A program made the translations under genes and the position numbers. Source: Sphingomonas sanxanigenens (GTDB lineage: Bacteria; Pseudomonadota; Alphaproteobacteria; Sphingomonadales; Sphingomonadaceae). Taken from it: DNA of 64,000 bases. The stretch lies in contig JBBCJR010000021.1 of NCBI GenBank assembly GCA_037190805.1, forward strand, positions 32,735 through 96,734. The letters are read 5' to 3'. The notes beneath the pieces are model-generated. The model did no database searches. It had not been told where the DNA came from and saw only the letters and a program-made list of their open reading frames with translations. Within the stretch, counting starts at the first letter, position 1; each line of letters starts with the position of its first letter. Shown one piece after another: positions 1 through 64,000 of this stretch.

Positions 1-2369
1 TGGTTCTGATCCCGGATCAGAAAGGGCGATCCCAACGCGAAGCGATTGCCTGCGGTGTCGAGCAGATTGGTGAGCGACAGGCTCAAGCTCCGACGCGTGG
101 TGCCGATGCGTGCTTCCAGCCCCGTGTCGAGATAGTCGCCCTGCAAACGCCCCAGGATACGGCCTATACCTAGCGTCGACTGACCTATGTATCGGCCATA
201 GCCCGTCACCTCTAGCCGCGTGTCGCCGTCACCCAGCGGCGTGTTGTACGTGAAGCCGACCCGGCCACTCTTGTCGGCGACGTTGGGCAGGCGGCTCTGA
301 TTGATTTCCTGGACTGAACTGGGCAGCGTCGCGAAGGCTGGCTGCACCACGCGGCTGCTGTTGAGGTAGAAGGACGCCTCCAGCGACAGGGAAGAGGTGG
401 GGCGCCACTTGATCGCCGAGCCAAACGAGAGGACGCGGCCATCGCCGATGTTGACCGTAGTGGGAAAGCCGAAACCATCGACGACGTCGGCCTGAATATG
501 CTTCCAGTCGGTCCAGGAGGCGGTCAGCGTCGTCTCGAACCGCTCCGTGACGAGGCGCGCGCCGCCCTCCATCGTCTCGATCCGGTCACCGTTGAAGCGC
601 TGGATGAAATCCTGCCGCACCGCGATGCCGCCCGGCCGAAAACCCTGTTGATAGCGCGCGAACACGGTCCACTGGTCGTCCGGGCGATAGGAGATCGCGG
701 CTGAGGGTAGTAACCGGGTCTCGGACCGGGTGGTTTCCGCGCTGGGATCAACGCGCAGGGCGATCGCGCGCATCACGTCGGTGGCGGTACCTGACAGACG
801 CGAATGGGTCAGGCGGCCACCCAGGGTGATCGCGAAATCCTGCTGCGGGGCGATCGTGCCTTCGCCATAAAGGGTATATTCGTCGACCTGATTGCGCACG
901 CCCGTGAGCGCGGCGCGGTCGAAGTCGGTGCCCATGCGGCGCGTGACGCGGCCTAGATTGTGCAGCAGGCTGGCGCCGACCAGCCATCCCATGCCGTCAC
1001 GGTCATGCTGGGCGAGCCGCGTTTCGGCGGTCAGCATACGGATGCGATTGTCCTGCGAGTAGGCGGCGGGCAGGGCATCGAACGCGGGCGCGAGCTCGGG
1101 GCGGGCGGCGTCGATCAGGGACGGTCCTTCGAAGGTTTCGAACACGCGCTGTCCGGCATAGCCGAACGACGAGGTCCATTCGATCCGATGCCAGGACTTG
1201 CGCATGACCAGTTCGGCCAGCCAATAGTCGTTGCCATAGGGTTGGTCGATCGCGCTCGACCGCGTCAGGTCATCGCTGCCGCGATCCGCATATTGGCTGT
1301 CGTCACCCCGGATGCGTTGACCGAGGCCGCTCAGGTCGAATGTCCAGTCAGCCCCCGGCTGAAAGCGCAACGCGGCACGGCCGCCGATCGTGCGAACCTT
1401 GTTGACGTCGTCCAGGTTGCGTTGCGCATCGTCGATATAGCCGCCTTCGACACCACCGAAGACTAAGGCGCGGAAGCCCAGTCGCCCTTCGTCGAGAGGA
1501 AGATTGAGCACAGCGCCGCCATCCGCACCGGGGCTGCCGTGCTGGATCAATTGGCCGCCAGCCCAGGCATAACCGCTGACGTCCCGTAGATCGGGCGACT
1601 GAGGCACCACGCGCACCACGCCGCCCAGCGATCCTGCGCCGTAGAGCGTGCCTTGTGGCCCCTCAAGCACTTCGATGCTTTTGACGTCGTATAGCCGCAG
1701 GCTCGGGTCGGGCGCGCTGTAGGTGATACGGCTGTTGCCCCAATATTGGCCGACGGTGGCTTGCGTCGGGCCTACGAAGCTCGAATCCGCGATGCCGCGA
1801 ATGAACAGCTTGTTGCGACCGGGGCCGACATGGGTGGAGGTGACGCTGGCAGCGCGCATCTGGATCGCATCCGTGCCGCGCAGGCCGTCGGCGACGGACA
1901 AGGTCGATCCGTCGATGATCTCTACGCCACCGGGATAGCGTGACAGGGGTACGTCGCGTTTTGTGGCGGTGACCACGATGTCGGACACGCTTGCTTCGAC
2001 TGGGGGTGGCGCCGGCTCGGCGGCTGCCTGTTGCGATTTGCGAACGGCTTTGGCGAGCATCGGTCGTGGCGGTGACAGCTCGATCACATAGGTTGCGGGG
2101 GCAACTCGCCTGGCCCAGGCGCCTGTTCCGGCGAGCATCCGCTCGAGCGTCTGCGCGGTGGTATAGCGCCCCCGCACGGCACGCAGTGTCAGTTTGGCAA
2201 TGCGATGGTCGCGATAGCCGATGCTGGCACGAGTCTGCAGGCCAAGCGTGCGGATGGCGTCCGCAGCGGGCGAGGCAGAAATGTCGACATCGGCGGGGCG
2301 CTCCCGGGCGTAAGCGGGCATGGCACAGGCCAGCGCGGCAAGGGGAAGCAGCCTAGCGAGGCACGCCAT
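1..2369 (-). CDS. TonB-dependent receptor/transducer with N-terminal signalling (STN) extension, FecA-like; the last few C-terminal codons lie outside the window
   Basis: Absent from the ORF track because its stop lies left of nt 1. My translation of the minus frame from ATG 2369 stays open to nt 1. Signal peptide MACLARLLPLAALACAMPAYA; STN-like DISASPAADAIRTLGLQTRASIGYRDH; plug DIVVTATKRDVPL...IEVLEGPQGTLYGAGSLGGVV; barrel through ...NLLDTAGNRFALGSPFLIRDQN. The ATG overlaps the fecR-like stop by 17 nt. Confidence 0.85.
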   Translation of the reverse strand, partial: MACLARLLPLAALACAMPAYARERPADVDISASPAADAIRTLGLQTRASIGYRDHRIAKLTLRAVRGRYTTAQTLERMLAGTGAWARRVAPATYVIELSPPRPMLAKAVRKSQQAAAEPAPPPVEASVSDIVVTATKRDVPLSRYPGGVEIIDGSTLSVADGLRGTDAIQMRAASVTSTHVGPGRNKLFIRGIADSSFVGPTQATVGQYWGNSRITYSAPDPSLRLYDVKSIEVLEGPQGTLYGAGSLGGVVRVVPQSPDLRDVSGYAWAGGQLIQHGSPGADGGAVLNLPLDEGRLGFRALVFGGVEGGYIDDAQRNLDDVNKVRTIGGRAALRFQPGADWTFDLSGLGQRIRGDDSQYADRGSDDLTRSSAIDQPYGNDYWLAELVMRKSWHRIEWTSSFGYAGQRVFETFEGPSLIDAARPELAPAFDALPAAYSQDNRIRMLTAETRLAQHDRDGMGWLVGASLLHNLGRVTRRMGTDFDRAALTGVRNQVDEYTLYGEGTIAPQQDFAITLGGRLTHSRLSGTATDVMRAIALRVDPSAETTRSETRLLPSAAISYRPDDQWTVFARYQQGFRPGGIAVRQDFIQRFNGDRIETMEGGARLVTERFETTLTASWTDWKHIQADVVDGFGFPTTVNIGDGRVLSFGSAIKWRPTSSLSLEASFYLNSSRVVQPAFATLPSSVQEINQSRLPNVADKSGRVGFTYNTPLGDGDTRLEVTGYGRYIGQSTLGIGRILGRLQGDYLDTGLEARIGTTRRSLSLSLTNLLDTAGNRFALGSPFLIRDQN

Positions 2370-3327
2370 CGATCGGCATCGCCCTCCATGTCTGCCCCTC
2401 GCGCACGAAGCGGACGCCAAGCAACGGTCCGGCGCGTTCCATCACCTCGCCGGGTGAGCCGTTCAGCATCAACGTGCCCGAGAAGGGGAGCGATCCCGCG
2501 CTTTCGCCGATCTCGACCGGCATGCCGATGTTGCGCGACAGGTCCACCGCGACCTGACCGATCGGCGCGGCGGTATATTGCAGATAGCCCAAACGCCAGC
2601 TGCCGATTGCTTCCAGTTCGGCGGTGCGCACCACCGGAGCGGCGTTCGCCGACGCGCGGGACAGCGCTTTGCCGGCATCGAGCCGAACCTTGTGATCGGC
2701 GGTGTCGTAAATCACCACGCCTTCGGCGACGGCAACGTCGAGCGCGCCTTGCCGCTCGACCACGTTGAACACGGTGCCGGCATCGACCAACCGCGTCGTG
2801 CCGGTAAGGATGACGAAGGGATTGGCACTGTCGTGCTTGATCTCGAAGATCGCTTCGCCGCCGGTCATCTCGATCTGCCGCGGGTTATCCGGATCGAGCC
2901 GCAACCGCGTGCCGCCGTTGAGCGTCGCCCGTGAACCATCGACAAGCGCGATGACGCGCCGTTCGCCGATGCCGGTCACGATCTCGCGAGGGGCATCGCG
3001 CAGCGCCATCCAGCCGCCGAACCCCGCCAGCACAGCAAGGCTCGCCGCGATCGCTCCGCCGCCGTAGCGCAGCACGCCACGGCGTGACGCCGGCATGTCG
3101 GCAAACCGAGGCGCGGGCTGAAGGAGGGCGGCGGGGGAGGGAACCAGCAGCTGATCGGCCCATTCGGCATCGTCGAGTGCCGAGTCATAGGCGTCGGCAT
3201 GTGCCGGGTCTGCTTCGAGCCACACGGTGAAGCCATCCCAATCGGTGAACGCAGGATCGCGGACGCGGATGGCCCACAGGCGGGCCGCCTCGCGCATATC
3301 GTCCGAGAATTTCGCTTTCGTCACCAT
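2353..3327 (-). CDS. FecR-family anti-sigma factor / transmembrane sensor
   Basis: 324-aa ORF. Cytoplasmic N-terminus AARLWAIRVRDPAFTDWDGFTVWLEADPAH, single TM AIAASLAVLAGFGGWMAL, periplasmic FecR-like body. Lies between the ECF sigma gene and the FecA-like receptor gene. Confidence 0.85.
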   Translation of the reverse strand: MVTKAKFSDDMREAARLWAIRVRDPAFTDWDGFTVWLEADPAHADAYDSALDDAEWADQLLVPSPAALLQPAPRFADMPASRRGVLRYGGGAIAASLAVLAGFGGWMALRDAPREIVTGIGERRVIALVDGSRATLNGGTRLRLDPDNPRQIEMTGGEAIFEIKHDSANPFVILTGTTRLVDAGTVFNVVERQGALDVAVAEGVVIYDTADHKVRLDAGKALSRASANAAPVVRTAELEAIGSWRLGYLQYTAAPIGQVAVDLSRNIGMPVEIGESAGSLPFSGTLMLNGSPGEVMERAGPLLGVRFVREGQTWRAMPIDGVPR

Positions 3328-3354
3328 TGCCCTCTCAAAACGGAGACCTGCGTG

Positions 3355-3906
3355 CTATTCCGCATCGAATTTCGCTTTTAGTTCCGCCAGGGCCCGATAA
3401 GCTTTCTGCAGGTCCTTCTCGACCGAGCTCAGGCTGACTCCCAGTTCGCGCGCGATGGCCGACTGCCCGACGCCGTCGAGCCGGTAGCGGCGGAACACTT
3501 CGGTCACGCGCGGGCCAAGCGCTGCGAGTGCCGCTTCCGCCTGCCGCAGCTGTTCTCGGGCGATCAGCCCGCGCTCGCCGCGCGGTTCCTCGGCGGGGGA
3601 GGTGCTGACCTCGTGCCATTCCTGCTGACGGCGATTGCGGCTGACATTGCTGCGTCGCCGGTCGCGCATGACGTTCTCGGCCGCACGAAACAGATAGGAG
3701 AGCGGGTCGGCGATCGGCTGTTGCGGCACCGATACGATGCGCTGCCACAGGTCCTGCAACACGTCTTCGGCATCGTCGCCGGCACCGCGCGCGCCGAGGA
3801 ATCGCAGCAGCCGGCCGCGCTCGTCGAGCAGCACCCGTTGCAATCCGTTTTCCTGCGACCCCGACGTCATCCGTGCGCCCAAAGCATTTCTGGAAGGGCC
3901 TGCCAA
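3355..3906 (-). CDS. ECF (FecI-like) RNA polymerase sigma factor
   Basis: 183-aa ORF. Region 2-like DDAEDVLQDLWQRI and region 4 HTH GQSAIARELGVSLSSVEKDLQKA. Alternative start at ATG 3870. Confidence 0.85.
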   Translation of the reverse strand: MAGPSRNALGARMTSGSQENGLQRVLLDERGRLLRFLGARGAGDDAEDVLQDLWQRIVSVPQQPIADPLSYLFRAAENVMRDRRRSNVSRNRRQQEWHEVSTSPAEEPRGERGLIAREQLRQAEAALAALGPRVTEVFRRYRLDGVGQSAIARELGVSLSSVEKDLQKAYRALAELKAKFDAE

Positions 3907-3935
3907 GATAAATCGGGAGGCGTGTTTTGCTACGG

Positions 3936-4532
3936 CTATTTGCGTGGCGGTTCTGCGGCGATCTCGAATTTTCCCGGCAGGTCGGTGCCGAGCCCTGCCG
4001 AATCCCGCGCTATCGCAAAGGCTGAGCGGAAAGGCGGCTGTGCTGGCGCGGGCGTCCGTCGCATCGGATAGACCCTTCGGGGTGCCGGCATAGTCTCAGA
4101 CAGATAATGGAGAGGATCGACGTGGCGGCCATCGACCAGCAGTTCGAAATGAAGATGATTGCCGGTCGAGCGCCCGGTCGACCCCATGAGCGCGATCGTC
4201 TCGCCCTGCGCCAACGCCATCCCGGGCACGACGAGGATGCGCGACAAATGGCCATAGCGGGTGACCGATCCGTCAGCGTGGGCGATCTCGATCAGGTTGC
4301 CATGCCCGCCTCGCCGTCCGGCGAAGCGCACCGTACCCGCTGCTGCCGCCATCACCGTCGTGCCAGGTGGCCCCGGAATGTCGATCCCGCGATGGAGCGC
4401 AGCATCACCGTTCAACGGATCGGAGCGTGTCCCGAAATAGGATGAGATGCGCGGCAGCGCGTCGCCGCTGCGGGCCTGGACCGGCGCAGCGGCGAGCAAG
4501 GCGATGGACAAGGCGGCCAGGCGTGATCCCAT
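3936..4532 (-). CDS. Secreted M23-family (LytM-type) metallopeptidase
   Basis: Only the last 198 codons of the 713-aa track ORF look real. Signal peptide MGSRLAALSIALLAAAPVQA; M23 motifs HRGIDI and GNHLHFEL. The upstream part is antisense to two plus-strand genes. Confidence 0.8.
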   Translation of the reverse strand: MGSRLAALSIALLAAAPVQARSGDALPRISSYFGTRSDPLNGDAALHRGIDIPGPPGTTVMAAAAGTVRFAGRRGGHGNLIEIAHADGSVTRYGHLSRILVVPGMALAQGETIALMGSTGRSTGNHLHFELLVDGRHVDPLHYLSETMPAPRRVYPMRRTPAPAQPPFRSAFAIARDSAGLGTDLPGKFEIAAEPPRK

Positions 4533-4655
4533 GGCGCTGAAACGGAATCGCGCGCCTTGCTCCGCAATCGGTGCCCGCGAATTTCCCTTTACGGCTTTCC
4601 TCCAGCGGCCGCGTCTTCCTCCTAGTTCACGCTTTGCAACGAGGAGGGCCATGCC

Positions 4656-5468
4656 ATGAACCCCACCGAACACCGCATGCTCGACATGCTCAAAAAGGGC
4701 CGTGATCACTATGGCGTGGTTGCCGTGAAAGCCGAATTCGAGGCAGAAGGCACACGCCCCGACGAGTTTTTGCGCCTCCTGGAAATTACGCGCCGCGCCG
4801 ACCTCAAGGTCGCGCTCAAGATCGGTGGCTGCGAGGCGATTTCCGACCTTCACGCCGCGCGCCTCTATGGCATTGACTACATCATCGCGCCGATGGTCGA
4901 GACGCCCTATGCGCTGACCAAGTTCGCCGACGCGCGCGACAAGGTGTTCGGTGCGGGGAAAAGCGACACCGACTTCCTGTTCAATCTCGAAACCGAAATG
5001 ACCCTTCAGGCTCTGGACGCGATGGTGCCGATCGCGCGCGAGCGGGTTGACGGGATCGTGTTCGGCCGCGTCGATTTCACCCTGTCGCGGGGCATGCCGC
5101 GCGGTGCGATCAACGACCGTTCGATCACCGATGCGGTGCTGATCACCGCCGAGGCGTGCCGTGCCAACGATCTGGAACTGGTGGTAGGCGGATCGGTCGC
5201 GGTCGAGGCGCTGGATGCGCTGCGTGAAATCCGCAGCGTTCGGCTCGACCGGTTCGAAACGCGCAAGGTCGTGTTCGACGGCGCAGCAGCGGAGGCGGCG
5301 GATTTCGAGGATGCGGTGGCCAATGCAGTGGCGTTCGAGCTTGCCTGGCTGGAGAACAAGGCGGACTATTACGGCGTTATCGCGGCGGAGGATCGTGCCC
5401 GCATCACGATGATGCGCGATCGCGCCGCCAAGGCCGCTCAGCGCCGACTGACCAGTGTGGCCGCCTGA
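4656..5468 (+). CDS. HpcH/HpaI aldolase / citrate-lyase-beta-like family protein
   Basis: 270 aa, with SD GAGGAGGG upstream. IIAPMVETPYAL and FGRVDF resemble motifs of the HpcH/HpaI-CitE fold. The family call is from memory only. Confidence 0.55.
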   Translation: MNPTEHRMLDMLKKGRDHYGVVAVKAEFEAEGTRPDEFLRLLEITRRADLKVALKIGGCEAISDLHAARLYGIDYIIAPMVETPYALTKFADARDKVFGAGKSDTDFLFNLETEMTLQALDAMVPIARERVDGIVFGRVDFTLSRGMPRGAINDRSITDAVLITAEACRANDLELVVGGSVAVEALDALREIRSVRLDRFETRKVVFDGAAAEAADFEDAVANAVAFELAWLENKADYYGVIAAEDRARITMMRDRAAKAAQRRLTSVAA

Positions 5469-5471
5469 GGC

Positions 5472-6302
5472 ATGGCGTTGCTGGCAGAGGTCGCCGCGCT
5501 GATGCGCGAGGTGGCGGAGGTCGCGGTGCTGCCGCGTTTCCGCAGTCTCGCCGCGCATGAGATTGTCGAGAAGAGTCCCGGTGAGCTGGTCACCAGCGCC
5601 GATCGCGAGGCCGAATTGCGCCTGCGTGACGGGCTTGACCGGCTCGGCGTCGGTGCGCGCGTGGTGGGGGAGGAGGCCGCCGCCGAAACTCCTGCGCTGC
5701 TCGACGGGATTGGTGATGGTCTTGTCTGGCTGGTCGATCCGCTCGATGGGACGGCCAATTTCGCTGCCGGGCGGGAACCGTTCGGGATGATGGTTGCGCT
5801 GGTCGATGATGGTGTGCCGATCGCCGGCTGGATGTTCGATCCGATCAGTGGCCGGATGTGCCAAGCGGCGCGTGGGCTGGGCGCGACGATCGACGGGGTT
5901 GCGGTGCGGACCCATATCCCGACCGGAACACAGCCGGTGGCGTCGCTCGCCACGCAGTTCATGTCGGCGGACCGCCGCGCGCGCGTTCATGCACGGGCGG
6001 AGCGCGACTTTACCCTGATGCCGATCCCGCGCTGCGCGGCGGAGAGCTATCCGCGGCTGGCGCTGGGGCAAAATCACGTTGCACTATTCCAGCGCATTCT
6101 GCCGTGGGATCACGCCGCCGGCGTGCTGTTCATCGAGGAGGCCGGCGGACGTGCGGCGCATTGGGACGGCCAGCCCTATCGCGTCGGCAGCGCCTCGTCG
6201 GGATTGCTGGTCGCTGCCAGCGAGGACCTCTGGGGCCACGCCGCGAAGAGTTTTCTCGACGCGGTTATCCCCGCACAGGCGCTGCAAGTTCTCGCCGCAT
6301 GA
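5472..6302 (+). CDS. Inositol-monophosphatase-family phosphatase
   Basis: 276 aa. IMPase signature WLVDPLDGTANF and a later WDHAAG. Starts 3 nt after the upstream stop. Confidence 0.8.
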   Translation: MALLAEVAALMREVAEVAVLPRFRSLAAHEIVEKSPGELVTSADREAELRLRDGLDRLGVGARVVGEEAAAETPALLDGIGDGLVWLVDPLDGTANFAAGREPFGMMVALVDDGVPIAGWMFDPISGRMCQAARGLGATIDGVAVRTHIPTGTQPVASLATQFMSADRRARVHARAERDFTLMPIPRCAAESYPRLALGQNHVALFQRILPWDHAAGVLFIEEAGGRAAHWDGQPYRVGSASSGLLVAASEDLWGHAAKSFLDAVIPAQALQVLAA

Positions 6303-8158
6303 TCCGGATCGTATTGTTTTGCGGCGTCTCGGCCGCGCTGACGCTGGTCTCCATGCCTGTTGCCGCCCAGTTCGTATCTCCCGTCGCGAGACAGGCGCAG
6401 GGGCAAGTGGCCGAGGGCCTGCGCGTCGCGCCCAATATCGCCGTCCCGCAGGTCGAGCCGTCCGCCGGTTATCAGCCGGCGGTGATCGAGACACCGGCAA
6501 TGCCCGCCGATCAGTCCGAGATGCCTGAAGCCGTAGCCCCAGCGCCGCGGACCGCCGAGACTCCCGGCAGCGAGTTCGAACGCTATGTGTCGAGCATCGC
6601 GGGCAAGCCGCTACGCCGCTTCGGCGCCGAGCTGCTCGTGCCCGAGGCGCGGGATTTCACCGCGCCCAGCACGGTTGCGGTGCCGGTCGATTATCGTATC
6701 AACCCTGGTGATCAGCTCCAGCTCGGCCTGACCGGGTCGGTGCAGTCGTCCGCGCGCCTGACCGTGGACAGCGAGGGGCGGGTGTTCGTGCCCCGCGTCG
6801 GAGCGATTACCGTTGGCGGTGTGCGCTATGGCGATGTGCGCGCGGTGATCGCCGATCAGGTATCGCGTCAGTATCGCGGGTTCGATCTCGAAGTGACCGT
6901 CGCCCGGCTGCGCGGCATCACCGTTTATGTGACGGGCTTCGCGCAGCGCCCAGGATCCTACACGGTCAGCAGTCTGTCGACCCTGGTCAATGCCGTGCTT
7001 GCGGCGGGCGGGCCGGCGGACGGCGGCAGCTTCCGTTCGATCCAGTTGCGCCGCGACGGGAATCTGGTCTCCGATTTCGATCTTTACGATCTGCTGCTCA
7101 ACGGGAACAAGACCGGCGATGCTGCGCTCCAGAACGGTGACGTCATCCATATCGCGCCGGCCGGCGCCCAGGTCGCGGTTGTCGGCAGCGTCAACCGCGA
7201 GGCGATCTTCGAGGTCGGTCCCGGCGAGACCCTGGCCGATGCCGTGCGCTATTCGGGCGGGCTCAGCACCGTCGCTGACGACAGCCGCTTGCTGGTCTTC
7301 GACTCGCTCGGGCGCACCAATGGCTGGCAGCAGCTGACATCAGCCGAGGCGGGGGTGCGGGTCGCCAGGCGCGGTGACATCGTCCGTGTTCTCTCGGACA
7401 TCGGCATCGCGCGTCCGGTCGGCACGCAGCCCGTGCTGGTCACGATCAGCGGCGAAGTGGCCAAGCCGGGACGCTATTACGTCACGCCTGGAACGCGCCT
7501 CGCGGACGTGGTGGCGCAGGCGGGTGGATTGACCGCGCAAGCCTTTCCTTATGCCGGCGTGATCACGCGCGAGAGCGTCAAGGCGCAGCAGCGCGAGAGT
7601 TTCGACCGCGCGATCAATGACATGGAGCTCCTGCTGACCACGCAGCCACTGGTTTCGGCCAATCGCGCGCAACTGTCCACGCCGGCCAACGCTCAGCTGA
7701 TCAACGCGGCGGTCGAACAGATGCGCAAGCGCGAGCCGACCGGCCGGCTGGTGTTCGACATGCCGGTGACGGCATCGGTGCTGCCAGGCGACCTCATCCT
7801 CGAGAACAATGATAGCGTTCATGTGCCGACGCGGCCGGTGACGATCGGCGTATTCGGCGCGGTCGCCAGCCCCGCGTCGTTCGCCTATCGCGAGGGTCAG
7901 AAGATCGGCGACGCGATCCGCACCGCCGGCGGCGTCCAGAAGCTGGGCGACAAGAGCGGGATCTTCGTGATCCGCGCCAACGGCACGGTGTTGTCCAACG
8001 GACGACGTGTGATTGGTGCGCCGGCGTTGCCGGGTGACCTGATCTATGTGCCGGTCGATGCCAGCCGCGGCGAATTCTGGGCACGGCTGCGCGATATCAC
8101 CAGCAGCATCTTCACGCCCGTGATCGGCGCCGCGACGATCAGGGCGGCGGTGCAATGA
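6299..8158 (+). CDS. Outer-membrane polysaccharide export protein (OPX; Poly_export plus SLBB-like repeats)
   Basis: In-frame ATG 6299 (ATGA overlap with the upstream stop) gives signal peptide MIRIVLFCGVSAALTLVSMPVAAQ. PVDYRINPGDQLQL is followed by repeated GDxIxVP-type segments (NGDVIHIAP, RGDIVRV, PGDLIYVP). I discarded the first 147 codons of the track ORF, which overlap the IMPase gene out of frame. Confidence 0.75.
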   Translation: MIRIVLFCGVSAALTLVSMPVAAQFVSPVARQAQGQVAEGLRVAPNIAVPQVEPSAGYQPAVIETPAMPADQSEMPEAVAPAPRTAETPGSEFERYVSSIAGKPLRRFGAELLVPEARDFTAPSTVAVPVDYRINPGDQLQLGLTGSVQSSARLTVDSEGRVFVPRVGAITVGGVRYGDVRAVIADQVSRQYRGFDLEVTVARLRGITVYVTGFAQRPGSYTVSSLSTLVNAVLAAGGPADGGSFRSIQLRRDGNLVSDFDLYDLLLNGNKTGDAALQNGDVIHIAPAGAQVAVVGSVNREAIFEVGPGETLADAVRYSGGLSTVADDSRLLVFDSLGRTNGWQQLTSAEAGVRVARRGDIVRVLSDIGIARPVGTQPVLVTISGEVAKPGRYYVTPGTRLADVVAQAGGLTAQAFPYAGVITRESVKAQQRESFDRAINDMELLLTTQPLVSANRAQLSTPANAQLINAAVEQMRKREPTGRLVFDMPVTASVLPGDLILENNDSVHVPTRPVTIGVFGAVASPASFAYREGQKIGDAIRTAGGVQKLGDKSGIFVIRANGTVLSNGRRVIGAPALPGDLIYVPVDASRGEFWARLRDITSSIFTPVIGAATIRAAVQ

Positions 8159-9273
8159 CCGTGATCCTCGAACGGGCGCGCATGGCGATCGCCGACGCGC
8201 GATGGCGGCGACGCGCCTATGTTGTGCTGATGCTGGTACTCGGGGTGCTATCCGTCGTGCCGCAGCCTTACATCGCCCGCGCCAAGATCGTGCCGCAGGA
8301 CAGCAACAGCATTGGCCTGGGGTCGATGATGAACGCGCTGGGTGGCCAGTTGCAGGGTTTCGCCGCGCTGCTCGGTGGGGCCAAGCAGCCGGTCGACCTT
8401 TACCTCGCGGTGGCGCGGGGCAGCGAGGTGACCACCGCGGTAATCCGTTCGCTCAAGCTCGATGGCCCCGACCAATATGGCTCTGACCGTGCCGCGCGGC
8501 TCAAGCTGCTAAAGAAGGTCGATATTCACTCGCTGACCGGCGGCGTTCTCGAAGTCGAGGCACGCACCCATGACCCGGTCGAGGCCGAGGCGCTGACCCG
8601 TGCCTATGTCGACGCGATCACCGCCCGGCTGAACACGCTTGGCCGCGACCGCGTCATGCGTAAGCGCCAGATCGTCATGGCTCGTTTTCGCGAGGCCGGG
8701 GAGCGTGTTGCCAAGGCTGAGACCGCGCTCACCGCCTTCCGCCGCGACAATAACCTCGCCGAGCCTGAGGCGCAGCTTGGCTCGGCGCTGTCGCTGCGCG
8801 CGGGTTTACAGGCGCAGCTTCAGGCTAAACTGGTGGAGCTGCAGACGCTCCAGCGCTTTCAGGGCGCCCAGAACCCGCAGCTTCAGGCTGTTCAGTCCGA
8901 GGTCGCGGCGCTGCGTCAGCAGATCGCGCGCAGTGCCGCGCCAAGCATCGATGCCGCCGGACCCAATGTCGCCGGCCTGTCGGAAACGTCGGGCCGTTAC
9001 CTCGATCTCTATCGTGACTATCGCTTTGCACAGGCGCTGTACGAGGTTTACTCGCGCTCGTCAGAGGAAGTGGCGGTCGAGGCGCTGGCAGCGGAGACCG
9101 CGTCGGACGCGCAGGTGATCGAAGCGGCGCACGTCGATCCCGACCGCAAGTATAATATTTCCGCCGTCGCATTGCTCGCTCTGGTGATTCTGCTTGCGGC
9201 CTTCACCGAGGTCTATGCGCCGGCAACCGGCATGCGGCTGCCGCTGATCGATGGCCGGAACCCGCGACCGTGA
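8155..9273 (+). CDS. Polysaccharide co-polymerase, KpsE/CtrB-like inner-membrane export protein (no kinase domain)
   Basis: 372 aa. N-terminal TM AYVVLMLVLGVLSVV, long Q/A/L-rich coiled coil (LQAQLQAKLVELQTLQ), C-terminal TM ISAVALLALVILLAAF. ATGA overlap with the OPX gene. Confidence 0.6.
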   Translation: MTVILERARMAIADARWRRRAYVVLMLVLGVLSVVPQPYIARAKIVPQDSNSIGLGSMMNALGGQLQGFAALLGGAKQPVDLYLAVARGSEVTTAVIRSLKLDGPDQYGSDRAARLKLLKKVDIHSLTGGVLEVEARTHDPVEAEALTRAYVDAITARLNTLGRDRVMRKRQIVMARFREAGERVAKAETALTAFRRDNNLAEPEAQLGSALSLRAGLQAQLQAKLVELQTLQRFQGAQNPQLQAVQSEVAALRQQIARSAAPSIDAAGPNVAGLSETSGRYLDLYRDYRFAQALYEVYSRSSEEVAVEALAAETASDAQVIEAAHVDPDRKYNISAVALLALVILLAAFTEVYAPATGMRLPLIDGRNPRP

Positions 9274-10211
9274 GCGACCCCGAACTGTCGGTGGTCATTC
9301 CGTGCTTCAACGAGGAAGAGAATGTCGCCGCGATCTGCCGCGCGGTGTGTGAGCAGGCCGAGCGCCATGCGGCGAGCTTTGAGATCATTCTCATAGACAA
9401 CCATTCGACGGACGGCACCCGTGCCATCATCCGCCAGCTGTGCAGCGAGGATCGCCGCATCCGGGCGATCTTCAACACCCGCAATTATGGCCAGATGCGC
9501 TCGCCGACCCATGGCATCTATCAGGCGCGGGGCAGTGCGGTGATCGGCATGTGCGCCGATTTCCAGGACCCTCCCGAGATGATCGGCGCGTTCGTGCGAC
9601 TGTGGCGTGGGGGGGCGAAGATCGTGCTCGGCCAGCGCCGCAGCGAGCGAGCGGGCCTGCTGCTCGGCGCGGTCCGCCGTGTGGGCTATGCGGTGCTCCG
9701 GGGGATCGCCGACCACCCGGTGATTCCCAACGTCACTGGTTTCGGGCTGTTCGACCGGCAGGTCGTCGACGCGCTGTCGCGCTGGAACGAGCCCGAGCCC
9801 TTCTTTCGCGGCATGCTGGTCGAAAGCGGCTTTTCGATCGCGCTGGTCCCCTTCGACCGGCCGCCGCGCGCGGCAGGGGAGACCAAGAACGGAATCGCGT
9901 CGCTGTTCGGCTTTGCCCTGTCGGGACTGTCAGGATCGGCCAAGGCTCTGTTGCGGTTGCCGATCACGCTCGCGCTCGTCTTCGGACCACTCACGCTTGC
10001 CCTGCTATTCGCCGGCTTGGGCGCGCTGCTGCTCGACGGCCCCGCGGCTCTGTTGCTGCTGCTCTCACTGGCGACCGGCATGTTCGCGACCCTGCTGCTG
10101 TTCGTCGGGTTGATCGGTGATCAGGTGCGTCTGATCGCCGAGCGGACTCGTGGCGTGCCGCTGGTGATCGAAGAAACGCGGCTCAACTTCCCGGCCGAGC
10201 CCGCCCCGTGA
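9270..10211 (+). CDS. Family-2 glycosyltransferase of the polyprenyl-phosphate glycosyltransferase type (GtrB/ArnC/DPM1-like)
   Basis: 313 aa. LSVVIPCFNEEENV, ILIDNHSTDGT and CADFQDPPE form the GT-A region. Two C-terminal TM helices follow (ITLALVFGPLTLALLFAGLGALLL, LLLLLSLATGMFATLLLFVGLIG). GTG start with GTGA overlap. Confidence 0.8.
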   Translation: MSDPELSVVIPCFNEEENVAAICRAVCEQAERHAASFEIILIDNHSTDGTRAIIRQLCSEDRRIRAIFNTRNYGQMRSPTHGIYQARGSAVIGMCADFQDPPEMIGAFVRLWRGGAKIVLGQRRSERAGLLLGAVRRVGYAVLRGIADHPVIPNVTGFGLFDRQVVDALSRWNEPEPFFRGMLVESGFSIALVPFDRPPRAAGETKNGIASLFGFALSGLSGSAKALLRLPITLALVFGPLTLALLFAGLGALLLDGPAALLLLLSLATGMFATLLLFVGLIGDQVRLIAERTRGVPLVIEETRLNFPAEPAP

Positions 10212-11500
10212 AGCGCCGCGCGGTCCCGGTGGTCGAGACGCTGCTGGCGCTGGCGGTGATCGCCTGCGCCTTGTCGATGGCGATGCAGTTCGCCGCGCGC
10301 GGCTATCTGCCGCAGCCGTTCGTCTTCGATACCAACGATACCTTCATGGACTGGTTCAACACCGCCTTCTGGGCGAACCGACCGGGTGCCTATGATGTCT
10401 GGCGCAGCATCTACCCACCGCTGTCGTTCGCGTTCCTCGACCTGTTCAGCCTGCCCGGTTGCTATCTGAGTTCGCCATTCCATGCGCGCGATTGCGACTG
10501 GCTGGGGAGGGGTGTGATTGCCTTCTTCTACCTGCTCGACGTCGCCCTGGCGGGTGTTGCCTTCCATCGCACCGATCCCCGCACCGCGATCCAGCGCACC
10601 ATCGCCTTCGGGCTCGGCCTGCCGCTGCTGTTCACGCTGGAGCGCGGCAATTTGATTCTCGTCTGCCTTGCGGCATTCATTGTCGCCTATGGGCCGATCA
10701 CCCGCTCGCCGTGGTGGCGCGCGCTGGCGACGGCGATCACGATCAATTTCAAGCCCTATCTGGTTATCCCCACCTTCGCCCTGGCGCTGCGCCGCGAGTG
10801 GCGGCCGCTGGAACTGGCGGCAATCGCCACCGTCGCCCTCTATCTCGTCACCCTTGCTATCGTCGGCGCCGGAACGCCCGGCGAGTTGGCCAGCAATACC
10901 GCCAACTGGGTCGTGTTCCAGAGCGGGCAGGTGTGGGGCGAGATCCATTATTCGACCAGCTATGCCCCCCTGCTGCTGGTGCGGGCGTCGCAGATTCCGG
11001 TGCTGGAGTTCGTGTCGTCGCGACTGATCGAGGGGATCGAGGGCGCGGTGCCGATCATCATCCGTTCGACCCAGCTTGTCGCGCTTGCCTGCATCGCTGC
11101 GGCCTGGTTGCAGCCGCGGGCGCTGTCCCACGCCAGGCTGGGGGCGCTGCTGCTGGGCGCCTATATCGTCGGGCAATCGCCGGGCGGCTATACGCAGACC
11201 TTCCTGCTGTTCCTGGTTTTCCTCGAACCCTGGAAGGGGATCGGGCCGGGACTGGCGTTGATCTCGGCCTATCTGCTCAGCTTGGTCGTCGAATGGCCGC
11301 TGTCGACCGTGCTGGAAGTAAGCGGCAACAGCTGGCTTAGCGGACAGCCGGTGGTTGCCGGCTTCGGCCTCGCCGTGGGACATTTCGTGCGACCGGGACT
11401 GATCGCGCTGATCGTGTGGGGACTGGCGCTGGACGGTCTGATCAAGGTCGGCCGCGCGCATCGCGAGCGAGCGCCGGTCGCGGGACTGGCGCTGTCATGA
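10208..11500 (+). CDS. Polytopic integral membrane protein, candidate GT-C-like (DUF2029/GT87-like) transferase or polymerase
   Basis: 430 aa with roughly 10-12 hydrophobic segments and no soluble domain. The first loop FVFDTNDTFMDWF is acidic, as in GT-C enzymes. GTGA overlap upstream and ATGA overlap downstream. Family assignment is uncertain. Confidence 0.5.
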   Translation: MKRRAVPVVETLLALAVIACALSMAMQFAARGYLPQPFVFDTNDTFMDWFNTAFWANRPGAYDVWRSIYPPLSFAFLDLFSLPGCYLSSPFHARDCDWLGRGVIAFFYLLDVALAGVAFHRTDPRTAIQRTIAFGLGLPLLFTLERGNLILVCLAAFIVAYGPITRSPWWRALATAITINFKPYLVIPTFALALRREWRPLELAAIATVALYLVTLAIVGAGTPGELASNTANWVVFQSGQVWGEIHYSTSYAPLLLVRASQIPVLEFVSSRLIEGIEGAVPIIIRSTQLVALACIAAAWLQPRALSHARLGALLLGAYIVGQSPGGYTQTFLLFLVFLEPWKGIGPGLALISAYLLSLVVEWPLSTVLEVSGNSWLSGQPVVAGFGLAVGHFVRPGLIALIVWGLALDGLIKVGRAHRERAPVAGLALS

Positions 11501-12507
11501 TCGCCGAACGCGACCTTGCGGATATGGACGCGCGGCTCGCGCCCTTGTGGCCGCAGCTGGAGGGAGCGCGAATATTCTTCACCGGCGGCACCGGCTTCAT
11601 CGGCCGCTGGATGCTGGAGGCGCTCGCGCGTGCACCGAGTGCGGTCCAGGTGACCCTGCTCACGCGCGACCCCGCCGCCTTCGCGGCGCGATCGCCACAT
11701 CTGGCGACGCGTTTCGAGCTATTGTCCGGTGACGTCATGACGGCCGATGTCCCGAACGGCGGCTGGACCCACGTCATCCACGGCGCGACCGATGCCAGCG
11801 CCGCGCTGACCGCCAATGATCCGCGCCGCATGTTCGACACCATCCTCACCGGCACCCGGCGGATGCTCGATCTCGCCTGCGCCAGCAGGGCCCGGTTTCT
11901 GTTCATGAGTTCCGGCGCCGTCTATGGTGTGCAGCCGCCCGAATTGAGCCATGTCGGTGAAGACTGGATGGGCGGCCCCGATCCGCGCGATCCGCGCTCG
12001 GCCTATGCCGAGGGCAAGCGCGCGGTCGAGACGCTGTGCGCGATCTACCATCACCAGTTCGGGCTCGATGCGGTGGGCGCGCGCATCTTCGCGCTGCTCG
12101 GCCCGCTGCTGTCGCTCGATATCCATTTCGCCGCCGGCAATTTCATCCGCGACGCGCTTGCCGGGCGAACGATCCGCGTCGAAGGCTCGGGGGCGCCAGT
12201 CAGGTCGTATCTCTACGCCGCCGATCTGGCGGTCTGGATGTGGACGCTGGCGATCGCCGCGCCGCCCGGCAGCAGCTACAATGTCGGATCGGAGGAGGCG
12301 GTATCGATCGCCGATCTCGCCCGGCGCACGGCACGCGTGCTTGGCGCACCGGGCGCTGAAATCCTCGGCGCGGCCGATCCGACCTGGAACCCCGGCCGCT
12401 ACGTGCCCTCGACCGCGAACATCCGCCGCGACCTCGGCGTTGCCGCCACCGTCGACCTCGACGAGGCGATCCGCCGCACCGCGGCCTCCCATGGATGGGA
12501 ATCATGA
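11497..12507 (+). CDS. NAD(P)-dependent extended SDR (sugar epimerase/dehydratase/ketoreductase family)
   Basis: ATG 11497 (ATGA overlap). Rossmann motif FFTGGTGFIGRW and catalytic YAEGK (YxxxK). Confidence 0.8.
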   Translation: MIAERDLADMDARLAPLWPQLEGARIFFTGGTGFIGRWMLEALARAPSAVQVTLLTRDPAAFAARSPHLATRFELLSGDVMTADVPNGGWTHVIHGATDASAALTANDPRRMFDTILTGTRRMLDLACASRARFLFMSSGAVYGVQPPELSHVGEDWMGGPDPRDPRSAYAEGKRAVETLCAIYHHQFGLDAVGARIFALLGPLLSLDIHFAAGNFIRDALAGRTIRVEGSGAPVRSYLYAADLAVWMWTLAIAAPPGSSYNVGSEEAVSIADLARRTARVLGAPGAEILGAADPTWNPGRYVPSTANIRRDLGVAATVDLDEAIRRTAASHGWES

Positions 12508-14327
12508 CGACCACGATCAAGCTTTCCGACTGGGTGGCCGACTGGCTGACTGCCCATGGCATCGAGCAGGTGTTCATGCTCACCGGTGGCGGGGCCATGC
12601 ATCTCAACCACTCGATCGGCACCAATCCGGGCCTGAAGACGCTTTTCGCGCATCACGAGCAAGCACTGGCGATGGCGGCGGAGGCCTATGCGCGGCTGAC
12701 CAACCGGCCGGCGGTGGTCAACGTCACCTCTGGGCCCGGCGGTACCAACGCCATCACCGGCGTTTATGGCGCCTATGTCGATTCGATCCCGATGCTGGTG
12801 ATCTCGGGCCAGGTGAAGCGCGAGACGACGGTGCGATCGACCGGGCTGGCGCTGCGCCAGCTGGGGGATCAGGAACTGGATATCGAGGAGTTGGTCCGTC
12901 CGATAACCAAATATGCGGTGATGGTCACCGATCCGCTGACCATCCGCTACCATCTCGAAAAGGCGCTGCATCTTGCGACGACCGGCCGGCCGGGGCCGGT
13001 GTGGATCGACATCCCGCTGGACGTGCAGGCGACGCGGATCGATCCGGCGGACCTGACGGGCTTCGATCCCGCCGAGCTCGACGAACCATGGCGGCGTGAC
13101 GATCTGGCGGAGGTGGCGGCCGAAATCCTGGATCGGCTCGCCAGGGCCGAACGCCCGGTGGTGTTCGCTGGCGGCGGGGTGCGGCTGAGCGGCGCCTATG
13201 CAGGGTTTCTTGCGCTGATCGAGCGGCTGGGGGTGCCGGTCGTGACCGGGTGGAACGCGCACGATGTGCTGTGGAACGATCACCCGCTCTATGCCGGCCG
13301 GCCGGGGACGGTGGGAGACCGCGGCGGCAATATGGTGACGCAGAGCGCCGACCTGCTGCTGGTGCTTGGCAGCCGGCTCAATATCCGGCAGGTCAGCTAT
13401 AACTGGAGCAGCTTCGCACGGGCCGCCTACAAGATCTGGGTCGATATCGACCCGCTGGAACTGGAGAAGCCGACCGTCCGCCCGGACATGCCGGTGGTCG
13501 CCGATCTTGCCGAGTTGATCCCCGCGCTGCTCGATTCCCCCTATGCCGGGCCGACCGAGGCGCATGGTGCATGGCTCGATTGGGCACGTCAGCGCGTTGC
13601 GAACTTTCCGGTCGTCCAACCCGACTATCACGATCATGGCCCGACCAACCATCCGTACGTGGCGATGGAGGCATTGTTCGAAGCCCTCACCGACACCGAC
13701 GTGGTGGTGACGGGTAACGGCAGTGCCTGCGTGGTCAGCTTTCAGGCCGCCAGGCTTCAGCGCGGCCAGCGGCTGTGGACCAATTCGGGCTGTGCGACGA
13801 TGGGCTATGATCTGCCCGCCGCCATCGGCGTGTCAGCCGCGATCGGGCCTGACCGCCGCGTGATCTGCATCGCCGGCGACGGCAGCATCATGATGAACCT
13901 GCAAGAGATGCAGACGATCGCCGGCTACGGCCTGCCGGTGAAGGTTTTTCTCATCAACAATGCTGGTTATGTTTCGATCTTCCAAACCCATCGCAACTTC
14001 TTCAATGGCGTCGAAGTCGGTGGCGGGCCCAAGAGCAATGTCACCTTCCCGAGTTTCGAACGCATCGCCGACGCCTTCGGCTTCGCCTATGCGCGCGCCG
14101 AGAGGCATGATGATCTGGCCCAGGCGATCGCCGTGACCCTCGACGCGCCTGGCCCGGCCTTGTGCGAGATCATCGTCGACGAGAACGTCGTCTTCGCGCC
14201 CAAGCTCGGGGCGAAGCCACATCCCGACGGCCGCATCACGTCGCCGCCGCTCGAGGATCTGTCGCCGTTCCTGCCGCGTGAGGTGCTGGCCGCGAACATG
14301 GCCATTCCCCTGGTGGAGGAGGCATGA
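12504..14327 (+). CDS. Thiamine-diphosphate-dependent three-domain enzyme (acetolactate-synthase-like; YerE-like candidate)
   Basis: 607 aa from ATG 12504 (ATGA overlap); ATG 12495 is also possible. Canonical ThDP motif GDGSIMMNLQEMQTIAGYGLPVKVFLINNAGY. No ilvN/ilvC-like neighbours; the gene is embedded in sugar genes. Confidence 0.8.
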   Translation: MTTTIKLSDWVADWLTAHGIEQVFMLTGGGAMHLNHSIGTNPGLKTLFAHHEQALAMAAEAYARLTNRPAVVNVTSGPGGTNAITGVYGAYVDSIPMLVISGQVKRETTVRSTGLALRQLGDQELDIEELVRPITKYAVMVTDPLTIRYHLEKALHLATTGRPGPVWIDIPLDVQATRIDPADLTGFDPAELDEPWRRDDLAEVAAEILDRLARAERPVVFAGGGVRLSGAYAGFLALIERLGVPVVTGWNAHDVLWNDHPLYAGRPGTVGDRGGNMVTQSADLLLVLGSRLNIRQVSYNWSSFARAAYKIWVDIDPLELEKPTVRPDMPVVADLAELIPALLDSPYAGPTEAHGAWLDWARQRVANFPVVQPDYHDHGPTNHPYVAMEALFEALTDTDVVVTGNGSACVVSFQAARLQRGQRLWTNSGCATMGYDLPAAIGVSAAIGPDRRVICIAGDGSIMMNLQEMQTIAGYGLPVKVFLINNAGYVSIFQTHRNFFNGVEVGGGPKSNVTFPSFERIADAFGFAYARAERHDDLAQAIAVTLDAPGPALCEIIVDENVVFAPKLGAKPHPDGRITSPPLEDLSPFLPREVLAANMAIPLVEEA

Positions 14328-14731
14328 GCGCCGCTGTGCCACGGGATCGCCACACCCCAATCCGGTTCGTTGCCGCTGGCGCGCTCAACACGATCGTCGG
14401 CTTGTCAGTCTATCCGCTGCTGCTGTGGAGCGTGCCCGTCCTTCACAACCGCTATATGGTGGCGCTGCTGATCGCCCAGGCGGTTTGCCTGTGCTTTGCC
14501 TTCATGACCTACAAGCTCGGCGTGTTCCGCACGCGCGGCAATCTGGTTCGCGAGTTCGGCGCCTTTTCAAGCTATTACCTGTTCAACTACGCCGCCAACT
14601 GGGTGGTGCTGCCCTTGCTCGTCGAGATTGCCGGCCTGTCGCCGATCATTGCGCAATTCGGCTTCACCCTCATCCTGATCGTCGGGAGCTGGCTATGGCA
14701 CAGCCGCGTCACGTTTCGGAAGACGACATGA
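14324..14731 (+). CDS. GtrA-family small membrane protein
   Basis: 135 aa with four hydrophobic segments. N-terminus RFVAAGALNTIVGLSVYPLL is typical of GtrA-like proteins. ATGA overlaps on both sides. Confidence 0.75.
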   Translation: MSAAVPRDRHTPIRFVAAGALNTIVGLSVYPLLLWSVPVLHNRYMVALLIAQAVCLCFAFMTYKLGVFRTRGNLVREFGAFSSYYLFNYAANWVVLPLLVEIAGLSPIIAQFGFTLILIVGSWLWHSRVTFRKTT

Positions 14732-15693
14732 TCCGCCCCGCCTTGCGCGATCGGGCCTGTCCGCTGTGCGGGGAACGCGATGCGGTCCCTGCGATGTCGA
14801 GTTCGCTCTGCGCGGAGGAATGCACGCTCGACGAACTGCGGCCTTTCTGGTTCGGCATCGATCGGGCCAAGTATTTCTTCACCTATCACCGCTGCGTGGC
14901 ATGTGGCCTGCTCTACAACCCGGTGTTCTTCGACGACGCGCAGCTGGGCGACTTGTATTCGGCGATGCCGCCCAACATGGATCTGGTAGCGAGCGACGCG
15001 ATCGCTGCCACCCAGCGCGGCTACTTCGACGCGGCGGCCGGGCGTGGCGCGCTCGATGGCGGCTATCTCGAGATCGGGCCGGACATCGGCTATATGGTCG
15101 GCGAAGCGGCGAGGCGAGGGCGTTTCGACCACTTCTGGCTGTTCGAGCCCAATCGTGCGGTACATGACGTGCTGCACGCTGCCAGCGCCGGTCGGCCGAC
15201 CACGATCCTGCCGGACATGACCGACCTTTCGGCTGTTCCCGACCGCAGTATCGGCCTGGCTGTGATGGTGCATGTGCTCGACCATCTGCTCGATCCGGTA
15301 ACCATGATCGAGGCGATCCGCGCCAAGCTGCGTCCCGGCGGCACCCTCCTGATCGTGACGCATGACGAGCGTTCGATGCTTAGCCGTGTGCTCGGAGCGC
15401 ACTGGCCGCCCTTCTGCCTCCAGCATCCCGAACTCTACAATCCGCGGACCATTCGGCAGCTGCTGGCGCGTGCTGGACTGCCGGGCGCCGAGGTCAGCCG
15501 CTCGCGCAATTATTTCCCGATCGATTTCCTCGCACGTCAGGCCGCATTGGCGCTCGGCGTGCGATTGAACCGGGTGCCGTTGCCCAGGCGCGCGATCGGG
15601 CTGCGCCTGGGCAATATCCTGACCATGGCGACGAACGCCGTTCAGGCGGCGGCGATAACGCGCCCTGCAGCGGAACTGGAAAGCGCGGCGTAA
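14728..15693 (+). CDS. Class I SAM-dependent methyltransferase with N-terminal Cys4 zinc-ribbon-like motif
   Basis: 321 aa from ATG 14728. Cys pairs CPLCGE ... CVACGLLYNP, then SAM motif I YLEIGPDIGYM and LRPGGTLLIV. Confidence 0.75.
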   Translation: MIRPALRDRACPLCGERDAVPAMSSSLCAEECTLDELRPFWFGIDRAKYFFTYHRCVACGLLYNPVFFDDAQLGDLYSAMPPNMDLVASDAIAATQRGYFDAAAGRGALDGGYLEIGPDIGYMVGEAARRGRFDHFWLFEPNRAVHDVLHAASAGRPTTILPDMTDLSAVPDRSIGLAVMVHVLDHLLDPVTMIEAIRAKLRPGGTLLIVTHDERSMLSRVLGAHWPPFCLQHPELYNPRTIRQLLARAGLPGAEVSRSRNYFPIDFLARQAALALGVRLNRVPLPRRAIGLRLGNILTMATNAVQAAAITRPAAELESAA

Positions 15694-16730
15694 CGGGTAA
15701 TCTGGTCGAGTGTGACCGCGCGAGCGTCCGCGCCGTCGCCCACCGACTTGTGCCAGGCGACGATCCAGTCGATCGCTTCGCCCAGGGTCAGTGCCGGTCG
15801 CCAGCCGAGCGCGGCCCGCGCGCGGGAGCTGTCGAGCCGCAACAAGCCCGCTTCATGCGGACGCGGCGTGCTGTCGAGCACTGGCGCCGCCGCGCCATCC
15901 GCCCAGGCGGCGCGCATCCGCTCCACGATCCAGCGCACTGGCTGCGCGTCATCGTCCGAGGGGCCGAAATTCCACGCATCGGCAAAGCGCCGTTCGCCCA
16001 CCAGCAATCGCTCGGCGATCCGAATATATCCACCCAGCGCTTCCAGCACATGCTGCCACGGGCGCACCGAGTCAGGCGAGCGGATCAGCGGCGGGGCATC
16101 GGCCTCGAACGCGCGGACGAGATCGGGGATCAGGCGATCGCCCGCCCAGTCGCCGCCGCCGATGACATTGCCGGCGCGTACCGATGCGACGCTGGGACCG
16201 TCGACCTGGAAATAGGAATTGCGATAGGCGGCCACGACCAGTTCGGCGCAGCCCTTGCTGCTGCTGTAGGGGTCGTGGCCGCCCATCGGATCGCTTTCGC
16301 GATAAGGCCATTCCCACTCGCGATTGGCGTAGCATTTGTCGCTGGTCACGCAGATCACGCCGGCGACGCCGCCCGCTCGACGTACGGCCTCGAGAAGATG
16401 AACCGTTCCCATCACGTTCGCGGCATAGGTCTCGACCGGCTCGACATAGGACAGCCGCACCAACGGCTGGGCGGCAAGATGGAATATGATCTCGGGTCGC
16501 GCGCGATCCACCACCGCGCGCATCGCGGCGAGGTCGCGGATGTCGCCCTCGACATGATCGATCAGCGCGTCGATCCGGGCGCTTTCAAACAGGCTTGGAG
16601 TGGTTGGTGGCGGCAGTGCGAAGCCGGTTACCCTCGCGCCCATTGCCTGGAGCCACAGGGTCAGCCAACTGCCCTTAAAACCCGTGTGTCCGGTGATGAG
16701 GACGCGGCGGCCATCCCAGGGCGCGCTCAC
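15642..16730 (-). CDS. rfbG: CDP-glucose 4,6-dehydratase
   Basis: GTG 16730 (GTGA overlap with the rfbF stop) gives VSAPWDGRRVLITGHTGFKGSWL. Catalytic PYSSSKGCAE. I discarded the upstream 50 codons of the track ORF. Confidence 0.85.
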   Translation of the reverse strand: MSAPWDGRRVLITGHTGFKGSWLTLWLQAMGARVTGFALPPPTTPSLFESARIDALIDHVEGDIRDLAAMRAVVDRARPEIIFHLAAQPLVRLSYVEPVETYAANVMGTVHLLEAVRRAGGVAGVICVTSDKCYANREWEWPYRESDPMGGHDPYSSSKGCAELVVAAYRNSYFQVDGPSVASVRAGNVIGGGDWAGDRLIPDLVRAFEADAPPLIRSPDSVRPWQHVLEALGGYIRIAERLLVGERRFADAWNFGPSDDDAQPVRWIVERMRAAWADGAAAPVLDSTPRPHEAGLLRLDSSRARAALGWRPALTLGEAIDWIVAWHKSVGDGADARAVTLDQITRYAALSSSAAGRVIAAA

Positions 16731-17500
16731 CAGCGCTTCCACGGGGCCTTGCCGGATTGCCACAGGCCGTCGAGATGAACCTTGTCGCGCAGCGTATCCA
16801 TCGGATGCCAGAATCCGTCGTGGCGATAACCCATCAACTCGCCCCCGGTCGCGAGCTGTTCGAGCGGTCCGGCTTCCCATACCGTATCCGGCCCGTCGAC
16901 CAGGTCGAGCACGCTGGGATGGGCGACGAAGAAGCCGCCGTTGATCTGCCCGCCATCGCCAGCCGGCTTTTCCCGGAAGGCAGCGATGCGCGTGCCGTCA
17001 TATTCAAGCGAGCCGAAACGGCCGGGCGGGGTGACCGATGTGATGGTGGCGCGCTGCTTGTGGGCTTTGTGAAAGCGGACCAGATCGCCGATGTCGATAT
17101 CGGCCACACCGTCGCCATAGGTGAAGCAGAACGGCTCGTCGGGATCGAGATAGTCGCGGATCGCCGCCAGCCGGCCGCCGGTCATCGTGTTCGCGCCGGT
17201 TTCGACCAGTGTGATCCGCCACGGCTCGCTGCCCGCGCGATGCACCTCCAGCCCGTTGCCGCCGCGCAGGTCGATCGTCACGTCCGCCGTGTGCAGGAAG
17301 TAGTTCGCGAAATATTCCTTGATCAGATAGCCCTTGTATCCAAGGCAGATCACGAAGTCGTTGAAGCCGGCGGACGAATAGATTTTCATGATGTGCCACA
17401 GGATCGGCATACCGCCGATCTCGACCATTGGCTTCGGCCGCACCGCGGTCTCCTCGCCGAGCCGGCTGCCCAGGCCGCCGGCCAAAATAACGGTCTGCAT
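16727..17500 (-). CDS. rfbF: Glucose-1-phosphate cytidylyltransferase
   Basis: ATG 17500 preceded by SD GGAGGAA. MQTVILAGGLGSRLGEET...KPMVEIGGMPILWHIMK is near-canonical RfbF. The upstream part of the 505-aa track ORF is antisense to the GT-C gene. Confidence 0.9.
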   Translation of the reverse strand: MQTVILAGGLGSRLGEETAVRPKPMVEIGGMPILWHIMKIYSSAGFNDFVICLGYKGYLIKEYFANYFLHTADVTIDLRGGNGLEVHRAGSEPWRITLVETGANTMTGGRLAAIRDYLDPDEPFCFTYGDGVADIDIGDLVRFHKAHKQRATITSVTPPGRFGSLEYDGTRIAAFREKPAGDGGQINGGFFVAHPSVLDLVDGPDTVWEAGPLEQLATGGELMGYRHDGFWHPMDTLRDKVHLDGLWQSGKAPWKRW

Positions 17501-17563
17501 GGTTCCTCCGCAAAAATGCTCACTGCGATGACGGAAACAGGCCGGCGTCTCCGTAATGGGGAT

Positions 17564-19255
17564 ATGAGCATCGATGTCGAACGGCCGCGGCTGTGGCTTT
17601 GCCTGGTCCTGCTGGCCGCGACGGCGCTGCGGATGTGGCACATCGGCTTCGGCCTGCCGTCGCTCAACGATCCGGACGAGCCGCTGTTCGTGATGAAGGC
17701 GCTCGATCTGCTGCGCGAGGGGGCGATCAACCCCGGATGGTTCGGACATCCCGCGACGACACTGTTTTACGCGCTGGCGGTGTTGTTCGCGTTGATCGCG
17801 GCGCTTGGCATGGCGCTGGGCGCGTGGGCATCGCCGGCGGCGTTCGCAGCGGCGGTATTCGCCGATCCGGGTATGATCGTGTTGCCGGGGCGGGTGATGA
17901 TCGCCTTGGTGGGGATCGCTTCGGTCGCCTTGGTCTATTGTATCGGTCGCCGAGTGGCGGGTGCGCGCGCCGGGCTGGTCGCTGCGGCGCTGCTCGCGGT
18001 CAGCCCGCTGCATGTCGAGCTGTCGCAGACCATCCGTACCGACGTTCCCGCGACCGCGCTGATGCTGCTCAGCAGCTTCTATGCGGTGCGTGTCGCGCAG
18101 GGTGGCCGCCTGCGCGATATCCTGTTGGCAGGGATGGCGGCGGGGGTGGCATGTGCCACCAAGTGGCCGGCGGCGCTGGTGCTTGCCTCCGTCGAAGCTG
18201 CGGTTCTGATGCGGGTCGTCGACGGACGGCAGCGTATCGCCCATCTAATTGTCGCCCCGATCGTTGCCGTGATCACCTTGCTGCTCGTCTCGCCTTTCCT
18301 GATCCTCGACTATGCGACGGTCGTGCACGACCTCGGCGGCGAGGCGCGCGGGTTTCATCTGGGCGCGACGGGGGCGGGATGGGCGAGCAATTTCGTGTGG
18401 TATCTCGTCAACCCGATCAGCACCGCCCTGGGTGTGGCCGGACTGGTCTTGGCGGCGGCGGGTTTGACCGTCTCGTTCAGGCGGGATCGGACCATGGCGC
18501 TGGCCCTGTTCGCTGCGCCCGTGATCTTCCTGATCGCGATCAGCGGCCAGGCTTTGATCTGGGAGCGCTGGGCCGTGCCGCTGCTGCCCTATGCGGCGCT
18601 CGCAGCGGCCCTGGGCCTGGACTGGGTGGTCAAGCGGTTCGCCGGATCGCGACAGAATCTCATGGGAACGATCATCGCTTTGCTGGTCTGCGCCCCGATC
18701 CTCGTTTCCTGTGTCATGCGCACGCAGGAGCGCAGCATCGATACGCGTCAGGCGGCGAGCGTCTGGCTGCGCGACCATGTCGACCCCGGCGCTTCCGTGC
18801 TGATCGAGCATGCAGGCTTCGATCTGCTCGAACGGCCGGGCCGGGTGCTGTTTCCGCTCGGCGCGCAAGGGTGCATCGACGTGCGCGCCGCATTGTCGGG
18901 GCGGCCGACCTTCGAAGCGACCGGTGAGGCGCGTGGGGAGCGGCCGATCATCGACATCGGCAATGTCGATCCGGGCCGTCTGGCGACCTGCCGCGCCGAC
19001 TATGCGATCCTGTCCCACTACAGCCGCTATGCGGCGGAACAGGCCCGGTTTCCGCTTCCGACATGCCTCTATCGTGCTTTGCTGCGCAATGGACAGATCG
19101 TGGCGAGCTTCGCGCCGGAGACGGGGCGTCGCGGCGGTCCTGACGTGCAGGTCGTCCGTCTCGCTCCTCAGGACTTCGACGCGCCGGCGAGCTGTATCGT
19201 CGAAGGGCGAAACGCGACACGCGCCCACGAGTTGAAGGCAAGATCCCAGGATTAG
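17564..19255 (+). CDS. GT-C fold glycosyltransferase, family 39/83-like (ArnT/PMT-like)
   Basis: ATG 17564 (ATG 17528 possible). 563 aa, many TM segments, then a soluble C-terminal domain of about 190 aa. The first loop LNDPDEPLF carries the acidic motif seen in ArnT/PMT enzymes. Divergent from rfbF across 63 bp. Confidence 0.75.
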   Translation: MSIDVERPRLWLCLVLLAATALRMWHIGFGLPSLNDPDEPLFVMKALDLLREGAINPGWFGHPATTLFYALAVLFALIAALGMALGAWASPAAFAAAVFADPGMIVLPGRVMIALVGIASVALVYCIGRRVAGARAGLVAAALLAVSPLHVELSQTIRTDVPATALMLLSSFYAVRVAQGGRLRDILLAGMAAGVACATKWPAALVLASVEAAVLMRVVDGRQRIAHLIVAPIVAVITLLLVSPFLILDYATVVHDLGGEARGFHLGATGAGWASNFVWYLVNPISTALGVAGLVLAAAGLTVSFRRDRTMALALFAAPVIFLIAISGQALIWERWAVPLLPYAALAAALGLDWVVKRFAGSRQNLMGTIIALLVCAPILVSCVMRTQERSIDTRQAASVWLRDHVDPGASVLIEHAGFDLLERPGRVLFPLGAQGCIDVRAALSGRPTFEATGEARGERPIIDIGNVDPGRLATCRADYAILSHYSRYAAEQARFPLPTCLYRALLRNGQIVASFAPETGRRGGPDVQVVRLAPQDFDAPASCIVEGRNATRAHELKARSQD

Positions 19256-19279
19256 GCGCCTGCCGAAAGCAGATCAGTC

Positions 19280-19666
19280 TTATCGAGGATGTATCCGGGC
19301 AAGCGCTATACCTGCGAGATTCTGGGACCGCTTGACGTGCCGGATACGGAGCGGGGAGGGGCCGCTGCTCAGTTTTCTCAATGTCGACAGGTACCGGGCG
19401 GACGTGCCTTTGCACTTCGCCTCGCTGTTCGCCTGCCTGACGACCGCGAGCGAGTCACCGAGGAAGATCGGGTCGGTCAGTTCCAGCACTTGCGCGACTT
19501 CGATCGCGTGGATCAGCGCCAGCCACTCGGCATCCATGCTTGTTCCCGAACCGAGGTTGCGCCGAAGATGGACTTGTCCCTTCACGACCACGGCGGTTTC
19601 CATTCCGGTCGGGCTGGGTCGACACCCGCCATCGAAATAGACTTTCAATCGGGACTGCACTGCCAT
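19280..19666 (-). CDS. Small RNase H-like (RVT_3-type) protein
   Basis: 128 aa. Acidic residues in YFDGGC, DAEWLAL and LGDSL, with an [11 protein letters not shown] tail, as in RNase H-fold small proteins. Confidence 0.65.
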
Positions 19667-20193
19667 GTCCCCGGCGATAGGCCATCGATCGTCCAGGCGC
19701 CAATGCTGATGCGGACCAGCCGCAGCGTCGGATGGCCGACCGCAGCCGTCATGCGGCGGACCTGCCGGTTGCGGCCTTCGCGGATCGTCAGCCTGATCCA
19801 GCAGTCCGGCACGCTCTTGCGGACGCGGATCGGCGGGTCACGTGGCCATAGCTGCGGGTCGTCGATCCGTTCGACTTCGGCGGGCTGCGTGGGTCCATCC
19901 TTCAGGCGGACGCCATTTCGCAAAGCGTTCAGCGCCGTCTCGCCGAACTCGCCCTCGACTTGCGCCAGATAGGTCTTGGGCAGCTTGAACCTCGGGTCCG
20001 CGATCCGCGCCTGCTGCCGGCCATCGTCCGTCAGCAGCAACAGCCCCTCGCTGTCGAGATCGAGCCGTCCCGCCGGATAGACGCCCGGCACATCGATGAA
20101 GTCCGACAGGGTCCGCCGCGTCGATCCTGCCGTGCCTCTGTCGGTGAACTGGCAGAGCACGTCATAGGGCTTGTTGAACAGGATGAGCGTCAC
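19645..20193 (-). CDS. rluE: rRNA pseudouridine synthase, RluE/RsuA family
   Basis: 182 aa. [14 protein letters not shown], catalytic [18 protein letters not shown], and GRNRQVRRM. Confidence 0.8.
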
Positions 20194-21803
20194 GCGGTCA
20201 TGCTCAGCGCGACCGCTTCGGCGACCTTGATGCCGTCGACGGCCGCCGACAGGATGCCGCCGGCATAGCCGGCGCCTTCGCCCGCAGGAAACAGTCCCTT
20301 GGTATTGAGGCTTTGAAAGTCTTCGGCGCGCGTAAAACGGACCGGCGACGAGGTGCGCGTCTCGATACCCGTCATCACGACATCGGGATGGTCATAGCCC
20401 GCGATCTGACGCCCGAAGACCGGGATCGCTTCCCGCATCGCTTCGACCACGAAGTCGGGAAGGCATCGCGCAAGGTCGGTCGGTGTCACGCCGGGCCGAT
20501 AGGATGGGATGACGCTGCCCAACGCCGCCGACGGACGGCCAGCCATGAAATCGCCGACGCGCTGTGCGGGCGCTCGGTAGTTCGAGCCGCCCGCGACGAA
20601 GGCGAGCGATTCCCAATGCCGTTGAAAGGCGATTCCGGCCAGCGGATCGCCGGGATAGTCGCGCGCGGGATCGATCGCGACGACGAAACCCGCGTTCGCG
20701 TTACGCTCGTTGCGCGAATATTGGCTCATGCCGTTGGTCGCGACACGGCCTTCCTCGGACGTCGCGGCGACCACGGTGCCGCCGGGGCACATGCAGAAGC
20801 TATAGACCGTGCGACCGTTCCGGCAGTGGTGAGAGATATGATATTCGGCCGCGCCAAGAATGGGGTTGCCGGCATCGGCGCCGAACCGCGAACGGTCGAT
20901 CCAGCTTTGCGGATGCTCGATCCGTACGCCGATCGAGAACGGCTTCGCCTCGGCATGGACGCCGGCCAGGCGCAGCATCTCGAACGTGTCGCGGGCGCTG
21001 TGTCCGATCGCCAGCACGACATGATCGGCCTCGAGATAGTCGCCATTGTGAAGATGCAGCCCGCGGATGCGGCGCTCTCCCGACGCATCGGTCGTGATAT
21101 CCAGCCCGTCGACGCGCTGCTGGAACCGATATTCGCCGCCCAGGCCCTCGATCGTCTCACGCAGGCTTTCGACCATCGTCACGAGCCGGAACGTGCCGAT
21201 ATGCGGGTGCGCCTCGGTCAGGATTTCGGGCGGGGCGCCGGCTTTCACGAACTCGGTTAGCACCTTGCGGTCAAGATGACGGGCATCCTTGATCCGGCTG
21301 TAGAGCTTGCCGTCCGAAAACGTGCCGGCGCCGCCTTCGCCGAACTGGACGTTGGATTCCGGATTCAGCACACTGCGCCGCCACAGCCCCCAGGTGTCCT
21401 TGGTGCGCTCGCGAACCACCTTGCCGCGATCGAGTATGATCGGACGATATCCCATCTGCGCGAGGATCAGACCTGCAAACAGGCCGCAAGGCCCGGCGCC
21501 GATGACGATCGGGCGTTTCGCCCCTGCGCGCGCCTGGGTGACGAACTTGTAGCTGGTGTTGGGGGTTGGCCTTACGCAGCGGTCCTTGCGAAACCGCGCG
21601 AGCACCGAGGCTTCGTTCCTGACGTTGACGTCTATCGAATAGACGAGCTGGATGTCGCTATTATCGCGGGCATCGTTCCCGCGCCGTACGATCACGTAGC
21701 GGACAAGGTCACGTTGCGTGATGCGCAGCCGCTTGCAGATCGCAGCGGGAAGGTCCTCCGGTGCATGATGGAGCGGCAGCGTGAGGTCGGTCAGGCGAAG
21801 CAT
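20190..21803 (-). CDS. FAD-dependent dehydrogenase of the conserved uncharacterised COG2509 type
   Basis: 537 aa. Dinucleotide fold [13 protein letters not shown]. Overall layout resembles the family; ATGA-type overlap with rluE. Confidence 0.7.
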
Positions 21804-21897
21804 CGGATCGCCCTCTACTCTCCGGGCGATGAACCGCCAACCGTCGGCTAAAACAGACAGCGGCCTCGGACTGTTTGAGTGGCCCCGAATGCGACAT

Positions 21898-21929
21898 CAG
21901 GCCGGGAGCGGATTGTCCGTCCCGGCCTG
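21898..21929 (-). terminator. Stem-loop downstream of the OmpA-like gene (terminator-like, no clear U-tract)
   Basis: Perfect 10-bp inverted repeat CAGGCCGGGA (21898-21907) / TCCCGGCCTG (21920-21929) with a 12-nt loop. It sits 52 nt beyond the OmpA-like stop on the minus strand. Confidence 0.3.
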
Positions 21930-21981
21930 ATTGCGGAGCTCTCCCGGAGCGATCGCGGGACCATGAGGCCCCGCGCGCATT

Positions 21982-22866
21982 TCACATCTCGTCGACGCTC
22001 TTGCTGACGAGGATATTCACCGCGACGCGGCGGTTTTGGGCCTTGCCTTCGTCGGTATCATTGCTCGCCAACGGGTCGGCTTCGGCCATTCCGGTTGGCG
22101 TCAGCATGCGATAGGGCTTCCAGCCGCAGGCCTGCTGAAGGTGGTTGATGACGCGACTGGCCCGCTTTTCGCTGAGCTGCTGGTTGATTTCGCTGCTTCC
22201 GGTCGAGTCGGTATAACCGACCACAAGTATCAGGGCGTTTTCGGTCCCCTCGGCTGAAATCGCGGTCGAGCAGAGACTGGCTTTGTCCTGAGCGGACAGC
22301 TCCGCCTTGCCCGTATCGAAGTGCACGTTCGTCGTGCTCTTGATGTTATATTTGTCGATATCGCCCATACGACCGCGCAGGGCTTCCGTTGCCGCGGCCT
22401 GCTCCTCAAAGCGCTGCTCAGTCGCGTTGCGGATCATCGTTGCCGTCTTGAGGTCGCCGTTCCGGACACTGATCTGGCTTGCCACCAGGCCGCCATTCGA
22501 CAGCCCATCGCTCGGCTGCAATGTCTTGATGGTAACCGGCAGCCCGTTGAGCAGCGAGTCTGCGGCAAGCTTGCTCCGACTGCTGAACAGGCCGCCTCCG
22601 GCCTTGATCTGCGTGGCATCATCGATGGCAATGATCATGCTCGCGCCATCGGCGGTCGTGACTTTCATCTTGTCACCGGTGCGCGCGGAGATGACGCCTT
22701 TGATCTTGGGCCCGGCGGTCATCGCGGGCGCCTCCGGGAGGATGCCATTGACGATGATACTGGAATCGGCCTGGTCCTGCTGCTGTGCGGACAAGCTGGC
22801 GGGCACGGACATGGCCAGAGCAGCAAGCAGCAAGCGAACTCTCGGCCTTTTGGAAATGACACGCAT
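21982..22866 (-). CDS. OmpA-family secreted protein (C-terminal peptidoglycan-binding domain)
   Basis: 294 aa. Signal peptide ...AALAMSVPASLSAQQ. C-terminal VGYTDSTGSSEINQQLSEKRA...NRRVAVNI. Confidence 0.8.
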   Translation of the reverse strand: MRVISKRPRVRLLLAALAMSVPASLSAQQQDQADSSIIVNGILPEAPAMTAGPKIKGVISARTGDKMKVTTADGASMIIAIDDATQIKAGGGLFSSRSKLAADSLLNGLPVTIKTLQPSDGLSNGGLVASQISVRNGDLKTATMIRNATEQRFEEQAAATEALRGRMGDIDKYNIKSTTNVHFDTGKAELSAQDKASLCSTAISAEGTENALILVVGYTDSTGSSEINQQLSEKRASRVINHLQQACGWKPYRMLTPTGMAEADPLASNDTDEGKAQNRRVAVNILVSKSVDEM

Positions 22867-23311
22867 TGAGCGACTCCTTTTTCCTGCCTCAGTCGATCCT
22901 GGGTGTTCAGATCAACCTGTCTGACACATGAACGCCTCCGGCGAGGCCATTGGTTGAGAAGCCAATTCGAGCGCATCGTGCGGCGAACCGATGTCAGTCG
23001 CGTACCGACGGACTGCTTTCCGACAGGCTAGTGGCCGGATCACGTGTCTGCGAGGAGCCGTAGTTCCGCTGATGGGGAATCACACTTGTGATCGAGCACC
23101 ATCCCTGCCGCTTGCTTCGGGCTTCGGGCGCGAACTTGTGCGTCGTCTTGCCCATATCCGCTGGTGCAGGCCATTCCATCGCGCATCAATCAAGTTCATC
23201 GATTTGCTGGGTCACGGGCAATGTGTATATTGATAGGATCGCGTGAGTATCCGCCGTAGGCATCCGCGACTGAGAGACATAGCGCTCCCGCTTACATTCG
23301 GGAGAGTTGTC

Positions 23312-23485
23312 ATGGACATCAACGAACTTTTTGACCGTCAGCAAGCCTCTTTGATACGAGCCAACGCTGCGGCCTGCCCAGCGGCGCGGCTGTCGCATCT
23401 TGGCCTCGCGCGAGGTTATGCGCAGCGGATCGAGAGCATGCGGGCGAAGGAAAATATCTCCGGCAGCTCACTCGGGCTTTTTTAG
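23312..23485 (+). CDS. Small hypothetical protein (57 aa)
   Basis: SD GGAGAG lies 5 nt before ATG 23312. Sequence MDINELFDRQQASLIRANAA... The upstream 23 codons of the track ORF have no support. No family recognised. Confidence 0.4.
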   Translation: MDINELFDRQQASLIRANAAACPAARLSHLGLARGYAQRIESMRAKENISGSSLGLF

Positions 23486-23547
23486 TGGCGAAGGCAGGCT
23501 TGCCGCCGGCAGAGGCTCCGAAAGTCGCTCCAAGTCGTCCAGGCATC

Positions 23548-23772
23548 ATGCGTCGGCCATCCAACCACATCCGTTTGGCGCCCGACATGGCGGCGCGACA
23601 GGGAGAGATCACCCGACTCGCGCTGGAGCGCCTGGGGCGCGACGCCGCGATGGCCTTCCTTAATCAGGCGAACGCTGCACTGGGTGGTCGGCCCCTTGAA
23701 ATCGCGACAGAAAGTCCGGCCGGATTTTCGAGAATTAAAGCTGCGATTGAATCATATGGATCAGTAAAATGA
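23548..23772 (+). CDS. DUF2384 (Xre/MbcA/ParS antitoxin toxin-binding domain)-like small protein
   Basis: LALERLGRDAAMAFLNQANAALGGRPLEIATESPAGFSRIKAAIESYG resembles DUF2384. The start is uncertain: GTG 23485, ATG 23548 or ATG 23587. Confidence 0.5.
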   Translation: MRRPSNHIRLAPDMAARQGEITRLALERLGRDAAMAFLNQANAALGGRPLEIATESPAGFSRIKAAIESYGSVK

Positions 23773-23936
23773 GCAAAGTTGACTTTTTGTGCAATTGACT
23801 CTAGGCGGGGAATGCTAACGTCGCCTGCGACGGAATTTTGATGCCCTGAGCGGCTGATTTTCCTTTTTCGTCTCGCGCTATCAGCTCCACTGGCACTGTC
23901 GTCAGTGGATGGTCCGTTTTCGTCAAAGGAAACCCA

Positions 23937-24143
23937 ATGCCAATCGGAACCGTCAAATTTTTCAATGTCGACAAGGGTTATGGCTTCATCGCGCCAGAGG
24001 ACGGCGGCCAAGACAGCTTCGTCCATATCAGCGCGGTACAGCAGGCCGGAATGAGCACGCTGCAGAAAGACCAGCGGCTGAGCTACGAGGTCGAAACCGA
24101 CCGCCGTGGCAAGGAATCCGCTGTCAATCTTCAGGCGGTCTGA
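23937..24143 (+). CDS. cspA: Cold-shock protein, CspA family
   Basis: 68 aa with SD AAGGAA. RNP1 KGYGFI and RNP2 SFVHI. Near-canonical CSD sequence. Confidence 0.9.
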
Positions 24144-24147
24144 CGCT

Positions 24148-24405
24148 TTGGCCAAAGAGGATCTTTTGGTTCTTGATGGTCAAATCGAAGAAATCCTGCC
24201 TGATGGACGCTTTCGAGTTCACCTCGAAAATGGCCATCGTCTGATCGCTTACACCGCCGGGAAGATGCGTCGCTATCGCATCCGCTCGGTGGTGGGTGAT
24301 CGCGTGCAAGTGGAAATGACCCCCTATGATCTGGATAAGGGGCGTATCATCTTTCGCGAGCGCACGCCCCTTCAAGGTCGGCCGCCAAATCGCGGGGGCC
24401 GCTAA
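24148..24405 (+). CDS. infA: Translation initiation factor IF-1
   Basis: Reading from TTG 24148 gives (M)[71 protein letters not shown]. This is collinear with E. coli IF-1 as I recall it (MAKEDNIEMQGTV...TPYDLSKGRIVFR). The track ORF instead starts at GTG 24106, inside cspA. There is a C-terminal extension of about 14 residues. Confidence 0.8.
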
Positions 24406-24446
24406 GATTAATAATGGAAAGCGCGTTTTTAGGCGCTAAGGAAATT

Positions 24447-24581
24447 ATGCATTCTCAAATAATAACCGATAAGTTCAATTCTGATGTTTATCAAAATTCT
24501 GTAAAAATAAAACAGTCGCAGCCTAAAGGGGCGCTTTCGCGGCAGGAATTACGACGTATCGTCGAAGAGATGCTCGGGTAA
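24447..24581 (+). CDS. Candidate 44-codon ORF (below the track cutoff)
   Basis: Found by eye. SD-like AAGGAA lies 3 nt before ATG 24447. Sequence MHSQIITDKFNSDVYQNSVKIKQSQPKGALSRQELRRIVEEMLG. The first half is very AT-rich, which is atypical for this genome, so the stretch may be non-coding. Confidence 0.2.
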   Translation: MHSQIITDKFNSDVYQNSVKIKQSQPKGALSRQELRRIVEEMLG

Positions 24582-24616
24582 GAGCGCGATCCGACCCACC
24601 ATTTCGGAGGTCGCTC

Positions 24617-24841
24617 ATGTCAGTCTATGACTTTTACGTTGCCCGCGCCCAGGACAGCGCTTGCGAAGCCGAGGCGGCCGTCTTGCCGAACGTACGCGAG
24701 CGCTGCCTCCGGGCGGAACTCGCATGGCGCGCGATGGCTGAACGCGCATTGCACAATGAAACGGCCCGCCATCGACAGGCCGCCGATAAGGAAGCCGCGA
24801 CCCAGCAGCTCGACCTGTCACAGGGACCACCTGGCGTCTGA
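24617..24841 (+). CDS. Small hypothetical protein (74 aa)
   Basis: SD GGAGG lies 6 nt before ATG 24617. Helical-looking sequence MSVYDFYVARAQDSACEAEAAVLPNVRERCLRAELAWRAMAERA. No family recognised. Confidence 0.5.
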   Translation: MSVYDFYVARAQDSACEAEAAVLPNVRERCLRAELAWRAMAERALHNETARHRQAADKEAATQQLDLSQGPPGV

Positions 24842-24916
24842 TCAGGTTCGGTCCTTTAGCCGGTTACGGAGGAGTTGAGCGTTGCCCCGAACGGGGCGGG
24901 GAGGGGGCCTTTGATC

Positions 24917-25663
24917 TTACGCCGCCTTGGCGGCAAGCCAGATGATATGTGGCGGGTCGCCCGTTTCCCCGCCCGGATCGACGCTCACCTCCTCCACGCA
25001 GAATCCAGCGGCCCGCAGCCGATCGGGAAACACCTGATCGGGATAGGCCGACCAGACCGCCAATATTCCGCCGGGGCGCAGGGCCTTGTGAGCAGCGCGT
25101 AGCCCCCAGTTGCTGTAGAGACGTTCATTGGCAAGGTTGACCAGCCCATCGGGGCCATTGTCGACATCGAGCAGGATTGCGTCGAAGCGGGCGCGCTGCT
25201 CGTCGATGATGTCATGAACGTCCCGAATTTCGAGCGATACGCGCGGATCGCTCAGTGAATCGCCCAGGATATGCGCCAGCGGGCCGGCTGCCCACGCCAC
25301 GACCTTAGGCACCAGTTCCGCAACGACGATCGTCGCGTCGGGCGCCAATACGGATCGCGCGGCGGCAAGCGTGAAGCCCATTCCCAACCCACCGATCAGC
25401 ACGCGACCGGCCCGGTCGCCCAGGCGTTCGAAGACCAATGTGGCTAAGGCATCTTCCGATCGATGGGCCCAACTGCTCATCAACTGCTCGTCGCCGTATA
25501 GGATCTCGTATTCCTGCCCGTGGCGCACCAGGTAAAGCTGCCCTCCGCCTGGAATCTCTCCGGTGTCGACCAGCACGCCCGAAGGTGTCCGGCCGTCCTC
25601 GTGCTCTGCAGGCAGTTCAGCGGTTGCCACGATTAAATCCGTAATGATCGAGCTTGGCGGCAT
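24917..25663 (-). CDS. Spermidine-synthase-like class I methyltransferase-fold protein
   Basis: 248 aa. VLIGGLGMGFTL (GxGxG) and AILLDVDNGPDGL. Resembles short spermine/spermidine-synthase-like proteins. Confidence 0.7.
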   Translation of the reverse strand: MPPSSIITDLIVATAELPAEHEDGRTPSGVLVDTGEIPGGGQLYLVRHGQEYEILYGDEQLMSSWAHRSEDALATLVFERLGDRAGRVLIGGLGMGFTLAAARSVLAPDATIVVAELVPKVVAWAAGPLAHILGDSLSDPRVSLEIRDVHDIIDEQRARFDAILLDVDNGPDGLVNLANERLYSNWGLRAAHKALRPGGILAVWSAYPDQVFPDRLRAAGFCVEEVSVDPGGETGDPPHIIWLAAKAA

Positions 25664-25862
25664 CGGATCGAGGATCGGTATCCCCGCCCAGCAAGTTGAG
25701 GACAGCGACCTGAGCCCAGGTATCAGGGAGGCGCTCGCTGCGATCGGCTAATAGGGTGCGGATATCGGACGCACGCCGGCGATGCTCATCTGCATTCCGA
25801 AGCGTTGCGACGGCGATCTGTGGCAGGGCGGCCTGCTGGTGATGGAAAACCACGGGCGACAT
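25617..25862 (-). CDS. Hypothetical protein (81 aa)
   Basis: SD AGGAG lies 8-9 nt before ATG 25862. The 3' end overlaps the next gene start by 47 nt. No family recognised. Confidence 0.35.
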   Translation of the reverse strand: MSPVVFHHQQAALPQIAVATLRNADEHRRRASDIRTLLADRSERLPDTWAQVAVLNLLGGDTDPRSDAAKLDHYGFNRGNR

Positions 25863-25922
25863 TATGGGGCTCCTGCTGATTTGAAGGTGCCGGCGGATCT
25901 GAAAATCCACCGAACCGCATCC

Positions 25923-26117
25923 TCAATCAGCTTTCAGGGTCACCGCCGAGATTTTGCCGCGCCGGTCAATTTCAAACTCGTACGAGATACGCTGATCCTT
26001 ATCAAGCACTGCGGCAACAGCCAGCATCTTGGCTGGACGGCCGAGGGTGTTTGGCACTTCGATTTCAGAGGCGTCGGGAGAAGGATAACAGGATGGGTGA
26101 ATCTGCTTCCCACGCAT
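25923..26117 (-). CDS. Divergent cold-shock-domain-like protein (C-terminal half conserved, RNP motifs lost)
   Basis: LDKDQRISYEFEIDRRGKISAVTLKAD aligns with [27 protein letters not shown] of the cspA at 23937 (19 of 27 identical). The N-terminal half (GKQIHPSCYPSPDASEIEVPNTLG) lacks KGYGFI/VFVH. Start is ATG 26117 or TTG 26132. Confidence 0.45.
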   Translation of the reverse strand: MRGKQIHPSCYPSPDASEIEVPNTLGRPAKMLAVAAVLDKDQRISYEFEIDRRGKISAVTLKAD

Positions 26118-26387
26118 ATGGGCTCGCTGCAATTTCGCTAAAGACGATGGACCCGGAGATGCAGGCTTAAATCACGGCGAGGGATGTCGGAAGCGAGGGC
26201 GTGGCGCCAGAGAACGAGAGGCCCACGTCGTTCGAAGCGCGGTCCCAACTCTACGATGTCTGAACGTTTCCGTAATGACCTGGTTGGTCGGAGTAGGCGC
26301 CCTTCTCAGCTTCCCGGCAGGTTTTCGGCCGCTGGCAATGCCCTGCTGGCCAGGCGTGCCAAAGAGGATTATCGGACACGCATCCCT

Positions 26388-27335
26388 ATGACCCAGCCCG
26401 CCCGTTCCGTCCGCGTCGCCGCCCTCTACAAGTTCGCGCCGTTCGAGGATTGCGACGCGAAGCAGCGTGCGCTCGCGGCGCTCTGCTCCGCGAACGACAT
26501 CAAGGGCACACTCCTTATCGCGCACGAGGGCATCAACGGCACGATCGCGGGCAGCGACGCGAGCATCGAAGCTGTGCTGGCTCATATCCGCGCGCTCCCC
26601 GGCTGCGGCGATCTCGACGTGAAGACTTCGTGGGCTGACCGCCTACCGTTTCATCGCATGAAGGTCCGCATCAAGCGGGAGATCGTGACGATGGGCCAGC
26701 CGGACATCGACCCGCTCACCGACGCCGGTCATTATGTCGCGCCCGAGGATTGGAACGCCCTGATCGCCGATCCGGCCACGATCGTGATCGACACGCGCAA
26801 TGATTATGAAGTCGCTATCGGCACCTTTGCTGGTGCGATCGATCCGGAGACGAAAGCGTTCCGGGATTTCCCCGGCTGGTTTCGCGCGCGGCGGGAAGCC
26901 CTGATCGGCGAGGACACGCCTCCCAAGATCGCGATGTTCTGCACCGGCGGGATACGCTGTGAGAAAGCCACTGCCTTCCTCAAGGCCGAGGGCCTCGATC
27001 AGGTCTATCACCTCAAGGGCGGCATCCTGAAGTATCTGGAGATGGTGTCGCCCCAGGATAGCCTCTGGCGCGGCGAGTGCTTCGTCTTCGATCAGCGCGT
27101 TGCCGTCACCCATGATCTGGCGCCGGGTTCGCAAGAGCTATGTCATGCATGCCGTCGCCCGGTCGGCAAGGAGAGCCGTCTGTCGCCGCTCTATACCGCA
27201 GGCGTGAGTTGCCCCGCCTGCCATCACGAACGAACGGAAGAGCAACGCGCCGGCTATGCCGAACGCCATCGCCAGACCTTGCTCGCCGCCCGGCGCGGTG
27301 ACAGCCATATCGGTCCGATGCCCGCGGGCCAGTGA
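26388..27335 (+). CDS. trhO: Rhodanese-domain tRNA U34 hydroxylase TrhO (YceA/UPF0176)
   Basis: ATG 26388. [22 protein letters not shown], rhodanese loop [10 protein letters not shown], and C-terminal Cys pairs CHACRRP...CPACHHE. Confidence 0.8.
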
Positions 27336-27478
27336 GCCCGCTGTCGATCCTCTGATCGCTCCACCATAAATCCTATGGATCGGCGCAAGAGCTTGGGTTG
27401 CCGACAAGCGAGACATCCCAAGTGCTGCACGAGGTCAAATATGCGCCTCTCGAAGCGAAGGTGCTTCCGCCATGTCGT

Positions 27479-27676
27479 TCCCGCTACGCCGGACGAGAAG
27501 GTGGAGGGTACCCCGTCATAGGCATAATCGAGGACAAAGCCGCGGGCCCGATAGTCGGGATTGGAGCCGTCGAACGTCATGACCGAAACCCTCGCCACCT
27601 TCTGTATGGCTTCGCCAATGGTGAAAAGGTTGCGGTCCTCGATCTGGCGGGTGGTTATGACGCTGATCGAGATGGG
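27479..27676 (-). pseudogene. TonB-dependent receptor plug-domain fragment
   Basis: ISISVITTRQIEDRNLFTIGEAIQKVARVSVMTFDGSNPDYRARGFVLDYAYDGVPSTF is a plug segment. No signal peptide, TonB box or barrel accompanies it, and the rest of the 206-aa track ORF is featureless. Confidence 0.6.
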
Positions 27677-27963
27677 GGCGTTGCAGGAAGCCCCATATTT
27701 TCGCGGGTCGCTAAGCAACGTTGGGCTGGCCATGCAAAATATGAGGCCGCAAGACCGGCGATCAACGCTGTGCGATCTGGTTTGATATCGAGGTAGAATA
27801 TCCGGATCATCCTGGATCAGGAAAGACGGCACAGGAGGGTTCTGTCCGCGCATCGGATGTAAGGACTGCGCCAAACGTACCCTTCACCTTTTGCATGACT
27901 GGCGATAGGCTTCTGGATCGGCTGCCACCATGATCGAAAGATCCAGCAAGGAGCCTGTGACCG

Positions 27964-28902
27964 ATGACCCTATCCCGTCGTAACTTTCTGGGTGCTTACC
28001 TTGGCGCAGGTGTCGCCCTGGCGGTGCAGCCCGGTTGGCTGTTCGCTCAAACACCAGGGGCGCAGCCGCTCATTACCCGACCAATCCCAAAAACCGGCGA
28101 GCTTCTCCCTGTCGTCGGCCTCGGGACCAATCGCTACGGCGTGCAGACCGAGGCGGAGATCGCTCCGCTGCGCGAAGTGATCCGGCTGCTCGTCGAGAAT
28201 GGCGCCAGCCTCATCGACACGTCACGGGTCTATGGGCGCGGGCAGTCCGAGAAGGTGATCGGTCAGATCATTGAGGGGCTGGGCGTGCGGGATCGTGTGT
28301 TCATCACGTCCAAGGTCAGGGCAACCAGCCGTGAACAAGCGCTGTCGGAGCTGGAGGCGTCATTCGCGTCGCTCGGCGTCGACCATGTCCAGGCAATGCT
28401 TGTGCAGAGCCTTGGCGGAACGGAATTCGTGCTGCCGGTCTTGCGGGAATGGAAGCAGGCCAAGCGGATCAAGTATATCGGCGGCAGCACGTCCGATGCC
28501 CGGCAATACCCAGAGGTGGAAAGACTGCTCATGAATGAGGATCTGGACATCATCCAGATCGATTATTCGGTGGTCAATCGCGGCGCGGCGGTGCGCATCC
28601 TGCCGTTGGCGCAGGAGCGGGGGGTCGCGATCCAGATCAACCGACCGCTCAGTGGTCGCGATGGTAATGTCATTCCCAAGGTGGCCAGTCGGCCGCTTCC
28701 CGACTTCGCCAAGGACATCGGGGCGACAAGCTGGGCCCAGATCTGCCTGAAATACAATCTGTCGCACCCGGCGGTGACCGCGGTCATTCCCGGCGTCACC
28801 AATCCCCGGCATATCGTGGACAATCTCGGAGCAGGTCGAGGCCCGCTGCCTGATGCCGACATCCGCCGACGGATCGAACGGATATTCGATGAGTTCGTCT
28901 AG
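27964..28902 (+). CDS. Aldo/keto reductase with twin-arginine (Tat) signal peptide
   Basis: 312 aa. SRRNFLGAYLGAGVALAV...FAQ matches the Tat consensus. AKR-like body: LIDTSRVYGRGQSEKVIG and IPGVTNPRHIVDNL. Confidence 0.8.
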   Translation: MTLSRRNFLGAYLGAGVALAVQPGWLFAQTPGAQPLITRPIPKTGELLPVVGLGTNRYGVQTEAEIAPLREVIRLLVENGASLIDTSRVYGRGQSEKVIGQIIEGLGVRDRVFITSKVRATSREQALSELEASFASLGVDHVQAMLVQSLGGTEFVLPVLREWKQAKRIKYIGGSTSDARQYPEVERLLMNEDLDIIQIDYSVVNRGAAVRILPLAQERGVAIQINRPLSGRDGNVIPKVASRPLPDFAKDIGATSWAQICLKYNLSHPAVTAVIPGVTNPRHIVDNLGAGRGPLPDADIRRRIERIFDEFV

Positions 28903-29250
28903 GCTGAGACAAAATAGACCCTTACTAGTAAGTATCAAGTCGTAGAAGAGCATTGTCGTAAATTCGATCGCTATCTAGGTCCTTTGTGCAGGCGTCTGGT
29001 ACTGTGGTGGGTGATGAATTTCTCATCGACGAGGTGCGGCGTATCGTTGGTACACGATTGATATTACTATAATGGATGCACTCAATTAACTGGCAGAAAA
29101 GTGCTGCAGGGATTTTTCGGGCAAGCCGGAGGTGCTGCAGCGTAAATGCACGATATTCCTATGTGCGATCATCACATATAAGGGGCCGGATGCGCCTTGC
29201 CGAATCCACTTGGCCTCCGGGGAGCAATCAACCCAGTGGGGAGCAGGCAT

Positions 29251-30558
29251 ATGACTCGTGCATTCCGTGTTCCTGGCCTTTGCCTAGGCGTCGCACTTGC
29301 CTTTGCGCTGCTGAGCACCGGTGCATCCGCGGTTACGGTGCCGAACGGCCTCAAGGGCCAGGGGATGGAGCATTTGTACGGCAGCTATGCGCCGCGCGGT
29401 GACTGCTCCGTCGAGCCGCGCATCATGATCGACGATGCCGGCTTCACCTTTCGCGCCAATGGCCGCACGGTCGTCCAGCGCACCGTGGAATATGCGGCGA
29501 GCTTCATGGGCCAGAGCTATGAAGGTATAGCTATGGTCTTCTTCCCCTTCCCGGCAGGCGAATTCAACTTCGGCCCGGTGCTGTTGACAGTAAACCATGA
29601 CGAGAAGCGCGGCATCATCCGTGTCGAAAGCAATCTGGAGCCCGGTCAGCGCGCAGATCCATTCCATGCCGCGTTCACCGGCGCTGCGGTCTTCACGCTC
29701 TGCAAGGGCACCGCGCCTGCCGGCACCCCGGAGCCGCCCCGGCCCGAGCAAGCGGTCGTCGTGCCGGGAACCCCGCTGGAATGGACCAATCTGCCGGCAC
29801 TCGTGGGCAGATATCCGGGCAACTACAGTCGCGATAATATCGACCTGTTCGACAAGGGCGCGGTGGCCGCCGCGCTTAAGAGCCGGCTCGGCCCCAAGAT
29901 GGAGGTGCTCAAGGTCAATCTCCAGACCACGGGGCCGTTGGAGCGGCAGGGCAATCTCTATTTCATCAGCGGCAATGCCCCGCACAAGGGTGGAGAGGAA
30001 CAGGCCTATGTGCTGATCGACCCATCGCGGCGGGTGGTGCAGGTGGGTTTGTGGGAAAAGGGCAGGCTCACTGTCTATCCACCTGCGAGCGGCGCGCGCA
30101 TCCCTCCGCCCGTCGACATTGCGAAAATGCTTGCCAACAGCCCGCCCGAAACCGCCGTGCCGTTGCCCGGCACGCCTTGGGAGGTGGTGCCCGTGCAAGG
30201 GCGCGCTCCGATCGCCTATGTGAGTGCCGCCGGTTCGCCTAACATTGAATCGCTCAGCCTCTATTGCGAGAATGGCCGGCCCTATATGGCACTGCTGCTC
30301 AACAAACCGTCGCGCGCGACGGCTCTCACCATGACGTGGAATTTCTCGGGCAGGCTGGTCAACATCCCCGTACAGCGCGCCAACAACGGCGGCACGCAAT
30401 GGATCGGTGCGGCCACCGGGACGCCGTTGGTTTCCTTGCTCACGCAGCAGAAAGGCACAGTTATGCTGCGCCTCAATGGCCAGCTCGAAGGCGAGGCTTC
30501 GCTCACCAATTCGACGGCGGTGCTGCGCACGGCGCTGCAATCCTGCGTGAGGCTTTGA
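29251..30558 (+). CDS. Secreted hypothetical protein (435 aa)
   Basis: ATG 29251 with SD GGGGAG. Signal peptide MTRAFRVPGLCLGVALAFALLSTGASA. Pro-rich linker GTAPAGTPEPPRPEQ. No family recognised. Confidence 0.6.
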   Translation: MTRAFRVPGLCLGVALAFALLSTGASAVTVPNGLKGQGMEHLYGSYAPRGDCSVEPRIMIDDAGFTFRANGRTVVQRTVEYAASFMGQSYEGIAMVFFPFPAGEFNFGPVLLTVNHDEKRGIIRVESNLEPGQRADPFHAAFTGAAVFTLCKGTAPAGTPEPPRPEQAVVVPGTPLEWTNLPALVGRYPGNYSRDNIDLFDKGAVAAALKSRLGPKMEVLKVNLQTTGPLERQGNLYFISGNAPHKGGEEQAYVLIDPSRRVVQVGLWEKGRLTVYPPASGARIPPPVDIAKMLANSPPETAVPLPGTPWEVVPVQGRAPIAYVSAAGSPNIESLSLYCENGRPYMALLLNKPSRATALTMTWNFSGRLVNIPVQRANNGGTQWIGAATGTPLVSLLTQQKGTVMLRLNGQLEGEASLTNSTAVLRTALQSCVRL

Positions 30559-30691
30559 CATGAAGGCGATAAGCAAACCCCGCACATTGCCCGCGCTATA
30601 AGCCGCCGTTTTGCCAGCGGCTGCATGCCTGAGGTCCGAGCGCGCCCGTTTTCATCTGTCTTTGGCCTTATGTGGCCGAAAGGAAATGACG

Positions 30692-33022
30692 ATGAGTTTG
30701 AAGTGGATGTCCGTTTCCGTGATGGCGATCCTGGCGGCCGCGTTGCCGGCTCTGGCTCAGACGGCCCGGACACCTCAAACGCCGTCGTTCGCGGAACTGG
30801 CGCGTGGCTCCCTGTCCCAGCTGTCGGGCACGCTCACTCTGCCGGGGCTGCAACAGCCGGTGGAAGTCATCCGCGATGGCTTCGGCGTGCCGCACATCTA
30901 TGCGCGGAACACGCACGACCTGTTCTTTGCCCAGGGCTTTGTCATTGCTCAAGATCGTCTGTGGCAAATGGAGATGACGCGTCACGTTACCCAGGGACGG
31001 GTCAGCGAACTCATCGGCGAGGCCGGCCTGCCGCATGACCGGCTGGTTCGCACGCTTCGGTTTCGCGGCCCGTTCGACGATGCGGAGTGGACCAATTATC
31101 ACCCAGAGGCCCGCTTGATCCTGCAAGCCTATGTCGCGGGGGTGAATGCTTATATCGCGCAGGCTGGCGACAATCTGCCGGTCGAATTCAAGCTGACTGG
31201 CCATCGACCCCAGCCTTGGGCCGTTGAGGAGATTCTGACTCGCGCCCGCGTGTCCGCCGCTGTTGGTGCGGCCCAACAGGAGCTTCGCTTGGCTCGCGAC
31301 GTGGCCGCTCTGGGCGCCGAGGAGGCCAACCGCCGTGCGGCACCGGACCCCCATGGCGAACTCGTTCCGGCCAGCGGCGTTGATTTCGCCCTGATCAACG
31401 ATGAGGTCATCAATTCGTTGAATGGCGAGTTCCGGGGCGACTTTCCTCGTCCCGACCTGCTGCCGGTCTACGAAAGTCTGCGTCAGGCCTGGGCAAACCT
31501 CAATGAGGGCGCCCCCGAGCTGGCCCCCGGAAGCAACAACTGGGCGGTTCGCGGTGCTCTTACGGCCAGCGGCTCAGCCATTATGGTCGACGATCCGCAC
31601 CGTCAGGTGACTTTGCCTGCCTGGCGTTACCTGATTCATCTGAACGCGCCGACCTGGAACGTCATCGGTGCGACAGAGCCCGGCCTGCCGGGTGTCATTC
31701 GAGGTCATAACGGCCATGTCTCATGGGGCCGTACCGCAACCGGTACGGACGAGGCCGATGTCTATATTGAGACGCTCAATCCCCAGAACCCGGACGAACT
31801 GCTTTGGCGCGGCGCCTGGGAACCGGTCCGCGTCGAGACCGAGGTGATCCGCGTCCGCGGTGGTGAACCCGTGCTCCATCGGGTTCGTATCGGCCGCCAT
31901 GGGCCGCTTTTCTTCCAGGATAGCGCCAACAATGTCGCTTATGCCCTGCGTTCCTCGCTGCATGAGCAGGGCACAGCCGAATATATCGGCGCTCTGCGAT
32001 TGAACCAGGCTTCGGGCGCGCGCGACTGTCTGGAGATGGGGCGCTATGTGAAGAGCCCGCCCACCAATCTGGTCTGCGCCGACGTCTCAGGAAATATCGG
32101 CTTTCAGGTCACGGCAGCGGCTCCCGATCGCCCCAACTGGAATGGCAGGCTGCCGGTGCCGGGCGCGGGTGGTGACTATGAATGGCGAGGTCTGCGGCCA
32201 TCAGAGGATCTGCCACGCGAATATAATCCCGAACGCAATTTCATCGCCACCGCGAACAACAATATCCATCCGACCGGATGGGCTCGCCCGCTGTTCTACA
32301 ACAAGAAGCCGCCCTACTGGCGTGTTGACCGGATTGCCGAACTGCTTGAGGCGGGACAAGATTTCACGCCCCAGGACATGGTTGCCATTCTAAGGGATAA
32401 TTTCCGGGGCGCCTCGATCGAGTGGCGCCCCCGCTTCGCTGGCTGGACAGCTGCTGATCCCCGTGTCGATGCAGCGCGTCAGGCCGTCGCCGAATGGGAC
32501 GGGATGATGGTTCGGCAAAGCATGGGCGCAGCTGTCTTCCATCTTTGGCTGCGCGAGATTGATCCCGCCGCCGTCCGCGTCGCCACGCCTGATCAGGCAC
32601 GCGTTCTGGTCGAAGATGCCTTGAGCCGGGTTGTGGAGGAGATGACGCGGACACAGGGGACGGACATGGCCCAGTGGCGCTATGGACGCATCCATACGAG
32701 CGTCTTCGCCCACCCGCGGGTCAGCGCCTATGATCTGCCCGACATGGAGCGAGACGGCGGCCTCGACACCGTCAACGCAACGGGCAGCGTCTACCGGCTG
32801 GTGACGGATTTCTCTGACCTGGACGCTTCTCTGGTGACGCTCGGTCCCGGCCAGTCGGGTCAGCCTGAAAGCCCTTATTACAGCAATCTTCTGGAAGACT
32901 GGCGCGAGGGGCGGTTCTTCAAGCTGCACTACTCGCGCCAAGCCGTGGAAGCCAATCGCAGGCACGTCCTGACCCTGACGCCTTCCGTGGTTCCAACCAG
33001 TCTCGGTGGGACCTCCCGCTGA
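30692..33022 (+). CDS. Penicillin-acylase-family (S45, Ntn-hydrolase) periplasmic amidase
   Basis: ATG 30692 with SD AAAGGA 7 nt upstream, and a signal peptide. GFGVPHIYA, DRLWQME, and the nucleophile context APGSNNWAV typical of the penicillin amidase family (which includes AHL and pyoverdine acylases). Confidence 0.85.
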   Translation: MSLKWMSVSVMAILAAALPALAQTARTPQTPSFAELARGSLSQLSGTLTLPGLQQPVEVIRDGFGVPHIYARNTHDLFFAQGFVIAQDRLWQMEMTRHVTQGRVSELIGEAGLPHDRLVRTLRFRGPFDDAEWTNYHPEARLILQAYVAGVNAYIAQAGDNLPVEFKLTGHRPQPWAVEEILTRARVSAAVGAAQQELRLARDVAALGAEEANRRAAPDPHGELVPASGVDFALINDEVINSLNGEFRGDFPRPDLLPVYESLRQAWANLNEGAPELAPGSNNWAVRGALTASGSAIMVDDPHRQVTLPAWRYLIHLNAPTWNVIGATEPGLPGVIRGHNGHVSWGRTATGTDEADVYIETLNPQNPDELLWRGAWEPVRVETEVIRVRGGEPVLHRVRIGRHGPLFFQDSANNVAYALRSSLHEQGTAEYIGALRLNQASGARDCLEMGRYVKSPPTNLVCADVSGNIGFQVTAAAPDRPNWNGRLPVPGAGGDYEWRGLRPSEDLPREYNPERNFIATANNNIHPTGWARPLFYNKKPPYWRVDRIAELLEAGQDFTPQDMVAILRDNFRGASIEWRPRFAGWTAADPRVDAARQAVAEWDGMMVRQSMGAAVFHLWLREIDPAAVRVATPDQARVLVEDALSRVVEEMTRTQGTDMAQWRYGRIHTSVFAHPRVSAYDLPDMERDGGLDTVNATGSVYRLVTDFSDLDASLVTLGPGQSGQPESPYYSNLLEDWREGRFFKLHYSRQAVEANRRHVLTLTPSVVPTSLGGTSR

Positions 33023-33184
33023 ATGAGCGCGGAGCCGGGTTGCTGGAAAACGGATTGTATATCGGCGGCTGCGCATCCTGTTTCGTCGTCACTGGCCTGC
33101 CTCCTGAAAGGTGATCCCTATTGAGAGTTAGAAACCGGCTATTTTACGCTTTTACGCTTGGAAGGAGCGAGGAATGGCATGGCC

Positions 33185-33525
33185 GAACTACACTTCGGAG
33201 CAGATCATCAGGATGCTTCGGCACGCGGCCGTCTCTGACTGAATGACGGATTGCGTGTGCGGTTACGCCCGCAATATGGGGACACGTCTAGAGCACGACT
33301 TCGTCGCCGACCGCGCGCATGAAGGGAAGGCGTTCCGAATGCTGACCGTGATCGATGAACACAGCCGGGAGTGCCGGGCGATCCATGTGCAGGGCCAGCT
33401 CAAGAGCGATGATGTCGTTCACTAGACACGGGCCTCCGGGCATATCAGGTCGGAGAATGGCGCGGAGTTTACGGCGATCGCGGTGCGGGAATGGTTCGGT
33501 CGGATCGAGGTGAAGACGCTCTCGG
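33185..33525 (+). mobile_element. IS3-family transposase remnant (deleted and frameshifted)
   Basis: Three out-of-frame pieces: TSEQIIRMLRHAAV (orfA-like), then LEHDFVADRAHEGKAFRMLTVIDEHSRECRAIHV and GHIRSENGAEFTAIAVREWFGRIEVKTL (orfB integrase core). Internal stops are present and no element ends are visible. Confidence 0.7.
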
Positions 33526-33929
33526 GCTATTGCAACCTCTTCCCGATCATATGGCCAACGCTACACCCGTCAGATCGAACGATGCGATATCCTCGAATTG
33601 GTAGCTGGGGCTATCGAACGTGGCGCAGCCTATCAGGCCGGTCCGGCGGTGATGAGAACTCTCAAGCTGTGATATCGCGTGCATGGAAGGCGCAGACTGC
33701 GCCGCCAGATGGTGGTGGGCCGCTGGCCACGCCTAACGCGGTGTTCACGATCACCAGTATCGCCCATGGCAATGGCACCTCGGCGATCCTGTTCGCGGTA
33801 GGCTGCGGGGACACGTTGGACTGCGATGGGGAAGGGCGGTTGAGCCTGGAGCGGTTACCTGCGCTGGCGATCGAGGGTATGACCTTCAAGGGCGCGCACC
33901 ACCAGCCTCCTCGGGGTCCTTATTTATAT

Positions 33930-33943
33930 ATTGCGAATCATTA
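33930..33943. promoter_or_regulatory. Fur-box-like motif ATTGCGAATCATTA upstream of the esterase-receptor operon
   Basis: Lies 44-57 nt upstream of ATG 33987. The extended 19-mer TATATTGCGAATCATTAGC matches about 14 of 19 positions of GATAATGATAATCATTATC. A near-identical 14-mer occurs at 44775-44788, upstream of another TonB receptor. Confidence 0.3.
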
Positions 33944-33986
33944 GCGATACATTATGACGCGCCCCACATATTGAGGGGCATCGAAC

Positions 33987-35048
33987 ATGGGTGGCAAAAG
34001 CGCATTCCTCGCCAGACTGGGCCTGTGCCTGCTGGCGGGCATATCCTGTACTCATGCCGTATGGGCCGAGGGTGTTACGCCGGTGGAAGATGTTCCGGCG
34101 GCTGGCATGCAGGTGGGCAACTCACCTTTCGAACGCGCGGTCGGTCCCACGATCCTCAACCGGGGCAGCGAACTCTACGCCTTTTCGTCCTTCAAGCTCG
34201 AGTCCGAGGACGGCGAGCGGCATTACTGGGTGCAGATCGGCATTCCCAAGCGCCCCGCGCCGCGCAAAGGCTATCCCGTCATCTATATGGTGGACGGCAA
34301 TGCCGCGATGGGGTTGATCAGCGACCCGGAGGTGGAAGCGCTCGACACTCTGTCGCCGCCTGTCCTCGTCGCCATCGGCTATGACACCTATGCGCGCGTC
34401 AGCACGCTGTCCCGGGCCTATGACTACACGCCTCCGATCGTGCAGGACGGCAAGCCGATCGCGCCGATCGTGCGCGGACGGCCGGGCGGCGGTGCCGAAA
34501 TTTTCGCGACACTCATCGAACGGACCATCAAGCCCCGCGTCGAGGCGATGGCGAAGATCGACCGCGGCCAACAGACCCTGTGGGGACACTCCTATGGCGG
34601 GCTGTTCACGCTCTACATGCTTCATGCTCACCCGGATTATTATCAGCGCTATGCCGCCGGTGATGCATCGCTCTGGTATCATGACGGCGAACTGGCCCAT
34701 GCGCTGATCGCCACGCCGGCCGGTGCCCTTGCCGGCAAGACCGTGCGTCTGATGAGCGGTGGGGGGCGCACTGCCGCGAGAAATCAGTCTCAAGCCCAGC
34801 CGAGACAGTCCGAGGCGCGTCCCCAGGCTGCGGCGCCCACGCCGACACCACAGCCGCCGCGCCTGCCTGACACCAGCAGGGGTCTGCCGCGCCTGCCGGA
34901 TGCGATGGAAAAGGTGCTTGCCGGCCTGCGCAACGGCGGCGCGGCCGTCAGCTATCGCCAGTTCCCCGGCCTCAACCATGGGGAGATGATGCGCGCCTCA
35001 CTGCTCCCGGCTCTGACGCTGGCAGCGCGACCACAGGATACGGACTGA
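33987..35048 (+). CDS. Secreted esterase of the IroE/Fes-like siderophore-esterase type
   Basis: 353 aa with signal peptide. VIYMVDGNA and nucleophile elbow LWGHSYGGLF. The siderophore receptor gene follows 65 nt downstream. Confidence 0.7.
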   Translation: MGGKSAFLARLGLCLLAGISCTHAVWAEGVTPVEDVPAAGMQVGNSPFERAVGPTILNRGSELYAFSSFKLESEDGERHYWVQIGIPKRPAPRKGYPVIYMVDGNAAMGLISDPEVEALDTLSPPVLVAIGYDTYARVSTLSRAYDYTPPIVQDGKPIAPIVRGRPGGGAEIFATLIERTIKPRVEAMAKIDRGQQTLWGHSYGGLFTLYMLHAHPDYYQRYAAGDASLWYHDGELAHALIATPAGALAGKTVRLMSGGGRTAARNQSQAQPRQSEARPQAAAPTPTPQPPRLPDTSRGLPRLPDAMEKVLAGLRNGGAAVSYRQFPGLNHGEMMRASLLPALTLAARPQDTD

Positions 35049-35113
35049 ACCGACGCCTGCGGCCAGGACGCCCTGTGCCGCCGTCCTTTTCCTCCACGAA
35101 ACGGATCCAAGAG

Positions 35114-37219
35114 ATGACCAGACTCTTTCTTCGCAGCAGCGCCTTGTCCGGTGCTGTCCTCTCCCTGCTCGTCGCCGCGCCGGCATGGGCGGCGGATGCC
35201 GCCAGTGAGATCGATGGCGGGCAGATTGTCGTCACGGGCGCCAAGATCGTTGGTGGCGGCACCAAGAACGAAGTGCCGCTGGCGGAGGTGCCCAATTCCA
35301 TCACTGTCGTCACGCGCGAGCTGATGGACATGCGGGACATCGCCTCGCTTGAAGACCTGATGCTGCAGACGCCGGGTATCACCGTAACCGGCTCCAATCC
35401 TGAAAACCCCTCGCTGATCTCGCGCGGCTTCAACATCGACAATGTGCTGGTGGACGGCGTGCCGCTGTCCGACTTTCCGGGCACAACGCCGGACCTGGCC
35501 ATCTATGAGCGCATCGAGGTAGCGCGCGGCCCGGCCGGTCTGTTCAGCGGCGTGGGCAGTCCCGCCGGCAGCATCAATTTCGTCCGCAAGCGGCCGACCC
35601 GCGAGATCGCCGTCAAGGCCGGGCTGACAGCCGGGTCATGGGACTATTATCGTGGCGACCTCGACCTCAATCTGCCGGTGACCGAGGGGGGCGACGTCCG
35701 CGCCCGCTTTTCCGGCGCCTATCAGGACCAGCATCATTTCTTCGACGTGGCGCATACGAAGCGCGGCATCATCTATGGAATTGTCGAAGCCGACGTCACG
35801 CCGACCACCAGGGTCGCGGTCGGCGGACACTATCAGAAGCTGGACACGCCGGTGCAGACCGGCCTGCCGGGTTATGTCGCCGGCGGGCTGATCGATCTGC
35901 CGCGCTCGACCTATATCGGCGCGCCGTGGAACGTCATCGAGCAGGACAGCTATGCCGCCTTTGCCGAGCTGACGCAGGCATTCTCCCCGGACTGGCAGCT
36001 CAAGGTCACCGGCCAATATGGTCATACCGACAGCACCCGGCCCTTCGCCTATCTCGGCAATCCGTCGGTCACGCCGACCAGCGGCCTCAACACCTTAGGC
36101 GCCATGCAATCGGAAGGCACGGCTCACCAATACAGTATGGATGCGAACCTGAATGGCTCGTTCACGCTGTTCGGCCATACCCAGGACATCCTGGTTGGCG
36201 CGGACTATCGCGAGACCGAGAGCGACAGCATGGTCGGCCGCAACAACGGTTTCGTCGTCATCGACGTCTATAATCCCACGCACGACATTCCACGCCCCGC
36301 CATGCCCTATCTCAGCAAGACGGACAGCAAGACGAGCCAGTACGGTTTTTACGGCCAGATGCGCCTGCGGCCCTTCGAGCCGCTGACGGTGGTGCTGGGC
36401 GGACGCAGCAGCTACTGGAAGACCAGATCGATCAGCTCGAGCCGCACTGCCGAGGACCGGCCATGGACCGCGCGGCCGGCCAGCGGCTATAGATCAAACG
36501 GTCGCTTCACGCCCTATGCCGGCCTTGTCTATGCGCTCAGCAAGGTCTGGAACGCCTATGCCAGCTATGCCGACAGCCACTCGCCGCAATCGCAGCTGAC
36601 CGACGATGGCGAGCCGGTCGGCCCTGTTACCGGCTCGCAGATCGAGGGCGGCGTCAAGGGCTCGCTGGCCGGTGGGCGAGGGGTCGTGTCGCTGGCCGTC
36701 TATCGCATCACCCAGGCAAATCGGGCCCAGGCGGATCCCGCTTATCCCGACGGCTCTGGCTTCTACGTCGGCACCGGCGAGGTGCAGAGCAAGGGCGTGG
36801 AGGTGGAAATGACCGGCCGCGTCATGCCGAACTGGATGATCTCCGGCGGCTATACCTACACCGTCAACAAATATACCCAGGATGCCACGAACCAGGGCAG
36901 GCCGTTCAATGCCATCGGCCCCAGGCACAGCCTGAAGCTGTGGACCAACTATCGGTTCGAGAGCGGCGCGCTGGACGGACTGGACATTGGCGGCTCGGTC
37001 AACGCGTTCAGCAAGTCGGTCGGCGATAATGTCGAGCAGAAGGGTTATATGGTCGCCGGCGTACAGGCCGGCTATCGCCTGGCTCAGAACCTCCGGCTGC
37101 AGGTGTCGCTCAACAACCTTTTCGACAAGGTTTATTACACTCGCATCCGCTATACGCGGAACGGCAACTACTATGGCGATCCGCGTAACATCCGGGTGAC
37201 TCTGCGCGGTACCTTTTGA
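35114..37219 (+). CDS. TonB-dependent siderophore receptor
   Basis: ATG 35114. Signal peptide ...LLVAAPAWAADA; plug GQIVVTGAK...ERIEVARGPAGLFSGVGSPAGSINFV; C-terminal ...RNIRVTLRGTF. Confidence 0.85.
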   Translation: MTRLFLRSSALSGAVLSLLVAAPAWAADAASEIDGGQIVVTGAKIVGGGTKNEVPLAEVPNSITVVTRELMDMRDIASLEDLMLQTPGITVTGSNPENPSLISRGFNIDNVLVDGVPLSDFPGTTPDLAIYERIEVARGPAGLFSGVGSPAGSINFVRKRPTREIAVKAGLTAGSWDYYRGDLDLNLPVTEGGDVRARFSGAYQDQHHFFDVAHTKRGIIYGIVEADVTPTTRVAVGGHYQKLDTPVQTGLPGYVAGGLIDLPRSTYIGAPWNVIEQDSYAAFAELTQAFSPDWQLKVTGQYGHTDSTRPFAYLGNPSVTPTSGLNTLGAMQSEGTAHQYSMDANLNGSFTLFGHTQDILVGADYRETESDSMVGRNNGFVVIDVYNPTHDIPRPAMPYLSKTDSKTSQYGFYGQMRLRPFEPLTVVLGGRSSYWKTRSISSSRTAEDRPWTARPASGYRSNGRFTPYAGLVYALSKVWNAYASYADSHSPQSQLTDDGEPVGPVTGSQIEGGVKGSLAGGRGVVSLAVYRITQANRAQADPAYPDGSGFYVGTGEVQSKGVEVEMTGRVMPNWMISGGYTYTVNKYTQDATNQGRPFNAIGPRHSLKLWTNYRFESGALDGLDIGGSVNAFSKSVGDNVEQKGYMVAGVQAGYRLAQNLRLQVSLNNLFDKVYYTRIRYTRNGNYYGDPRNIRVTLRGTF

Positions 37220-37444
37220 CGATCAGGTCCTCGCGCCGGGTTCAGACCAGCGGCCATTCATGGTTTCCGGCCACGGCGCGAAGGTCGTCAGGATGGCGAA
37301 CGCGAACAGCACGACATGCGGGCGGTGCAGTGAGCGTCGTCGGGTCCGGATCGCGTCCGCGATGGGCATGGCGGTGCAGGCATATCGAATCAGCATAATG
37401 TCCGCTCCCTTCCGTAGCTGTTCCAGATAATCCGACCACTATTG

Positions 37445-38045
37445 CGCCATCTCCATCCGCTCTTTCCATCCAGTGCGCGCCGCGATGGTAGGCCGCGCAC
37501 AACTTGTCGTTGTCGCCGTGAGCAAGCGCGCGCCGATGGCGTCAGAATGCCACTTGCCGCTTTCGTTCAGTAGAGTGAATGCTGCCGTTCGGAAATCGTG
37601 AGCGGTCGTTTCGTCACCGGTAAATCCCAAACTCCACAAGCCCGCGTTGACCGTGTTCTCGGGTATGGGGTGGGGGCCGGGTGCAGATTGATGGAAAGAC
37701 ATAACCAACCGGGTCAGTGACGGGTCGTAGTTCCCGGAACAGTTCGATGGACTAGCGCGACAATGAAACTCGATGTTCCTGCTTCATTTTCATCTTTGCG
37801 GTTGGAATGATCCATATACTCATCCCAAGGTCGATTTCTTCCCACTCGGCATGGCGCAGCTCGTCGCGGCGAATGAAGACATGACGGACGGCAGAGATGC
37901 TAGCCTGATTAGCCCAAGACCATCGTAATCGCCTATCGCCCTGAGCGGTTCATAAACGCGATTGGGATTTGCGATTGCGCCATAATTCTTTGGCTGTGGA
38001 AGTGATCGCTCTTTTATATCGCGTATTTGACCAATTGTTACCCAT
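37445..38045 (-). pseudogene. Tyrosine recombinase (P4-like integrase) C-terminal half, frameshifted
   Basis: My translation of three minus frames gives the pieces in order: QIRDIKERSLPQPKNYGAI... / AVRHVFIRRDELRHAEWEEIDLGMSIWIIPTAKMKMKQEHRVSLSR(stop) / FRELRPVTDPVGYVFPS / ENTVNAGLWSLGFTGDETTAHDFRTAAFTLLNESGKWHSDAIGARL / AHGDNDKLCAAYHRGAHWMER. Catalytic HxxR and AY.R contexts are present. There is at least one in-frame stop and three frame changes, and the N-terminal half is missing. Confidence 0.75.
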
Positions 38046-38078
38046 GATCCTCTCTGGGATCCGTTGAAATCAAAAAAT

Positions 38079-38098
38079 CACTGAGGATAATCTCAGTG
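38079..38098. repeat. Perfect 7-bp inverted repeat CACTGAG-GATAAT-CTCAGTG in the AT-rich pilus-operon leader
   Basis: Read directly from the sequence. TCACTGAG recurs at 38104-38111. A 12-bp palindrome TTCTCTAGAGAA lies at 38211-38222. Function is unknown. Confidence 0.5.
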
Positions 38099-38463
38099 CG
38101 CCCTCACTGAGCGGAGCTTGTTTCTATGTATCCCCGGTCATGGAAAGAGGGCAGAGCAAGGCAGGCATAGCGTCGATGTTCAGAATCGCATTCGAGAGGC
38201 GCCTAAATTTTTCTCTAGAGAAGTGAAACTCTGAATCGCAGCGGATTATGGCTTGAGCCATTATATAAAGCTGTAATGAGGCTCATAAAATGAAAGAAAA
38301 TGATCCAGAAACTCATAAAATATCACGATTTTTCTGAGAAATCCAAGAAACGATTTTCCATTTGTCCAATGTTAACCATTTTGGCGGAGCATGATTCTCA
38401 TGAAATTAGAAAGGTATTTCTGCCATTTTTGGTTAGGTGAATCATAACAATGGAGGGCTTGTC

Positions 38464-39009
38464 ATGGACGGCAAATTTTCTCGAGTATGCAGTTCGCTCG
38501 TGGTACCCGTTATGCTGGCTTTCCCAGCCCAAGCAGATATCAATGGGACGATTGATGCAACAATTACTCTAGAAGCTGGCTGCATAATCAATGGCCAGAA
38601 CCATGACGATGGCGCCACTGCTGCCAATTTCGGGAGCATGGATTTTGGTGCCCATAATACGCTGTTTACGCAAGCCGACGCCCAGGTGGTCAACGGTGCC
38701 AGTGCTTTTGAAATCCAATGCAGTCCTGGAATTTCACCCGTTCTCTCCTTCGGCGCCGGGGAAAATGACAACCAAGGTGCGGGTGGCGGGCTTCGCGCCA
38801 TGGCTCATAGCACCGAAGCCAATAAATATGTGACCTACAATCTCTATTCGGACCCAGCTCGCGGGGTTCTAATTCCAATTGGCGGCGATCTTACTTTGGC
38901 CTCGACAGGAGCCCTGCAGACTGTCGACGTATATGGCCGCGCATTTGGAGAATCTGGCCTCGTCATGGGAACCTATAACGACGTAATTACAGTTGTTCTC
39001 GAATTATAG
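38464..39009 (+). CDS. SCPU (spore-coat-protein-U) domain pilin, Csu-type archaic chaperone-usher subunit
   Basis: ATG 38464 with SD GGAGGG. Signal peptide ...VMLAFPAQA. EAGCIING...FGSMDF. C-terminal motif YNDVITVVLEL is shared with the two other SCPU proteins. First gene upstream of the chaperone and usher. Confidence 0.75.
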   Translation: MDGKFSRVCSSLVVPVMLAFPAQADINGTIDATITLEAGCIINGQNHDDGATAANFGSMDFGAHNTLFTQADAQVVNGASAFEIQCSPGISPVLSFGAGENDNQGAGGGLRAMAHSTEANKYVTYNLYSDPARGVLIPIGGDLTLASTGALQTVDVYGRAFGESGLVMGTYNDVITVVLEL

Positions 39010-39045
39010 GGCAGCGAGAAAGGCGGCCTTCTGTGATTAAGTGCC

Positions 39046-39588
39046 ATGTCGATCCTTCATCAATGGGGTCGTCTGGCAGCCGCCGCATCCTGCTTGGGCG
39101 GAGGCTTTCATTCAGCCTACGCTGAAACGACTGCCCAGTTTCAAGTTACTGCGAGTATAGAAGCGGGCTGCCTCGTCGATGGTGTGGGCAGTAACGGCAA
39201 TGCTGGAACGGTAGGAATTCTCGATTTTGGACGAGATTCCACTTTTTCCACAGCCACACGCATGACCAGTCTTGTTGGTTCGCAGTCGATCCGATTGCGG
39301 TGCACGCCGGGCCTGAGCGTATCGATGACCATTGATGGCGGACAGCATGCTGCCTTGGGCAGCCGACAGCTTCAGCTTCAAGACGGTGACGGGGATCGGA
39401 TCGGATACGGATTATGCGCAGATGCCGCTTGTAGCCAGCCGATCCCGATTGGCGGCGGAGCCAGCATGGCCGTCACCGGCAGTAACGAAAACGATGTGCT
39501 GTTGCCTGTCTATGGCGTGCTGACTCTTCCGGGAGATCTTCCCGCTGGAACATATACTGACACGCTGCTGATTACTCTGTCCTGGTAG
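39046..39588 (+). CDS. SCPU domain pilin subunit (second)
   Basis: 180 aa. Signal peptide ...GGGFHSAYA. EAGCLVDG...LDFG, IRLRCTPG, and C-terminal YTDTLLITLSW. Confidence 0.75.
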   Translation: MSILHQWGRLAAAASCLGGGFHSAYAETTAQFQVTASIEAGCLVDGVGSNGNAGTVGILDFGRDSTFSTATRMTSLVGSQSIRLRCTPGLSVSMTIDGGQHAALGSRQLQLQDGDGDRIGYGLCADAACSQPIPIGGGASMAVTGSNENDVLLPVYGVLTLPGDLPAGTYTDTLLITLSW

Positions 39589-39605
39589 AGACGAAGGGGG
39601 AGTAT

Positions 39606-40355
39606 ATGATCAGAATAATCGCTATCAGTGCTTTTGCAGCACTTTGCATCACGCATCCGGCGGCAGCCCAATCGCCAGGATCGCTTTTGATATGGCCGGT
39701 CAATCCTGTCATTCCCGCAGAGAAGCGGGCTGCGGCGTTGTGGCTCGAAAATCCTGGAAAAACACCAATCACCTTGCAAGTCCAAGTCTTTGCCTGGTCT
39801 CAACAAGAAGCCAAGAACGTTTACGCGCCGCAAAACAATATTGTCGGAACTCCGCCGATCGTAACCATCGAGCCCGGCCAGCGGCAACTCGTCAGGCTGA
39901 CACGAACGATGCCTACGCTGAACCCAGAAGAAGCATATCGTGTGGTGGTAGACGAAATTCCTGTCCGTGTCGCTTCCAGTTCGGTTTCGTCCGGCGCGGC
40001 GGTCAGTTTCCGCATGCGCTATTCCATTCCGTTATTCGGCTACAGGGAGAAAGGTGATCCGCAATTGCGGCAACGAGCCGCAAGTGCTCCGGACAGTTCA
40101 GGGCTGCATTGGCGGGCCGACCATGAGGGGCGCTTTCTCGAGGTGCGCAACGATGGACGTTTTCACGCAAAGCTTGTCGATGTTGCCTTCAAAGATGCCG
40201 CAGGCATGTCCCCTGTTGCCAATGGCCTGCTTGGCTATGTTCTTCCGGGCGCTTCCATGCGTTGGCCACTTCCCGATACCGCCACGATCAAGGACACCCT
40301 CTTCGCGACGGTCAACGGTGCTCCCCCTAGGCCGATATCGTCAGTCACAAAGTGA
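39606..40355 (+). CDS. Periplasmic pilus chaperone (PapD/CsuC-like)
   Basis: 249 aa with signal peptide. LLIWPVNPVIPAEKRAAALWLENPGKTPITLQVQVFAW is typical of chaperone N-domains. Positioned between the pilins and the usher. Confidence 0.8.
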   Translation: MIRIIAISAFAALCITHPAAAQSPGSLLIWPVNPVIPAEKRAAALWLENPGKTPITLQVQVFAWSQQEAKNVYAPQNNIVGTPPIVTIEPGQRQLVRLTRTMPTLNPEEAYRVVVDEIPVRVASSSVSSGAAVSFRMRYSIPLFGYREKGDPQLRQRAASAPDSSGLHWRADHEGRFLEVRNDGRFHAKLVDVAFKDAAGMSPVANGLLGYVLPGASMRWPLPDTATIKDTLFATVNGAPPRPISSVTK

Positions 40356-40361
40356 CGTACG

Positions 40362-42725
40362 ATGACGTGCGGTGGAGCCAGAAGGGGAGCGAAGTCGCTC
40401 ATCGTGATCCTCTTCCTGTTCTTCATTGCGTCGATCTGCCTACTGCCGAAGCCGGCCTATGCCGCGCCCTCGCAGGCGTTGGTCTACGCCGACCTGCCGC
40501 CTCCACTGCCGATCGCTGCTGCAAATCCCGGTGAAATGACCCTCTATCTCGAACTCGTGGTCAATGGCCTTGAGACGGGGACGATCTCACCCGTTCTCAA
40601 GTCGACGGATTGCTTCATGGTGCCGGCAGCGGACCTCCACCGTGTCGGTCTGATCTCCGATTTCGACGAGGAGCGCGTCTGCCTCAGCGCACTGCCCGGC
40701 GTTAAGACCGAGTACGACGCTTCCCGACAAAAACTGCACCTGATGCTGCCGCCGGGTCAGCTGCGCGGGCAGAATTTGAGCGCGCCCCATGCCGCGTTCG
40801 AGCAGGCGCGTGGGGCGACCGGAGCCTTGCTCAATTATGAGGTGTTCGCCAGCGATGGTGGCGGCACGTCGCCACTGATTTCCATGTGGCATGAAGCCCG
40901 CCTGTTCAGCCCTGGAGGGCTCTTCTCCTCCACCGGCGTGGTGCGTTCGCGAGGAGGAGCCTCGTTCACACGATATGACACACGCCTGCTGAGATCCGAG
41001 GAAAATCGGATGACGACATTGGAGGTGGGCGATGTCGTCACGCGCGGCGTTGCATGGGCATCTGCCGTCCGTCTCGGCGGCATTCAGTTCTCGCGCGATT
41101 TTTCGGTACGTCCCGACGTCATTACCTATCCGCTGCCTGAATTCACGGGTGAGGCGGCACTGCCTTCAACCGTCGAATTGTTCATCAACCGGCAGCGTCT
41201 TATGAACGGGATCGTCAATCCCGGGCCGTTCGCGATTGAAACCGGGCCGTCGATCAGCGGGCTTGGGGAAGCGAATATCGTTGTAACCGATATGCTCGGC
41301 CGCAGCGTCTCCACGACGATGCCATTTTACGTCAGCAGCGCGCTTCTGCGGCGTGGTTTGAATGACTATGCGGTCTCCATTGGCGCTCTTCGTTATGGCT
41401 ACGGGTTCAAGAATTTCGACTATGGCAAGCTTGCGGGAACAGCCTCTGCGCGGCACGGCCTGACGAACTCCGTCACGCTGGAGGCCAATGTCCAGGCGAC
41501 ACGCGACTTGTTGGTCATCGGCGGGGGCGGCGTCGTCGGCCTTGGCTCTCTGGGGGTTTTGGGCGCCTCATACGCCAGAAGCTGGCGTGACGGTGCTGGC
41601 GGTGGCCAGCTTTCAGCCAATTACGAGTATCTGACGCGCGATTTTTCGATCAACCTGAGGCATGTTCGGCAGGATGCTGCCTTCGCGCAACTGGGTTCGG
41701 GGCCTCGCGGCCTCGACCGTGGCAAGCAGCGTGTGTCATCGGTTACGTCCAATATTTTCCTTGGTTCGATGGGCGCGGTCAGCGCAGGATATTTCGATGT
41801 CCGGGCGGGAAAATCCGGCGGGCGCCTCGCCAATATTTCCTGGTCCTTACCGTTCGTGCGGCAAAGTCGCCTCCATGCTTCGGCCTCGCGGGAGTTCAAG
41901 GAACGGACCTGGTCTGCGATGCTCACCCTGTCGCTGCCGCTTGGGCAGCGCCGTGGCACGGCCAGCAGCAGCATTCTTCGGGATGCGGGAGGGGGACGCA
42001 ACTGGCGTCTGGATTATGCTCGTCATGTCCCGTCGGCGGGCGGACTTGGGGTGCGTGGCAGCGTCTCGCAGTCCGCGAACCGGCCTGTCTATATGCAGAG
42101 CGACATCACCTGGCGAACTCCGCAGGCCCAGCTTCGCGGTGGTGCGTACGGCGATCGGGCAGCTACGGGCTGGGTCAGCGTCAGTGGCTCACTTGTCGCG
42201 ATGGACAAAGCGGTTTTCGCTGCCAACCGCATTGCCGACGCCTTCGCGTTGGTCAGCACCAATGGCGTTGCAGATATCCCGATCAGATATGAAAATCAGC
42301 TAGTCGGCCGCACGAACCGTCGTGGTCATGTCCTGATCCCTTGGGTCAGCGCTTATTATCGCGCCAAATATGAGATCGACCCATTGTCGCTCGACGCCAA
42401 TGTGAAGGTACCGATCGTTACCCAGCATGTGGCGGTCTCACGCGGCAGTGGCGCGTTGGTGGCGTTCCCCATCGAGCGCATGAAGGCGGCTCGAGCAACG
42501 GTTCTGGATTCCGCGGGAAATCCGTTGTCGGCTGGGTCCGTGGCAACCGTGAACGAAGCATCGTCAGCCTATATCGGTTGGGACGGTATGCTGTTCATGG
42601 AGAATCTGAGCGCCTCCAATCATATCTCGGTCGGATTGGCTGAAGGTAGATCCTGCACATTTGGTTTTGCTGCCGAAATGGATACGGATGATATCCTCGA
42701 TCTTGGAACGCTCACATGCCGATAG
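40362..42725 (+). CDS. Outer-membrane pilus usher (PapC/CsuD-like)
   Basis: 787 aa with signal peptide. N-terminal LYLELVVNGLETG is usher-like. Size and position fit an usher. Confidence 0.8.
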   Translation: MTCGGARRGAKSLIVILFLFFIASICLLPKPAYAAPSQALVYADLPPPLPIAAANPGEMTLYLELVVNGLETGTISPVLKSTDCFMVPAADLHRVGLISDFDEERVCLSALPGVKTEYDASRQKLHLMLPPGQLRGQNLSAPHAAFEQARGATGALLNYEVFASDGGGTSPLISMWHEARLFSPGGLFSSTGVVRSRGGASFTRYDTRLLRSEENRMTTLEVGDVVTRGVAWASAVRLGGIQFSRDFSVRPDVITYPLPEFTGEAALPSTVELFINRQRLMNGIVNPGPFAIETGPSISGLGEANIVVTDMLGRSVSTTMPFYVSSALLRRGLNDYAVSIGALRYGYGFKNFDYGKLAGTASARHGLTNSVTLEANVQATRDLLVIGGGGVVGLGSLGVLGASYARSWRDGAGGGQLSANYEYLTRDFSINLRHVRQDAAFAQLGSGPRGLDRGKQRVSSVTSNIFLGSMGAVSAGYFDVRAGKSGGRLANISWSLPFVRQSRLHASASREFKERTWSAMLTLSLPLGQRRGTASSSILRDAGGGRNWRLDYARHVPSAGGLGVRGSVSQSANRPVYMQSDITWRTPQAQLRGGAYGDRAATGWVSVSGSLVAMDKAVFAANRIADAFALVSTNGVADIPIRYENQLVGRTNRRGHVLIPWVSAYYRAKYEIDPLSLDANVKVPIVTQHVAVSRGSGALVAFPIERMKAARATVLDSAGNPLSAGSVATVNEASSAYIGWDGMLFMENLSASNHISVGLAEGRSCTFGFAAEMDTDDILDLGTLTCR

Positions 42726-43711
42726 GGGCGTGGCGAATGGCGCGATATGTCGCGGCCATGATCTGCGGCTTCGCCGGTGTGCCGGCGATCGCCTGCACAT
42801 TGGATCATAGCAGCGTCTCGCTGGGCAGTGAATCCTCCTTCGTCGTTGGCACGACGGTACAGCGGGGGAGTGGGGCGAGCGGTCTGGAATGCGATGTGAC
42901 GCTGGCCGCCCTGGCGACCCACTATGTTGGACTGACGGTGGATGCCTCAACGTTTCAACTCGAAGGTCCGGCGGGTCAGAAAATCAACTTCGAGGTTGCG
43001 CTTTCCGAGAATGGGGCGGCGCTGACGACCGGAAACTTCTATAATCTCTCGTCCATCAGCGTGCTCAGCTTGTTTTCCGGCACAGGAAATTCGGTACCGA
43101 TCTATGTTCGGACAATCCCTAAGCCTGGACTAGGGGCAGGAATCTACCGGGGCAGCATCGCAATACGTTGGCACTACTCTGTATGCTCGTTCGGATTGAT
43201 CGCCTGCGTTACGCATTCAAGCAGCCCCGGATTTGTAAGACCCTTCTTGTTCACTCCGCTCAACTGGGGAACTGGCTCTGTCGTGAACGTCGATGTTGAA
43301 CTAACTCTTGAGAACGACTGCATGATCTCAGCGCCGAACATAAATTTCGGCGCGGCACCCCTAGTCGGCAAGTTCAATCCAGTAACTCAGACGATTTCCA
43401 TAAGATGCAGTGCCGGCACGGCCTACACGGTTGGGCTGGATAATGGAGGCAACGCGGAAGGCAGTGTGCGGCGGATGCACAACGGCGGTCATTATCTTCG
43501 CTATGAAATATATAAATCTGCCACATCGCCCGATCGCTGGGGTCGCCAGGGGACGGAACGCCGCAGCAGCGACAGTGCGGAGGTCAATCCTGGCACATAT
43601 GACGCGGTCGTCGCTCAGGGCTTTGGCTACCGCGCTCAGATTCTCATTGATCAGCAAACTCCGCCTGCGGGAGCGTATGCTGATACCGTAACGATTGATG
43701 TCTCCTTCTGA
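42716..43711 (+). CDS. Two-domain SCPU protein, candidate tip adhesin (CsuE-like)
   Basis: 331 aa (ATG 42716 or 42737). The C-terminal half is a canonical SCPU domain (ENDCMISAPNINFG...ISIRCSAGTAYTV...YADTVTIDVSF). The N-terminal half is divergent and ends in GIYRGSIAIRWHY. Confidence 0.7.
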   Translation: MPIGAWRMARYVAAMICGFAGVPAIACTLDHSSVSLGSESSFVVGTTVQRGSGASGLECDVTLAALATHYVGLTVDASTFQLEGPAGQKINFEVALSENGAALTTGNFYNLSSISVLSLFSGTGNSVPIYVRTIPKPGLGAGIYRGSIAIRWHYSVCSFGLIACVTHSSSPGFVRPFLFTPLNWGTGSVVNVDVELTLENDCMISAPNINFGAAPLVGKFNPVTQTISIRCSAGTAYTVGLDNGGNAEGSVRRMHNGGHYLRYEIYKSATSPDRWGRQGTERRSSDSAEVNPGTYDAVVAQGFGYRAQILIDQQTPPAGAYADTVTIDVSF

Positions 43712-43804
43712 CTGTAAAATCCGGATAAAATCCGCTGGCTTGGTTGATCTTCCTTCCGCTGAGTGGGCCAGAGGCTATGATAGTCTGGACCACGAAATTG
43801 ACAT

Positions 43805-44110
43805 TGAATGCCTAGCAAGAAGCACATGCCGGAAGAGATCGGCAAGCTGCGTGAAGTTGAGCTCGTGTTGGCTCGGGGGGCTCGACCGCGGAGGCCTGCC
43901 GGCGGATCGCGGTTAGCGAGCAGACAACTATCGCTAACGCAAGGAATATGGCGGGATGAAGGTCGATCAAACGTCGGGGACGCAAGACCTAGAGAAGGAG
44001 AACTAGCGGCTGCGCCGTGCGATCTCGGACTGACGCTAGGCAAGCTGATCCTGCAGTAAACCGCGAAGGGAAGCTTCTGAGCTCCGTGCGGCGGCGACGC
44101 TGCATCAATC
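43805..44110 (+). mobile_element. IS3-family orfA remnant with multiple stops
   Basis: KKHMPEEIGKLREVELVLARG, then across frames RKEYGGMKVDQTSGTQDLEKEN(stop)RLRRAISDLTLGKLILQ. This is the typical IS3 orfA leucine-zipper region. It is truncated where the next relic begins. Confidence 0.65.
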
Positions 44111-44124
44111 AGTTACGACGAAAT

Positions 44125-44531
44125 CTGCCTATCCGGGTACCCTGAAGCTTTGTATTCATGTCACCCTTGGTGCGATTGATCAGGCGTCCAAGGTCCCCTT
44201 TTTGCCGACAGACTCGATGCCGTTCGGTGCGCCTTCAGATAGGTCGCGTCGATAATAGCCGTCTTGCGCTCGGCACCCGTGGAGGACAGCCCTTCCATGA
44301 TCTGGGTGAAGGCACCCATCTGCCCCCAAGCGCTTCCAACGGTTGTAGAGCGTCTTTTGCGGCCTGTATTTGTTGTCTCGGTGCATCGCGCCAGCGCAGC
44401 CCGTTGCGGTTCACGAAGACGATCCCGCTCAACACCCGACGATCATTCACCCGAGGCTTGCCGCAGCTCTTCGGAAAATATGGCTCGAGCCGCGACATTT
44501 GCTCGTCCGTCAACCAGTACGGGTCACTCAA
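44125..44531 (-). mobile_element. IS5-family transposase remnant (frameshifted, 3' truncated)
   Basis: WLTDEQMSRLEPYFPKSCGKPRVNDRRVLSGIVFVNRNGLRWRDAP, then in other frames PQKTLYNRWKR and GDLGRLINRTKGDMNTKLQ. No intact ORF remains. Confidence 0.7.
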
Positions 44532-44774
44532 TCCAATCTCTTCAAGGAGGCTGAATCACATCAAGTCGCTTATATCAATTGGTTCTTCCCCTAGGGCCTT
44601 AATTCCATGCGCCCTCACGTGCCCTGGTGAATCGCCCCGTTGGACAACGTTTAGCTTAGTGCTCCTCAGTCCTCAGCTCCGGTTTGCAGAATTTTTCTGG
44701 ATTGTGGACCGATGGCAAAAATCTGACGATAATCTGACGCTGCAATTACAAATTTTGCAAACTCTCAATTGTTC

Positions 44775-44827
44775 ATTGCGACGCATTATTAACTGACGAT
44801 ACGTGCCCCTGTCTGAAAATCGTTTTC
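44775..44827. promoter_or_regulatory. Candidate iron-responsive operator region upstream of the TonB receptor
   Basis: ATTGCGACGCATTA (44775-44788) matches the 33930-33943 motif at 12 of 14 positions. It is followed by the inverted hexamers GAAAAT-C-GTTTTC (44815-44827), which resemble the GATAAT-N-ATTATC Fur core. Confidence 0.3.
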
Positions 44828-44843
44828 AATAGATAGGGGCCAT

Positions 44844-47108
44844 ATGTACGTTATCGGCGCAGATCGATCCAAGGCAGCCACAAAATTTCTAACGGGTGTA
44901 GCCATAATAGCCTTCGGATATTCCATTAGTGCTGCCGCTCAAACTCCCGAGCAAGCGGTGGATCAGGGTGATCATAACGCCCCGATCGTCGTGATCGGCA
45001 CGAAAGAGGATGCGCGCCTTTCGACAGGATCGGCCGTCGTGATTGACAAGGCGGACCTCGAAGTTTTCGAATATGCTAATATTCACAGTATCCTGCGTTC
45101 TGCACCTGGTGTCTATGTGCGGGAGGAGGATGGCGTGGGTACCTTTCCGCGTATCGGCATCCGCGCGTCGTCTTCGGGACGCAGCGACCGTATCTCGATC
45201 ATGGAGGACGGCATTCCGGCAGCGATGTCTGTCTATGCCAACAACTCCGCCTATTACTTTCCGACCGCCGGACGTATGAGCGGTATCGAGGTTCTCAAGG
45301 GACCGGAAATCCTTCGCTACGGTCCACAAACGACATCTGGAGCGATCAATCTCCTATCGACCCCAATTCCCGATTCAGCTGCGGGCTTTCTCAACGCCGA
45401 AGTCGGCACCTGGGATACGCGTCGCATCCATAGCTGGGCGGGCGGAACCTTTGGGCAGTTCGGTGTGCTGGTCGAAACCTATCAGAGCCGCACCGACGGC
45501 TTTCACAAGATCGATCGTTCCGATCGGACAGCCGGCAACAATATCCGCGAATATATGGCAAAGCTGCGTTGGCGGGCGGCGGATGACGCGCCTATCCAGC
45601 AGCAGATCGACCTCAAGCTGTTCAAGGGCGACAATGCGGCGGACGTTTCCTATGTCGGCCTGACTGACGCCGATTTCCGTCGCAATCCCAACCGGCGCTA
45701 CGGTCTGACCGAACTGGAGCGGATGAATCAGGGGCGCAGATCCGCGAGCCTTCAGCATCAAATCCATTTCACGCCTGATATCTCGCTGATCTCGACCGGC
45801 TATGTGACCAAGACGTTCCGCAACTACCGGCGGGTCAACCAGATCAATGGCATTGGTCTCAGCACCTCCAACGGCATCACCTCGTTGATCAATCGGGGCG
45901 AAAACAGCCCTGCCAGTGCGGGCAATCTTACCCCGGCGCAACTTCAGGCTATTCTCGACGGCGCGATGGATACGACCCACGCCAACGGCATTCGCTACGG
46001 TCTGAACTTTCAATCCTTCATCTCCAAAGGACTGTCGTTCGAGGGGCGTGCGGTCTTTTCCACGGGCGGGATCGAGCATGAGCTGATGGGTGGTGTGCGC
46101 CTGCACAAGGACACGACAAAAAACACGGCCACCCTATCCAACCCGATCTATCGACAGGTTAGCGGCAGCCTGGTGACGGTCAGCGCTGGCACACCAGCGA
46201 CGCCGAGCGAGGGCTACGCGAAGGCGACATCCTTCTGGATCGCGGACCGCATTCGGATTGGCGACCTGATCCTGTTGCCTTTGCTGCGCCACGAAGACAT
46301 CCGCTCGGTGGCGAATGTCGATCTTACCACCAGCAACCGAAACGCGCTTAAGAAGACCACCTGGGGTGTCGGGCTCAATTACGAGGTTGGTACGCAATGG
46401 ACGCTGCTTGCCGGCGTTCACAAGGGCTTCGCGCCGCCAGGCTCCGGGGTGGCCATGGGTTCAAAGGGAGAAGAGAGCACGAATATCGAAGGCGGCATCC
46501 GTTTCCGCAACAACAGCTTCGGGGTCGACGTGATCGGCTTCTACACCGATTATGACAATGCGTTGCGCACCTGTATCGTTGCAAACCCTTGCACCGGCGG
46601 CCGTGTGGATGGCGTGCAGCAGGATGGAGCCAAGGAGGTGCATGGTCTCGAGGTGCTGGCCTATGGCAACCTCGTCGAAGGCAATGGCTTCCGGCTCCCG
46701 GTACAACTCGCCTACACATACACGGATGGCGAGTACAAACGCGCGGCCGACGTCGGAACGGCGGTGCGCAAGGGCGACGTGCTCGACAACACGCCAAAGC
46801 ATATCGGTCGCTTCCAGCTGGGACTGGATCACGACGCAGGCTTCAATTTCAACGTCGCGCTCAACTATCAGGATGGTGCGTGCGCTACCACCACCTGTGG
46901 TCGCCCCGGTGTGGATGCGCGCTTCCTGAGAACGCAGAGCCTGTTCACGATGGATCTGTCTGCCTCTTATGCGCTTACGGAGTCGGTCGATCTCTACGCA
47001 CGGGTCGAAAACCTGTTCGACGAGCAACGCATCACGCATCGCGGTGCCGATGGCGCAAGGGGCAATCCGGGGCGATACATCGGTGGTGGTCTGCGGGTGA
47101 ACTTCTGA
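44844..47108 (+). CDS. TonB-dependent receptor
   Basis: 754 aa with signal peptide. PIVVIGTKED; plug IEVLKGPEILRYGPQTTSGAINL; C-terminal YIGGGLRVNF. Confidence 0.85.
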   Translation: MYVIGADRSKAATKFLTGVAIIAFGYSISAAAQTPEQAVDQGDHNAPIVVIGTKEDARLSTGSAVVIDKADLEVFEYANIHSILRSAPGVYVREEDGVGTFPRIGIRASSSGRSDRISIMEDGIPAAMSVYANNSAYYFPTAGRMSGIEVLKGPEILRYGPQTTSGAINLLSTPIPDSAAGFLNAEVGTWDTRRIHSWAGGTFGQFGVLVETYQSRTDGFHKIDRSDRTAGNNIREYMAKLRWRAADDAPIQQQIDLKLFKGDNAADVSYVGLTDADFRRNPNRRYGLTELERMNQGRRSASLQHQIHFTPDISLISTGYVTKTFRNYRRVNQINGIGLSTSNGITSLINRGENSPASAGNLTPAQLQAILDGAMDTTHANGIRYGLNFQSFISKGLSFEGRAVFSTGGIEHELMGGVRLHKDTTKNTATLSNPIYRQVSGSLVTVSAGTPATPSEGYAKATSFWIADRIRIGDLILLPLLRHEDIRSVANVDLTTSNRNALKKTTWGVGLNYEVGTQWTLLAGVHKGFAPPGSGVAMGSKGEESTNIEGGIRFRNNSFGVDVIGFYTDYDNALRTCIVANPCTGGRVDGVQQDGAKEVHGLEVLAYGNLVEGNGFRLPVQLAYTYTDGEYKRAADVGTAVRKGDVLDNTPKHIGRFQLGLDHDAGFNFNVALNYQDGACATTTCGRPGVDARFLRTQSLFTMDLSASYALTESVDLYARVENLFDEQRITHRGADGARGNPGRYIGGGLRVNF

Positions 47109-47113
47109 CGACA

Positions 47114-47145
47114 CACCCGCGCGTCCCTGCCTGGACGCGCGGGTG
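47114..47145 (+). terminator. Strong GC-rich hairpin after the TonB receptor gene
   Basis: Perfect 13-bp stem CACCCGCGCGTCC / GGACGCGCGGGTG with a 6-nt loop, starting 6 nt after the stop. It is followed by ACCTTCTCT. Confidence 0.5.
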
Positions 47146-47166
47146 ACCTTCTCTGAGGACGGCTAG

Positions 47167-47697
47167 ATGGCCAATGATCATCTGATATTCCGTAAGCGGA
47201 CGATCCATGAACGCCGGGCGATCCGTTTCATCCGCGGCGAAACCATTTCCTTCGGCTGCATTCGCCCGGAAGAGAGCAAAGGGGACCCTGCGACGGATGA
47301 AGATGCTCTTGCCCGCTACCGCCATGCGCATTTCGGATGTCTGCGGCAGTTTTCTCGTCGCAACGGGTTGGAAATCAGGCCTGTAGAGGCGCCCTATATC
47401 GCTCCTGGTGAATGGGCCCTCCTGCGCTGGTTGGCCGAGGCGCAGCGCCAGGTCGGATTGCACAGCTGTGACATTCATGATCTCGGCCTGACGACCTCGA
47501 TCCGCACCTGTGCCGCCATTCTGACAACATTGGGGGTGCGACTGCCGATCGCGGCGCTACGCACAGCGTCAATTTCCTGTGACCGGTCGCAAATGATCAA
47601 CCCTGTGGTACACGGACAAACCGATCAGATCGCCAACTCTCCTGGCCACACGCGATTTAGGGGCTATTCCCCAACACTCTTCGAGAACCGGGCGTGA
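47167..47697 (+). CDS. Hypothetical protein (176 aa), translationally coupled to the response regulator
   Basis: SD GAGGA lies 7 nt before ATG 47167. The stop overlaps the regulator's GTG start (GTGA). No signal peptide, TM segment or recognisable family. Confidence 0.5.
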   Translation: MANDHLIFRKRTIHERRAIRFIRGETISFGCIRPEESKGDPATDEDALARYRHAHFGCLRQFSRRNGLEIRPVEAPYIAPGEWALLRWLAEAQRQVGLHSCDIHDLGLTTSIRTCAAILTTLGVRLPIAALRTASISCDRSQMINPVVHGQTDQIANSPGHTRFRGYSPTLFENRA

Positions 47698-48377
47698 GAA
47701 TCCTGCTTATTGAAGATGACCAGAAGACGGGTCACTTTATTGCTCGTGGTTTTACCGACCTTGGCCATACGGTCGATTGGTCCGAAGATGGGATCGAGGG
47801 CCTGTCGAAGGCGACTGAGGGCCGTTTTGACGTCATGGTCGTTGACCGGATGCTGCCCGGGCGATCCGGCTTCTCGGTGGTAGCGGCGCTTCGCTCTCAA
47901 GGAATCAAGACACCAATTCTTGTCCTCACCGCTCTGTCGGCCGTGGAGGAAAGGGTAGAAGGCCTGGAAGCCGGGGCAGATGACTATCTCGGCAAACCTT
48001 TCGCCTTCAGCGAATTGTTGGCCCGCGTGCGTGCCCTTCATCGTCGCAGTACAGATGCCGGCGAGATGGAGCGCGACCAGATCAGTGTGGGTGATCTCCA
48101 CGTCGACTTCCGTAACCGGCATGTCACTCGGTCCGGGCGGCGGTTGGACTTAACGCCGCAGGAATACAGGCTGCTGGAGTTTTTTATTCGCAGGGGGGGG
48201 CAGACCGTAACCCGAGCCATGCTGCTGGAGGGGCTGTGGAGCTACGATTTCGATACACGGACCAACATCATCGATGCTCATGTCAGCCGGTTGCGCGCGA
48301 AGATCGATCGCGGCTTCGACAAGCAATTGCTGCGAACTCTGCGCGGCGTGGGATATGTTCTCGATGCGGAAGACTAG
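47694..48377 (+). CDS. OmpR-family response regulator
   Basis: GTG 47694. Receiver domain with DVMVVDRMLPGRSG. Winged helix LTPQEYRLLEFF...RGVGYVL. Confidence 0.9.
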   Translation: MRILLIEDDQKTGHFIARGFTDLGHTVDWSEDGIEGLSKATEGRFDVMVVDRMLPGRSGFSVVAALRSQGIKTPILVLTALSAVEERVEGLEAGADDYLGKPFAFSELLARVRALHRRSTDAGEMERDQISVGDLHVDFRNRHVTRSGRRLDLTPQEYRLLEFFIRRGGQTVTRAMLLEGLWSYDFDTRTNIIDAHVSRLRAKIDRGFDKQLLRTLRGVGYVLDAED

Positions 48378-49752
48378 GCGATTGTCGCGGCTATGGCGGA
48401 CGGCGACCTTCCGCCTCGCCATTGTCTTCGCATCAATCTTCGGGATTGGGGCTGCGGCGATGCTGCAGTTGCTCGATTTCGGCATCGCTCGCTACGCGGA
48501 GGACGAACTGCGCGATGCCTTGCGCCACCAGATGGCGATCATGCGCGCCGATGCGCAACTGGAGGGCAGCGCAGCACTGGTCAAGATTCTGACGGAGCAT
48601 GTCCGTACGGACAGGATCAACCGCTATCGTTATCTGGTCATTCCGCGGTCCGGCTCCGCGTTCGACAGCGGAATTCCCCGCACTGCCGTTCGCATCGACG
48701 GTTTTGCGACGATCGAGGCAATGGCAAGCGACATCTCGCCGATCCCAGGGCAGGGCCAGGTCGAGATGCTCGTCCTGACCGAACGCCTGGCGGACGGCAC
48801 ATTCATGGCCGTCGGCCGCGAAAGCTCTTCACTCAATGCGCTGCGAGCCGGCCTCCACCGGGTGGTCATATGGGGCGGCATCGGCCTTATCCTGCTGGCG
48901 GCAACCGCCGGCATCGTCGCTGGATCATTGTTCCTGCGACGACTGGAGCTGGTCAACGACACGACGGGCCGGATCATGGAGGGGAATCTTTCACAAAGAA
49001 TACCCTCGATAGGATTTGGTCAGGAATTTCTTGATCTTACCAATAATTTGAATGGAATGCTCGACCGACTCGAAGCTGCCATGACTGTCATGCGTCAAAT
49101 ATCCACCGATCTGGCCCATGATCTACGCATGCCGCTGACGAGGCTTCGAAATCGCCTGGAGGAAATCAAACCCTCCTCCGAAATCCAGGCATGCCAGATC
49201 GAAAGCGCGATCGCGGAAGCAGACGAGCTTCTCATATTGTTCAATGCCATGCTGAGGCTCGCTCGGGTTGAAGCCGGCAATACACCATCGGACATGGTCC
49301 TGGTTGATCTGGGCGCGCTGATCAAACGGGCCATCGATGCTTATCAACCGGCGGCCGAAGAGGGTGGGCGGGTGTTGGTGGCGCAAGCGGAAGGGACGCA
49401 CGAGATGCGTGGCGACCCGGCTCTGCTCACCCAACTGATCGCCAATCTTATCGATAATGGGCTTTGCCACACTCCTCCCGGAACGAAAATCGAGGTCGAG
49501 GCGCGTTCATCATCCGAAGGCACGTTGCTGATCGTGAAAGACGATGGGCCCGGTGTACCCGAGGCGGAGCTACCTAACCTTCCAACCCGCTTCTATCGTG
49601 TCGATCACAGTCGGAACCGCCCGGGCACGGGGCTCGGCCTGACACTGACTGCAGCGATCGTCGAGCTGCACCATGGCACCATGCGCATCACCAATCGAAA
49701 TCCGGGCCTACGCGTCGAAATATCATTGCCGCCTGCGGCCACCCAGAAATGA
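48355..49752 (+). CDS. Sensor histidine kinase
   Basis: ATG 48355 or 48364, overlapping the regulator stop. Two TM segments, HAMP domain, H-box ISTDLAHDLRMPLT, and LIDNGLCHTP, DDGPGVP, GTGLGLTL. Confidence 0.85.
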   Translation: MFSMRKTRRLSRLWRTATFRLAIVFASIFGIGAAAMLQLLDFGIARYAEDELRDALRHQMAIMRADAQLEGSAALVKILTEHVRTDRINRYRYLVIPRSGSAFDSGIPRTAVRIDGFATIEAMASDISPIPGQGQVEMLVLTERLADGTFMAVGRESSSLNALRAGLHRVVIWGGIGLILLAATAGIVAGSLFLRRLELVNDTTGRIMEGNLSQRIPSIGFGQEFLDLTNNLNGMLDRLEAAMTVMRQISTDLAHDLRMPLTRLRNRLEEIKPSSEIQACQIESAIAEADELLILFNAMLRLARVEAGNTPSDMVLVDLGALIKRAIDAYQPAAEEGGRVLVAQAEGTHEMRGDPALLTQLIANLIDNGLCHTPPGTKIEVEARSSSEGTLLIVKDDGPGVPEAELPNLPTRFYRVDHSRNRPGTGLGLTLTAAIVELHHGTMRITNRNPGLRVEISLPPAATQK

Positions 49753-49801
49753 CCAGTAGGCCGGGCAGGGGTCCGTTCCTACACATCGAGGAGATCAATC
49801 C

Positions 49802-50836
49802 GTGACACCACGTCTTTCGATCGCTGCCGTCCTGGCAGCCCTGCTGACGACAAGCTGCTCTGGCGGTGCCGACAACGCCAAAGTTCAGGAGGTGAACCTC
49901 TATTCGGCGCGTCATTATGACAGCGACTTGCCTCTGTATGAGCGCTTCGCCAAGGAGACGGGAATCAAGGTCAATCGCATAGAGGGCAATGCCGATCAGC
50001 TTGTCGCCCGCATGCGAAGCGAAGGCAAGAACAGCCCGGCCGACTTGTTCATCGCCGCCGATGCCGGTGCCTTGTGGCGTGCCGATCAAGCCGGCTTGTT
50101 TCAGCCTGTCCAGTCCGAGACGTTGAACGAACGCGTCCCGGCCAGTCTTCGTCAGCCGGACGGGCACTGGTACGGCTTTACCCGGCGAGCTCGCGTCGTG
50201 GCTTACGATAGTGCGAAGGTGCGTCCGCAGGAGGTCGACGATTACGCAAAGCTCTCCGGCCCTCGCTTCAAAGGCAAGATCTGCGTGCGATCCTCCGACA
50301 GCGTCTACAACCTCTCCCTGGTTGGCGCGGTTATCGAAGCCCTGGGCCAGGATGGCGCAAGCCAGTGGGTGCATGGGATCGTCGCCAACATGGCGCGGCC
50401 ACCGGAAGGCGGCGATCGCGATCAGATCCGCGCTGTCGCCGCAGGCGTCTGCGAGGTCGCGTTGACCAACAGCTATTACTATATCCGCATGGCAAATGGC
50501 GATGACGAGGCTGACCGCAAGATCACCGAACGCGTTAAGCTCGCCTTCCCGAGCCTCGACGGCAAGGGCGCGCACGTCAACATCTCGGGCGGCGGAGTCG
50601 TCGCCAACGCGCCCAACCGGAATAATGCGATCAAGCTTCTGGAATTCCTCGCCTCCGCGGATGCGCAGCGCCATATCTCGGCCAACAACAATGAGTTCCC
50701 CGCTTCTCCCGACGTCGCGGCACCTCCGCCAGTCGATGCCTATGCGGATTTCACGGCTAATCCGATGAGCGCCGCCGCCTTCGCGGCGCGGCAGCCCGAA
50801 GCGCAAACGCTGATGAGCGCGGCCGGTTGGCGGTAG
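49802..50836 (+). CDS. Fe(3+) ABC transporter substrate-binding protein (FbpA/AfuA-like)
   Basis: GTG 49802. Lipoprotein-like LLTTSCSGG. NLYSARHYDSD and FIAADAG. Confidence 0.85.
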   Translation: MTPRLSIAAVLAALLTTSCSGGADNAKVQEVNLYSARHYDSDLPLYERFAKETGIKVNRIEGNADQLVARMRSEGKNSPADLFIAADAGALWRADQAGLFQPVQSETLNERVPASLRQPDGHWYGFTRRARVVAYDSAKVRPQEVDDYAKLSGPRFKGKICVRSSDSVYNLSLVGAVIEALGQDGASQWVHGIVANMARPPEGGDRDQIRAVAAGVCEVALTNSYYYIRMANGDDEADRKITERVKLAFPSLDGKGAHVNISGGGVVANAPNRNNAIKLLEFLASADAQRHISANNNEFPASPDVAAPPPVDAYADFTANPMSAAAFAARQPEAQTLMSAAGWR

Positions 50837-52410
50837 CGGCTTTGGCCGTTCATCGTCGGCGCCCCTCACTTCCGGTAACGTTGGCGGCGTTCGTCGGCCT
50901 GGTAGCCATGCTGCCGTTGGTCGGCGTCGCCGCCGCCGCGCTGTTTGGCGAGACTGCGGACATCGCCCTGCGCGATATCCTGCGCTACGCGGCGACCTCG
51001 GCATGGCTGGCGGTGCTTGTCGGCATCATCACGGCCATTCTCGGCACGTTGGCGGCGTGGCTGGTCGTTATGCACCGCTTTCCGGGCCGTGACGTCTTCG
51101 CCTGGGCGCTGGCTTTGCCGCTGGCGGTTCCAGCCTTCGCCTTGGCTTACGCCTATGCCGATCTGTTCGACGTCGCGGGGCCATTGCGAATTTGGATGCG
51201 CGAAGCGTTCGGCTTCGATCTGCCGTTCGAGATGCGCGGAATGGGTGGGGCGGCGTTTATACTCTCCTGTGCCTTCTACCCTTATGTCTATCTCGCAATG
51301 CGCGCTGCGTTTCTCAACCAGTCGATGAACGTGCTGGAAGCGGCCAGAATGCTCGGATGCGGCGGCTGGCGCGCGCTGCATCGCGTGGCCTTGCCGATGG
51401 CGCGCCCGGCACTGGCCGCTGGCGTTGCGCTGGCGGTGATGGAAACGCTTGCCGACTATGGCGCGGTGCAGTTTCTCAGCGTGCAGACATTGACGACTGG
51501 TGTGGTGCGCGCCTGGTCGGTTTACGGTTCGACAGTCAGTGCCGCCCGTTTCGCCCTGCCGCTCCTCGCCGCCGCCGCGCTGTTGCTGTGGATCGAGCGT
51601 CGTGGTCGCAAGGGGCGCACGCATGAAGCGGGCAGTGGGCGATGGCGTGTCCTTGACCAGACGCCTTTGTCCGGCCTTTCGGCCGGGCTCGCCGCGGCTT
51701 TCTGCATCTTGCTTTTCACGGCAGGGCTATTGCTACCGGTCGGATGGCTGCTCGTGAACGCGCTGAACGTCACCCCAGACTGGCCGCGCCTCCTGCGCGC
51801 TGGAACGCATAGTCTGACCCTTGGCATCATCGGCGCATTCGTCACGGTCGTCCTCGCGACCACCCTGGCGCTTGGCGGGCGCCGGCTGCCGATCGCTACG
51901 CGCCTCGCCAGCCTCGGTTATGCGACGCCGGGTGCGGTGATGGCAATCGGCCTGCTCACACCTGCTGGCCTGATCTGGAGCCTGATGCCCGATTCCGGTT
52001 ACGTGATCGCCATAGCCCTTCTCATCTACGCCTATGCGGCGCGGTTGATGGCGGCAGCGCTCGAACCAATCGATGCCGGTCTCGCCCGCGTGACGCCATC
52101 GATGATCCAGAGCGCGCGAAGTCTTGGTCGCAGTGAAGCCGGTGCCGCGCTGGCCGTGGAATTGCCGGTGGTACGGGGCGCCATGCTGACCGCAGGACTG
52201 ATCGTCTTCATCGACATCCTGAAGGAATTGCCCGCGACCCTGATCCTGCGACCGTTCAATTTCGACACATTGGCGGTAACTGCCAGCAATTACGCGCTTG
52301 ATGAGCGGCTGGAGCAGGCGGGAGCACCTTCGATTCTGATTGTTCTACTGTCACTGCCAGCGGTGATCTGGCTGACGCGCAAGATTGCTCTATCGCGGCC
52401 CGGCTCCTAG
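50827..52410 (+). CDS. Iron ABC transporter permease (FbpB-like, duplicated permease domain)
   Basis: 527 aa with about 12 TM segments. The start is uncertain: TTG 50827 overlapping the upstream stop, or ATG 50908. Confidence 0.85.
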   Translation: MAVAALAVHRRRPSLPVTLAAFVGLVAMLPLVGVAAAALFGETADIALRDILRYAATSAWLAVLVGIITAILGTLAAWLVVMHRFPGRDVFAWALALPLAVPAFALAYAYADLFDVAGPLRIWMREAFGFDLPFEMRGMGGAAFILSCAFYPYVYLAMRAAFLNQSMNVLEAARMLGCGGWRALHRVALPMARPALAAGVALAVMETLADYGAVQFLSVQTLTTGVVRAWSVYGSTVSAARFALPLLAAAALLLWIERRGRKGRTHEAGSGRWRVLDQTPLSGLSAGLAAAFCILLFTAGLLLPVGWLLVNALNVTPDWPRLLRAGTHSLTLGIIGAFVTVVLATTLALGGRRLPIATRLASLGYATPGAVMAIGLLTPAGLIWSLMPDSGYVIAIALLIYAYAARLMAAALEPIDAGLARVTPSMIQSARSLGRSEAGAALAVELPVVRGAMLTAGLIVFIDILKELPATLILRPFNFDTLAVTASNYALDERLEQAGAPSILIVLLSLPAVIWLTRKIALSRPGS

Positions 52411-52421
52411 GCAAGGTAGCG

Positions 52422-53444
52422 ATGCCATCATCAGCCCTGACAATCCGCAACGTTTCTCGCTTTTATGACGGTCGTGCGGTTGTAGCCCGAGCAAGCCTTG
52501 ATCTGCGCGCTGGCCGGATAACCTGCCTTCTCGGACCGTCGGGGTGCGGGAAAACTACACTGCTGCGGATGATCGCGGGCCTGGAACCCGTCGATGACGG
52601 CGAGATCGCGATTGGCGGTATACCGATGTCGACGCGCGAGGCGCTCATTTCGCCGGAGGATCGCGGCGTCGGATTGGTGTTTCAGGATTTTGCACTGTTC
52701 CCGCATTTGACCGTGGCGGACAATATCGGCTTTGGCTTGGCCGGCGTTGCCACCACAGAGCGTCACACACGTGTCGCGGCGCTGCTGGCGCGCTTTGACA
52801 TCGAACGCCTTCAGCATAGCTGGCCGCACATGCTTTCGGGTGGAGAGCAGCAGCGCGTCGCGATCGCGCGGGCGCTTGCGAGGGCGCCGGCCGTGCTGTT
52901 GCTCGATGAACCCTTCTCGGGCCTCGATGGACATCTGCGCGCGGCCGTGCGGCAATCGATGCTCTCCGATCTGCGTGCCGCCGGCACAGCCGTGCTGATC
53001 GTCACGCATGACCCGGAAGAAGCCATGCTGATGGCTGACGACCTTGTGCTGATGGCGGCCGGGCGCATCCTTCAGTTCGGTAATCCCGAGGAATGTTATC
53101 TACGGCCGACGTCCGAAGCGGCGGCGCGACTGCTTGGCGAGGTCTCGATCATTCCAGCAAGGATTATGAATGGTCTAGCGCATACCGCCTTCGGTCTACT
53201 GCCGGCACAGGAGTTTCCCGATTGCGAGGCAAGCATATTGGTTCGGCCCGAAGCGGTACGCCTTGACGATGCCGGCATGGCAGCGAACATTGTCGACGTT
53301 CGCTTCGTCGGCGCAGCCTGGGCCGTGGTCCTTTCGTCCGGGGATGCCGTTATCTCAGCCCGCATGCGGGGGGCGGTGCCTGGAATCGGTACGCGGGTAG
53401 GGGTGGCAATCGATACGGTGGGGACGGCGATCATCGCTGGGTGA
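52422..53444 (+). CDS. Iron ABC transporter ATP-binding protein (FbpC-like)
   Basis: Walker A GPSGCGKTT, signature LSGGEQQRVAIARAL, Walker B VLLLDEPFSGLD. Confidence 0.9.
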   Translation: MPSSALTIRNVSRFYDGRAVVARASLDLRAGRITCLLGPSGCGKTTLLRMIAGLEPVDDGEIAIGGIPMSTREALISPEDRGVGLVFQDFALFPHLTVADNIGFGLAGVATTERHTRVAALLARFDIERLQHSWPHMLSGGEQQRVAIARALARAPAVLLLDEPFSGLDGHLRAAVRQSMLSDLRAAGTAVLIVTHDPEEAMLMADDLVLMAAGRILQFGNPEECYLRPTSEAAARLLGEVSIIPARIMNGLAHTAFGLLPAQEFPDCEASILVRPEAVRLDDAGMAANIVDVRFVGAAWAVVLSSGDAVISARMRGAVPGIGTRVGVAIDTVGTAIIAG

Positions 53445-53520
53445 GAGCACCATGCGCGGCAATGCTGGTTGCGCGACAGCCTTTGGAAGCGACTCCCGCG
53501 CGTGTGGGAAGGGCAGATGT

Positions 53521-53922
53521 ATGGGTACGTCCGATCCGGGACGCAATCGTGCGGATGCGGCTTTGCGTCTCATCTGGTTCCTTGCCGGATTGCTCTGCGT
53601 AGGCTTGGGTTTTGTCGGCGCCTTTCTTCCATTGATGCCGACAACGATCTTCCTGATCCTGGCCGCGGGGTGTTTCGCCCGCTGCTCGCCGCGTCTCGAG
53701 TCATGGTTGCTCAATCATCCGCGCTTTGGCCCGTCCTTGAGGCTATGGCATGAACAGCGGGCAATTCCGCGCGGTGGCAAGATTGCCGCATGCATTGGTA
53801 TCACGCTCGGCTATGTTGTTTTTGTGAGGAGCGGGCATCCCTCTTTGGCCCTTGCTCTGGTTGTGGCCGTCATGCTCTTCCTGTGCGCCGGATGGATCGT
53901 AACGCGGCCCAATCCAAGGTGA
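53521..53922 (+). CDS. DUF454/YbaN-family inner membrane protein
   Basis: ATG 53521. LIWFLAGLLCVGLGFVGAFLPLMPTTIFLILAAGCFAR is the family hallmark. Confidence 0.7.
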   Translation: MGTSDPGRNRADAALRLIWFLAGLLCVGLGFVGAFLPLMPTTIFLILAAGCFARCSPRLESWLLNHPRFGPSLRLWHEQRAIPRGGKIAACIGITLGYVVFVRSGHPSLALALVVAVMLFLCAGWIVTRPNPR

Positions 53923-54063
53923 ATCGCAGAAGCGCTTCGGTTCCGCTCGCTGATTGAAGCCATGGGGTGCTTGGCCTTCTTCCCTGTCACGAAAGAGCAG
54001 GGCCGCCGTCCGACTGAATGCGTCATGCTCTGTTCTGTGAGGGCTGCTAGGCTGAGCCACTCG

Positions 54064-55446
54064 TCAGTGAAGGCGGGTATCGTGCTGCCCCCTGTCGGGC
54101 TCTTGCGATAGCTCGGGCAGTCTTATGGTGATCGAGAAGCCGTTATCTGATCGGAGCGTTGCGCTGCCCCCGTGGGCCGTGGCGATCGCGCCGACCAATG
54201 CGAGGCCGAGGCCATGACCCGATGTCGTGCGCGCTTGCTCCGCCCTTGCGAAGCGCTGAAACAATCTGCCGGCTTCGTTCCCGCCGACCCCTGGTCCGTT
54301 ATCTGACACCTCGCTTTCCACCGCGCCGTCGACATTGATCGCACGCAACGACACCATCGTTCCGGGTGGTGTATGGCGCAAGGCATTGTCGAACAGATTG
54401 GCGATTGCCTGGTTCAAAAGGCGCTGATCTCCATTCACGACAAGATCGGGAGCGATGTCGGATCGCAGATGATGGCCGCTTTCTTCGAAGTCGGGCCGGT
54501 AACTGTCCACTATCTGCTCCAGGAGGGATGTCAGGTCGACCCGGCGTCTTGGCAGGCGCTTCCCCATGCCCTCTACTTCTGCGATACGGAGAAGAGCCGC
54601 GAATATCTCGAGGAGTTCGGCGGCTTGGGCACGCGCATGCGCGATATGCCGAGCCTTTTCGGCAGGTTCGACCCCCTCGACCGCATTGTCGAGACTGGCA
54701 TAGAGCCGGGTGAGCGGTGTCCGTAGATCGTGCGCGACGTCGCTCGACACCTGGCGAAGATTGTCCATGAGACCGGCGATGCGGTCCAGCATGTCATTGA
54801 GCGTGCTTGCGAGCAGATCGAACTCGCTCCCGGATCCGTCGCGAGGGACGCGGCGAGACATGTCGCCATCGATGATCGCATGCGCGGTTGCATGGATGCG
54901 GGCAAGGCGGCGGCGGGTGATCCAGCCGATGAGGGCGGCCGCGCCGATGCCGGCCAGCAACATGGCGGTCAGCGCGCCTGCGAACAGTGTCACCAGCGCG
55001 CGATCCAGGGCGTTGAGATCGCTGCGATCGGCGGCGACGACAAGCGTGCCGCCTGCCACTTTCGTGGTCAGCGCCTGGGCGATGCCGGACCGATCGCCGC
55101 TACGATAATATAGGAACTCCTCATATCCTTCCTTGTCCGGAACCTGGGCAATCAAGTTGCCGGCAAGGCGCTCTCCAGCCGCCCCCAGAAGGAGATAGTC
55201 GAGACTGGCGGTGGATCGTGCGGCCTCACGACGCCGGATCGCTTCCGCGAGGCCAAGTATCCCGTCCTCATGCGCCTCAGCGATCAGCGCGGCTGTTTCC
55301 GTGGCGGTGCGATGATCGAGTTGCTCCTCCAGCGCTTCATGCGTGGTCTCGTAAGCGACTGCGCCAATGCTGATCGTCGCAAGGGCGAAGATCAACGCGA
55401 CCAGCACGACGAGCCCCGAGGTCGTGCGCCAGGGCTTCCCCAGCAT
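54064..55446 (-). CDS. Sensor histidine kinase (metal-efflux associated)
   Basis: 460 aa. TM-periplasmic-TM layout, HAMP domain, H-box VSSDVAHDLRTPLT, and LFDNALRHTP, DNGPGV, GHGLGLAL. Confidence 0.85.
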   Translation of the reverse strand: MLGKPWRTTSGLVVLVALIFALATISIGAVAYETTHEALEEQLDHRTATETAALIAEAHEDGILGLAEAIRRREAARSTASLDYLLLGAAGERLAGNLIAQVPDKEGYEEFLYYRSGDRSGIAQALTTKVAGGTLVVAADRSDLNALDRALVTLFAGALTAMLLAGIGAAALIGWITRRRLARIHATAHAIIDGDMSRRVPRDGSGSEFDLLASTLNDMLDRIAGLMDNLRQVSSDVAHDLRTPLTRLYASLDNAVEGVEPAEKARHIAHARAQAAELLEIFAALLRIAEVEGMGKRLPRRRVDLTSLLEQIVDSYRPDFEESGHHLRSDIAPDLVVNGDQRLLNQAIANLFDNALRHTPPGTMVSLRAINVDGAVESEVSDNGPGVGGNEAGRLFQRFARAEQARTTSGHGLGLALVGAIATAHGGSATLRSDNGFSITIRLPELSQEPDRGQHDTRLH

Positions 55447-56120
55447 CAGCTGCCCCGGATCATGTAACCAGCGCCGCGGATCGTCTCGATGGCGTCTTCA
55501 TCGAATCCTGCGTTGAGTTTCGACCGTAAGCGGCTGAGATGTGTCTCGACGATGTTGGTCTTGGGATCGAAGTCGAAATCCCACACCCGCTCGAGCAGCA
55601 TGGTGCGTGTCAGGATGCGGCGCGGATTGCGCATCAGTTCGGCCAGCAAAGCGAATTCGCGGGGCTGAAGCGCCACGCGCCGCCCTCCGCGCTTTACCGT
55701 GCGCATATGAAAGTCGAGAGTGATATCGCCGACCGTAAGATGCTGGTTCTCTATCCGTACGGCGGGTCGCCGGCCTAGGGCGTTCAACCGTGCGGCGAGC
55801 TCGGAGAAAGCAAAGGGCTTGACCAGATAGTCATCGGCTCCGGCTTCCAGGCCATCGACCCGGTCGGCGATTCCGCCCATGGCGGTCAGCATGATGACCG
55901 GTGTCGTATTCTCCGCGGCGCGCAGCGCCTTCACCAGCGACAGACCGTCGAGGCCGGGCAGCATCCGGTCGAGAACGATGACATCGAACTCGCCGCTGGT
56001 GGCGAGGAACAAGCCATCGCGGCCCTCGGTGCTCAGCGTTACCCGATGACCGCCCTGTTTCAGTCCTTTCGCGATAAACTCGCTCGTTTCTCGCTCATCC
56101 TCGATGACCAAAATTTGCAT
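55446..56120 (-). CDS. OmpR-family response regulator
   Basis: 224 aa. DVIVLDRMLPGLDG. Winged helix LQPREFALLAELM...RGAGYMI. Its stop shares one nt with the kinase start. Confidence 0.9.
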   Translation of the reverse strand: MQILVIEDERETSEFIAKGLKQGGHRVTLSTEGRDGLFLATSGEFDVIVLDRMLPGLDGLSLVKALRAAENTTPVIMLTAMGGIADRVDGLEAGADDYLVKPFAFSELAARLNALGRRPAVRIENQHLTVGDITLDFHMRTVKRGGRRVALQPREFALLAELMRNPRRILTRTMLLERVWDFDFDPKTNIVETHLSRLRSKLNAGFDEDAIETIRGAGYMIRGS

Positions 56121-56128
56121 GGGGAACC

Positions 56129-57505
56129 CTAGCGCGTTTCTGGCCCGTTTCGCCAGCCGCCACCCAATGCCCGAAACAACGCCACCTCGGCTTGACCAAG
56201 GCTGATATCGCTTTGGACCGTGGCCAGCCGCGCGCCGGCGAAAGCGCGGTTGGCATCAACCTGAAGCAGGCTTGCGGCATCGCCCAGCCGCACGCGCGCG
56301 GCTGCGCGACGGGCATAGGCTTCGGCCGCGACAGCTGCGTCAGCGAGATCGCGGTTACGACGCACCTCGGCATCATAGGAGGCGAGGCCGGTCTCCACCT
56401 CACGCAGAGCCTTCAGGATGGCGGCATCCCAACTCGCCAGCGCCGCCCGTTCGCCTGCCTGGGCCTGCTCGAGCTCCGCCCGGGCGGACACCTGGTTGGG
56501 AAAGGCCCAGCTGATGAGGGGAGTGGCGACCGCGTCGAACCTGCCGGCAAGCAAGCCCAACGCGCCGCCAAGATTGACGCGCGGATAGAAATCGGCGCGC
56601 GCAACTCCAACGCGTGCGGCAGCCGCTGCCAACTTGCGTTCGGCTTCGCGCACGTCGGGACGACGCACTAGCAGGGCTGTGCCATCGCCGACCGGCGCCG
56701 CCGACTTCAGCCGCGGCATAACGGTGCATGAGATATCAAATGATCTCGCATCGACAGGCGGGCGCCCCTGCAGTGTAGCGAGCCGGTAGAGAGCATTGAT
56801 CCGGAGCGCTTCGAATGGCGCAATCGTAGCGCGGGTGGAGGCGGCAAGACTTGCCGTTTGCGCTACCTCGAGCTGTGAAACCTCACCGGCAGCCAGCTGT
56901 TCACGCACGAGCAGAACGGAGCGGTCCTGCGTATGTGAGACGGCCTTGGCTTCTTCGAGTGCGCGGCTGGCACCGCACAGCTCCACATAGGCCTGAACGG
57001 TATCGGCGACGACGGCGACCTTCACGGCGTCGAGCGCGGCGGCTTGTGCTTCCGCATCGGCGCGCGCGGCCAGCGCACCGGATCGCAGGCGTCCAAACAG
57101 GTCGATGTCCCAGCCGGCAGTTGCGGCAACATCCCATTTGCTTGTCGAGAGCGACGCCGCGCCAGGTTGATTGCTCGGATTATCGAGGGTCAACGAGCTT
57201 TCTACCGTCGTCGTCGGCAGGCGGACGGCCTGCGCCTGACTGAATGCCGCGCGTGCGGCATCTAGGTTGGCATAGGCGACGCGCAGATCGGCGTTTGCGG
57301 CAAGGCTTGCCTCCACCAGCCTGTCGAGCTGACGGTCGTCGTAGAGATGCCACCAATTGTCGGGAACGGGCGTGATCGAGGCCACCGCGAATTGGCCGAA
57401 GGGACCAGCTGCGCTGGGTGGGATCGTTGACGGAGACGGCGCCGGCGTCGTCATACAGGCAGTCACGCCGAGCAGCATGAGTGGAGCAAGGCAATAAGAG
57501 TTCAT
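56129..57505 (-). CDS. RND efflux outer-membrane factor lipoprotein (NodT family)
   Basis: 458 aa with lipobox LLGVTAC and a two-repeat OMF architecture. ATGA overlap with the RND gene. Confidence 0.85.
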   Translation of the reverse strand: MNSYCLAPLMLLGVTACMTTPAPSPSTIPPSAAGPFGQFAVASITPVPDNWWHLYDDRQLDRLVEASLAANADLRVAYANLDAARAAFSQAQAVRLPTTTVESSLTLDNPSNQPGAASLSTSKWDVAATAGWDIDLFGRLRSGALAARADAEAQAAALDAVKVAVVADTVQAYVELCGASRALEEAKAVSHTQDRSVLLVREQLAAGEVSQLEVAQTASLAASTRATIAPFEALRINALYRLATLQGRPPVDARSFDISCTVMPRLKSAAPVGDGTALLVRRPDVREAERKLAAAAARVGVARADFYPRVNLGGALGLLAGRFDAVATPLISWAFPNQVSARAELEQAQAGERAALASWDAAILKALREVETGLASYDAEVRRNRDLADAAVAAEAYARRAAARVRLGDAASLLQVDANRAFAGARLATVQSDISLGQAEVALFRALGGGWRNGPETR

Positions 57506-60500
57506 GCTGGTATCTCCCGACTTTCGGCAGGCGATGCCGGGCGCTCCTCGCCGTAACGCGCATAAAGAGCCGGGAGCAACAGGAGGTTGAGCGCGGTGGA
57601 GGAGATAAGTCCGCCCAGGATCACGATCGCCATGGGATGCTCGATTTCATGACCGGGCGCGTCGCCCGCCACGATGAGGGGGACCAGCGCGAGCCCGGCG
57701 CAAGCCGCCGTCATCAGGATCGGCACCAGTCGCTCTTCTGCGCCGCGCAACACCAGTTCGCGGCCGAAGGCCATGCCCTCGTGCCGTTCCAGATGCTGGT
57801 AGTGGGAGAGCAGCATGATGCCGTTGCGCGCCGCGATGCCGATCACCGTCACGAAGCCAACCAGCGAACCCAGGGACAGCACGCCGCCGGTCAGGGCCAC
57901 TGCCATCACGCCGCCGACCAGGGCGAAGGGCAGGCTCACTCCGACCAGCGTGGTGATGCGGCGGGAGCGGAACTCGATCCATATGAGCAACAGAACTCCG
58001 ACAAGGCATAGCGCGCCGGTTGTCCACAGCCGTTGGCGTGATTCCTTGAGCGCGGCATATTCGCCGAGCACTTGCGGATGATAGCCGGTGGAGAAGGGCA
58101 CCTTGCCGACCTCCGCCTCGACGGCCTGAGCGACTACACCGAGATCGGCGCCCGAGACGTTCATCGTCACGTCGAGCCGGCGCTGGCCGTTCTCGCGCTT
58201 GATTTCATTTGGTGCCGGGATGATCTCGACGTCGGCAATGTCGGACAGCCGCACCGGCGCGCCGGTCGGCGCCTGAATCATCAGATCGCGCAGGGCATGG
58301 ATATTGTTGCGGACAGCCGGCTCGCCCCAAACAGCGACATCAAAGGCTTTCTGCTCTTGGTATATCTCACCGACCTTTTGTTGCGCTACCAGCGTTTGCG
58401 CTTGGCGCCGCACTTCACCCGCGGTCAGGCCGAGTCTTGCCATTTCATCAGGTTTGGGACGGATGCGAAGCTGCGCGACCAGCACCTGGCTTTCCAGCTT
58501 GAGGTCCGAGACGCCCTGAATCCCGCTAATTGCTTCGCGCACGCGCTGGCCGGCCGCGCGGAGTTCGTTCTGTTCTGGGCCATAAATGCGCACGACAATG
58601 GTGGCGCCCGCGCCGGTCAGCACTTCCTTGATGCGTTCGCGCAGATAGGTCAGCACATCTCGGAACAGCCCAGGATAGCCTTCCACGACCTCCTTGATGC
58701 GAGCGACCGAAGCGTCATAGTCGGCATTCTCGTCGAGACTGACCCATAGTTCGGTAAAATTGGGGCCGACGACTTCGTCGGCCTGTTCGGCCCGACCGAT
58801 ATGGGCACCGAAATTGCGTACGCCGGGAATGGCGCGCAGTTCCTTCGAGGCGCGGATCGTGATCCGGTCCATCGCCTCGATCGAGGTGCCCGGCTTCTCC
58901 ACAAAGTGCATGAGGAAATCCGTTTCACGGAAATCGGGCAGGAACTGGTCCTTGAAGGTGACATAACCGAGGCTGGCGAGCAGAAGGCCGCCGACGATGA
59001 TGCCGACAGCTGCCGTCGGACGTGCGATTATGGAGGGCAGAACGTTCGTATAACGGGTCTTCAGCCAGCTTACGAACCGTGTGTCCCGCTCTGCCTTGAG
59101 CGGAGCATTGGGCAAGAGAAACAAGCAGAGTGCCGGCGTCACCGTCAGCGCGACCAGCAGCGACGTGGCGATCGCCAGCACATAGGCGATTGCGAGAGGC
59201 TGGAAGAACGTGCCGGCAAGACCGCCAAGGAAAAATATCGGCAGAAAGACCAGCATGACGATCAGAGAGGCGAATACCACCGCCGAGCGAACCTCCAGTG
59301 AGGCCGCAAGCACGACATCGAATGCAGGCCTTTGATTTTCTGCTTCGCGATTGAGTCGCAAACGGCGCGCGATGTTTTCCACGTCGATGATCGCGTCGTC
59401 GACCACTTCACCCAGCGCGATGACCAGCCCCGCGATGACCATCACGTTGATCGTCGCGCCCGACCACAGCAGCACCAGCCCTGCACCGAGCAGTGACAGA
59501 GGTATGGCGGCAAGGCTGATGACCGCCTGGCGCCAGTCGCGGGTGAAGGCGAACAGGACCGCAGCCACGAGAATGCAGCCGATGACGAGCGCGCGCGTCA
59601 GATTGTCGATCGACCGTTCGATGAAGGTGGCCGGACGGAAGATGGTCGTATCGACCTTCACGTCCGGGAGGCCGGGTTTCATCTCCGCCATTGCCGCTTC
59701 GACGCCGTGCGTCAGGTCCAGCGTGTTGGCGGTAGGCTGCTTCTCAACTATCAGCATGATGCCTGGCACGTCGTCGATGATTGCGTTGCCGATCGGCGGC
59801 GCATGGCCGTCGACGACACGTGCGACATCGCGGATCCGTACCGGCGCGCCGCCCGACTGCTTGACGAGGGCCTGACCCAGTTCTCTTGCGTCCTGCACCA
59901 TGCCGGACTGCTGGACCGCAAGGCGCTGGTTGGGCGTGTCGAGAAAACCGCCGCCGCCGACCAGCACGGCATCCCCAGCGGCCGCGCGGACCTCAGCGAG
60001 GGTCACCCCTGCGGTACGCAACCGGTCAGGATCGACCAGAACCTGCAACTGGCGATCGCGCTGGCCCCAGACCGCGACATTGGCGACGCCCGGCACGGCC
60101 ATCAGGCGGGGACGGATCGTCCAGCGCACCAGTTCGGAGAGTTGCATCTGGTCGAGCTTGTCGGAGGTCAGGCCGATCTTCATCGCCCGGCTGGTCGATG
60201 AGAGCGGCGGCATCACTACAGCCTGCCGCGCGGCCGTTGGCAGACGTGCCTGTACCTGAGCGACCCGCTCTGCAACCATCTGCCGCGCGCGCATGACATC
60301 GCTTCCGCGCTCGAAGAGGATCTGGACAGACGAGAGGCCAAGCACTGACTTTGAACGAAGCGTCATCAGATCGGGGACGCCATTGACTGCGGTTTCGATC
60401 GGCACGGTTACAAGGCTCTCCACCTCTTCCGTGGAGAGGCCCGGCGCTTCGGTCTGTATTTCGACCATGGGTGGCGCGAACTCGGGGAACACATCGAGCG

Positions 60501-60603
60501 GAACATTGCCGCCCGCTCTTACCCCTAAGACGACGAGCAAGCCGGCGATTGCGAGGACGAGGACGCGCTGTACGAGCGCGAAACGGACCAGCCCGGCGAG
60601 CAT
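57502..60603 (-). CDS. Heavy-metal efflux RND transporter (CzcA/CusA family)
   Basis: ATG 60603 (TAATG overlap with the adaptor stop). 1033 aa starting [21 protein letters not shown]..., with a 12-TM RND layout. I discarded the upstream 56 codons of the track ORF. Confidence 0.9.
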
Positions 60604-61604
60604 TAGTGCGCCGCCCCGAACTCGGTACCGAACAGTTCGGCTGCGCCTGCGGTTACCACTTCGGCGCCGCGTGCCAGTCCCTGGGAAAGCAGTGCCTGTC
60701 CGTTCACTTCCGAGGTGACGGCGATACGCTGGCGCACATAGGTATCTTGCGCTGTCTTTTGATAAACCCATTCTCCGCCATGGATGTCGCGCACGATGGC
60801 CGACGACGGCACCGATAGCCCTTTCATCCGGTTGCCGAGCGGCAAGTCGACTGCCACGCGTTGTCCGACGCGATATGTCCGGTCGTGGTTCGGCAGGGTA
60901 TAGTAAAGATCGACCGTACCGGCAGCGGCATCGGCTGAAGGCAGGGCCTGAACCGGGCGTGCGGTGCGCTGCGCTCCGCCTTCGCCAAGCGGCTGCACCA
61001 TGACCTGCGCTGAGTGCTGAACAGCGTCGATGTCGCTCCCGAATACCGACACGCGCACCCAGACGGTCGACTGGCTATTCAAAGCGGCGATCGGCGGACC
61101 CAGCAGCTGGCGCTGTTGCCGCGATGCTGTAAGTGCCGCATCAGCCGCCGCCAGGGCCGCGGCCGCTTCGTCCCTGGCCCGAATGCTGCCGGCTTCTTCC
61201 AGGACAAGGGCGTCGGCGCGGGTAAACGCGATTTTTGCGAGGCGTGCCTGCGCGGCTGTGCGGGCGACCTCACCGTCTGCTATGGCCTGTTGGACGCCGA
61301 TCTGCTGAAGGTTGGCGAGCGACCCGATCGGAACGCCGCCTGCGGCGATTGGGGGCGCGACGATCTCGCCGGAGACCGGCCGGGAGGCCGTCGCCGATCC
61401 TTCATCAACTCGTATGGTCGCGATTCCTAGTCGTTTCTGAGCCTCTGTCGTAAGCTTGAGTCTCAGAATCTCACTCTCATGGGCGACTAGTTCGGCATGA
61501 GAGGGGGGTATCGTATATTTGGTAGGGGTATCGCTGCAAGCGGCGAGGGCGAATGGGAGCAGGATGAGTATATAGCGCATGCAGCGACAATATCGCCGCT
61601 TCAT
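60603..61604 (-). CDS. RND efflux periplasmic adaptor (membrane fusion protein)
   Basis: Lipoprotein-type signal ...[12 protein letters not shown], alpha-hairpin region, beta-barrel C-terminus. Start is ATG 61604 or 61580. Confidence 0.8.
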
Positions 61605-61640
61605 TAAATTGCGCTGGATTGTACTATACGATTTCCCAAC

Positions 61641-61660
61641 ATTCATGCAAAATCATGAAT
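61641..61660. promoter_or_regulatory. Perfect inverted repeat ATTCATG-CAAAAT-CATGAAT upstream of the efflux operon
   Basis: Read directly from the sequence, 37-56 nt upstream of ATG 61604 in an AT-rich spacer. It is flanked by ACGATTTC(C/T)C direct repeats at 61628-61637 and 61671-61680. Confidence 0.25.
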
Positions 61661-61949
61661 TATCGTATTGACGATTTCTCCCCTGGTGGAACATTATGAC
61701 TTAGGGCTATTTGGTCATACAGAGGCCTCATCCCACAGATTGATGAAATTCATTGAGACCGTAATTTCCGGAGCCTGTGACACGGCGCTTGGTGCGTAGC
61801 CTTTGCCCGGCATTCGGTTTCAACCACCCATAGTCATGGAGGCTTCGGCGCAAGGAATAGCTTTCCGTCGCATGCCGTCCACGGTCGGGATTTTCTTTGA
61901 GATTGCTGAAAGCCCGTGATTATTGAGGTGCCGTTGAAAGGAACGGCAC

Positions 61950-62042
61950 ATGGAAAAAAAAGCGCTGAGCGCAAAGACGGTTGACGTGTTCAAGCCGAAG
62001 ATCAAGCGCTACGATGTTCACGACCTGCTCTGTCCGGGCTTG
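61950..62042 (+). pseudogene. Integrase N-terminal (Arm/DUF4102-type) fragment, about 31 codons
   Basis: MEKKALSAKTVDVFKPKIKRYDVHDLLCPGL resembles the start of alphaproteobacterial DUF4102-type integrases (...LTA..V..LKP......D...PGLALRV). Similarity stops at the junction with the dnaE2 relic. Confidence 0.55.
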
Positions 62043-62446
62043 CCCGCGCCGCCAAGCTGCCATCCCGTGCCTTGCGCCTCCTGGATGATGCCGATGCTCT
62101 GCGATCGCTGGATATGGGCCGCCGCGACGCCTTGTGGGAAGCGCGGCAAACGCCGGCGGGAAGCCTGCCTTTGTTCGAACATGCCGACGTTCGCGAACTT
62201 AGCGACGAACCGGACGCCCGGCTTCTCGCCCTTCAGCCTTGGGAGGAGGTGATGACCGATTACCAGACTGCCCGCCTGTCGCTGAAAGGGCATCCGATGC
62301 AGTTCCTGCGACCGTTCTTCAAGGCCGAAGGGGTGATGAGTTGCGTGGAGGTGTGCGGTGCTCGCAACGGCAGGATCGTGCGCACGGCCGGCGTGGTACT
62401 GGTGCGGCAGCGTTCGGGCAAGGGCAATGCCGTCTTCGTCATGCTG
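62036..62446 (+). pseudogene. dnaE2: Error-prone DNA polymerase DnaE2 C-terminal fragment
   Basis: GLARAAKLPSRALRLLDDADALRSLDMGRRDALWEA...VMTDYQTARLSLKGHPMQFLRPFF...GRIVRTAGVVLVRQRSGKGNAVFV matches the C-terminal OB region of DnaE2. Nothing of the roughly 900 upstream residues is present, and similarity is lost after FVML. Confidence 0.7.
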
Positions 62447-62599
62447 GTGCCGGGCGAGGTCATGCAAGCCGGTGATCGAAGCAACCAATCCACGGTGTCG
62501 CTCGCGGGTCATCCCCGGTCCATGCGGATCGTACCGCCCTCACGCGACTTTCACTGACGGCAGATAGCTTGGCCCGGCTACCAGTCTCTGACTTTGGAG

Positions 62600-64000
62600 C
62601 TATGATGGCGGAAAGCTTAGGCGATAAATCAGCAGCCGGTTGTCATTGTCGACGGCTGAATCGCACGACTGGCCAGACATCCGACACTGGCGCGCGGTAA
62701 AATCGTTGTCGTTGCCGACAATCAGAAAGTAATCCTTTGGATGGTCCGGTTCCAATGCGGGGACGAGGTCCATTGCTTCCCATTTTTCGGACAGTCCCTC
62801 GACGGAAAGGCCGAAGCGCGCCAGCTGCGCCGGATTGAGCATGTTTACCAACTCGCCCCACTCGGCCGGAACCATGCCCTGCATCAATGCGCGCCCATCG
62901 GGATCCAGTAGCAAGGATGTCGTGCCGGTCTCATATTCGGTTCCGGCAAGATTCGTTGCCCCTGTTAAATCCACCAGCAGTATCGTCTTATAGACGACGG
63001 GATTGCTGGTGGCGGCCCCGCGTCCCGCAGCATCGCGCGCGAGCATCAGGAAACGATGGCCGTCAAGCGCGATGATTTCACTCTGCGCCGCCGTGTGGTC
63101 GGGCGCGCCGCCATCACCTGCCGCGCGATAGACCGGAAGCTGGACGACATGATGCGCCATGGGGCGCGCAGGGGTTGGCGTGCGGCTCACATCATAGGCC
63201 AGCACCCGGGTGTTCAAGCGCCCGGCGGCATTGCCGGAGGTGCTGTCTTGCATCAACGCGCTTTGCATCGCCACCAACAAGGTGCGGCCATCGGGCGATA
63301 GCGACATGCCCTCCACCCCCTGATTGTTGCGCCGACCTGTCTCCGGCGGCCGCAACGAACCGAAATAGGGCTTTCCGTTTCGGCGTGGCATGACCGCCTC
63401 GGGCGGGCGTATCACGCCCCGCAAATGACCGTGGCGGTCGAAATAATAGATGTTCGCCGTGTATTCGTCACCGACGTAGAAATTGCCGTCGCGCGTAAAC
63501 TGAAGGGATTCAGCGTCGAGCGACACTTTGCCAGCGCCGACGCCAGCGGCCGGCGCGGGTAGCAGGATACTACGCTGTGTCACCGTACCCGTCTCGGGAT
63601 CGGCGCCAGTGAATGGTCGTCCGCGAAAATCGCGCAGCTTCAATCCGCCATCGGGAATGATGATGACGCGGCCATCGGCCGGAGTGAAGCGGATACGGAA
63701 ACGATGGAGCCGTGCCGGATAGTCGAAGAACACATTCGCGTCGGGGTCATTGTGTCCCCGGTCGGGTAGCGTCCAGAGAATTCCCTCATAGCCCGTTCCG
63801 GTGCGTTTCCAGCTGCCGGGCGCGATCTTCAGAGAAGAAAAAGAACCCAATGTGTCGCCGAGAAAATCCGTCGTGTCGGCAGGAAGTTCGCCTGCGCCGA
63901 CCAGCCCCCGGCTGACGTAGGTCATGCCGTTCAGCGACAGGCGATGTCCGCCTTCCTGCTGTTCCAGATGTGGCCGGGTGATGGGCTCTTTCCCGGCAGC
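62600..64000 (-). CDS. Esterase-like activity of phytase (Phytase-like) family protein; 5' end outside the window
   Basis: The frame stays open to nt 64000 (AAGKEPITRPHLEQQEGGHRLSLNG precedes the track M). LWTLPDRGHNDPD..., FTRDGNFYVGDEY, NNQGVEGMSLSPDG and KWEAMDLVP resemble beta-propeller Phytase-like proteins. Confidence 0.65.
   Translation of the reverse strand, partial: AAGKEPITRPHLEQQEGGHRLSLNGMTYVSRGLVGAGELPADTTDFLGDTLGSFSSLKIAPGSWKRTGTGYEGILWTLPDRGHNDPDANVFFDYPARLHRFRIRFTPADGRVIIIPDGGLKLRDFRGRPFTGADPETGTVTQRSILLPAPAAGVGAGKVSLDAESLQFTRDGNFYVGDEYTANIYYFDRHGHLRGVIRPPEAVMPRRNGKPYFGSLRPPETGRRNNQGVEGMSLSPDGRTLLVAMQSALMQDSTSGNAAGRLNTRVLAYDVSRTPTPARPMAHHVVQLPVYRAAGDGGAPDHTAAQSEIIALDGHRFLMLARDAAGRGAATSNPVVYKTILLVDLTGATNLAGTEYETGTTSLLLDPDGRALMQGMVPAEWGELVNMLNPAQLARFGLSVEGLSEKWEAMDLVPALEPDHPKDYFLIVGNDNDFTARQCRMSGQSCDSAVDNDNRLLIYRLSFPPS

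Follow-up and report, generated by a model that had tools for sequence, protein, structure and literature searches.

The 13 genes at positions 4656–19255 of the window (the whole stretch of DNA analysed, 64,000 nucleotides) are best explained as a locus that makes a rare C4-branched sugar, transfers it to a lipid carrier, polymerises it in the periplasm into a surface glycan and exports the product through a PCP/OPX pair, a reading to which we give about an even chance. We regard its sugar part as well supported and infer the polymerisation step from genomics only.

Locus layout and boundaries

The ORF listing and the translations gave 13 contiguous, tightly packed genes. Both ends of the locus were placed inside the window by the sequence-only reading, and the flanks bear this out: an M23 peptidase gene (3936–4532, minus strand) on one side, and an RNase H-like ORF and an rluE-like gene on the other. 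Genes g1–g10 lie on the plus strand and, because most of their junctions are 4-bp stop/start overlaps, one operon is suggested. The rfbG and rfbF genes are on the minus strand and convergent with it; the last gene, encoding a GT-C enzyme (g13), is on the plus strand and divergent from rfbF. Recorded gene calls (contig collection, from an assembly with an identical g6 protein) agree with this layout and differ only in the starts of g8, g10 and g13.

Domains were assigned by Pfam and NCBIfam searches, the latter judged by their equivalog cut-offs. Every earlier domain assignment for the 13 genes was reproduced by Pfam, rfbF and rfbG scored above the NCBIfam equivalog cut-offs, and the KpsE-like PCP was recovered only far below its family cut-off.

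Gene neighbourhoods were surveyed across genomes. The set co-occurs and is syntenic throughout sphingomonad genera at 40–90 % amino-acid identity and is therefore not a chance juxtaposition; synteny stops immediately past g13, just outside the locus. The nearest relatives are from Sphingobium (ThDP enzyme 81–86 % identical), in keeping with the sphingomonad host suggested before.

An initiating transferase (PGT), Wzx, Wzy, an ABC exporter or a synthase was detected by Pfam or NCBIfam neither in the locus, from which these had already been reported missing, nor elsewhere in the window. Since the 13 genes tile 4656–19255, no space is left in which a PGT, Wzx, Wzy or ABC gene could hide. The products of another 20 ORFs (24.9–61.6 kb) are TonB receptors, a penicillin amidase, an usher/SCPU system, two-component systems, a binding-protein ABC importer and an RND pump; glycan assembly genes are not among the 20 ORFs scanned, and no further glycosyltransferases were found in the locus or among the scanned window ORFs.

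Sugar-nucleotide and branch genes

Glucose-1-phosphate cytidylyltransferase (RfbF/DdhA, 257 aa) is encoded by g12 (16727–17500, minus strand; TIGR02623, 419 bits, cut-off 300) and CDP-glucose 4,6-dehydratase (RfbG/DdhB, 362 aa) by g11 (15642–16730, minus strand; TIGR02622, 480 bits, cut-off 278). It is well supported that this pair would form CDP-4-keto-6-deoxy-D-glucose, in agreement with the unusual CDP-derived sugar predicted earlier. The ddhC and ddhD genes are not present in the locus, and for this reason the 3-OH group would be retained.

The product of g1 (4656–5468, plus strand, 270 aa) is an HpcH/HpaI-type class II pyruvate aldolase (Pfam HpcH_HpaI, 27.7 bits, cut-off 25). The profile of its family matches YfaU/HpaI/GarL aldolase structures; the invariant residues E112 and D140, which we take to be the metal ligands, align with the YfaU segments "vqvES" and "GpaDls". 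The protein is 55 % identical to the aldolase of a Rhodopseudomonas palustris locus, and every non-sphingomonad cassette retains the gene, save that in one locus a NeuB-like keto-acid synthase stands in for it. It is proposed that g1 supplies the branch donor, a 2-keto-3-deoxy acid formed from pyruvate and an aldehyde that is probably a phosphorylated tetrose.

The g2 product (5472–6302, plus strand, 276 aa) is a phosphatase of the IMPase/CysQ/HisN superfamily (Pfam Inositol_P, 135 bits) that falls under every NCBIfam equivalog cut-off. Among 55 loci, 48 carry only the IMPase-like gene and six only an adh_short plus DHQS-like pair, none carries both, and this exclusivity holds even where gene positions differ. 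The DHQS-like protein is nearest to AroB-related sugar-phosphate phospholyases. We propose that g2 dephosphorylates a phosphorylated branch intermediate, possibly between the aldolase and ThDP steps.

A ThDP-dependent carboligase with TPP_enzyme N, M and C domains (Pfam) is encoded by g8 (12495–14327, plus strand, 610 aa; 607 aa from the recorded start at 12504). It lies below all NCBIfam acetolactate synthase cut-offs; its counterpart in the R. palustris locus shares 68 % identity with it, and the genome collection contains 272 relatives. The enzyme would decarboxylate the keto acid and, as proposed here, join the acyl group as a branch to C4 of CDP-4-keto-6-deoxyglucose. In all loci the ThDP gene is immediately preceded by the gene for an extended SDR, here g7 (11497–12507, plus strand, 336 aa; Pfam Epimerase, 122 bits; 55 % identity to the R. 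palustris SDR), a proposed counterpart of YerF/ErwF that would reduce the branch carbonyl. The SAM-dependent methyltransferase g10 (14695–15693, plus strand; 332 aa from 14695 or 321 aa from 14728; Pfam Methyltransf_23, 65 bits), with an N-terminal four-Cys motif and 46 % identity to the R. palustris methyltransferase, is genuinely missing in about a third of the sphingomonad loci; O-methylation is proposed as an optional tailoring step.

The gene set g1, g8, g7 and g10 matches the published scheme for acyl-branched sugars (aldolase, ThDP carboligase and reductase), which includes a putative R. palustris CGA009 cluster. The HpcH-like aldolase and the IMPase-like protein, noted earlier at the operon head, fit this scheme and are assigned to sugar synthesis; they need not be seen as unexplained extras. 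The branch step is supported by homology and literature, and its details are predicted. The product would be a C4-branched higher sugar of the caryophyllose/erwiniose class.

The shared cassette and the Rhodopseudomonas palustris locus

Nine of the genes, for RfbF, RfbG, the HpcH-type aldolase, the ThDP enzyme, the SDR, the methyltransferase, GtrA, the GtrB-like GT2 and the PimE-like GT-C, are found as a set in other Proteobacteria as well (R. palustris, Bradyrhizobium, Rhizobium, Burkholderiales, Sulfuricaulis). The CDP-sugar genes and the GT2/GtrA/GT-C genes thus form one recurrent cassette, and to speak of three assembly logics, as had been done, was an overstatement.

Orthologs of nine of the 13 window genes are found in the R. 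palustris locus (28–68 % identity), part of which the literature puts forward as a candidate O-antigen sugar gene cluster of strain CGA009. The R. palustris O-antigen consists of one sugar only, which is C4-branched, keeps its 3-OH group and is 3-O-methylated; this fits the locus because ddhC and ddhD are absent and a methyltransferase is present. The product predicted here would be close to that sugar, probably with a terminal CH2OH in place of CH3. The R. palustris locus additionally has soluble GT2s and a Wzx-like protein, which could build the polymer or a primer by a conventional route, a point against the periplasmic polymerisation proposed here. The expectation that the combination is not a described pathway agrees with the literature searched, in which no paper on it and no sphingomonad polysaccharide with such a branched sugar were found. 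The nine-gene part has its counterpart in R. palustris, which partly counters that expectation; it is the OPX/PCP/PMT_2/IMPase part that is undescribed.

Lipid-carrier genes and membrane glycosyltransferases

The g5 product (9270–10211, plus strand, 313 aa) is a GT2 of the GtrB/DPM1/ArnC type (Pfam Glycos_transf_2, 89.5 bits) with C-terminal membrane helices (hydrophobic segments at 226–284); its best NCBIfam matches, PgfS (111 bits, cut-off 500) and ArnC (66 bits), are below their cut-offs. In each of the cassettes examined an ortholog adjoins or follows the sugar genes, and g5 is proposed as the undecaprenyl-phosphate branched-sugar synthase. In mycobacterial LOS clusters, which also contain the caryophyllose pathway, DPM-like GT2s have been proposed to make polyprenol-linked donors. 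The small membrane protein g9 (14324–14731, plus strand, 135 aa; Pfam GtrA_DPMS_TM, 58.7 bits; about four hydrophobic segments by hydropathy) belongs to the GtrA family and is the proposed flippase for the lipid-linked sugar. Most cassettes keep GtrA; loci L077 and L078 yielded no ortholog.

Two GT-C enzymes complete the set. The GT87/PimE-like membrane glycosyltransferase g6 (10208–11500, plus strand, 430 aa) scores just over the Pfam GT87 cut-off (25.8 bits), and its residues D41, D44 and D48, right behind the first membrane helix, are invariant. The best PDB fold match of its AF2 model (pLDDT 75, pTM 0.83) is PimE (9dm5; probability 1.0, E 9e-5, TM 0.48–0.53), a GT-C mannosyltransferase, and the possibility that this 430-aa protein is a plain Wzy was rejected on that ground. 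PimE itself adds one mannose. Orthologs of g6 occur in R. palustris and seven other non-sphingomonad cassettes, and only one of those examined lacks a GT87-like gene; a bitopic protein directly follows the GT87-like one, with weak Wzz matches in two lineages. We propose g6 as an elongating enzyme or polymerase. The PMT_2/ArnT-like enzyme g13 (17564–19255, plus strand, 563 aa; alternative starts at 17516 and 17528; Pfam PMT_2, 62.5 bits, and PMT, 33.6 bits) has about 12 hydrophobic segments by hydropathy and a C-terminal soluble domain. It is found in 46 of 50 full-length sphingomonad loci, is absent from the non-sphingomonad cassettes and is proposed as a priming or attaching enzyme.

That a conventional pathway is masked by misannotation, with one of the membrane proteins being Wzy, Wzx or a synthase, or that the modules are unrelated neighbours, is highly improbable and largely refuted already. 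The Pfam scores of g6 and g1 are indeed marginal, but WzxE and MurJ matched the g6 model with probabilities below 0.1 as against 1.0 for PimE, g13 reaches 62.5 bits for PMT_2 and the GtrB/DPM1 architecture of g5 is unlike that of a multi-pass synthase; against unrelated neighbours speak the synteny of all 13 genes across genera, which ends just outside the locus, and the 4-bp overlaps at most junctions from g1 to g10.

GT2, GtrA and GT-C are the exact hallmark set of periplasmic post-polymerisation glycosylation, and the described Gram-negative GtrA/GtrB/GT-C systems, every characterised one a decoration system, add single side residues, not polymers. The Und-P-linked branched sugar might likewise be flipped and both GT-Cs add single side residues to a backbone made by a Wzx/Wzy or ABC system elsewhere, the polymer leaving through OPX/PCP; separate Wzx/Wzy clusters do occur in sphingomonads. 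We regard this as rather unlikely. Such systems are normally variable, serotype-specific add-ons, but the present locus is conserved and syntenic across genera; a mere decoration module would not be expected to enclose an export pair between its sugar genes and GT2; other sphingomonad polysaccharide clusters bring their own Wza/Wzc; the related R. palustris cassette accompanies an O-antigen of this sugar only; and a Wzz-like gene lies behind the GT87-like gene in other lineages.

Export pair

The g3 product (6299–8158, plus strand, 619 aa) is an outer-membrane polysaccharide export protein (OPX; Pfam Poly_export and four SLBB) with an N-terminal signal-like hydrophobic segment, and its gene overlaps each neighbour by 4 bp. 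The bitopic inner-membrane protein g4 (8155–9273, plus strand, 372 aa) is PCP-like, resembles KpsE/CtrB/BexC and has no kinase domain; it matches TIGR01010 with E 1.8e-15 and 57 bits, well short of the cut-off of 437, and GNVR below threshold. Hydrophobic segments lie at 21–42 and 331–359; an AF2 model from the single sequence was of poor quality (pLDDT 53), and a relation between g4 and the Wzz-like proteins of the other cassettes was looked for and was not detectable. Of 50 full-length sphingomonad loci 48 have the OPX, as against none of five others; OPX and PCP, embedded in the operon with 4-bp overlaps, are retained in 48 of the 50. The OPX, the KpsE-like PCP and the PMT_2 GT-C are sphingomonad-specific additions.

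The GT-Cs might instead modify glycosphingolipid head groups or envelope proteins with a single branched sugar or a few of them (cf. ArnT, Rgt and S. mutans Pgf), OPX/PCP serving another linked function such as transfer of the glycolipid to the outer membrane. Sphingomonads have glycosphingolipids in place of LPS, and the sphingomonad-specific g13, PMT_2/PMT-like in sequence, could recognise a sphingomonad-specific acceptor; PgfS, the best NCBIfam match of g5, is paired in the Pgf protein glycosylation system with two GT-C proteins and an epimerase. That match is far under its cut-off, however, OPX/PCP pairs are to our knowledge known for high-molecular-weight polymers only, and we know of no sphingomonad glycosphingolipid structure with such a sugar. 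Short-glycan modification is accordingly judged quite unlikely.

Proposed pathway

For the favoured reading, periplasmic polymerisation and export, the architecture supports transfer of the finished sugar to undecaprenyl phosphate by the GtrB-like GT2 and its flipping to the periplasmic face by GtrA. The PMT_2-type GT-C may then put the first residue on an acceptor, which could be a glycosphingolipid or some other lipid; chain extension from Und-P-sugar donors would fall to the PimE-like GT-C, which would so act as the polymerase, and the KpsE-like PCP and OPX would control and perform export across the outer membrane. With polymerisation in the periplasm there would be no need for a PGT, Wzx, Wzy, an ABC transporter or cytoplasmic glycosyltransferases, which would explain their absence. 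The system would be vertically inherited in sphingomonads and provide a surface glycan made from one unusual sugar and built on the outer face of the inner membrane; periplasmic polymerisation of this kind would be a route to an exported polymer that is so far undescribed.

Organisation of the locus

The region 4656-19255 is wholly occupied by thirteen genes, as determined by ORF listing and translation. The first ten lie in one run on the plus strand and encode, in order, an HpcH-type aldolase (g1), an IMPase-like protein (g2), an OPX (g3), a PCP (g4), a GT2 (g5), a GT87/PimE-like GT-C enzyme (g6), an SDR (g7), a ThDP enzyme (g8), GtrA (g9) and a methyltransferase (g10). Stop and start codons overlap by 4 bp at most junctions, and the run is predicted to form an operon. 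Genes rfbG (g11) and rfbF (g12) are located on the minus strand, convergent on this run, and the PMT_2 GT-C gene (g13) lies on the plus strand, divergent from rfbF. The convergent methyltransferase and rfbG genes share 52 bp at their 3' ends (15642-15693). A promoter and terminator scan of the locus gave sites no more numerous than in shuffled sequence. Gene calls recorded for a contig with an identical g6 agree with the present ones except for three start codons; the recorded call for the ThDP gene begins three codons later, and exact look-up of the present ThDP protein accordingly gave no match. Exact protein matches to g1 and g6 were found only on short Logan contigs.

Every domain assignment of the sequence-only reading was recovered by using Pfam and NCBIfam, and the absences that it listed were confirmed: the thirteen genes include none for an initiating PGT, for Wzx or Wzy, for an ABC exporter, for a synthase or for a soluble GT. 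Glycan assembly genes of those kinds were also missing from the twenty further window ORFs scanned (24.9-61.6 kb).

Upstream, on the minus strand, lie genes for an M23 peptidase (3936-4532), an ECF-type sigma factor (3355-3906) and a FecR-like protein (2353-3327), and a long ORF (3-2420) that may encode a TonB-dependent receptor. Downstream, the "RNase H-like" ORF (19280-19666, minus strand) corresponds to a recorded call of only 85 aa with an RVT_3 domain; its RNase HI matches are far below the cut-offs, and it is not conserved beside the locus in other genomes. Positions 23000-24500 have a G+C content of 0.54-0.57 (ca. 0.65 elsewhere) and few long ORFs, and may be foreign or non-coding DNA. 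A chaperone-usher type cluster (39606-43711) includes an outer-membrane usher (40362-42725) and an SCPU (spore-coat-protein-U) domain protein (42716-43711).

Conservation among sphingomonads

A search of the genome collection with g8 gave 272 relatives, of which the best 80 loci were nearly all from Sphingomonadaceae (individual loci are cited below by L numbers); among these 80, Sphingobium was closest (81-86% identity). The thirteen-gene set and the upstream M23 peptidase gene are syntenic at 40-90% identity in Sphingobium, Sphingomonas, Novosphingobium, Sphingopyxis, Croceibacterium, Altererythrobacter and Sphingosinicella (tblastn synteny table). Presence was counted in the 50 sphingomonad loci with full 10 kb flanks (55 full-flank loci in all): the OPX, PCP and GT87-like genes were found in 48 of the 50, and PMT_2 in 46. 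Synteny ends directly past g13; upstream, in about 30 sphingomonad genomes, it takes in the sigma factor and FecR-like genes as well. All matches listed from homologue searches with g1 and g6 were close sphingomonad orthologues. Because the thirteen-gene synteny extends across sphingomonad genera, the locus is judged to be conserved and vertically inherited, unlike the hypervariable O-antigen and capsule loci.

The methyltransferase gene (14695-15693) is missing from about one third of the sphingomonad loci (L006, L010, L011, L021, L023, L029, L043, L046, L048, L052 and others), in which rfbG comes next after GtrA. Sugar methylation thus seems to be optional and to vary between strains.

Predicted synthesis of an acyl-branched sugar

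The C4 acyl-branched sugars erwiniose, caryophyllose and gastriose are made in three steps (Steitz et al. 2022, PMC9306805): a pyruvate aldolase provides a functionalised 2-keto acid, a ThDP enzyme joins the keto-acid unit to a CDP-keto-deoxyhexose at its C4 keto group, and a reductase completes the branch. MMAR_2331, which is required for caryophyllose, belongs to the aldolase/citrate-lyase family (PMC9306805), as does g1.

Supply of CDP-4-keto-6-deoxyglucose is assigned to rfbF (TIGR02623, 419 bits; cut-off 300) and rfbG (TIGR02622, 480 bits; cut-off 278), which both score above the NCBIfam equivalog thresholds. Gene g1 is predicted to encode the pyruvate aldolase: its HpcH_HpaI score, marginal at 27.7 bits, exceeds the gathering cut-off, and its family profile matches the aldolase structures YfaU, HpaI and GarL. 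Two invariant residues, E112 and D140, align to the YfaU segments "vqvES" and "GpaDls", which we take to hold the metal ligands. Searches of g1, g6 and g13 against PDB sequences with phmmer yielded nothing useful. The g8 product contains all three TPP domains (Pfam), falls below every acetolactate synthase cut-off and shares 68% identity with its counterpart in the Rhodopseudomonas palustris locus named in the literature; it is a candidate for a carboligase of the YerE/ErwE/MMAR_2332 type. Gene g7 encodes an extended SDR, always adjoins the ThDP gene and is a candidate for a YerF/ErwF-type reductase of the branch carbonyl.

The locus has in common with the pathways to yersiniose (YerE/YerF), erwiniose (ErwI/J/E/F), caryophyllose (MMAR_2331/2332) and gastriose (MyGE) a CDP-4-keto-deoxyhexose acceptor and a predicted pyruvate aldolase for the keto acid; a putative ThDP carboligase and a candidate for the NAD(P)H reductase that follows it in those pathways are also encoded. 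Those pathways use a 3,6-dideoxy core, whereas genes for 3-deoxygenation are missing here; since neither ddhC nor ddhD was found in the window, the sugar should retain its 3-OH group. The sugar part of the locus would add a new member to these acyl-branched pathways; its putative phosphatase step, assigned to the IMPase-like protein, is absent from the published scheme.

A close parallel is R. palustris CGA009, for which a putative cluster with aldolase, ThDP enzyme, reductase and methyltransferase has been named (PMC9306805), and whose O-antigen consists of a single C4-branched sugar, with the 3-OH retained and 3-O-methylated (PMC9306805; Marchetti et al. 2018). Its locus carries orthologues (28-68% identity) of nine window genes: rfbF, rfbG, HpcH aldolase, SDR, ThDP, GtrA, methyltransferase, GtrB-like GT2 and GT87-like GT-C. 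It likewise lacks ddhC/ddhD, in keeping with the 3-OH, and has a methyltransferase, which fits a 3-O-methyl sugar. It differs in having an adh_short and DHQS-like pair in place of the IMPase-like gene, in encoding additional soluble GT2s, a small bitopic protein and a Wzx-like protein, and in having no OPX, KpsE-like PCP or PMT_2 GT-C. The R. palustris product is ligated to LPS, and the cluster assignment there is purely bioinformatic. Sphingomonads have no LPS.

The same scan contained five non-sphingomonad loci. The whole nine-gene cassette was present in three of them (a Burkholderiales MAG, Rhizobium and Bradyrhizobium) and only part of it in Ottowia and a Verrucomicrobiia MAG; the IMPase-like, OPX, PCP and PMT_2 genes were missing from all five. 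As the HpcH-like gene is kept in cassettes that lack these four, it travels with the sugar genes. In the metagenomic cassette L086 the HpcH-type aldolase is replaced by a NeuB/PseI-like PEP-dependent synthase (6002-7093), a swap that fits a keto-acid-forming role of the aldolase. The GT87-like domain of L086 is the C-terminal part of a 667 aa protein (13259-15262), and FkbH-like, MaoC, adh_short and MBOAT genes lie downstream. The cassette of Bradyrhizobium canariense (L080, 4289-15494) comprises eleven genes: rfbF, rfbG, aldolase, adh_short, DHQS-like, SDR, ThDP, GtrA, methyltransferase, GT2 and GT87. In photosynthetic Bradyrhizobium, an eleven-gene "sugar modification" operon with a glucose 4,6-dehydratase is reported to be needed for the bradyrhizose O-antigen (PMC4743980).

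Two proposed alternative dephosphorylation steps

In R. palustris and all other non-sphingomonad cassettes, adh_short and DHQS-like genes are located between the aldolase and SDR genes. A minority of sphingomonad loci also carry this pair, and those loci are without the IMPase-like gene. Among the 55 full-flank loci, 48 have the IMPase-like gene only, six the adh_short and DHQS-like pair only, one has neither and none has both. The exclusivity persists where the gene positions differ (L034, L035); the alternation was followed at window positions 5472-6302 and in L025, L034, L035, L037, L044, L056-L058, L074, L075, L077-L080 and L083-L087. The nearest match of the DHQS-like protein is an "AroB-related sugar phosphate phospholyase".

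Because the two never co-occur in these loci, the IMPase-like protein and the DHQS-like pair are suggested to be two routes by which phosphate is stripped from the same intermediate. The aldolase would yield a 2-keto-3-deoxy acid of the DAHP type, phosphorylated at its end and formed for example from pyruvate and a tetrose phosphate. With the DHQS-like enzyme and a short-chain reductase, phosphate would leave by elimination and reduction to give a terminal methyl group, as in a caryophyllose-type branch; hydrolysis by the IMPase-like enzyme would leave a terminal CH2OH. The branch structure used in this scheme was derived from the systematic name of caryophyllose. The alternation would thus suggest how the end of the branch becomes hydroxy or deoxy.

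The DHQS-like gene was also considered as a maker of a carbocycle, in the manner of bradyrhizose or caryose, with the IMPase-like protein as the non-cyclising alternative. The cyclisation part was dropped because R. palustris, which has the DHQS-like gene, has a sugar described in the literature consulted only as C4-branched and caryophyllose-like. A role of the CysQ-like g2 in sulfation was rejected; no sulfotransferase is encoded within the locus.

Putative lipid carrier step, GT-C enzymes and export pair

The g5 product has GtrB/DPM1 architecture, that is, a GT-A domain (Glycos_transf_2, 89.5 bits) followed by C-terminal helices (hydrophobic segments at 226-284), as expected for a GT2 polyprenyl-phosphate sugar synthase; its best named NCBIfam matches, PgfS and ArnC, are both below threshold. 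The g9 product belongs to the GtrA family (GtrA_DPMS_TM, 58.7 bits; about four hydrophobic segments).

The sequence-only reading had allowed that g6, a 430 aa membrane protein, might be a plain Wzy. This was not borne out by structure prediction. The GT87 score is marginal (25.8 bits), and a model was built from 30 homologues (pLDDT 75, pTM 0.83). Its best fold match in the PDB was the GT87 mannosyltransferase PimE, with a probability of 1.0, followed by PIG-U, AglB and ArnT; Wzx (WzxE) and MurJ were matched with probabilities below 0.1. Three aspartates just past the first helix are invariant. On the basis of this model g6 is taken to be a GT-C enzyme and not a Wzy, and with g13 (PMT_2, 62.5 bits) the locus therefore has two GT-Cs.

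GT2, GtrA and GT-C are the hallmark set of "three-component" periplasmic glycosylation. Systems of this kind (GtrA/GtrB/Gtr*, ArnC/ArnT, Rgt, pentofuranose) combine a GT2-family polyprenyl-phosphate sugar synthase, a small flippase and an extracytoplasmic GT-C (Kelly et al. 2024, PMC11127046), and all three structural features are found in the locus. Three-component systems act on a glycan from a primary pathway (PMC11127046), whereas no such pathway was found in the thirteen genes or in the other window ORFs scanned. The locus differs further in its two GT-Cs, in the PCP/OPX pair inside the operon and in a CDP-sugar donor in place of a UDP-sugar.

A DPM-like GT2 and a GT87-like gene stand beside the sugar genes in eight of nine non-sphingomonad contexts, and GtrA in seven of nine; in the Verrucomicrobiia locus neither the GT87-like gene nor GtrA was detected. 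From this recurrence the branched sugar seems always to be delivered via a lipid-phosphate carrier. A like proposal has been made for the DPM-like GT2s of mycobacterial LOS clusters.

In the putative export pair, the OPX domains of g3 are clear (Pfam). The g4 product gave no Pfam match at E ≤ 0.01; it matched the BexC/CtrB/KpsE family TIGR01010 with E 1.8e-15, but its 57 bits are far short of the cut-off (437), and the single-sequence AF2 model (pLDDT 53) was too poor for use. In other lineages the gene directly behind the GT87-like gene encodes a protein of 220-320 aa; three of these are bitopic by hydropathy, and two others (L085, L087) are weak Wzz matches. A common family of g4 and the bitopic proteins of R. 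palustris, Bradyrhizobium and Rhizobium was not supported by hhalign, which returned a probability of 0.5%; they have only topology in common. LPS-bearing cassettes encode a conserved membrane protein of 435-443 aa (L083, 18910-20241; L079, 14325-15647; L085, 20088-21395) with a sub-threshold match to the "O-unit flippase-like" NF041503 (E 1.6e-18). Additional soluble GT2s occur in R. palustris and Rhizobium, as do large membrane proteins outside any Pfam family (L080, 1047 aa and 546 aa; L087, 558 aa).

Comparison with other assembly systems

The locus resembles group 2 (KpsMTED) capsule systems in its multi-SLBB OPX, which is similar in size to KpsD (ca. 560 aa), and in a putative kinase-less bitopic PCP whose best family, far below cut-off, is BexC/CtrB/KpsE. 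Neither KpsM/KpsT nor KpsC/KpsS was found within the locus or in the scanned window ORFs; the only ABC system found in the latter is a binding-protein-dependent importer (49.8-53.4 kb). A Wzx/Wzy route is not indicated either, as the thirteen products gave no Pfam or NCBIfam match to PGT, Wzx or Wzy, nor is a synthase: the sole GT2 is a protein of 313 aa whose hydrophobic segments all lie in its C-terminal part. The promonan cluster of Sphingomonas LM7 proved to be an unrelated Wzx/Wzy system.

The Pgf system of Streptococcus mutans (PgfS, PgfM1, PgfE, PgfM2) has two GT-C membrane proteins and an epimerase/SDR, and PgfS is the best NCBIfam match of g5 (111 bits; cut-off 500). Pgf is Gram-positive and has neither OPX/PCP nor CDP-branched-sugar genes. 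With the mycobacterial GT-Cs (PimE, Mpt, Emb, Aft) the locus shares the predicted PimE (GT87) fold of g6, at 14-16% identity to PimE; the Gram-negative host, the sugar and OPX export are different. In mycobacteria, polymers, including arabinan, are assembled outside the cytoplasm from monosaccharide lipid donors.

The combination of an embedded PCP/OPX pair with a second GT-C, which the sequence-only reading did not recognise as a described pathway, was not found in the literature searched. Literature on the locus itself, or on a part of GT87/DUF2029 in making O-antigen, was also looked for, with no relevant result.

Polymer or decoration

The earlier proposal of export or decoration of a surface glycoconjugate with an unusual CDP-derived sugar was partly supported, and can now be made far more specific. 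Polymerisation by the GT-Cs followed by export through PCP/OPX is given an even chance. It is favoured because the GT-Cs are the sole enzymes of the locus for glycosidic bonds beyond lipid loading, and because the operon itself holds OPX and PCP, placed between sugar genes and GT2 and retained in 48 of the 50 full-flank sphingomonad loci. Three further points argue in the same direction: a bitopic or weakly Wzz-like gene trails the GT87-like gene in other lineages, the R. palustris O-antigen is made of this one sugar, and other sphingomonad polysaccharide clusters carry their own Wza/Wzc.

All characterised Gram-negative three-component systems add single residues, which would suit decoration, in which the branched sugar is added to a polymer made elsewhere, and PimE adds a single mannose; both count against polymerisation. 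Given the conserved exporter and the other clusters' own Wza/Wzc, decoration is considered unlikely. Modification of a lipid or protein with a short glycan is less probable still, though g13, the sphingomonad-specific PMT_2 enzyme, might speculatively attach the first residue to a sphingomonad-specific acceptor, for which it is the natural candidate. The soluble GT2s and Wzx-like protein of LPS-bearing cassettes also weigh against polymerisation by GT-Cs; they may build a primer or even the chain.

If polymerisation does take place, the PimE-like GT-C could be the periplasmic polymerase of an undescribed Gram-negative route, in sphingomonads and also, LPS-linked, in R. palustris and other Proteobacteria; this stronger proposal is tentative and somewhat improbable. 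A homopolymer would be made straight from undecaprenyl-phosphate monosaccharide donors by this enzyme, together with a PCP/Wzz-like partner and, in sphingomonads, an OPX channel; neither a PGT nor Wzx/Wzy, an ABC transporter or a synthase would take part. LPS-less sphingomonads would share this polymer as a conserved "common antigen", composed of a 12-carbon C4-branched sugar.

Implications

That the locus represents a truly new assembly route is less likely than not. It is conserved, widespread and coherent, with an unusual predicted mechanism for which all the evidence is genomic, and with a tie to a known but genetically unexplained O-antigen. Surface polysaccharides of Gram-negative bacteria are made by three textbook routes, namely Wzx/Wzy, ABC transporter and synthase. 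If polymerisation by the GT-Cs is correct, there would be a further route, in which chains are grown by these enzymes outside the cytoplasm, from monosaccharides carried on lipid phosphate, and passed to a PCP/OPX exporter; to our knowledge, such GT-C logic has so far been found in the mycobacterial cell wall. It would also bear on the assembly of homopolymeric O-antigens of rare branched sugars, as in R. palustris and possibly in caryophyllan-type polymers. Even with the sugar part only, a new acyl-branched sugar is predicted in widespread environmental and plant-associated bacteria, and its ThDP carboligases and aldolases are of interest for biocatalysis. For the sphingomonads themselves, GT-C polymerisation and export would bear on the make-up of an LPS-less surface besides its glycosphingolipids.

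Follow-up and report, generated by a model that had tools for sequence, protein, structure and literature searches.

A conserved sphingomonad locus predicted to build a C4-branched, methylated 6-deoxyhexose for the cell surface

Extent and conservation of the locus

Which sugar could be made by a locus that places genes for CDP-4-keto-6-deoxyglucose synthesis beside an acetolactate-synthase-like ThDP enzyme, an extended SDR and a methyltransferase? The question was addressed for a 64,000-nucleotide stretch of DNA from Sphingomonas sanxanigenens, hereafter the window. The original prediction had assigned a route to a branched or C-modified 6-deoxyhexose to positions 11497-17500. All the features that it described lie where it placed them, but this span covers only part of a unit of 13 genes extending from 4656 to 19255. 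Direct reading of the sequence revealed ATGA overlaps at 11497, 12504, 14324 and 14728, including the anticipated junctions of the ThDP gene with the SDR gene upstream and the GtrA gene downstream. Sphingobium yanoikuyae carries the same 13 genes in identical order between different flanks, so the arrangement is not due to chance.

The locus is most likely an accessory surface-glycan unit of an LPS-free sphingomonad. LpxC was not found in the host genome, which excludes an O-antigen anchored in lipid A. Our main reading, to which we assign a probability of about 60%, is that it builds a CDP-linked 6-deoxyhexose bearing a long C4 branch and a methyl group, which is delivered to the cell surface.

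Nucleotide-sugar synthesis

The glucose-1-phosphate cytidylyltransferase RfbF (16727-17500, minus strand) scored 419 bits against TIGR02623 (cut-off 300) and the CDP-glucose 4,6-dehydratase RfbG (15642-16742, minus strand) 480 bits against TIGR02622 (cut-off 278). Both exceed the curated cut-offs, in line with their description as near-canonical, and these scores support the predicted passage through CDP-glucose to CDP-4-keto-6-deoxyglucose. With their identities established, the two enzymes would carry flux from glucose-1-phosphate to CDP-4-keto-6-deoxy-D-glucose as the first step of the pathway. A search of the whole genome (99.6% complete) found no gene for the 3-deoxygenation enzyme E1; the product is therefore not yersiniose, which agrees with what had been concluded from the window.

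A YerE-like ThDP carboligase

The ThDP enzyme (12504-14327, plus strand) possesses all three TPP_enzyme domains and, as foreseen, the GDG...NN motif. Its best solved relative is JanthE, matched over the full length with 38.6% identity (PDB 8rph, 409 bits, versus 235 bits for AHAS), a YerE-like carboligase that accepts ketones (PMC12188165, PMC12247030). Its C-terminal tail, FAPKL...SPPLEDLSPFLPRE, is that of the family and is absent from AHAS. A phylogeny with AHAS as outgroup (IlvB of E. coli and the IlvI encoded in the same genome) set the enzyme apart from AHAS, in a nine-member clade (SH-aLRT support 100) that also holds enzymes from Rhodopseudomonas palustris, Bradyrhizobium canariense and Sulfurirhabdus. 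Sequence comparison thus supports its membership of the ketone-accepting YerE-like carboligases.

The generic AHAS-like domain architecture, the AHAS models heading the NCBIfam names and the label "acetolactate synthase" often given to orthologues in databases would all suit an ordinary AHAS of branched-chain amino acid synthesis, located in a glycan locus by chance. We regard this as extremely improbable. The enzyme reached 324 bits against TIGR00118, whose cut-off is 538, and fell under every other AHAS cut-off; it shares only 32% identity with AHAS, from which a long branch and the family-specific tail separate it. The genome has its genuine AHAS operon, ilvI-ilvH-ilvC, at another site (ilvI, 1005 bits for a cut-off of 974), and no AHAS small-subunit gene adjoins the ThDP gene. 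The cut-offs, the tree and the separate operon led us to reject AHAS as the identity of the enzyme.

For RhopE, a member of the same clade, a review states that ketones are not yet accepted as acceptors by the heterologously produced enzyme (PMC12247030). This result counts against the sugar-branching reading, and the action of the clade on CDP-keto sugars is a prediction.

The genomic context of the family was surveyed in 82 loci, eight of them from the window clade. RfbF and/or RfbG are encoded in 44 of these loci. E1 homologues likewise occur in 44, but in none of the eight, seven of which have a methyltransferase homologue (L016 gave no match) and seven a GtrA homologue (L008 is missing only from the GtrA list). 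E1, common in the family, is thus absent exactly from the window clade, where a methyltransferase is found instead. In the main reading, the ThDP enzyme would decarboxylate a keto acid and attach the resulting acyl-anion equivalent to the CDP-sugar at its C4 ketone; this step, predicted from family and context, would leave a tertiary alcohol that bears an acyl branch.

Aldolase, phosphatase and the probable branch donor

The first gene of the unit encodes an HpcH/HpaI-like aldolase (4656-5468, plus strand), assigned from a marginal Pfam HpcH_HpaI score (27.7 bits, cut-off 25) and from fold. Its AlphaFold model (pLDDT 94) retrieved pyruvate kinase barrels, malyl-CoA lyase, CLYBL and HpaI in Foldseek with TMq values of 0.5-0.6, a superfamily-level match. 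The aldolase is 55% identical to that of the R. palustris locus, also heads the cluster in S. yanoikuyae, and is present in 22 of the 82 family loci, including all those of the window clade. It is followed by an IMPase-family phosphatase (5472-6302, plus strand; Pfam Inositol_P, 135 bits), which scored under the HisN and CysQ cut-offs. This phosphatase was found in L004, L006 and L007 and is missing from the related sphingomonad loci L016 and L017; a HAD phosphatase gene adjoins the ThDP gene in S. fuzhouensis, and a HAD phosphatase is fused with the ThDP enzyme in P0156.

We propose that the aldolase makes a hydroxylated 2-keto acid from pyruvate and an aldehyde, and that the phosphatase dephosphorylates the aldehyde or the keto-acid precursor formed from it. 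With this conserved aldolase and the phosphatase at the start of the operon, the donor of the ThDP enzyme is probably a longer hydroxy-keto acid rather than pyruvate, by analogy with the published scheme in which pairing an aldolase with a ThDP enzyme yields longer branches (PMC9306805). The two-carbon, pyruvate-derived branch originally predicted is accordingly less likely, as the aldolase co-occurs with the ThDP clade.

Pyruvate could nevertheless be used in a YerE-like manner, the acetyl branch being reduced by the SDR to hydroxyethyl, the methyltransferase C-methylating C3 of the 4-keto sugar before or after branching, and the aldolase and phosphatase serving otherwise. JanthE does take pyruvate among several donors (PMC12188165), and the phosphatase is not in all clade loci. 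We nonetheless find this combination fairly unlikely: the aldolase, translationally linked into the operon, is missing from no locus of the window clade, and the precedents partnered by an aldolase make long branches, ErwE even rejecting pyruvate (PMC9306805).

Proposed reduction of the branch

The extended SDR (11497-12507, plus strand; Pfam Epimerase, 122 bits) harbors a GxxGxxG motif and YAEGK, which corresponds to the YxxxK announced upstream of the ThDP gene; the dehydratase TDE motif was not seen in its sequence. Its top PDB relatives are UDP-glucuronate decarboxylases (109 bits). It is 55% identical to the SDR of R. palustris, whose gene likewise overlaps the start of the ThDP gene, and SDR-ThDP gene pairs turn up repeatedly across phyla. 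We propose that it reduces the branch carbonyl, in the role of YerF, for which it is the sole reductase available.

An SDR of this extended NDP-sugar type could also be a 4-ketoreductase, merely converting CDP-4-keto-6-deoxyglucose into a CDP-6-deoxyhexose that is then methylated. The ThDP enzyme would in that case work off the nucleotide sugar, supplying a free acyloin or keto acid as a non-sugar glycan substituent, or cleaving the aldolase product as a lyase. The scheme gains from the predicted status of sugar branching in the clade (PMC12247030), but it appears quite unlikely to us since genes of this ThDP family lie in close company with RfbF/RfbG, and with E1 in other clades, across many phyla, since the overlapping SDR and ThDP genes travel as a pair, and since the sugar of R. 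palustris is C4-branched (PMC9912281, PMC9306805).

The methyltransferase

The zinc-ribbon class I SAM methyltransferase (14728-15693, plus strand) matches Pfam Methyltransf_23 (65 bits). The two predicted CxxC pairs were confirmed as C11/C14 and C56/C59, invariant in 17 orthologues. An N-terminal four-cysteine zinc module followed by a class I SAM fold is shared with the NDP-hexose C3-methyltransferases TylC3, TcaB9, KijD1 and MtmC, and the top full-length folds retrieved with the model (pLDDT 81) are MtmC, KijD1 and TcaB9 (TMq 0.54-0.60). This resemblance is what speaks for the C-methylation that accompanies the pyruvate donor above, a chemistry requiring exactly a 4-keto sugar. At the sequence level, however, these enzymes give no match, the protein matches neither Methyltransf_13 nor Methyltransf_14 in Pfam, and its 321 residues, against about 405-419, indicate that the C-terminal domain is missing.

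Furthermore, the only methyltransferase found in the R. palustris locus L086 is its orthologue (46% identity), and the R. palustris sugar is reported to be 3-O-methylated (PMC9912281), not C-methylated, which favors O-methylation. By this analogy, the enzyme more likely acts on oxygen than on carbon, most likely at O-3, which would be retained because 3-deoxygenation by E1/E3 does not take place.

Predicted transfer and export

The remaining genes, all on the plus strand, suggest how the sugar might reach the surface. The GT2 polyprenyl-phosphate glycosyltransferase (GtrB/ArnC/PgfS-like; 9270-10211; Pfam Glycos_transf_2) has PgfS (111 bits) and ArnC (66 bits) as best NCBIfam models, each below cut-off; its translation ends in two hydrophobic helices and shares 36% identity with the GT2 of R. 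palustris. The small GtrA-family membrane protein (14324-14731; GtrA_DPMS_TM, 58.7 bits) is a putative flippase for lipid-linked sugar; in R. palustris, B. canariense and Sulfurirhabdus, too, its gene comes after that of the ThDP enzyme. Two proteins are GT-C-like: a polytopic GT87-like candidate (10208-11500; Pfam GT87, 25.8 bits, cut-off 25), whose counterpart in the B. canariense locus L008 comes after GT2, and a PMT_2/ArnT-like glycosyltransferase (17564-19255; PMT_2, 63.7 bits), which closes the cluster in S. yanoikuyae too. The Wza/KpsD-like outer-membrane polysaccharide export protein (OPX; 6299-8158) combines Poly_export with four SLBB domains and is kept in the sphingomonad copies of the locus; its KpsE/BexC-like inner-membrane partner (8155-9273) scored 56.9 bits against TIGR01010, under the cut-off, with synteny kept.

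GT2 would place the sugar on polyprenyl phosphate and GtrA would flip the lipid-linked form. Outside the cytoplasm, the two GT-C-like enzymes may then transfer the sugar or polymerise it, and export of the product would fall to the OPX/KpsE-like pair. The predicted end sugar, a 6-deoxy-4-C-(hydroxyalkyl)-O-methylhexose, would be of the same type as that of R. palustris but probably differ in its side chain.

Comparison with known systems

A close precedent is already published. In R. palustris CGA009, a locus with an aldolase, a ThDP enzyme, an oxidoreductase and a SAM methyltransferase was proposed by Steitz et al. 2022 for a C6-branched O-antigen sugar; its ThDP enzyme was named RhopE and the sugar role of the cluster is putative (PMC9306805). 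A review describes the R. palustris sugar as 3-O-methylated and C4-branched, with the C3 oxygen kept (PMC9912281). Eight window genes have counterparts in the R. palustris record compared here (L086), presumably of strain CGA009, with identities of 68% for the ThDP enzyme, 63% for RfbF, 57% for RfbG and 44% for GtrA. Both loci contain RfbF, RfbG, an HpcH-like aldolase, an SDR gene overlapping the ThDP gene, GtrA, a Methyltransf_23 methyltransferase and a GT2; their ThDP enzymes share one well-supported clade, and E1 is in neither. In R. palustris alone, the aldolase and SDR genes are separated by an adh_short gene and a 3-dehydroquinate-synthase-like (DHQS-like) gene. A second DHQS-like gene was not found in the window genome, which carries the IMPase-family phosphatase instead; the window locus additionally has the OPX, the KpsE-like protein and the two GT-C-like genes.

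In Yersinia pseudotuberculosis, YerE and YerF similarly branch a CDP-4-keto-deoxyhexose at C4 and then reduce the branch carbonyl, in a yersiniose A pathway that likewise begins with RfbF/RfbG-type enzymes (PMC9306805, PMC12247030). For YerE, pyruvate is the donor and E1/E3 provide a 3,6-dideoxy acceptor, whereas E1 is absent here and the aldolase suggests a longer donor. The kinship of the window enzyme to YpYerE passes solely through JanthE from Janthinobacterium sp. HH01 (8rph/8rpi/8rpj), called "YerE-like" in the literature. JanthE accepts ketones with keto-acid donors of C3 and up (PMC12188165) and shares the C-terminal tail, including the K567 position, but reads CDG in place of the canonical GDG of the window enzyme, and its branch in the tree is long and basal.

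ErwE/ErwI (erwiniose) and MMAR_2332/MMAR_2331 (caryophyllose) follow the same logic, in which an aldolase-made hydroxylated keto acid is passed to a YerE-like ThDP enzyme before reduction (PMC9306805). MMAR_2331 and the window aldolase both belong to the aldolase/citrate lyase family, whereas ErwI, compared by description, is BphI-like and of another family. Unlike that of the window, the erwiniose and caryophyllose acceptor is described as 3,6-dideoxy, a distinction drawn from description. The window locus is thus a relative of the locus proposed for the O-antigen sugar of R. palustris, a sound reading although not an unprecedented one.

Extent and distribution of the locus

All six genes named in the original prediction of a CDP-linked route to a C-branched, reduced or methylated 6-deoxyhexose were recovered by profile scores and motifs. 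RfbF (16727-17500, minus strand) reached 419 bits on TIGR02623 (cut-off 300), and RfbG (15642-16742, minus strand) 480 bits on TIGR02622 (cut-off 278). The ThDP enzyme, 607 residues long (12504-14327), comprises three TPP_enzyme domains with the canonical GDG...NN motif. Its gene lies between that of an extended SDR (11497-12507), identified by a Rossmann motif and YAEGK, and that of GtrA (14324-14731), which is followed by a Methyltransf_23 methyltransferase (14728-15693). Direct reading of the sequence revealed ATGA stop/start overlaps at gene junctions, including those predicted around the ThDP gene. In kind, the original prediction was largely correct; its span, 11497-17500, covers only part of the unit.

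The whole unit comprises 13 genes (4656-19255) and is defined by comparison with Sphingobium yanoikuyae, in which all 13 genes recur, in unchanged order, between unrelated flanks. The 5' part encodes an HpcH-like aldolase, an IMPase-family phosphatase, an OPX exporter, a KpsE-like protein, a GT2 and a GT87-like membrane protein; the 3' part encodes the SDR, the ThDP enzyme, GtrA, the methyltransferase, RfbG and RfbF (opposite strand) and a PMT_2 GT-C enzyme. The ThDP orthologues of Sphingomonadaceae carriers are 75-87% identical to the window enzyme, and an identity of 79-87% across genera could have pointed to a core sphingomonad gene. A survey of 300 sampled genomes of the family ruled this out: the gene was present in only 22 of them, and in 17 of 112 genera, a tally of genera that takes in the window's own genome. 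The locus is accessory and patchily distributed.

The reading frames of the methyltransferase and rfbG are convergent, with 3' ends overlapping by 52 bp (15642-15693), compared with 16 bp in S. yanoikuyae. A public 332-residue form of the methyltransferase starts at ATG 14695, within GtrA (14695-14731). The start at 14728 is the more likely one, judging by the ATGA junction and by orthologues, which have 300-320 residues.

The ThDP enzyme and acetohydroxyacid synthases

The sequence likeness of the ThDP enzyme to acetohydroxyacid synthase (AHAS) was assessed with family models, genomic context, solved structures and a phylogeny. The enzyme reached 323.8 bits on TIGR00118, for a cut-off of 538.35, and likewise remained under the cut-offs of the remaining AHAS models. 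Its gene is flanked by those of the SDR and GtrA, with no AHAS small subunit or ilvC alongside. A second AHAS-like gene, on contig C25 of the same genome, scored 1005 bits against the AHAS 3 large-subunit cut-off of 974; ilvH and ilvC come next. Among solved structures, 8rph, the Janthinobacterium enzyme JanthE (PMC12188165), was by far the best match (409 bits, full length), compared with 229-235 bits for E. coli and plant AHAS. JanthE is described as a YerE-like enzyme that joins keto-acid donors from C3 upward to ketones (PMC12188165). In the window enzyme, the GDG...NN and HHEQA motifs, the latter with the catalytic glutamate, are present, and the C-terminal tail FAPKL...SPPLEDLSPFLPRE is that of the family: it covers the position of JanthE K567 and is absent from AHAS.

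In a phylogeny of 87 sequences, obtained by a quick search with SH-aLRT support only, E. coli IlvB and the IlvI of the window's genome served as root, and a long, fully supported branch (100 SH-aLRT) separated the ThDP family from AHAS. The window enzyme falls in a nine-member clade (100 SH-aLRT) with proteins from other sphingomonads, Bradyrhizobium canariense, a Sulfurirhabdus MAG and R. palustris. The phylogenetic placement called for by the original prediction was thus obtained with respect to IlvB and IlvI; the YerE side was represented by JanthE only, which sits on a long branch and whose exact placement is uncertain. Clustering with bona fide AHAS, the outcome that would have spoken against the prediction, was seen neither in the scores (409 bits for JanthE, 235 for AHAS) nor in the tree. 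Sub-cut-off scores, a true ilvI-ilvH-ilvC set elsewhere in the genome and the closer match to JanthE rule out an AHAS. By sequence, the enzyme is closer to a characterised YerE-like carboligase, and its carboligation is putative.

PDB 5ahk, annotated as 'acetolactate synthase II large subunit', gave 217 bits with the window enzyme, below true AHAS. We take 5ahk to be PpYerE; if so, 'YerE-like' enzymes may not form one clade.

Two types of locus in the ThDP family

A search of 1.84 billion representatives returned at least 150 clusters (50% identity) scoring at least 390 bits, and a scan of species genomes gave 80 loci in many phyla. To survey gene partners, 82 family loci were searched with the cluster proteins and with E1, the 3-deoxygenation enzyme, from Sphingomonas fuzhouensis. 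RfbF and/or RfbG were co-located in 44 of the 82 loci, E1 was present in 44 of 82, and an aldolase in 22 of 82, including every locus of the window clade. Within that clade, the homologue search detected no E1 (0 of 8 loci), a methyltransferase in seven of eight, the exception being the sphingomonad locus L016, and GtrA in all eight. The pattern of E1 and methyltransferase over the 82 loci thus splits the family in two: a 3,6-dideoxy type, which is common, and a type, represented by the window, in which the 3-oxygen would be retained and the sugar methylated.

Within the window's genome (99.6% complete), the search for E1 with PF01041 gave one partial match only, at 34.8 bits; in S. fuzhouensis, used as a positive control, locus L082 yielded E1 at 341 bits together with an E3-type ferredoxin reductase. 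The proposal that the product is not yersiniose itself, E1 and E3 being absent, was therefore borne out. The S. fuzhouensis cluster (L082:4610-13471) shares with the window the aldolase, the ThDP enzyme (56% identical), the SDR, GT2, PMT_2 and OPX, but differs by its E1, E3-type ferredoxin reductase and HAD phosphatase. Its product is presumably a 3,6-dideoxy branched sugar, and related copies of this second sphingomonad cluster type occur in loci L026, L030, L023 and L025.

In Firmicutes of the gut and rumen, too, members of this ThDP family are found widely, in most cases with RfbF, RfbG and E1 nearby, which points to branched 3,6-dideoxy sugars as a frequent component of the surface glycans of commensals. 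Loci L020-L081 include many Lachnospiraceae, Oscillospiraceae and Hungatella MAGs and one Bacteroides thetaiotaomicron MAG.

Several family members are fused to further domains: P0145, P0146, P0194, P0200, P0235, P0263 and P0270 begin with a cupin-like domain some 250 residues long, P0156 carries a C-terminal HAD phosphatase and P0256 a C-terminal methyltransferase. A Rosetta-stone link between aldolase and ThDP enzyme was considered and ruled out, since the N-terminal extensions are cupin-like and not aldolase.

Proposed methylation and its probable outcome

The original prediction had likened the methyltransferase to the C-methyltransferases of NDP-sugars on account of two CxxC pairs. These cysteines, C11, C14, C56 and C59, are conserved without exception in 17 orthologues and form the N-terminal four-Cys zinc module shared with TylC3/TcaB9-type enzymes. 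With 321 residues, the methyltransferase falls some 90 residues short of these enzymes and lacks the C-terminal domain, and neither Methyltransf_13 nor Methyltransf_14 matched it, even at E values up to 5. Sequence and profile searches of the PDB tied it to none of the solved C-methyltransferases. The best full-length fold matches of its model (pLDDT 81, pTM 0.83) were MtmC, KijD1 and TcaB9, with TMq of only 0.54-0.60, rmsd of 6-10 Å and identity of 13-18%, which lends some support to the structural analogy.

The Rhodopseudomonas relative points in another direction. The R. palustris sugar is described in a review as a 3-O-methyl derivative of a C4-branched sugar in which the C3 hydroxyl is kept (PMC9912281), and the R. 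palustris locus (L086) encodes an orthologue of the window methyltransferase as its only methyltransferase. C-methylation is less favoured for this reason: we put the chances at roughly 60% for O-methylation, 25% for C-methylation and 15% for any other outcome.

Aldolase, phosphatase and the side chain

The HpcH-like aldolase is encoded by the first gene of the conserved unit. It matched its Pfam family marginally (27.7 bits), and its model (pLDDT 94) matched only folds of the pyruvate/PEP-binding TIM-barrel group: pyruvate kinase, malyl-CoA lyase, CLYBL and HpaI. In the scheme published for aldolases of this kind, their products are hydroxylated keto acids, which the ThDP enzyme then transfers, and ErwE does not take pyruvate (PMC9306805). 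Together with the presence of the aldolase throughout the clade, this favours a side branch of more than two carbons.

Beside the aldolase, the R. palustris and Bradyrhizobium loci encode a dehydroquinate-synthase (DHQS)-like protein and an adh_short protein, the two genes lying between the aldolase and the SDR (L086:7114-8932 and, in B. canariense, L008:7010-8906). DHQS-like genes occur in 12 family loci. A search of the window's genome for this pair found only the presumed aroB, and the window unit has the IMPase-family phosphatase in its place. Phosphatases recur with ThDP enzymes, as an HAD protein adjoining the ThDP gene in L082 and as the HAD fusion in P0156. These recurring phosphatase and DHQS-like partners suggest a phosphorylated intermediate, an idea weakened by the missing IMPase-family phosphatase in the sphingomonad loci L016 and L017. 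Deoxygenation of such an intermediate would leave a CH3 end, as in the side chain of R. palustris, and hydrolysis would leave a CH2OH end, as proposed for the window. For the R. palustris type, the aldolase, DHQS-like and adh_short proteins could make 3,7-dideoxy-heptulosonate from a DAHP-like 7-phosphate, phosphate elimination followed by reduction leading to a methyl-terminated tetrahydroxyhexyl side chain.

Predicted transfer and export, and the host

GT2, with C-terminal membrane helices, GtrA_DPMS_TM, GT87 (marginal) and PMT_2 are encoded together according to Pfam. The GT2, GtrA and two GT-C-like proteins would fit an extracytoplasmic, lipid-linked transfer, and the OPX and KpsE-like proteins a role in export. 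LpxC was not found in the 99.6%-complete genome, control genomes giving the expected matches. This fits an LPS-free sphingomonad host, in which the glycan acceptor could not be the lipid A-core. Two Wzy_C-family proteins are encoded elsewhere in the genome (C5:181859-182299 and C7:163410-163817) and might provide ligase or polymerase functions that are not in the locus.

Taken together as a single proposal, which we consider unlikely in full, at about one chance in five, sphingomonads without lipid A would carry a surface polymer of an undescribed C4-branched 6-deoxy-O-methylhexose. Its long side chain would end in CH2OH and not CH3, the aldolase product being taken as a phosphorylated keto acid dephosphorylated by the IMPase-type phosphatase. 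Polyprenyl-phosphate-linked monomers would be assembled by extracytoplasmic GT-C enzymes and the polymer exported by the OPX and KpsE-like proteins, with no ABC transporter in the locus.

Implications and comparison with the R. palustris cluster

Acyl-branched sugars are rare and chemically hard to detect, and they shape bacterial surfaces. The window clade offers a rule for reading such loci: where the 3-deoxygenation genes are missing, a methyltransferase is carried in their stead, and the nature of the side chain probably depends on the partners, be they aldolase, phosphatase or dehydroquinate-synthase-like. Cultured sphingomonad carriers such as Sphingobium yanoikuyae, hosts devoid of lipopolysaccharide, are organisms in which the prediction can be checked. 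ThDP enzymes being of interest for chiral tertiary alcohols, a well-conserved new member of the clade is possibly useful.

The closest precedent is found in R. palustris, whose ThDP protein, P0282, shares 68% identity with that of the window. Its locus encodes RfbF, RfbG, an HpcH-like aldolase, adh_short and DHQS-like proteins, an extended SDR whose gene overlaps the ThDP gene, GtrA, a Methyltransf_23 methyltransferase and a GT2, and eight window genes have counterparts there (36-68% identity). This gene content matches the putative cluster of strain CGA009, with its aldolase, ThDP enzyme, NAD(P)H oxidoreductase, SAM methyltransferase and deoxy-keto-sugar genes, which Steitz et al. tied to a C6-branched O-antigen sugar (PMC9306805). 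RhopE, the CGA009 enzyme, is the closest named relative; according to a review, it had not accepted ketones in heterologous form, and for enzymes of the window's ThDP clade the branching of CDP-sugars is so far a prediction (PMC12247030). In a literature search, the top-listed papers did not mention sphingomonads together with a named branched sugar. On gene content, the window locus joins a known class, the YerE-like branched-sugar loci, with a putative mechanism, and is close kin of the R. palustris cluster, from which it differs by its side-chain module and its unusual host.
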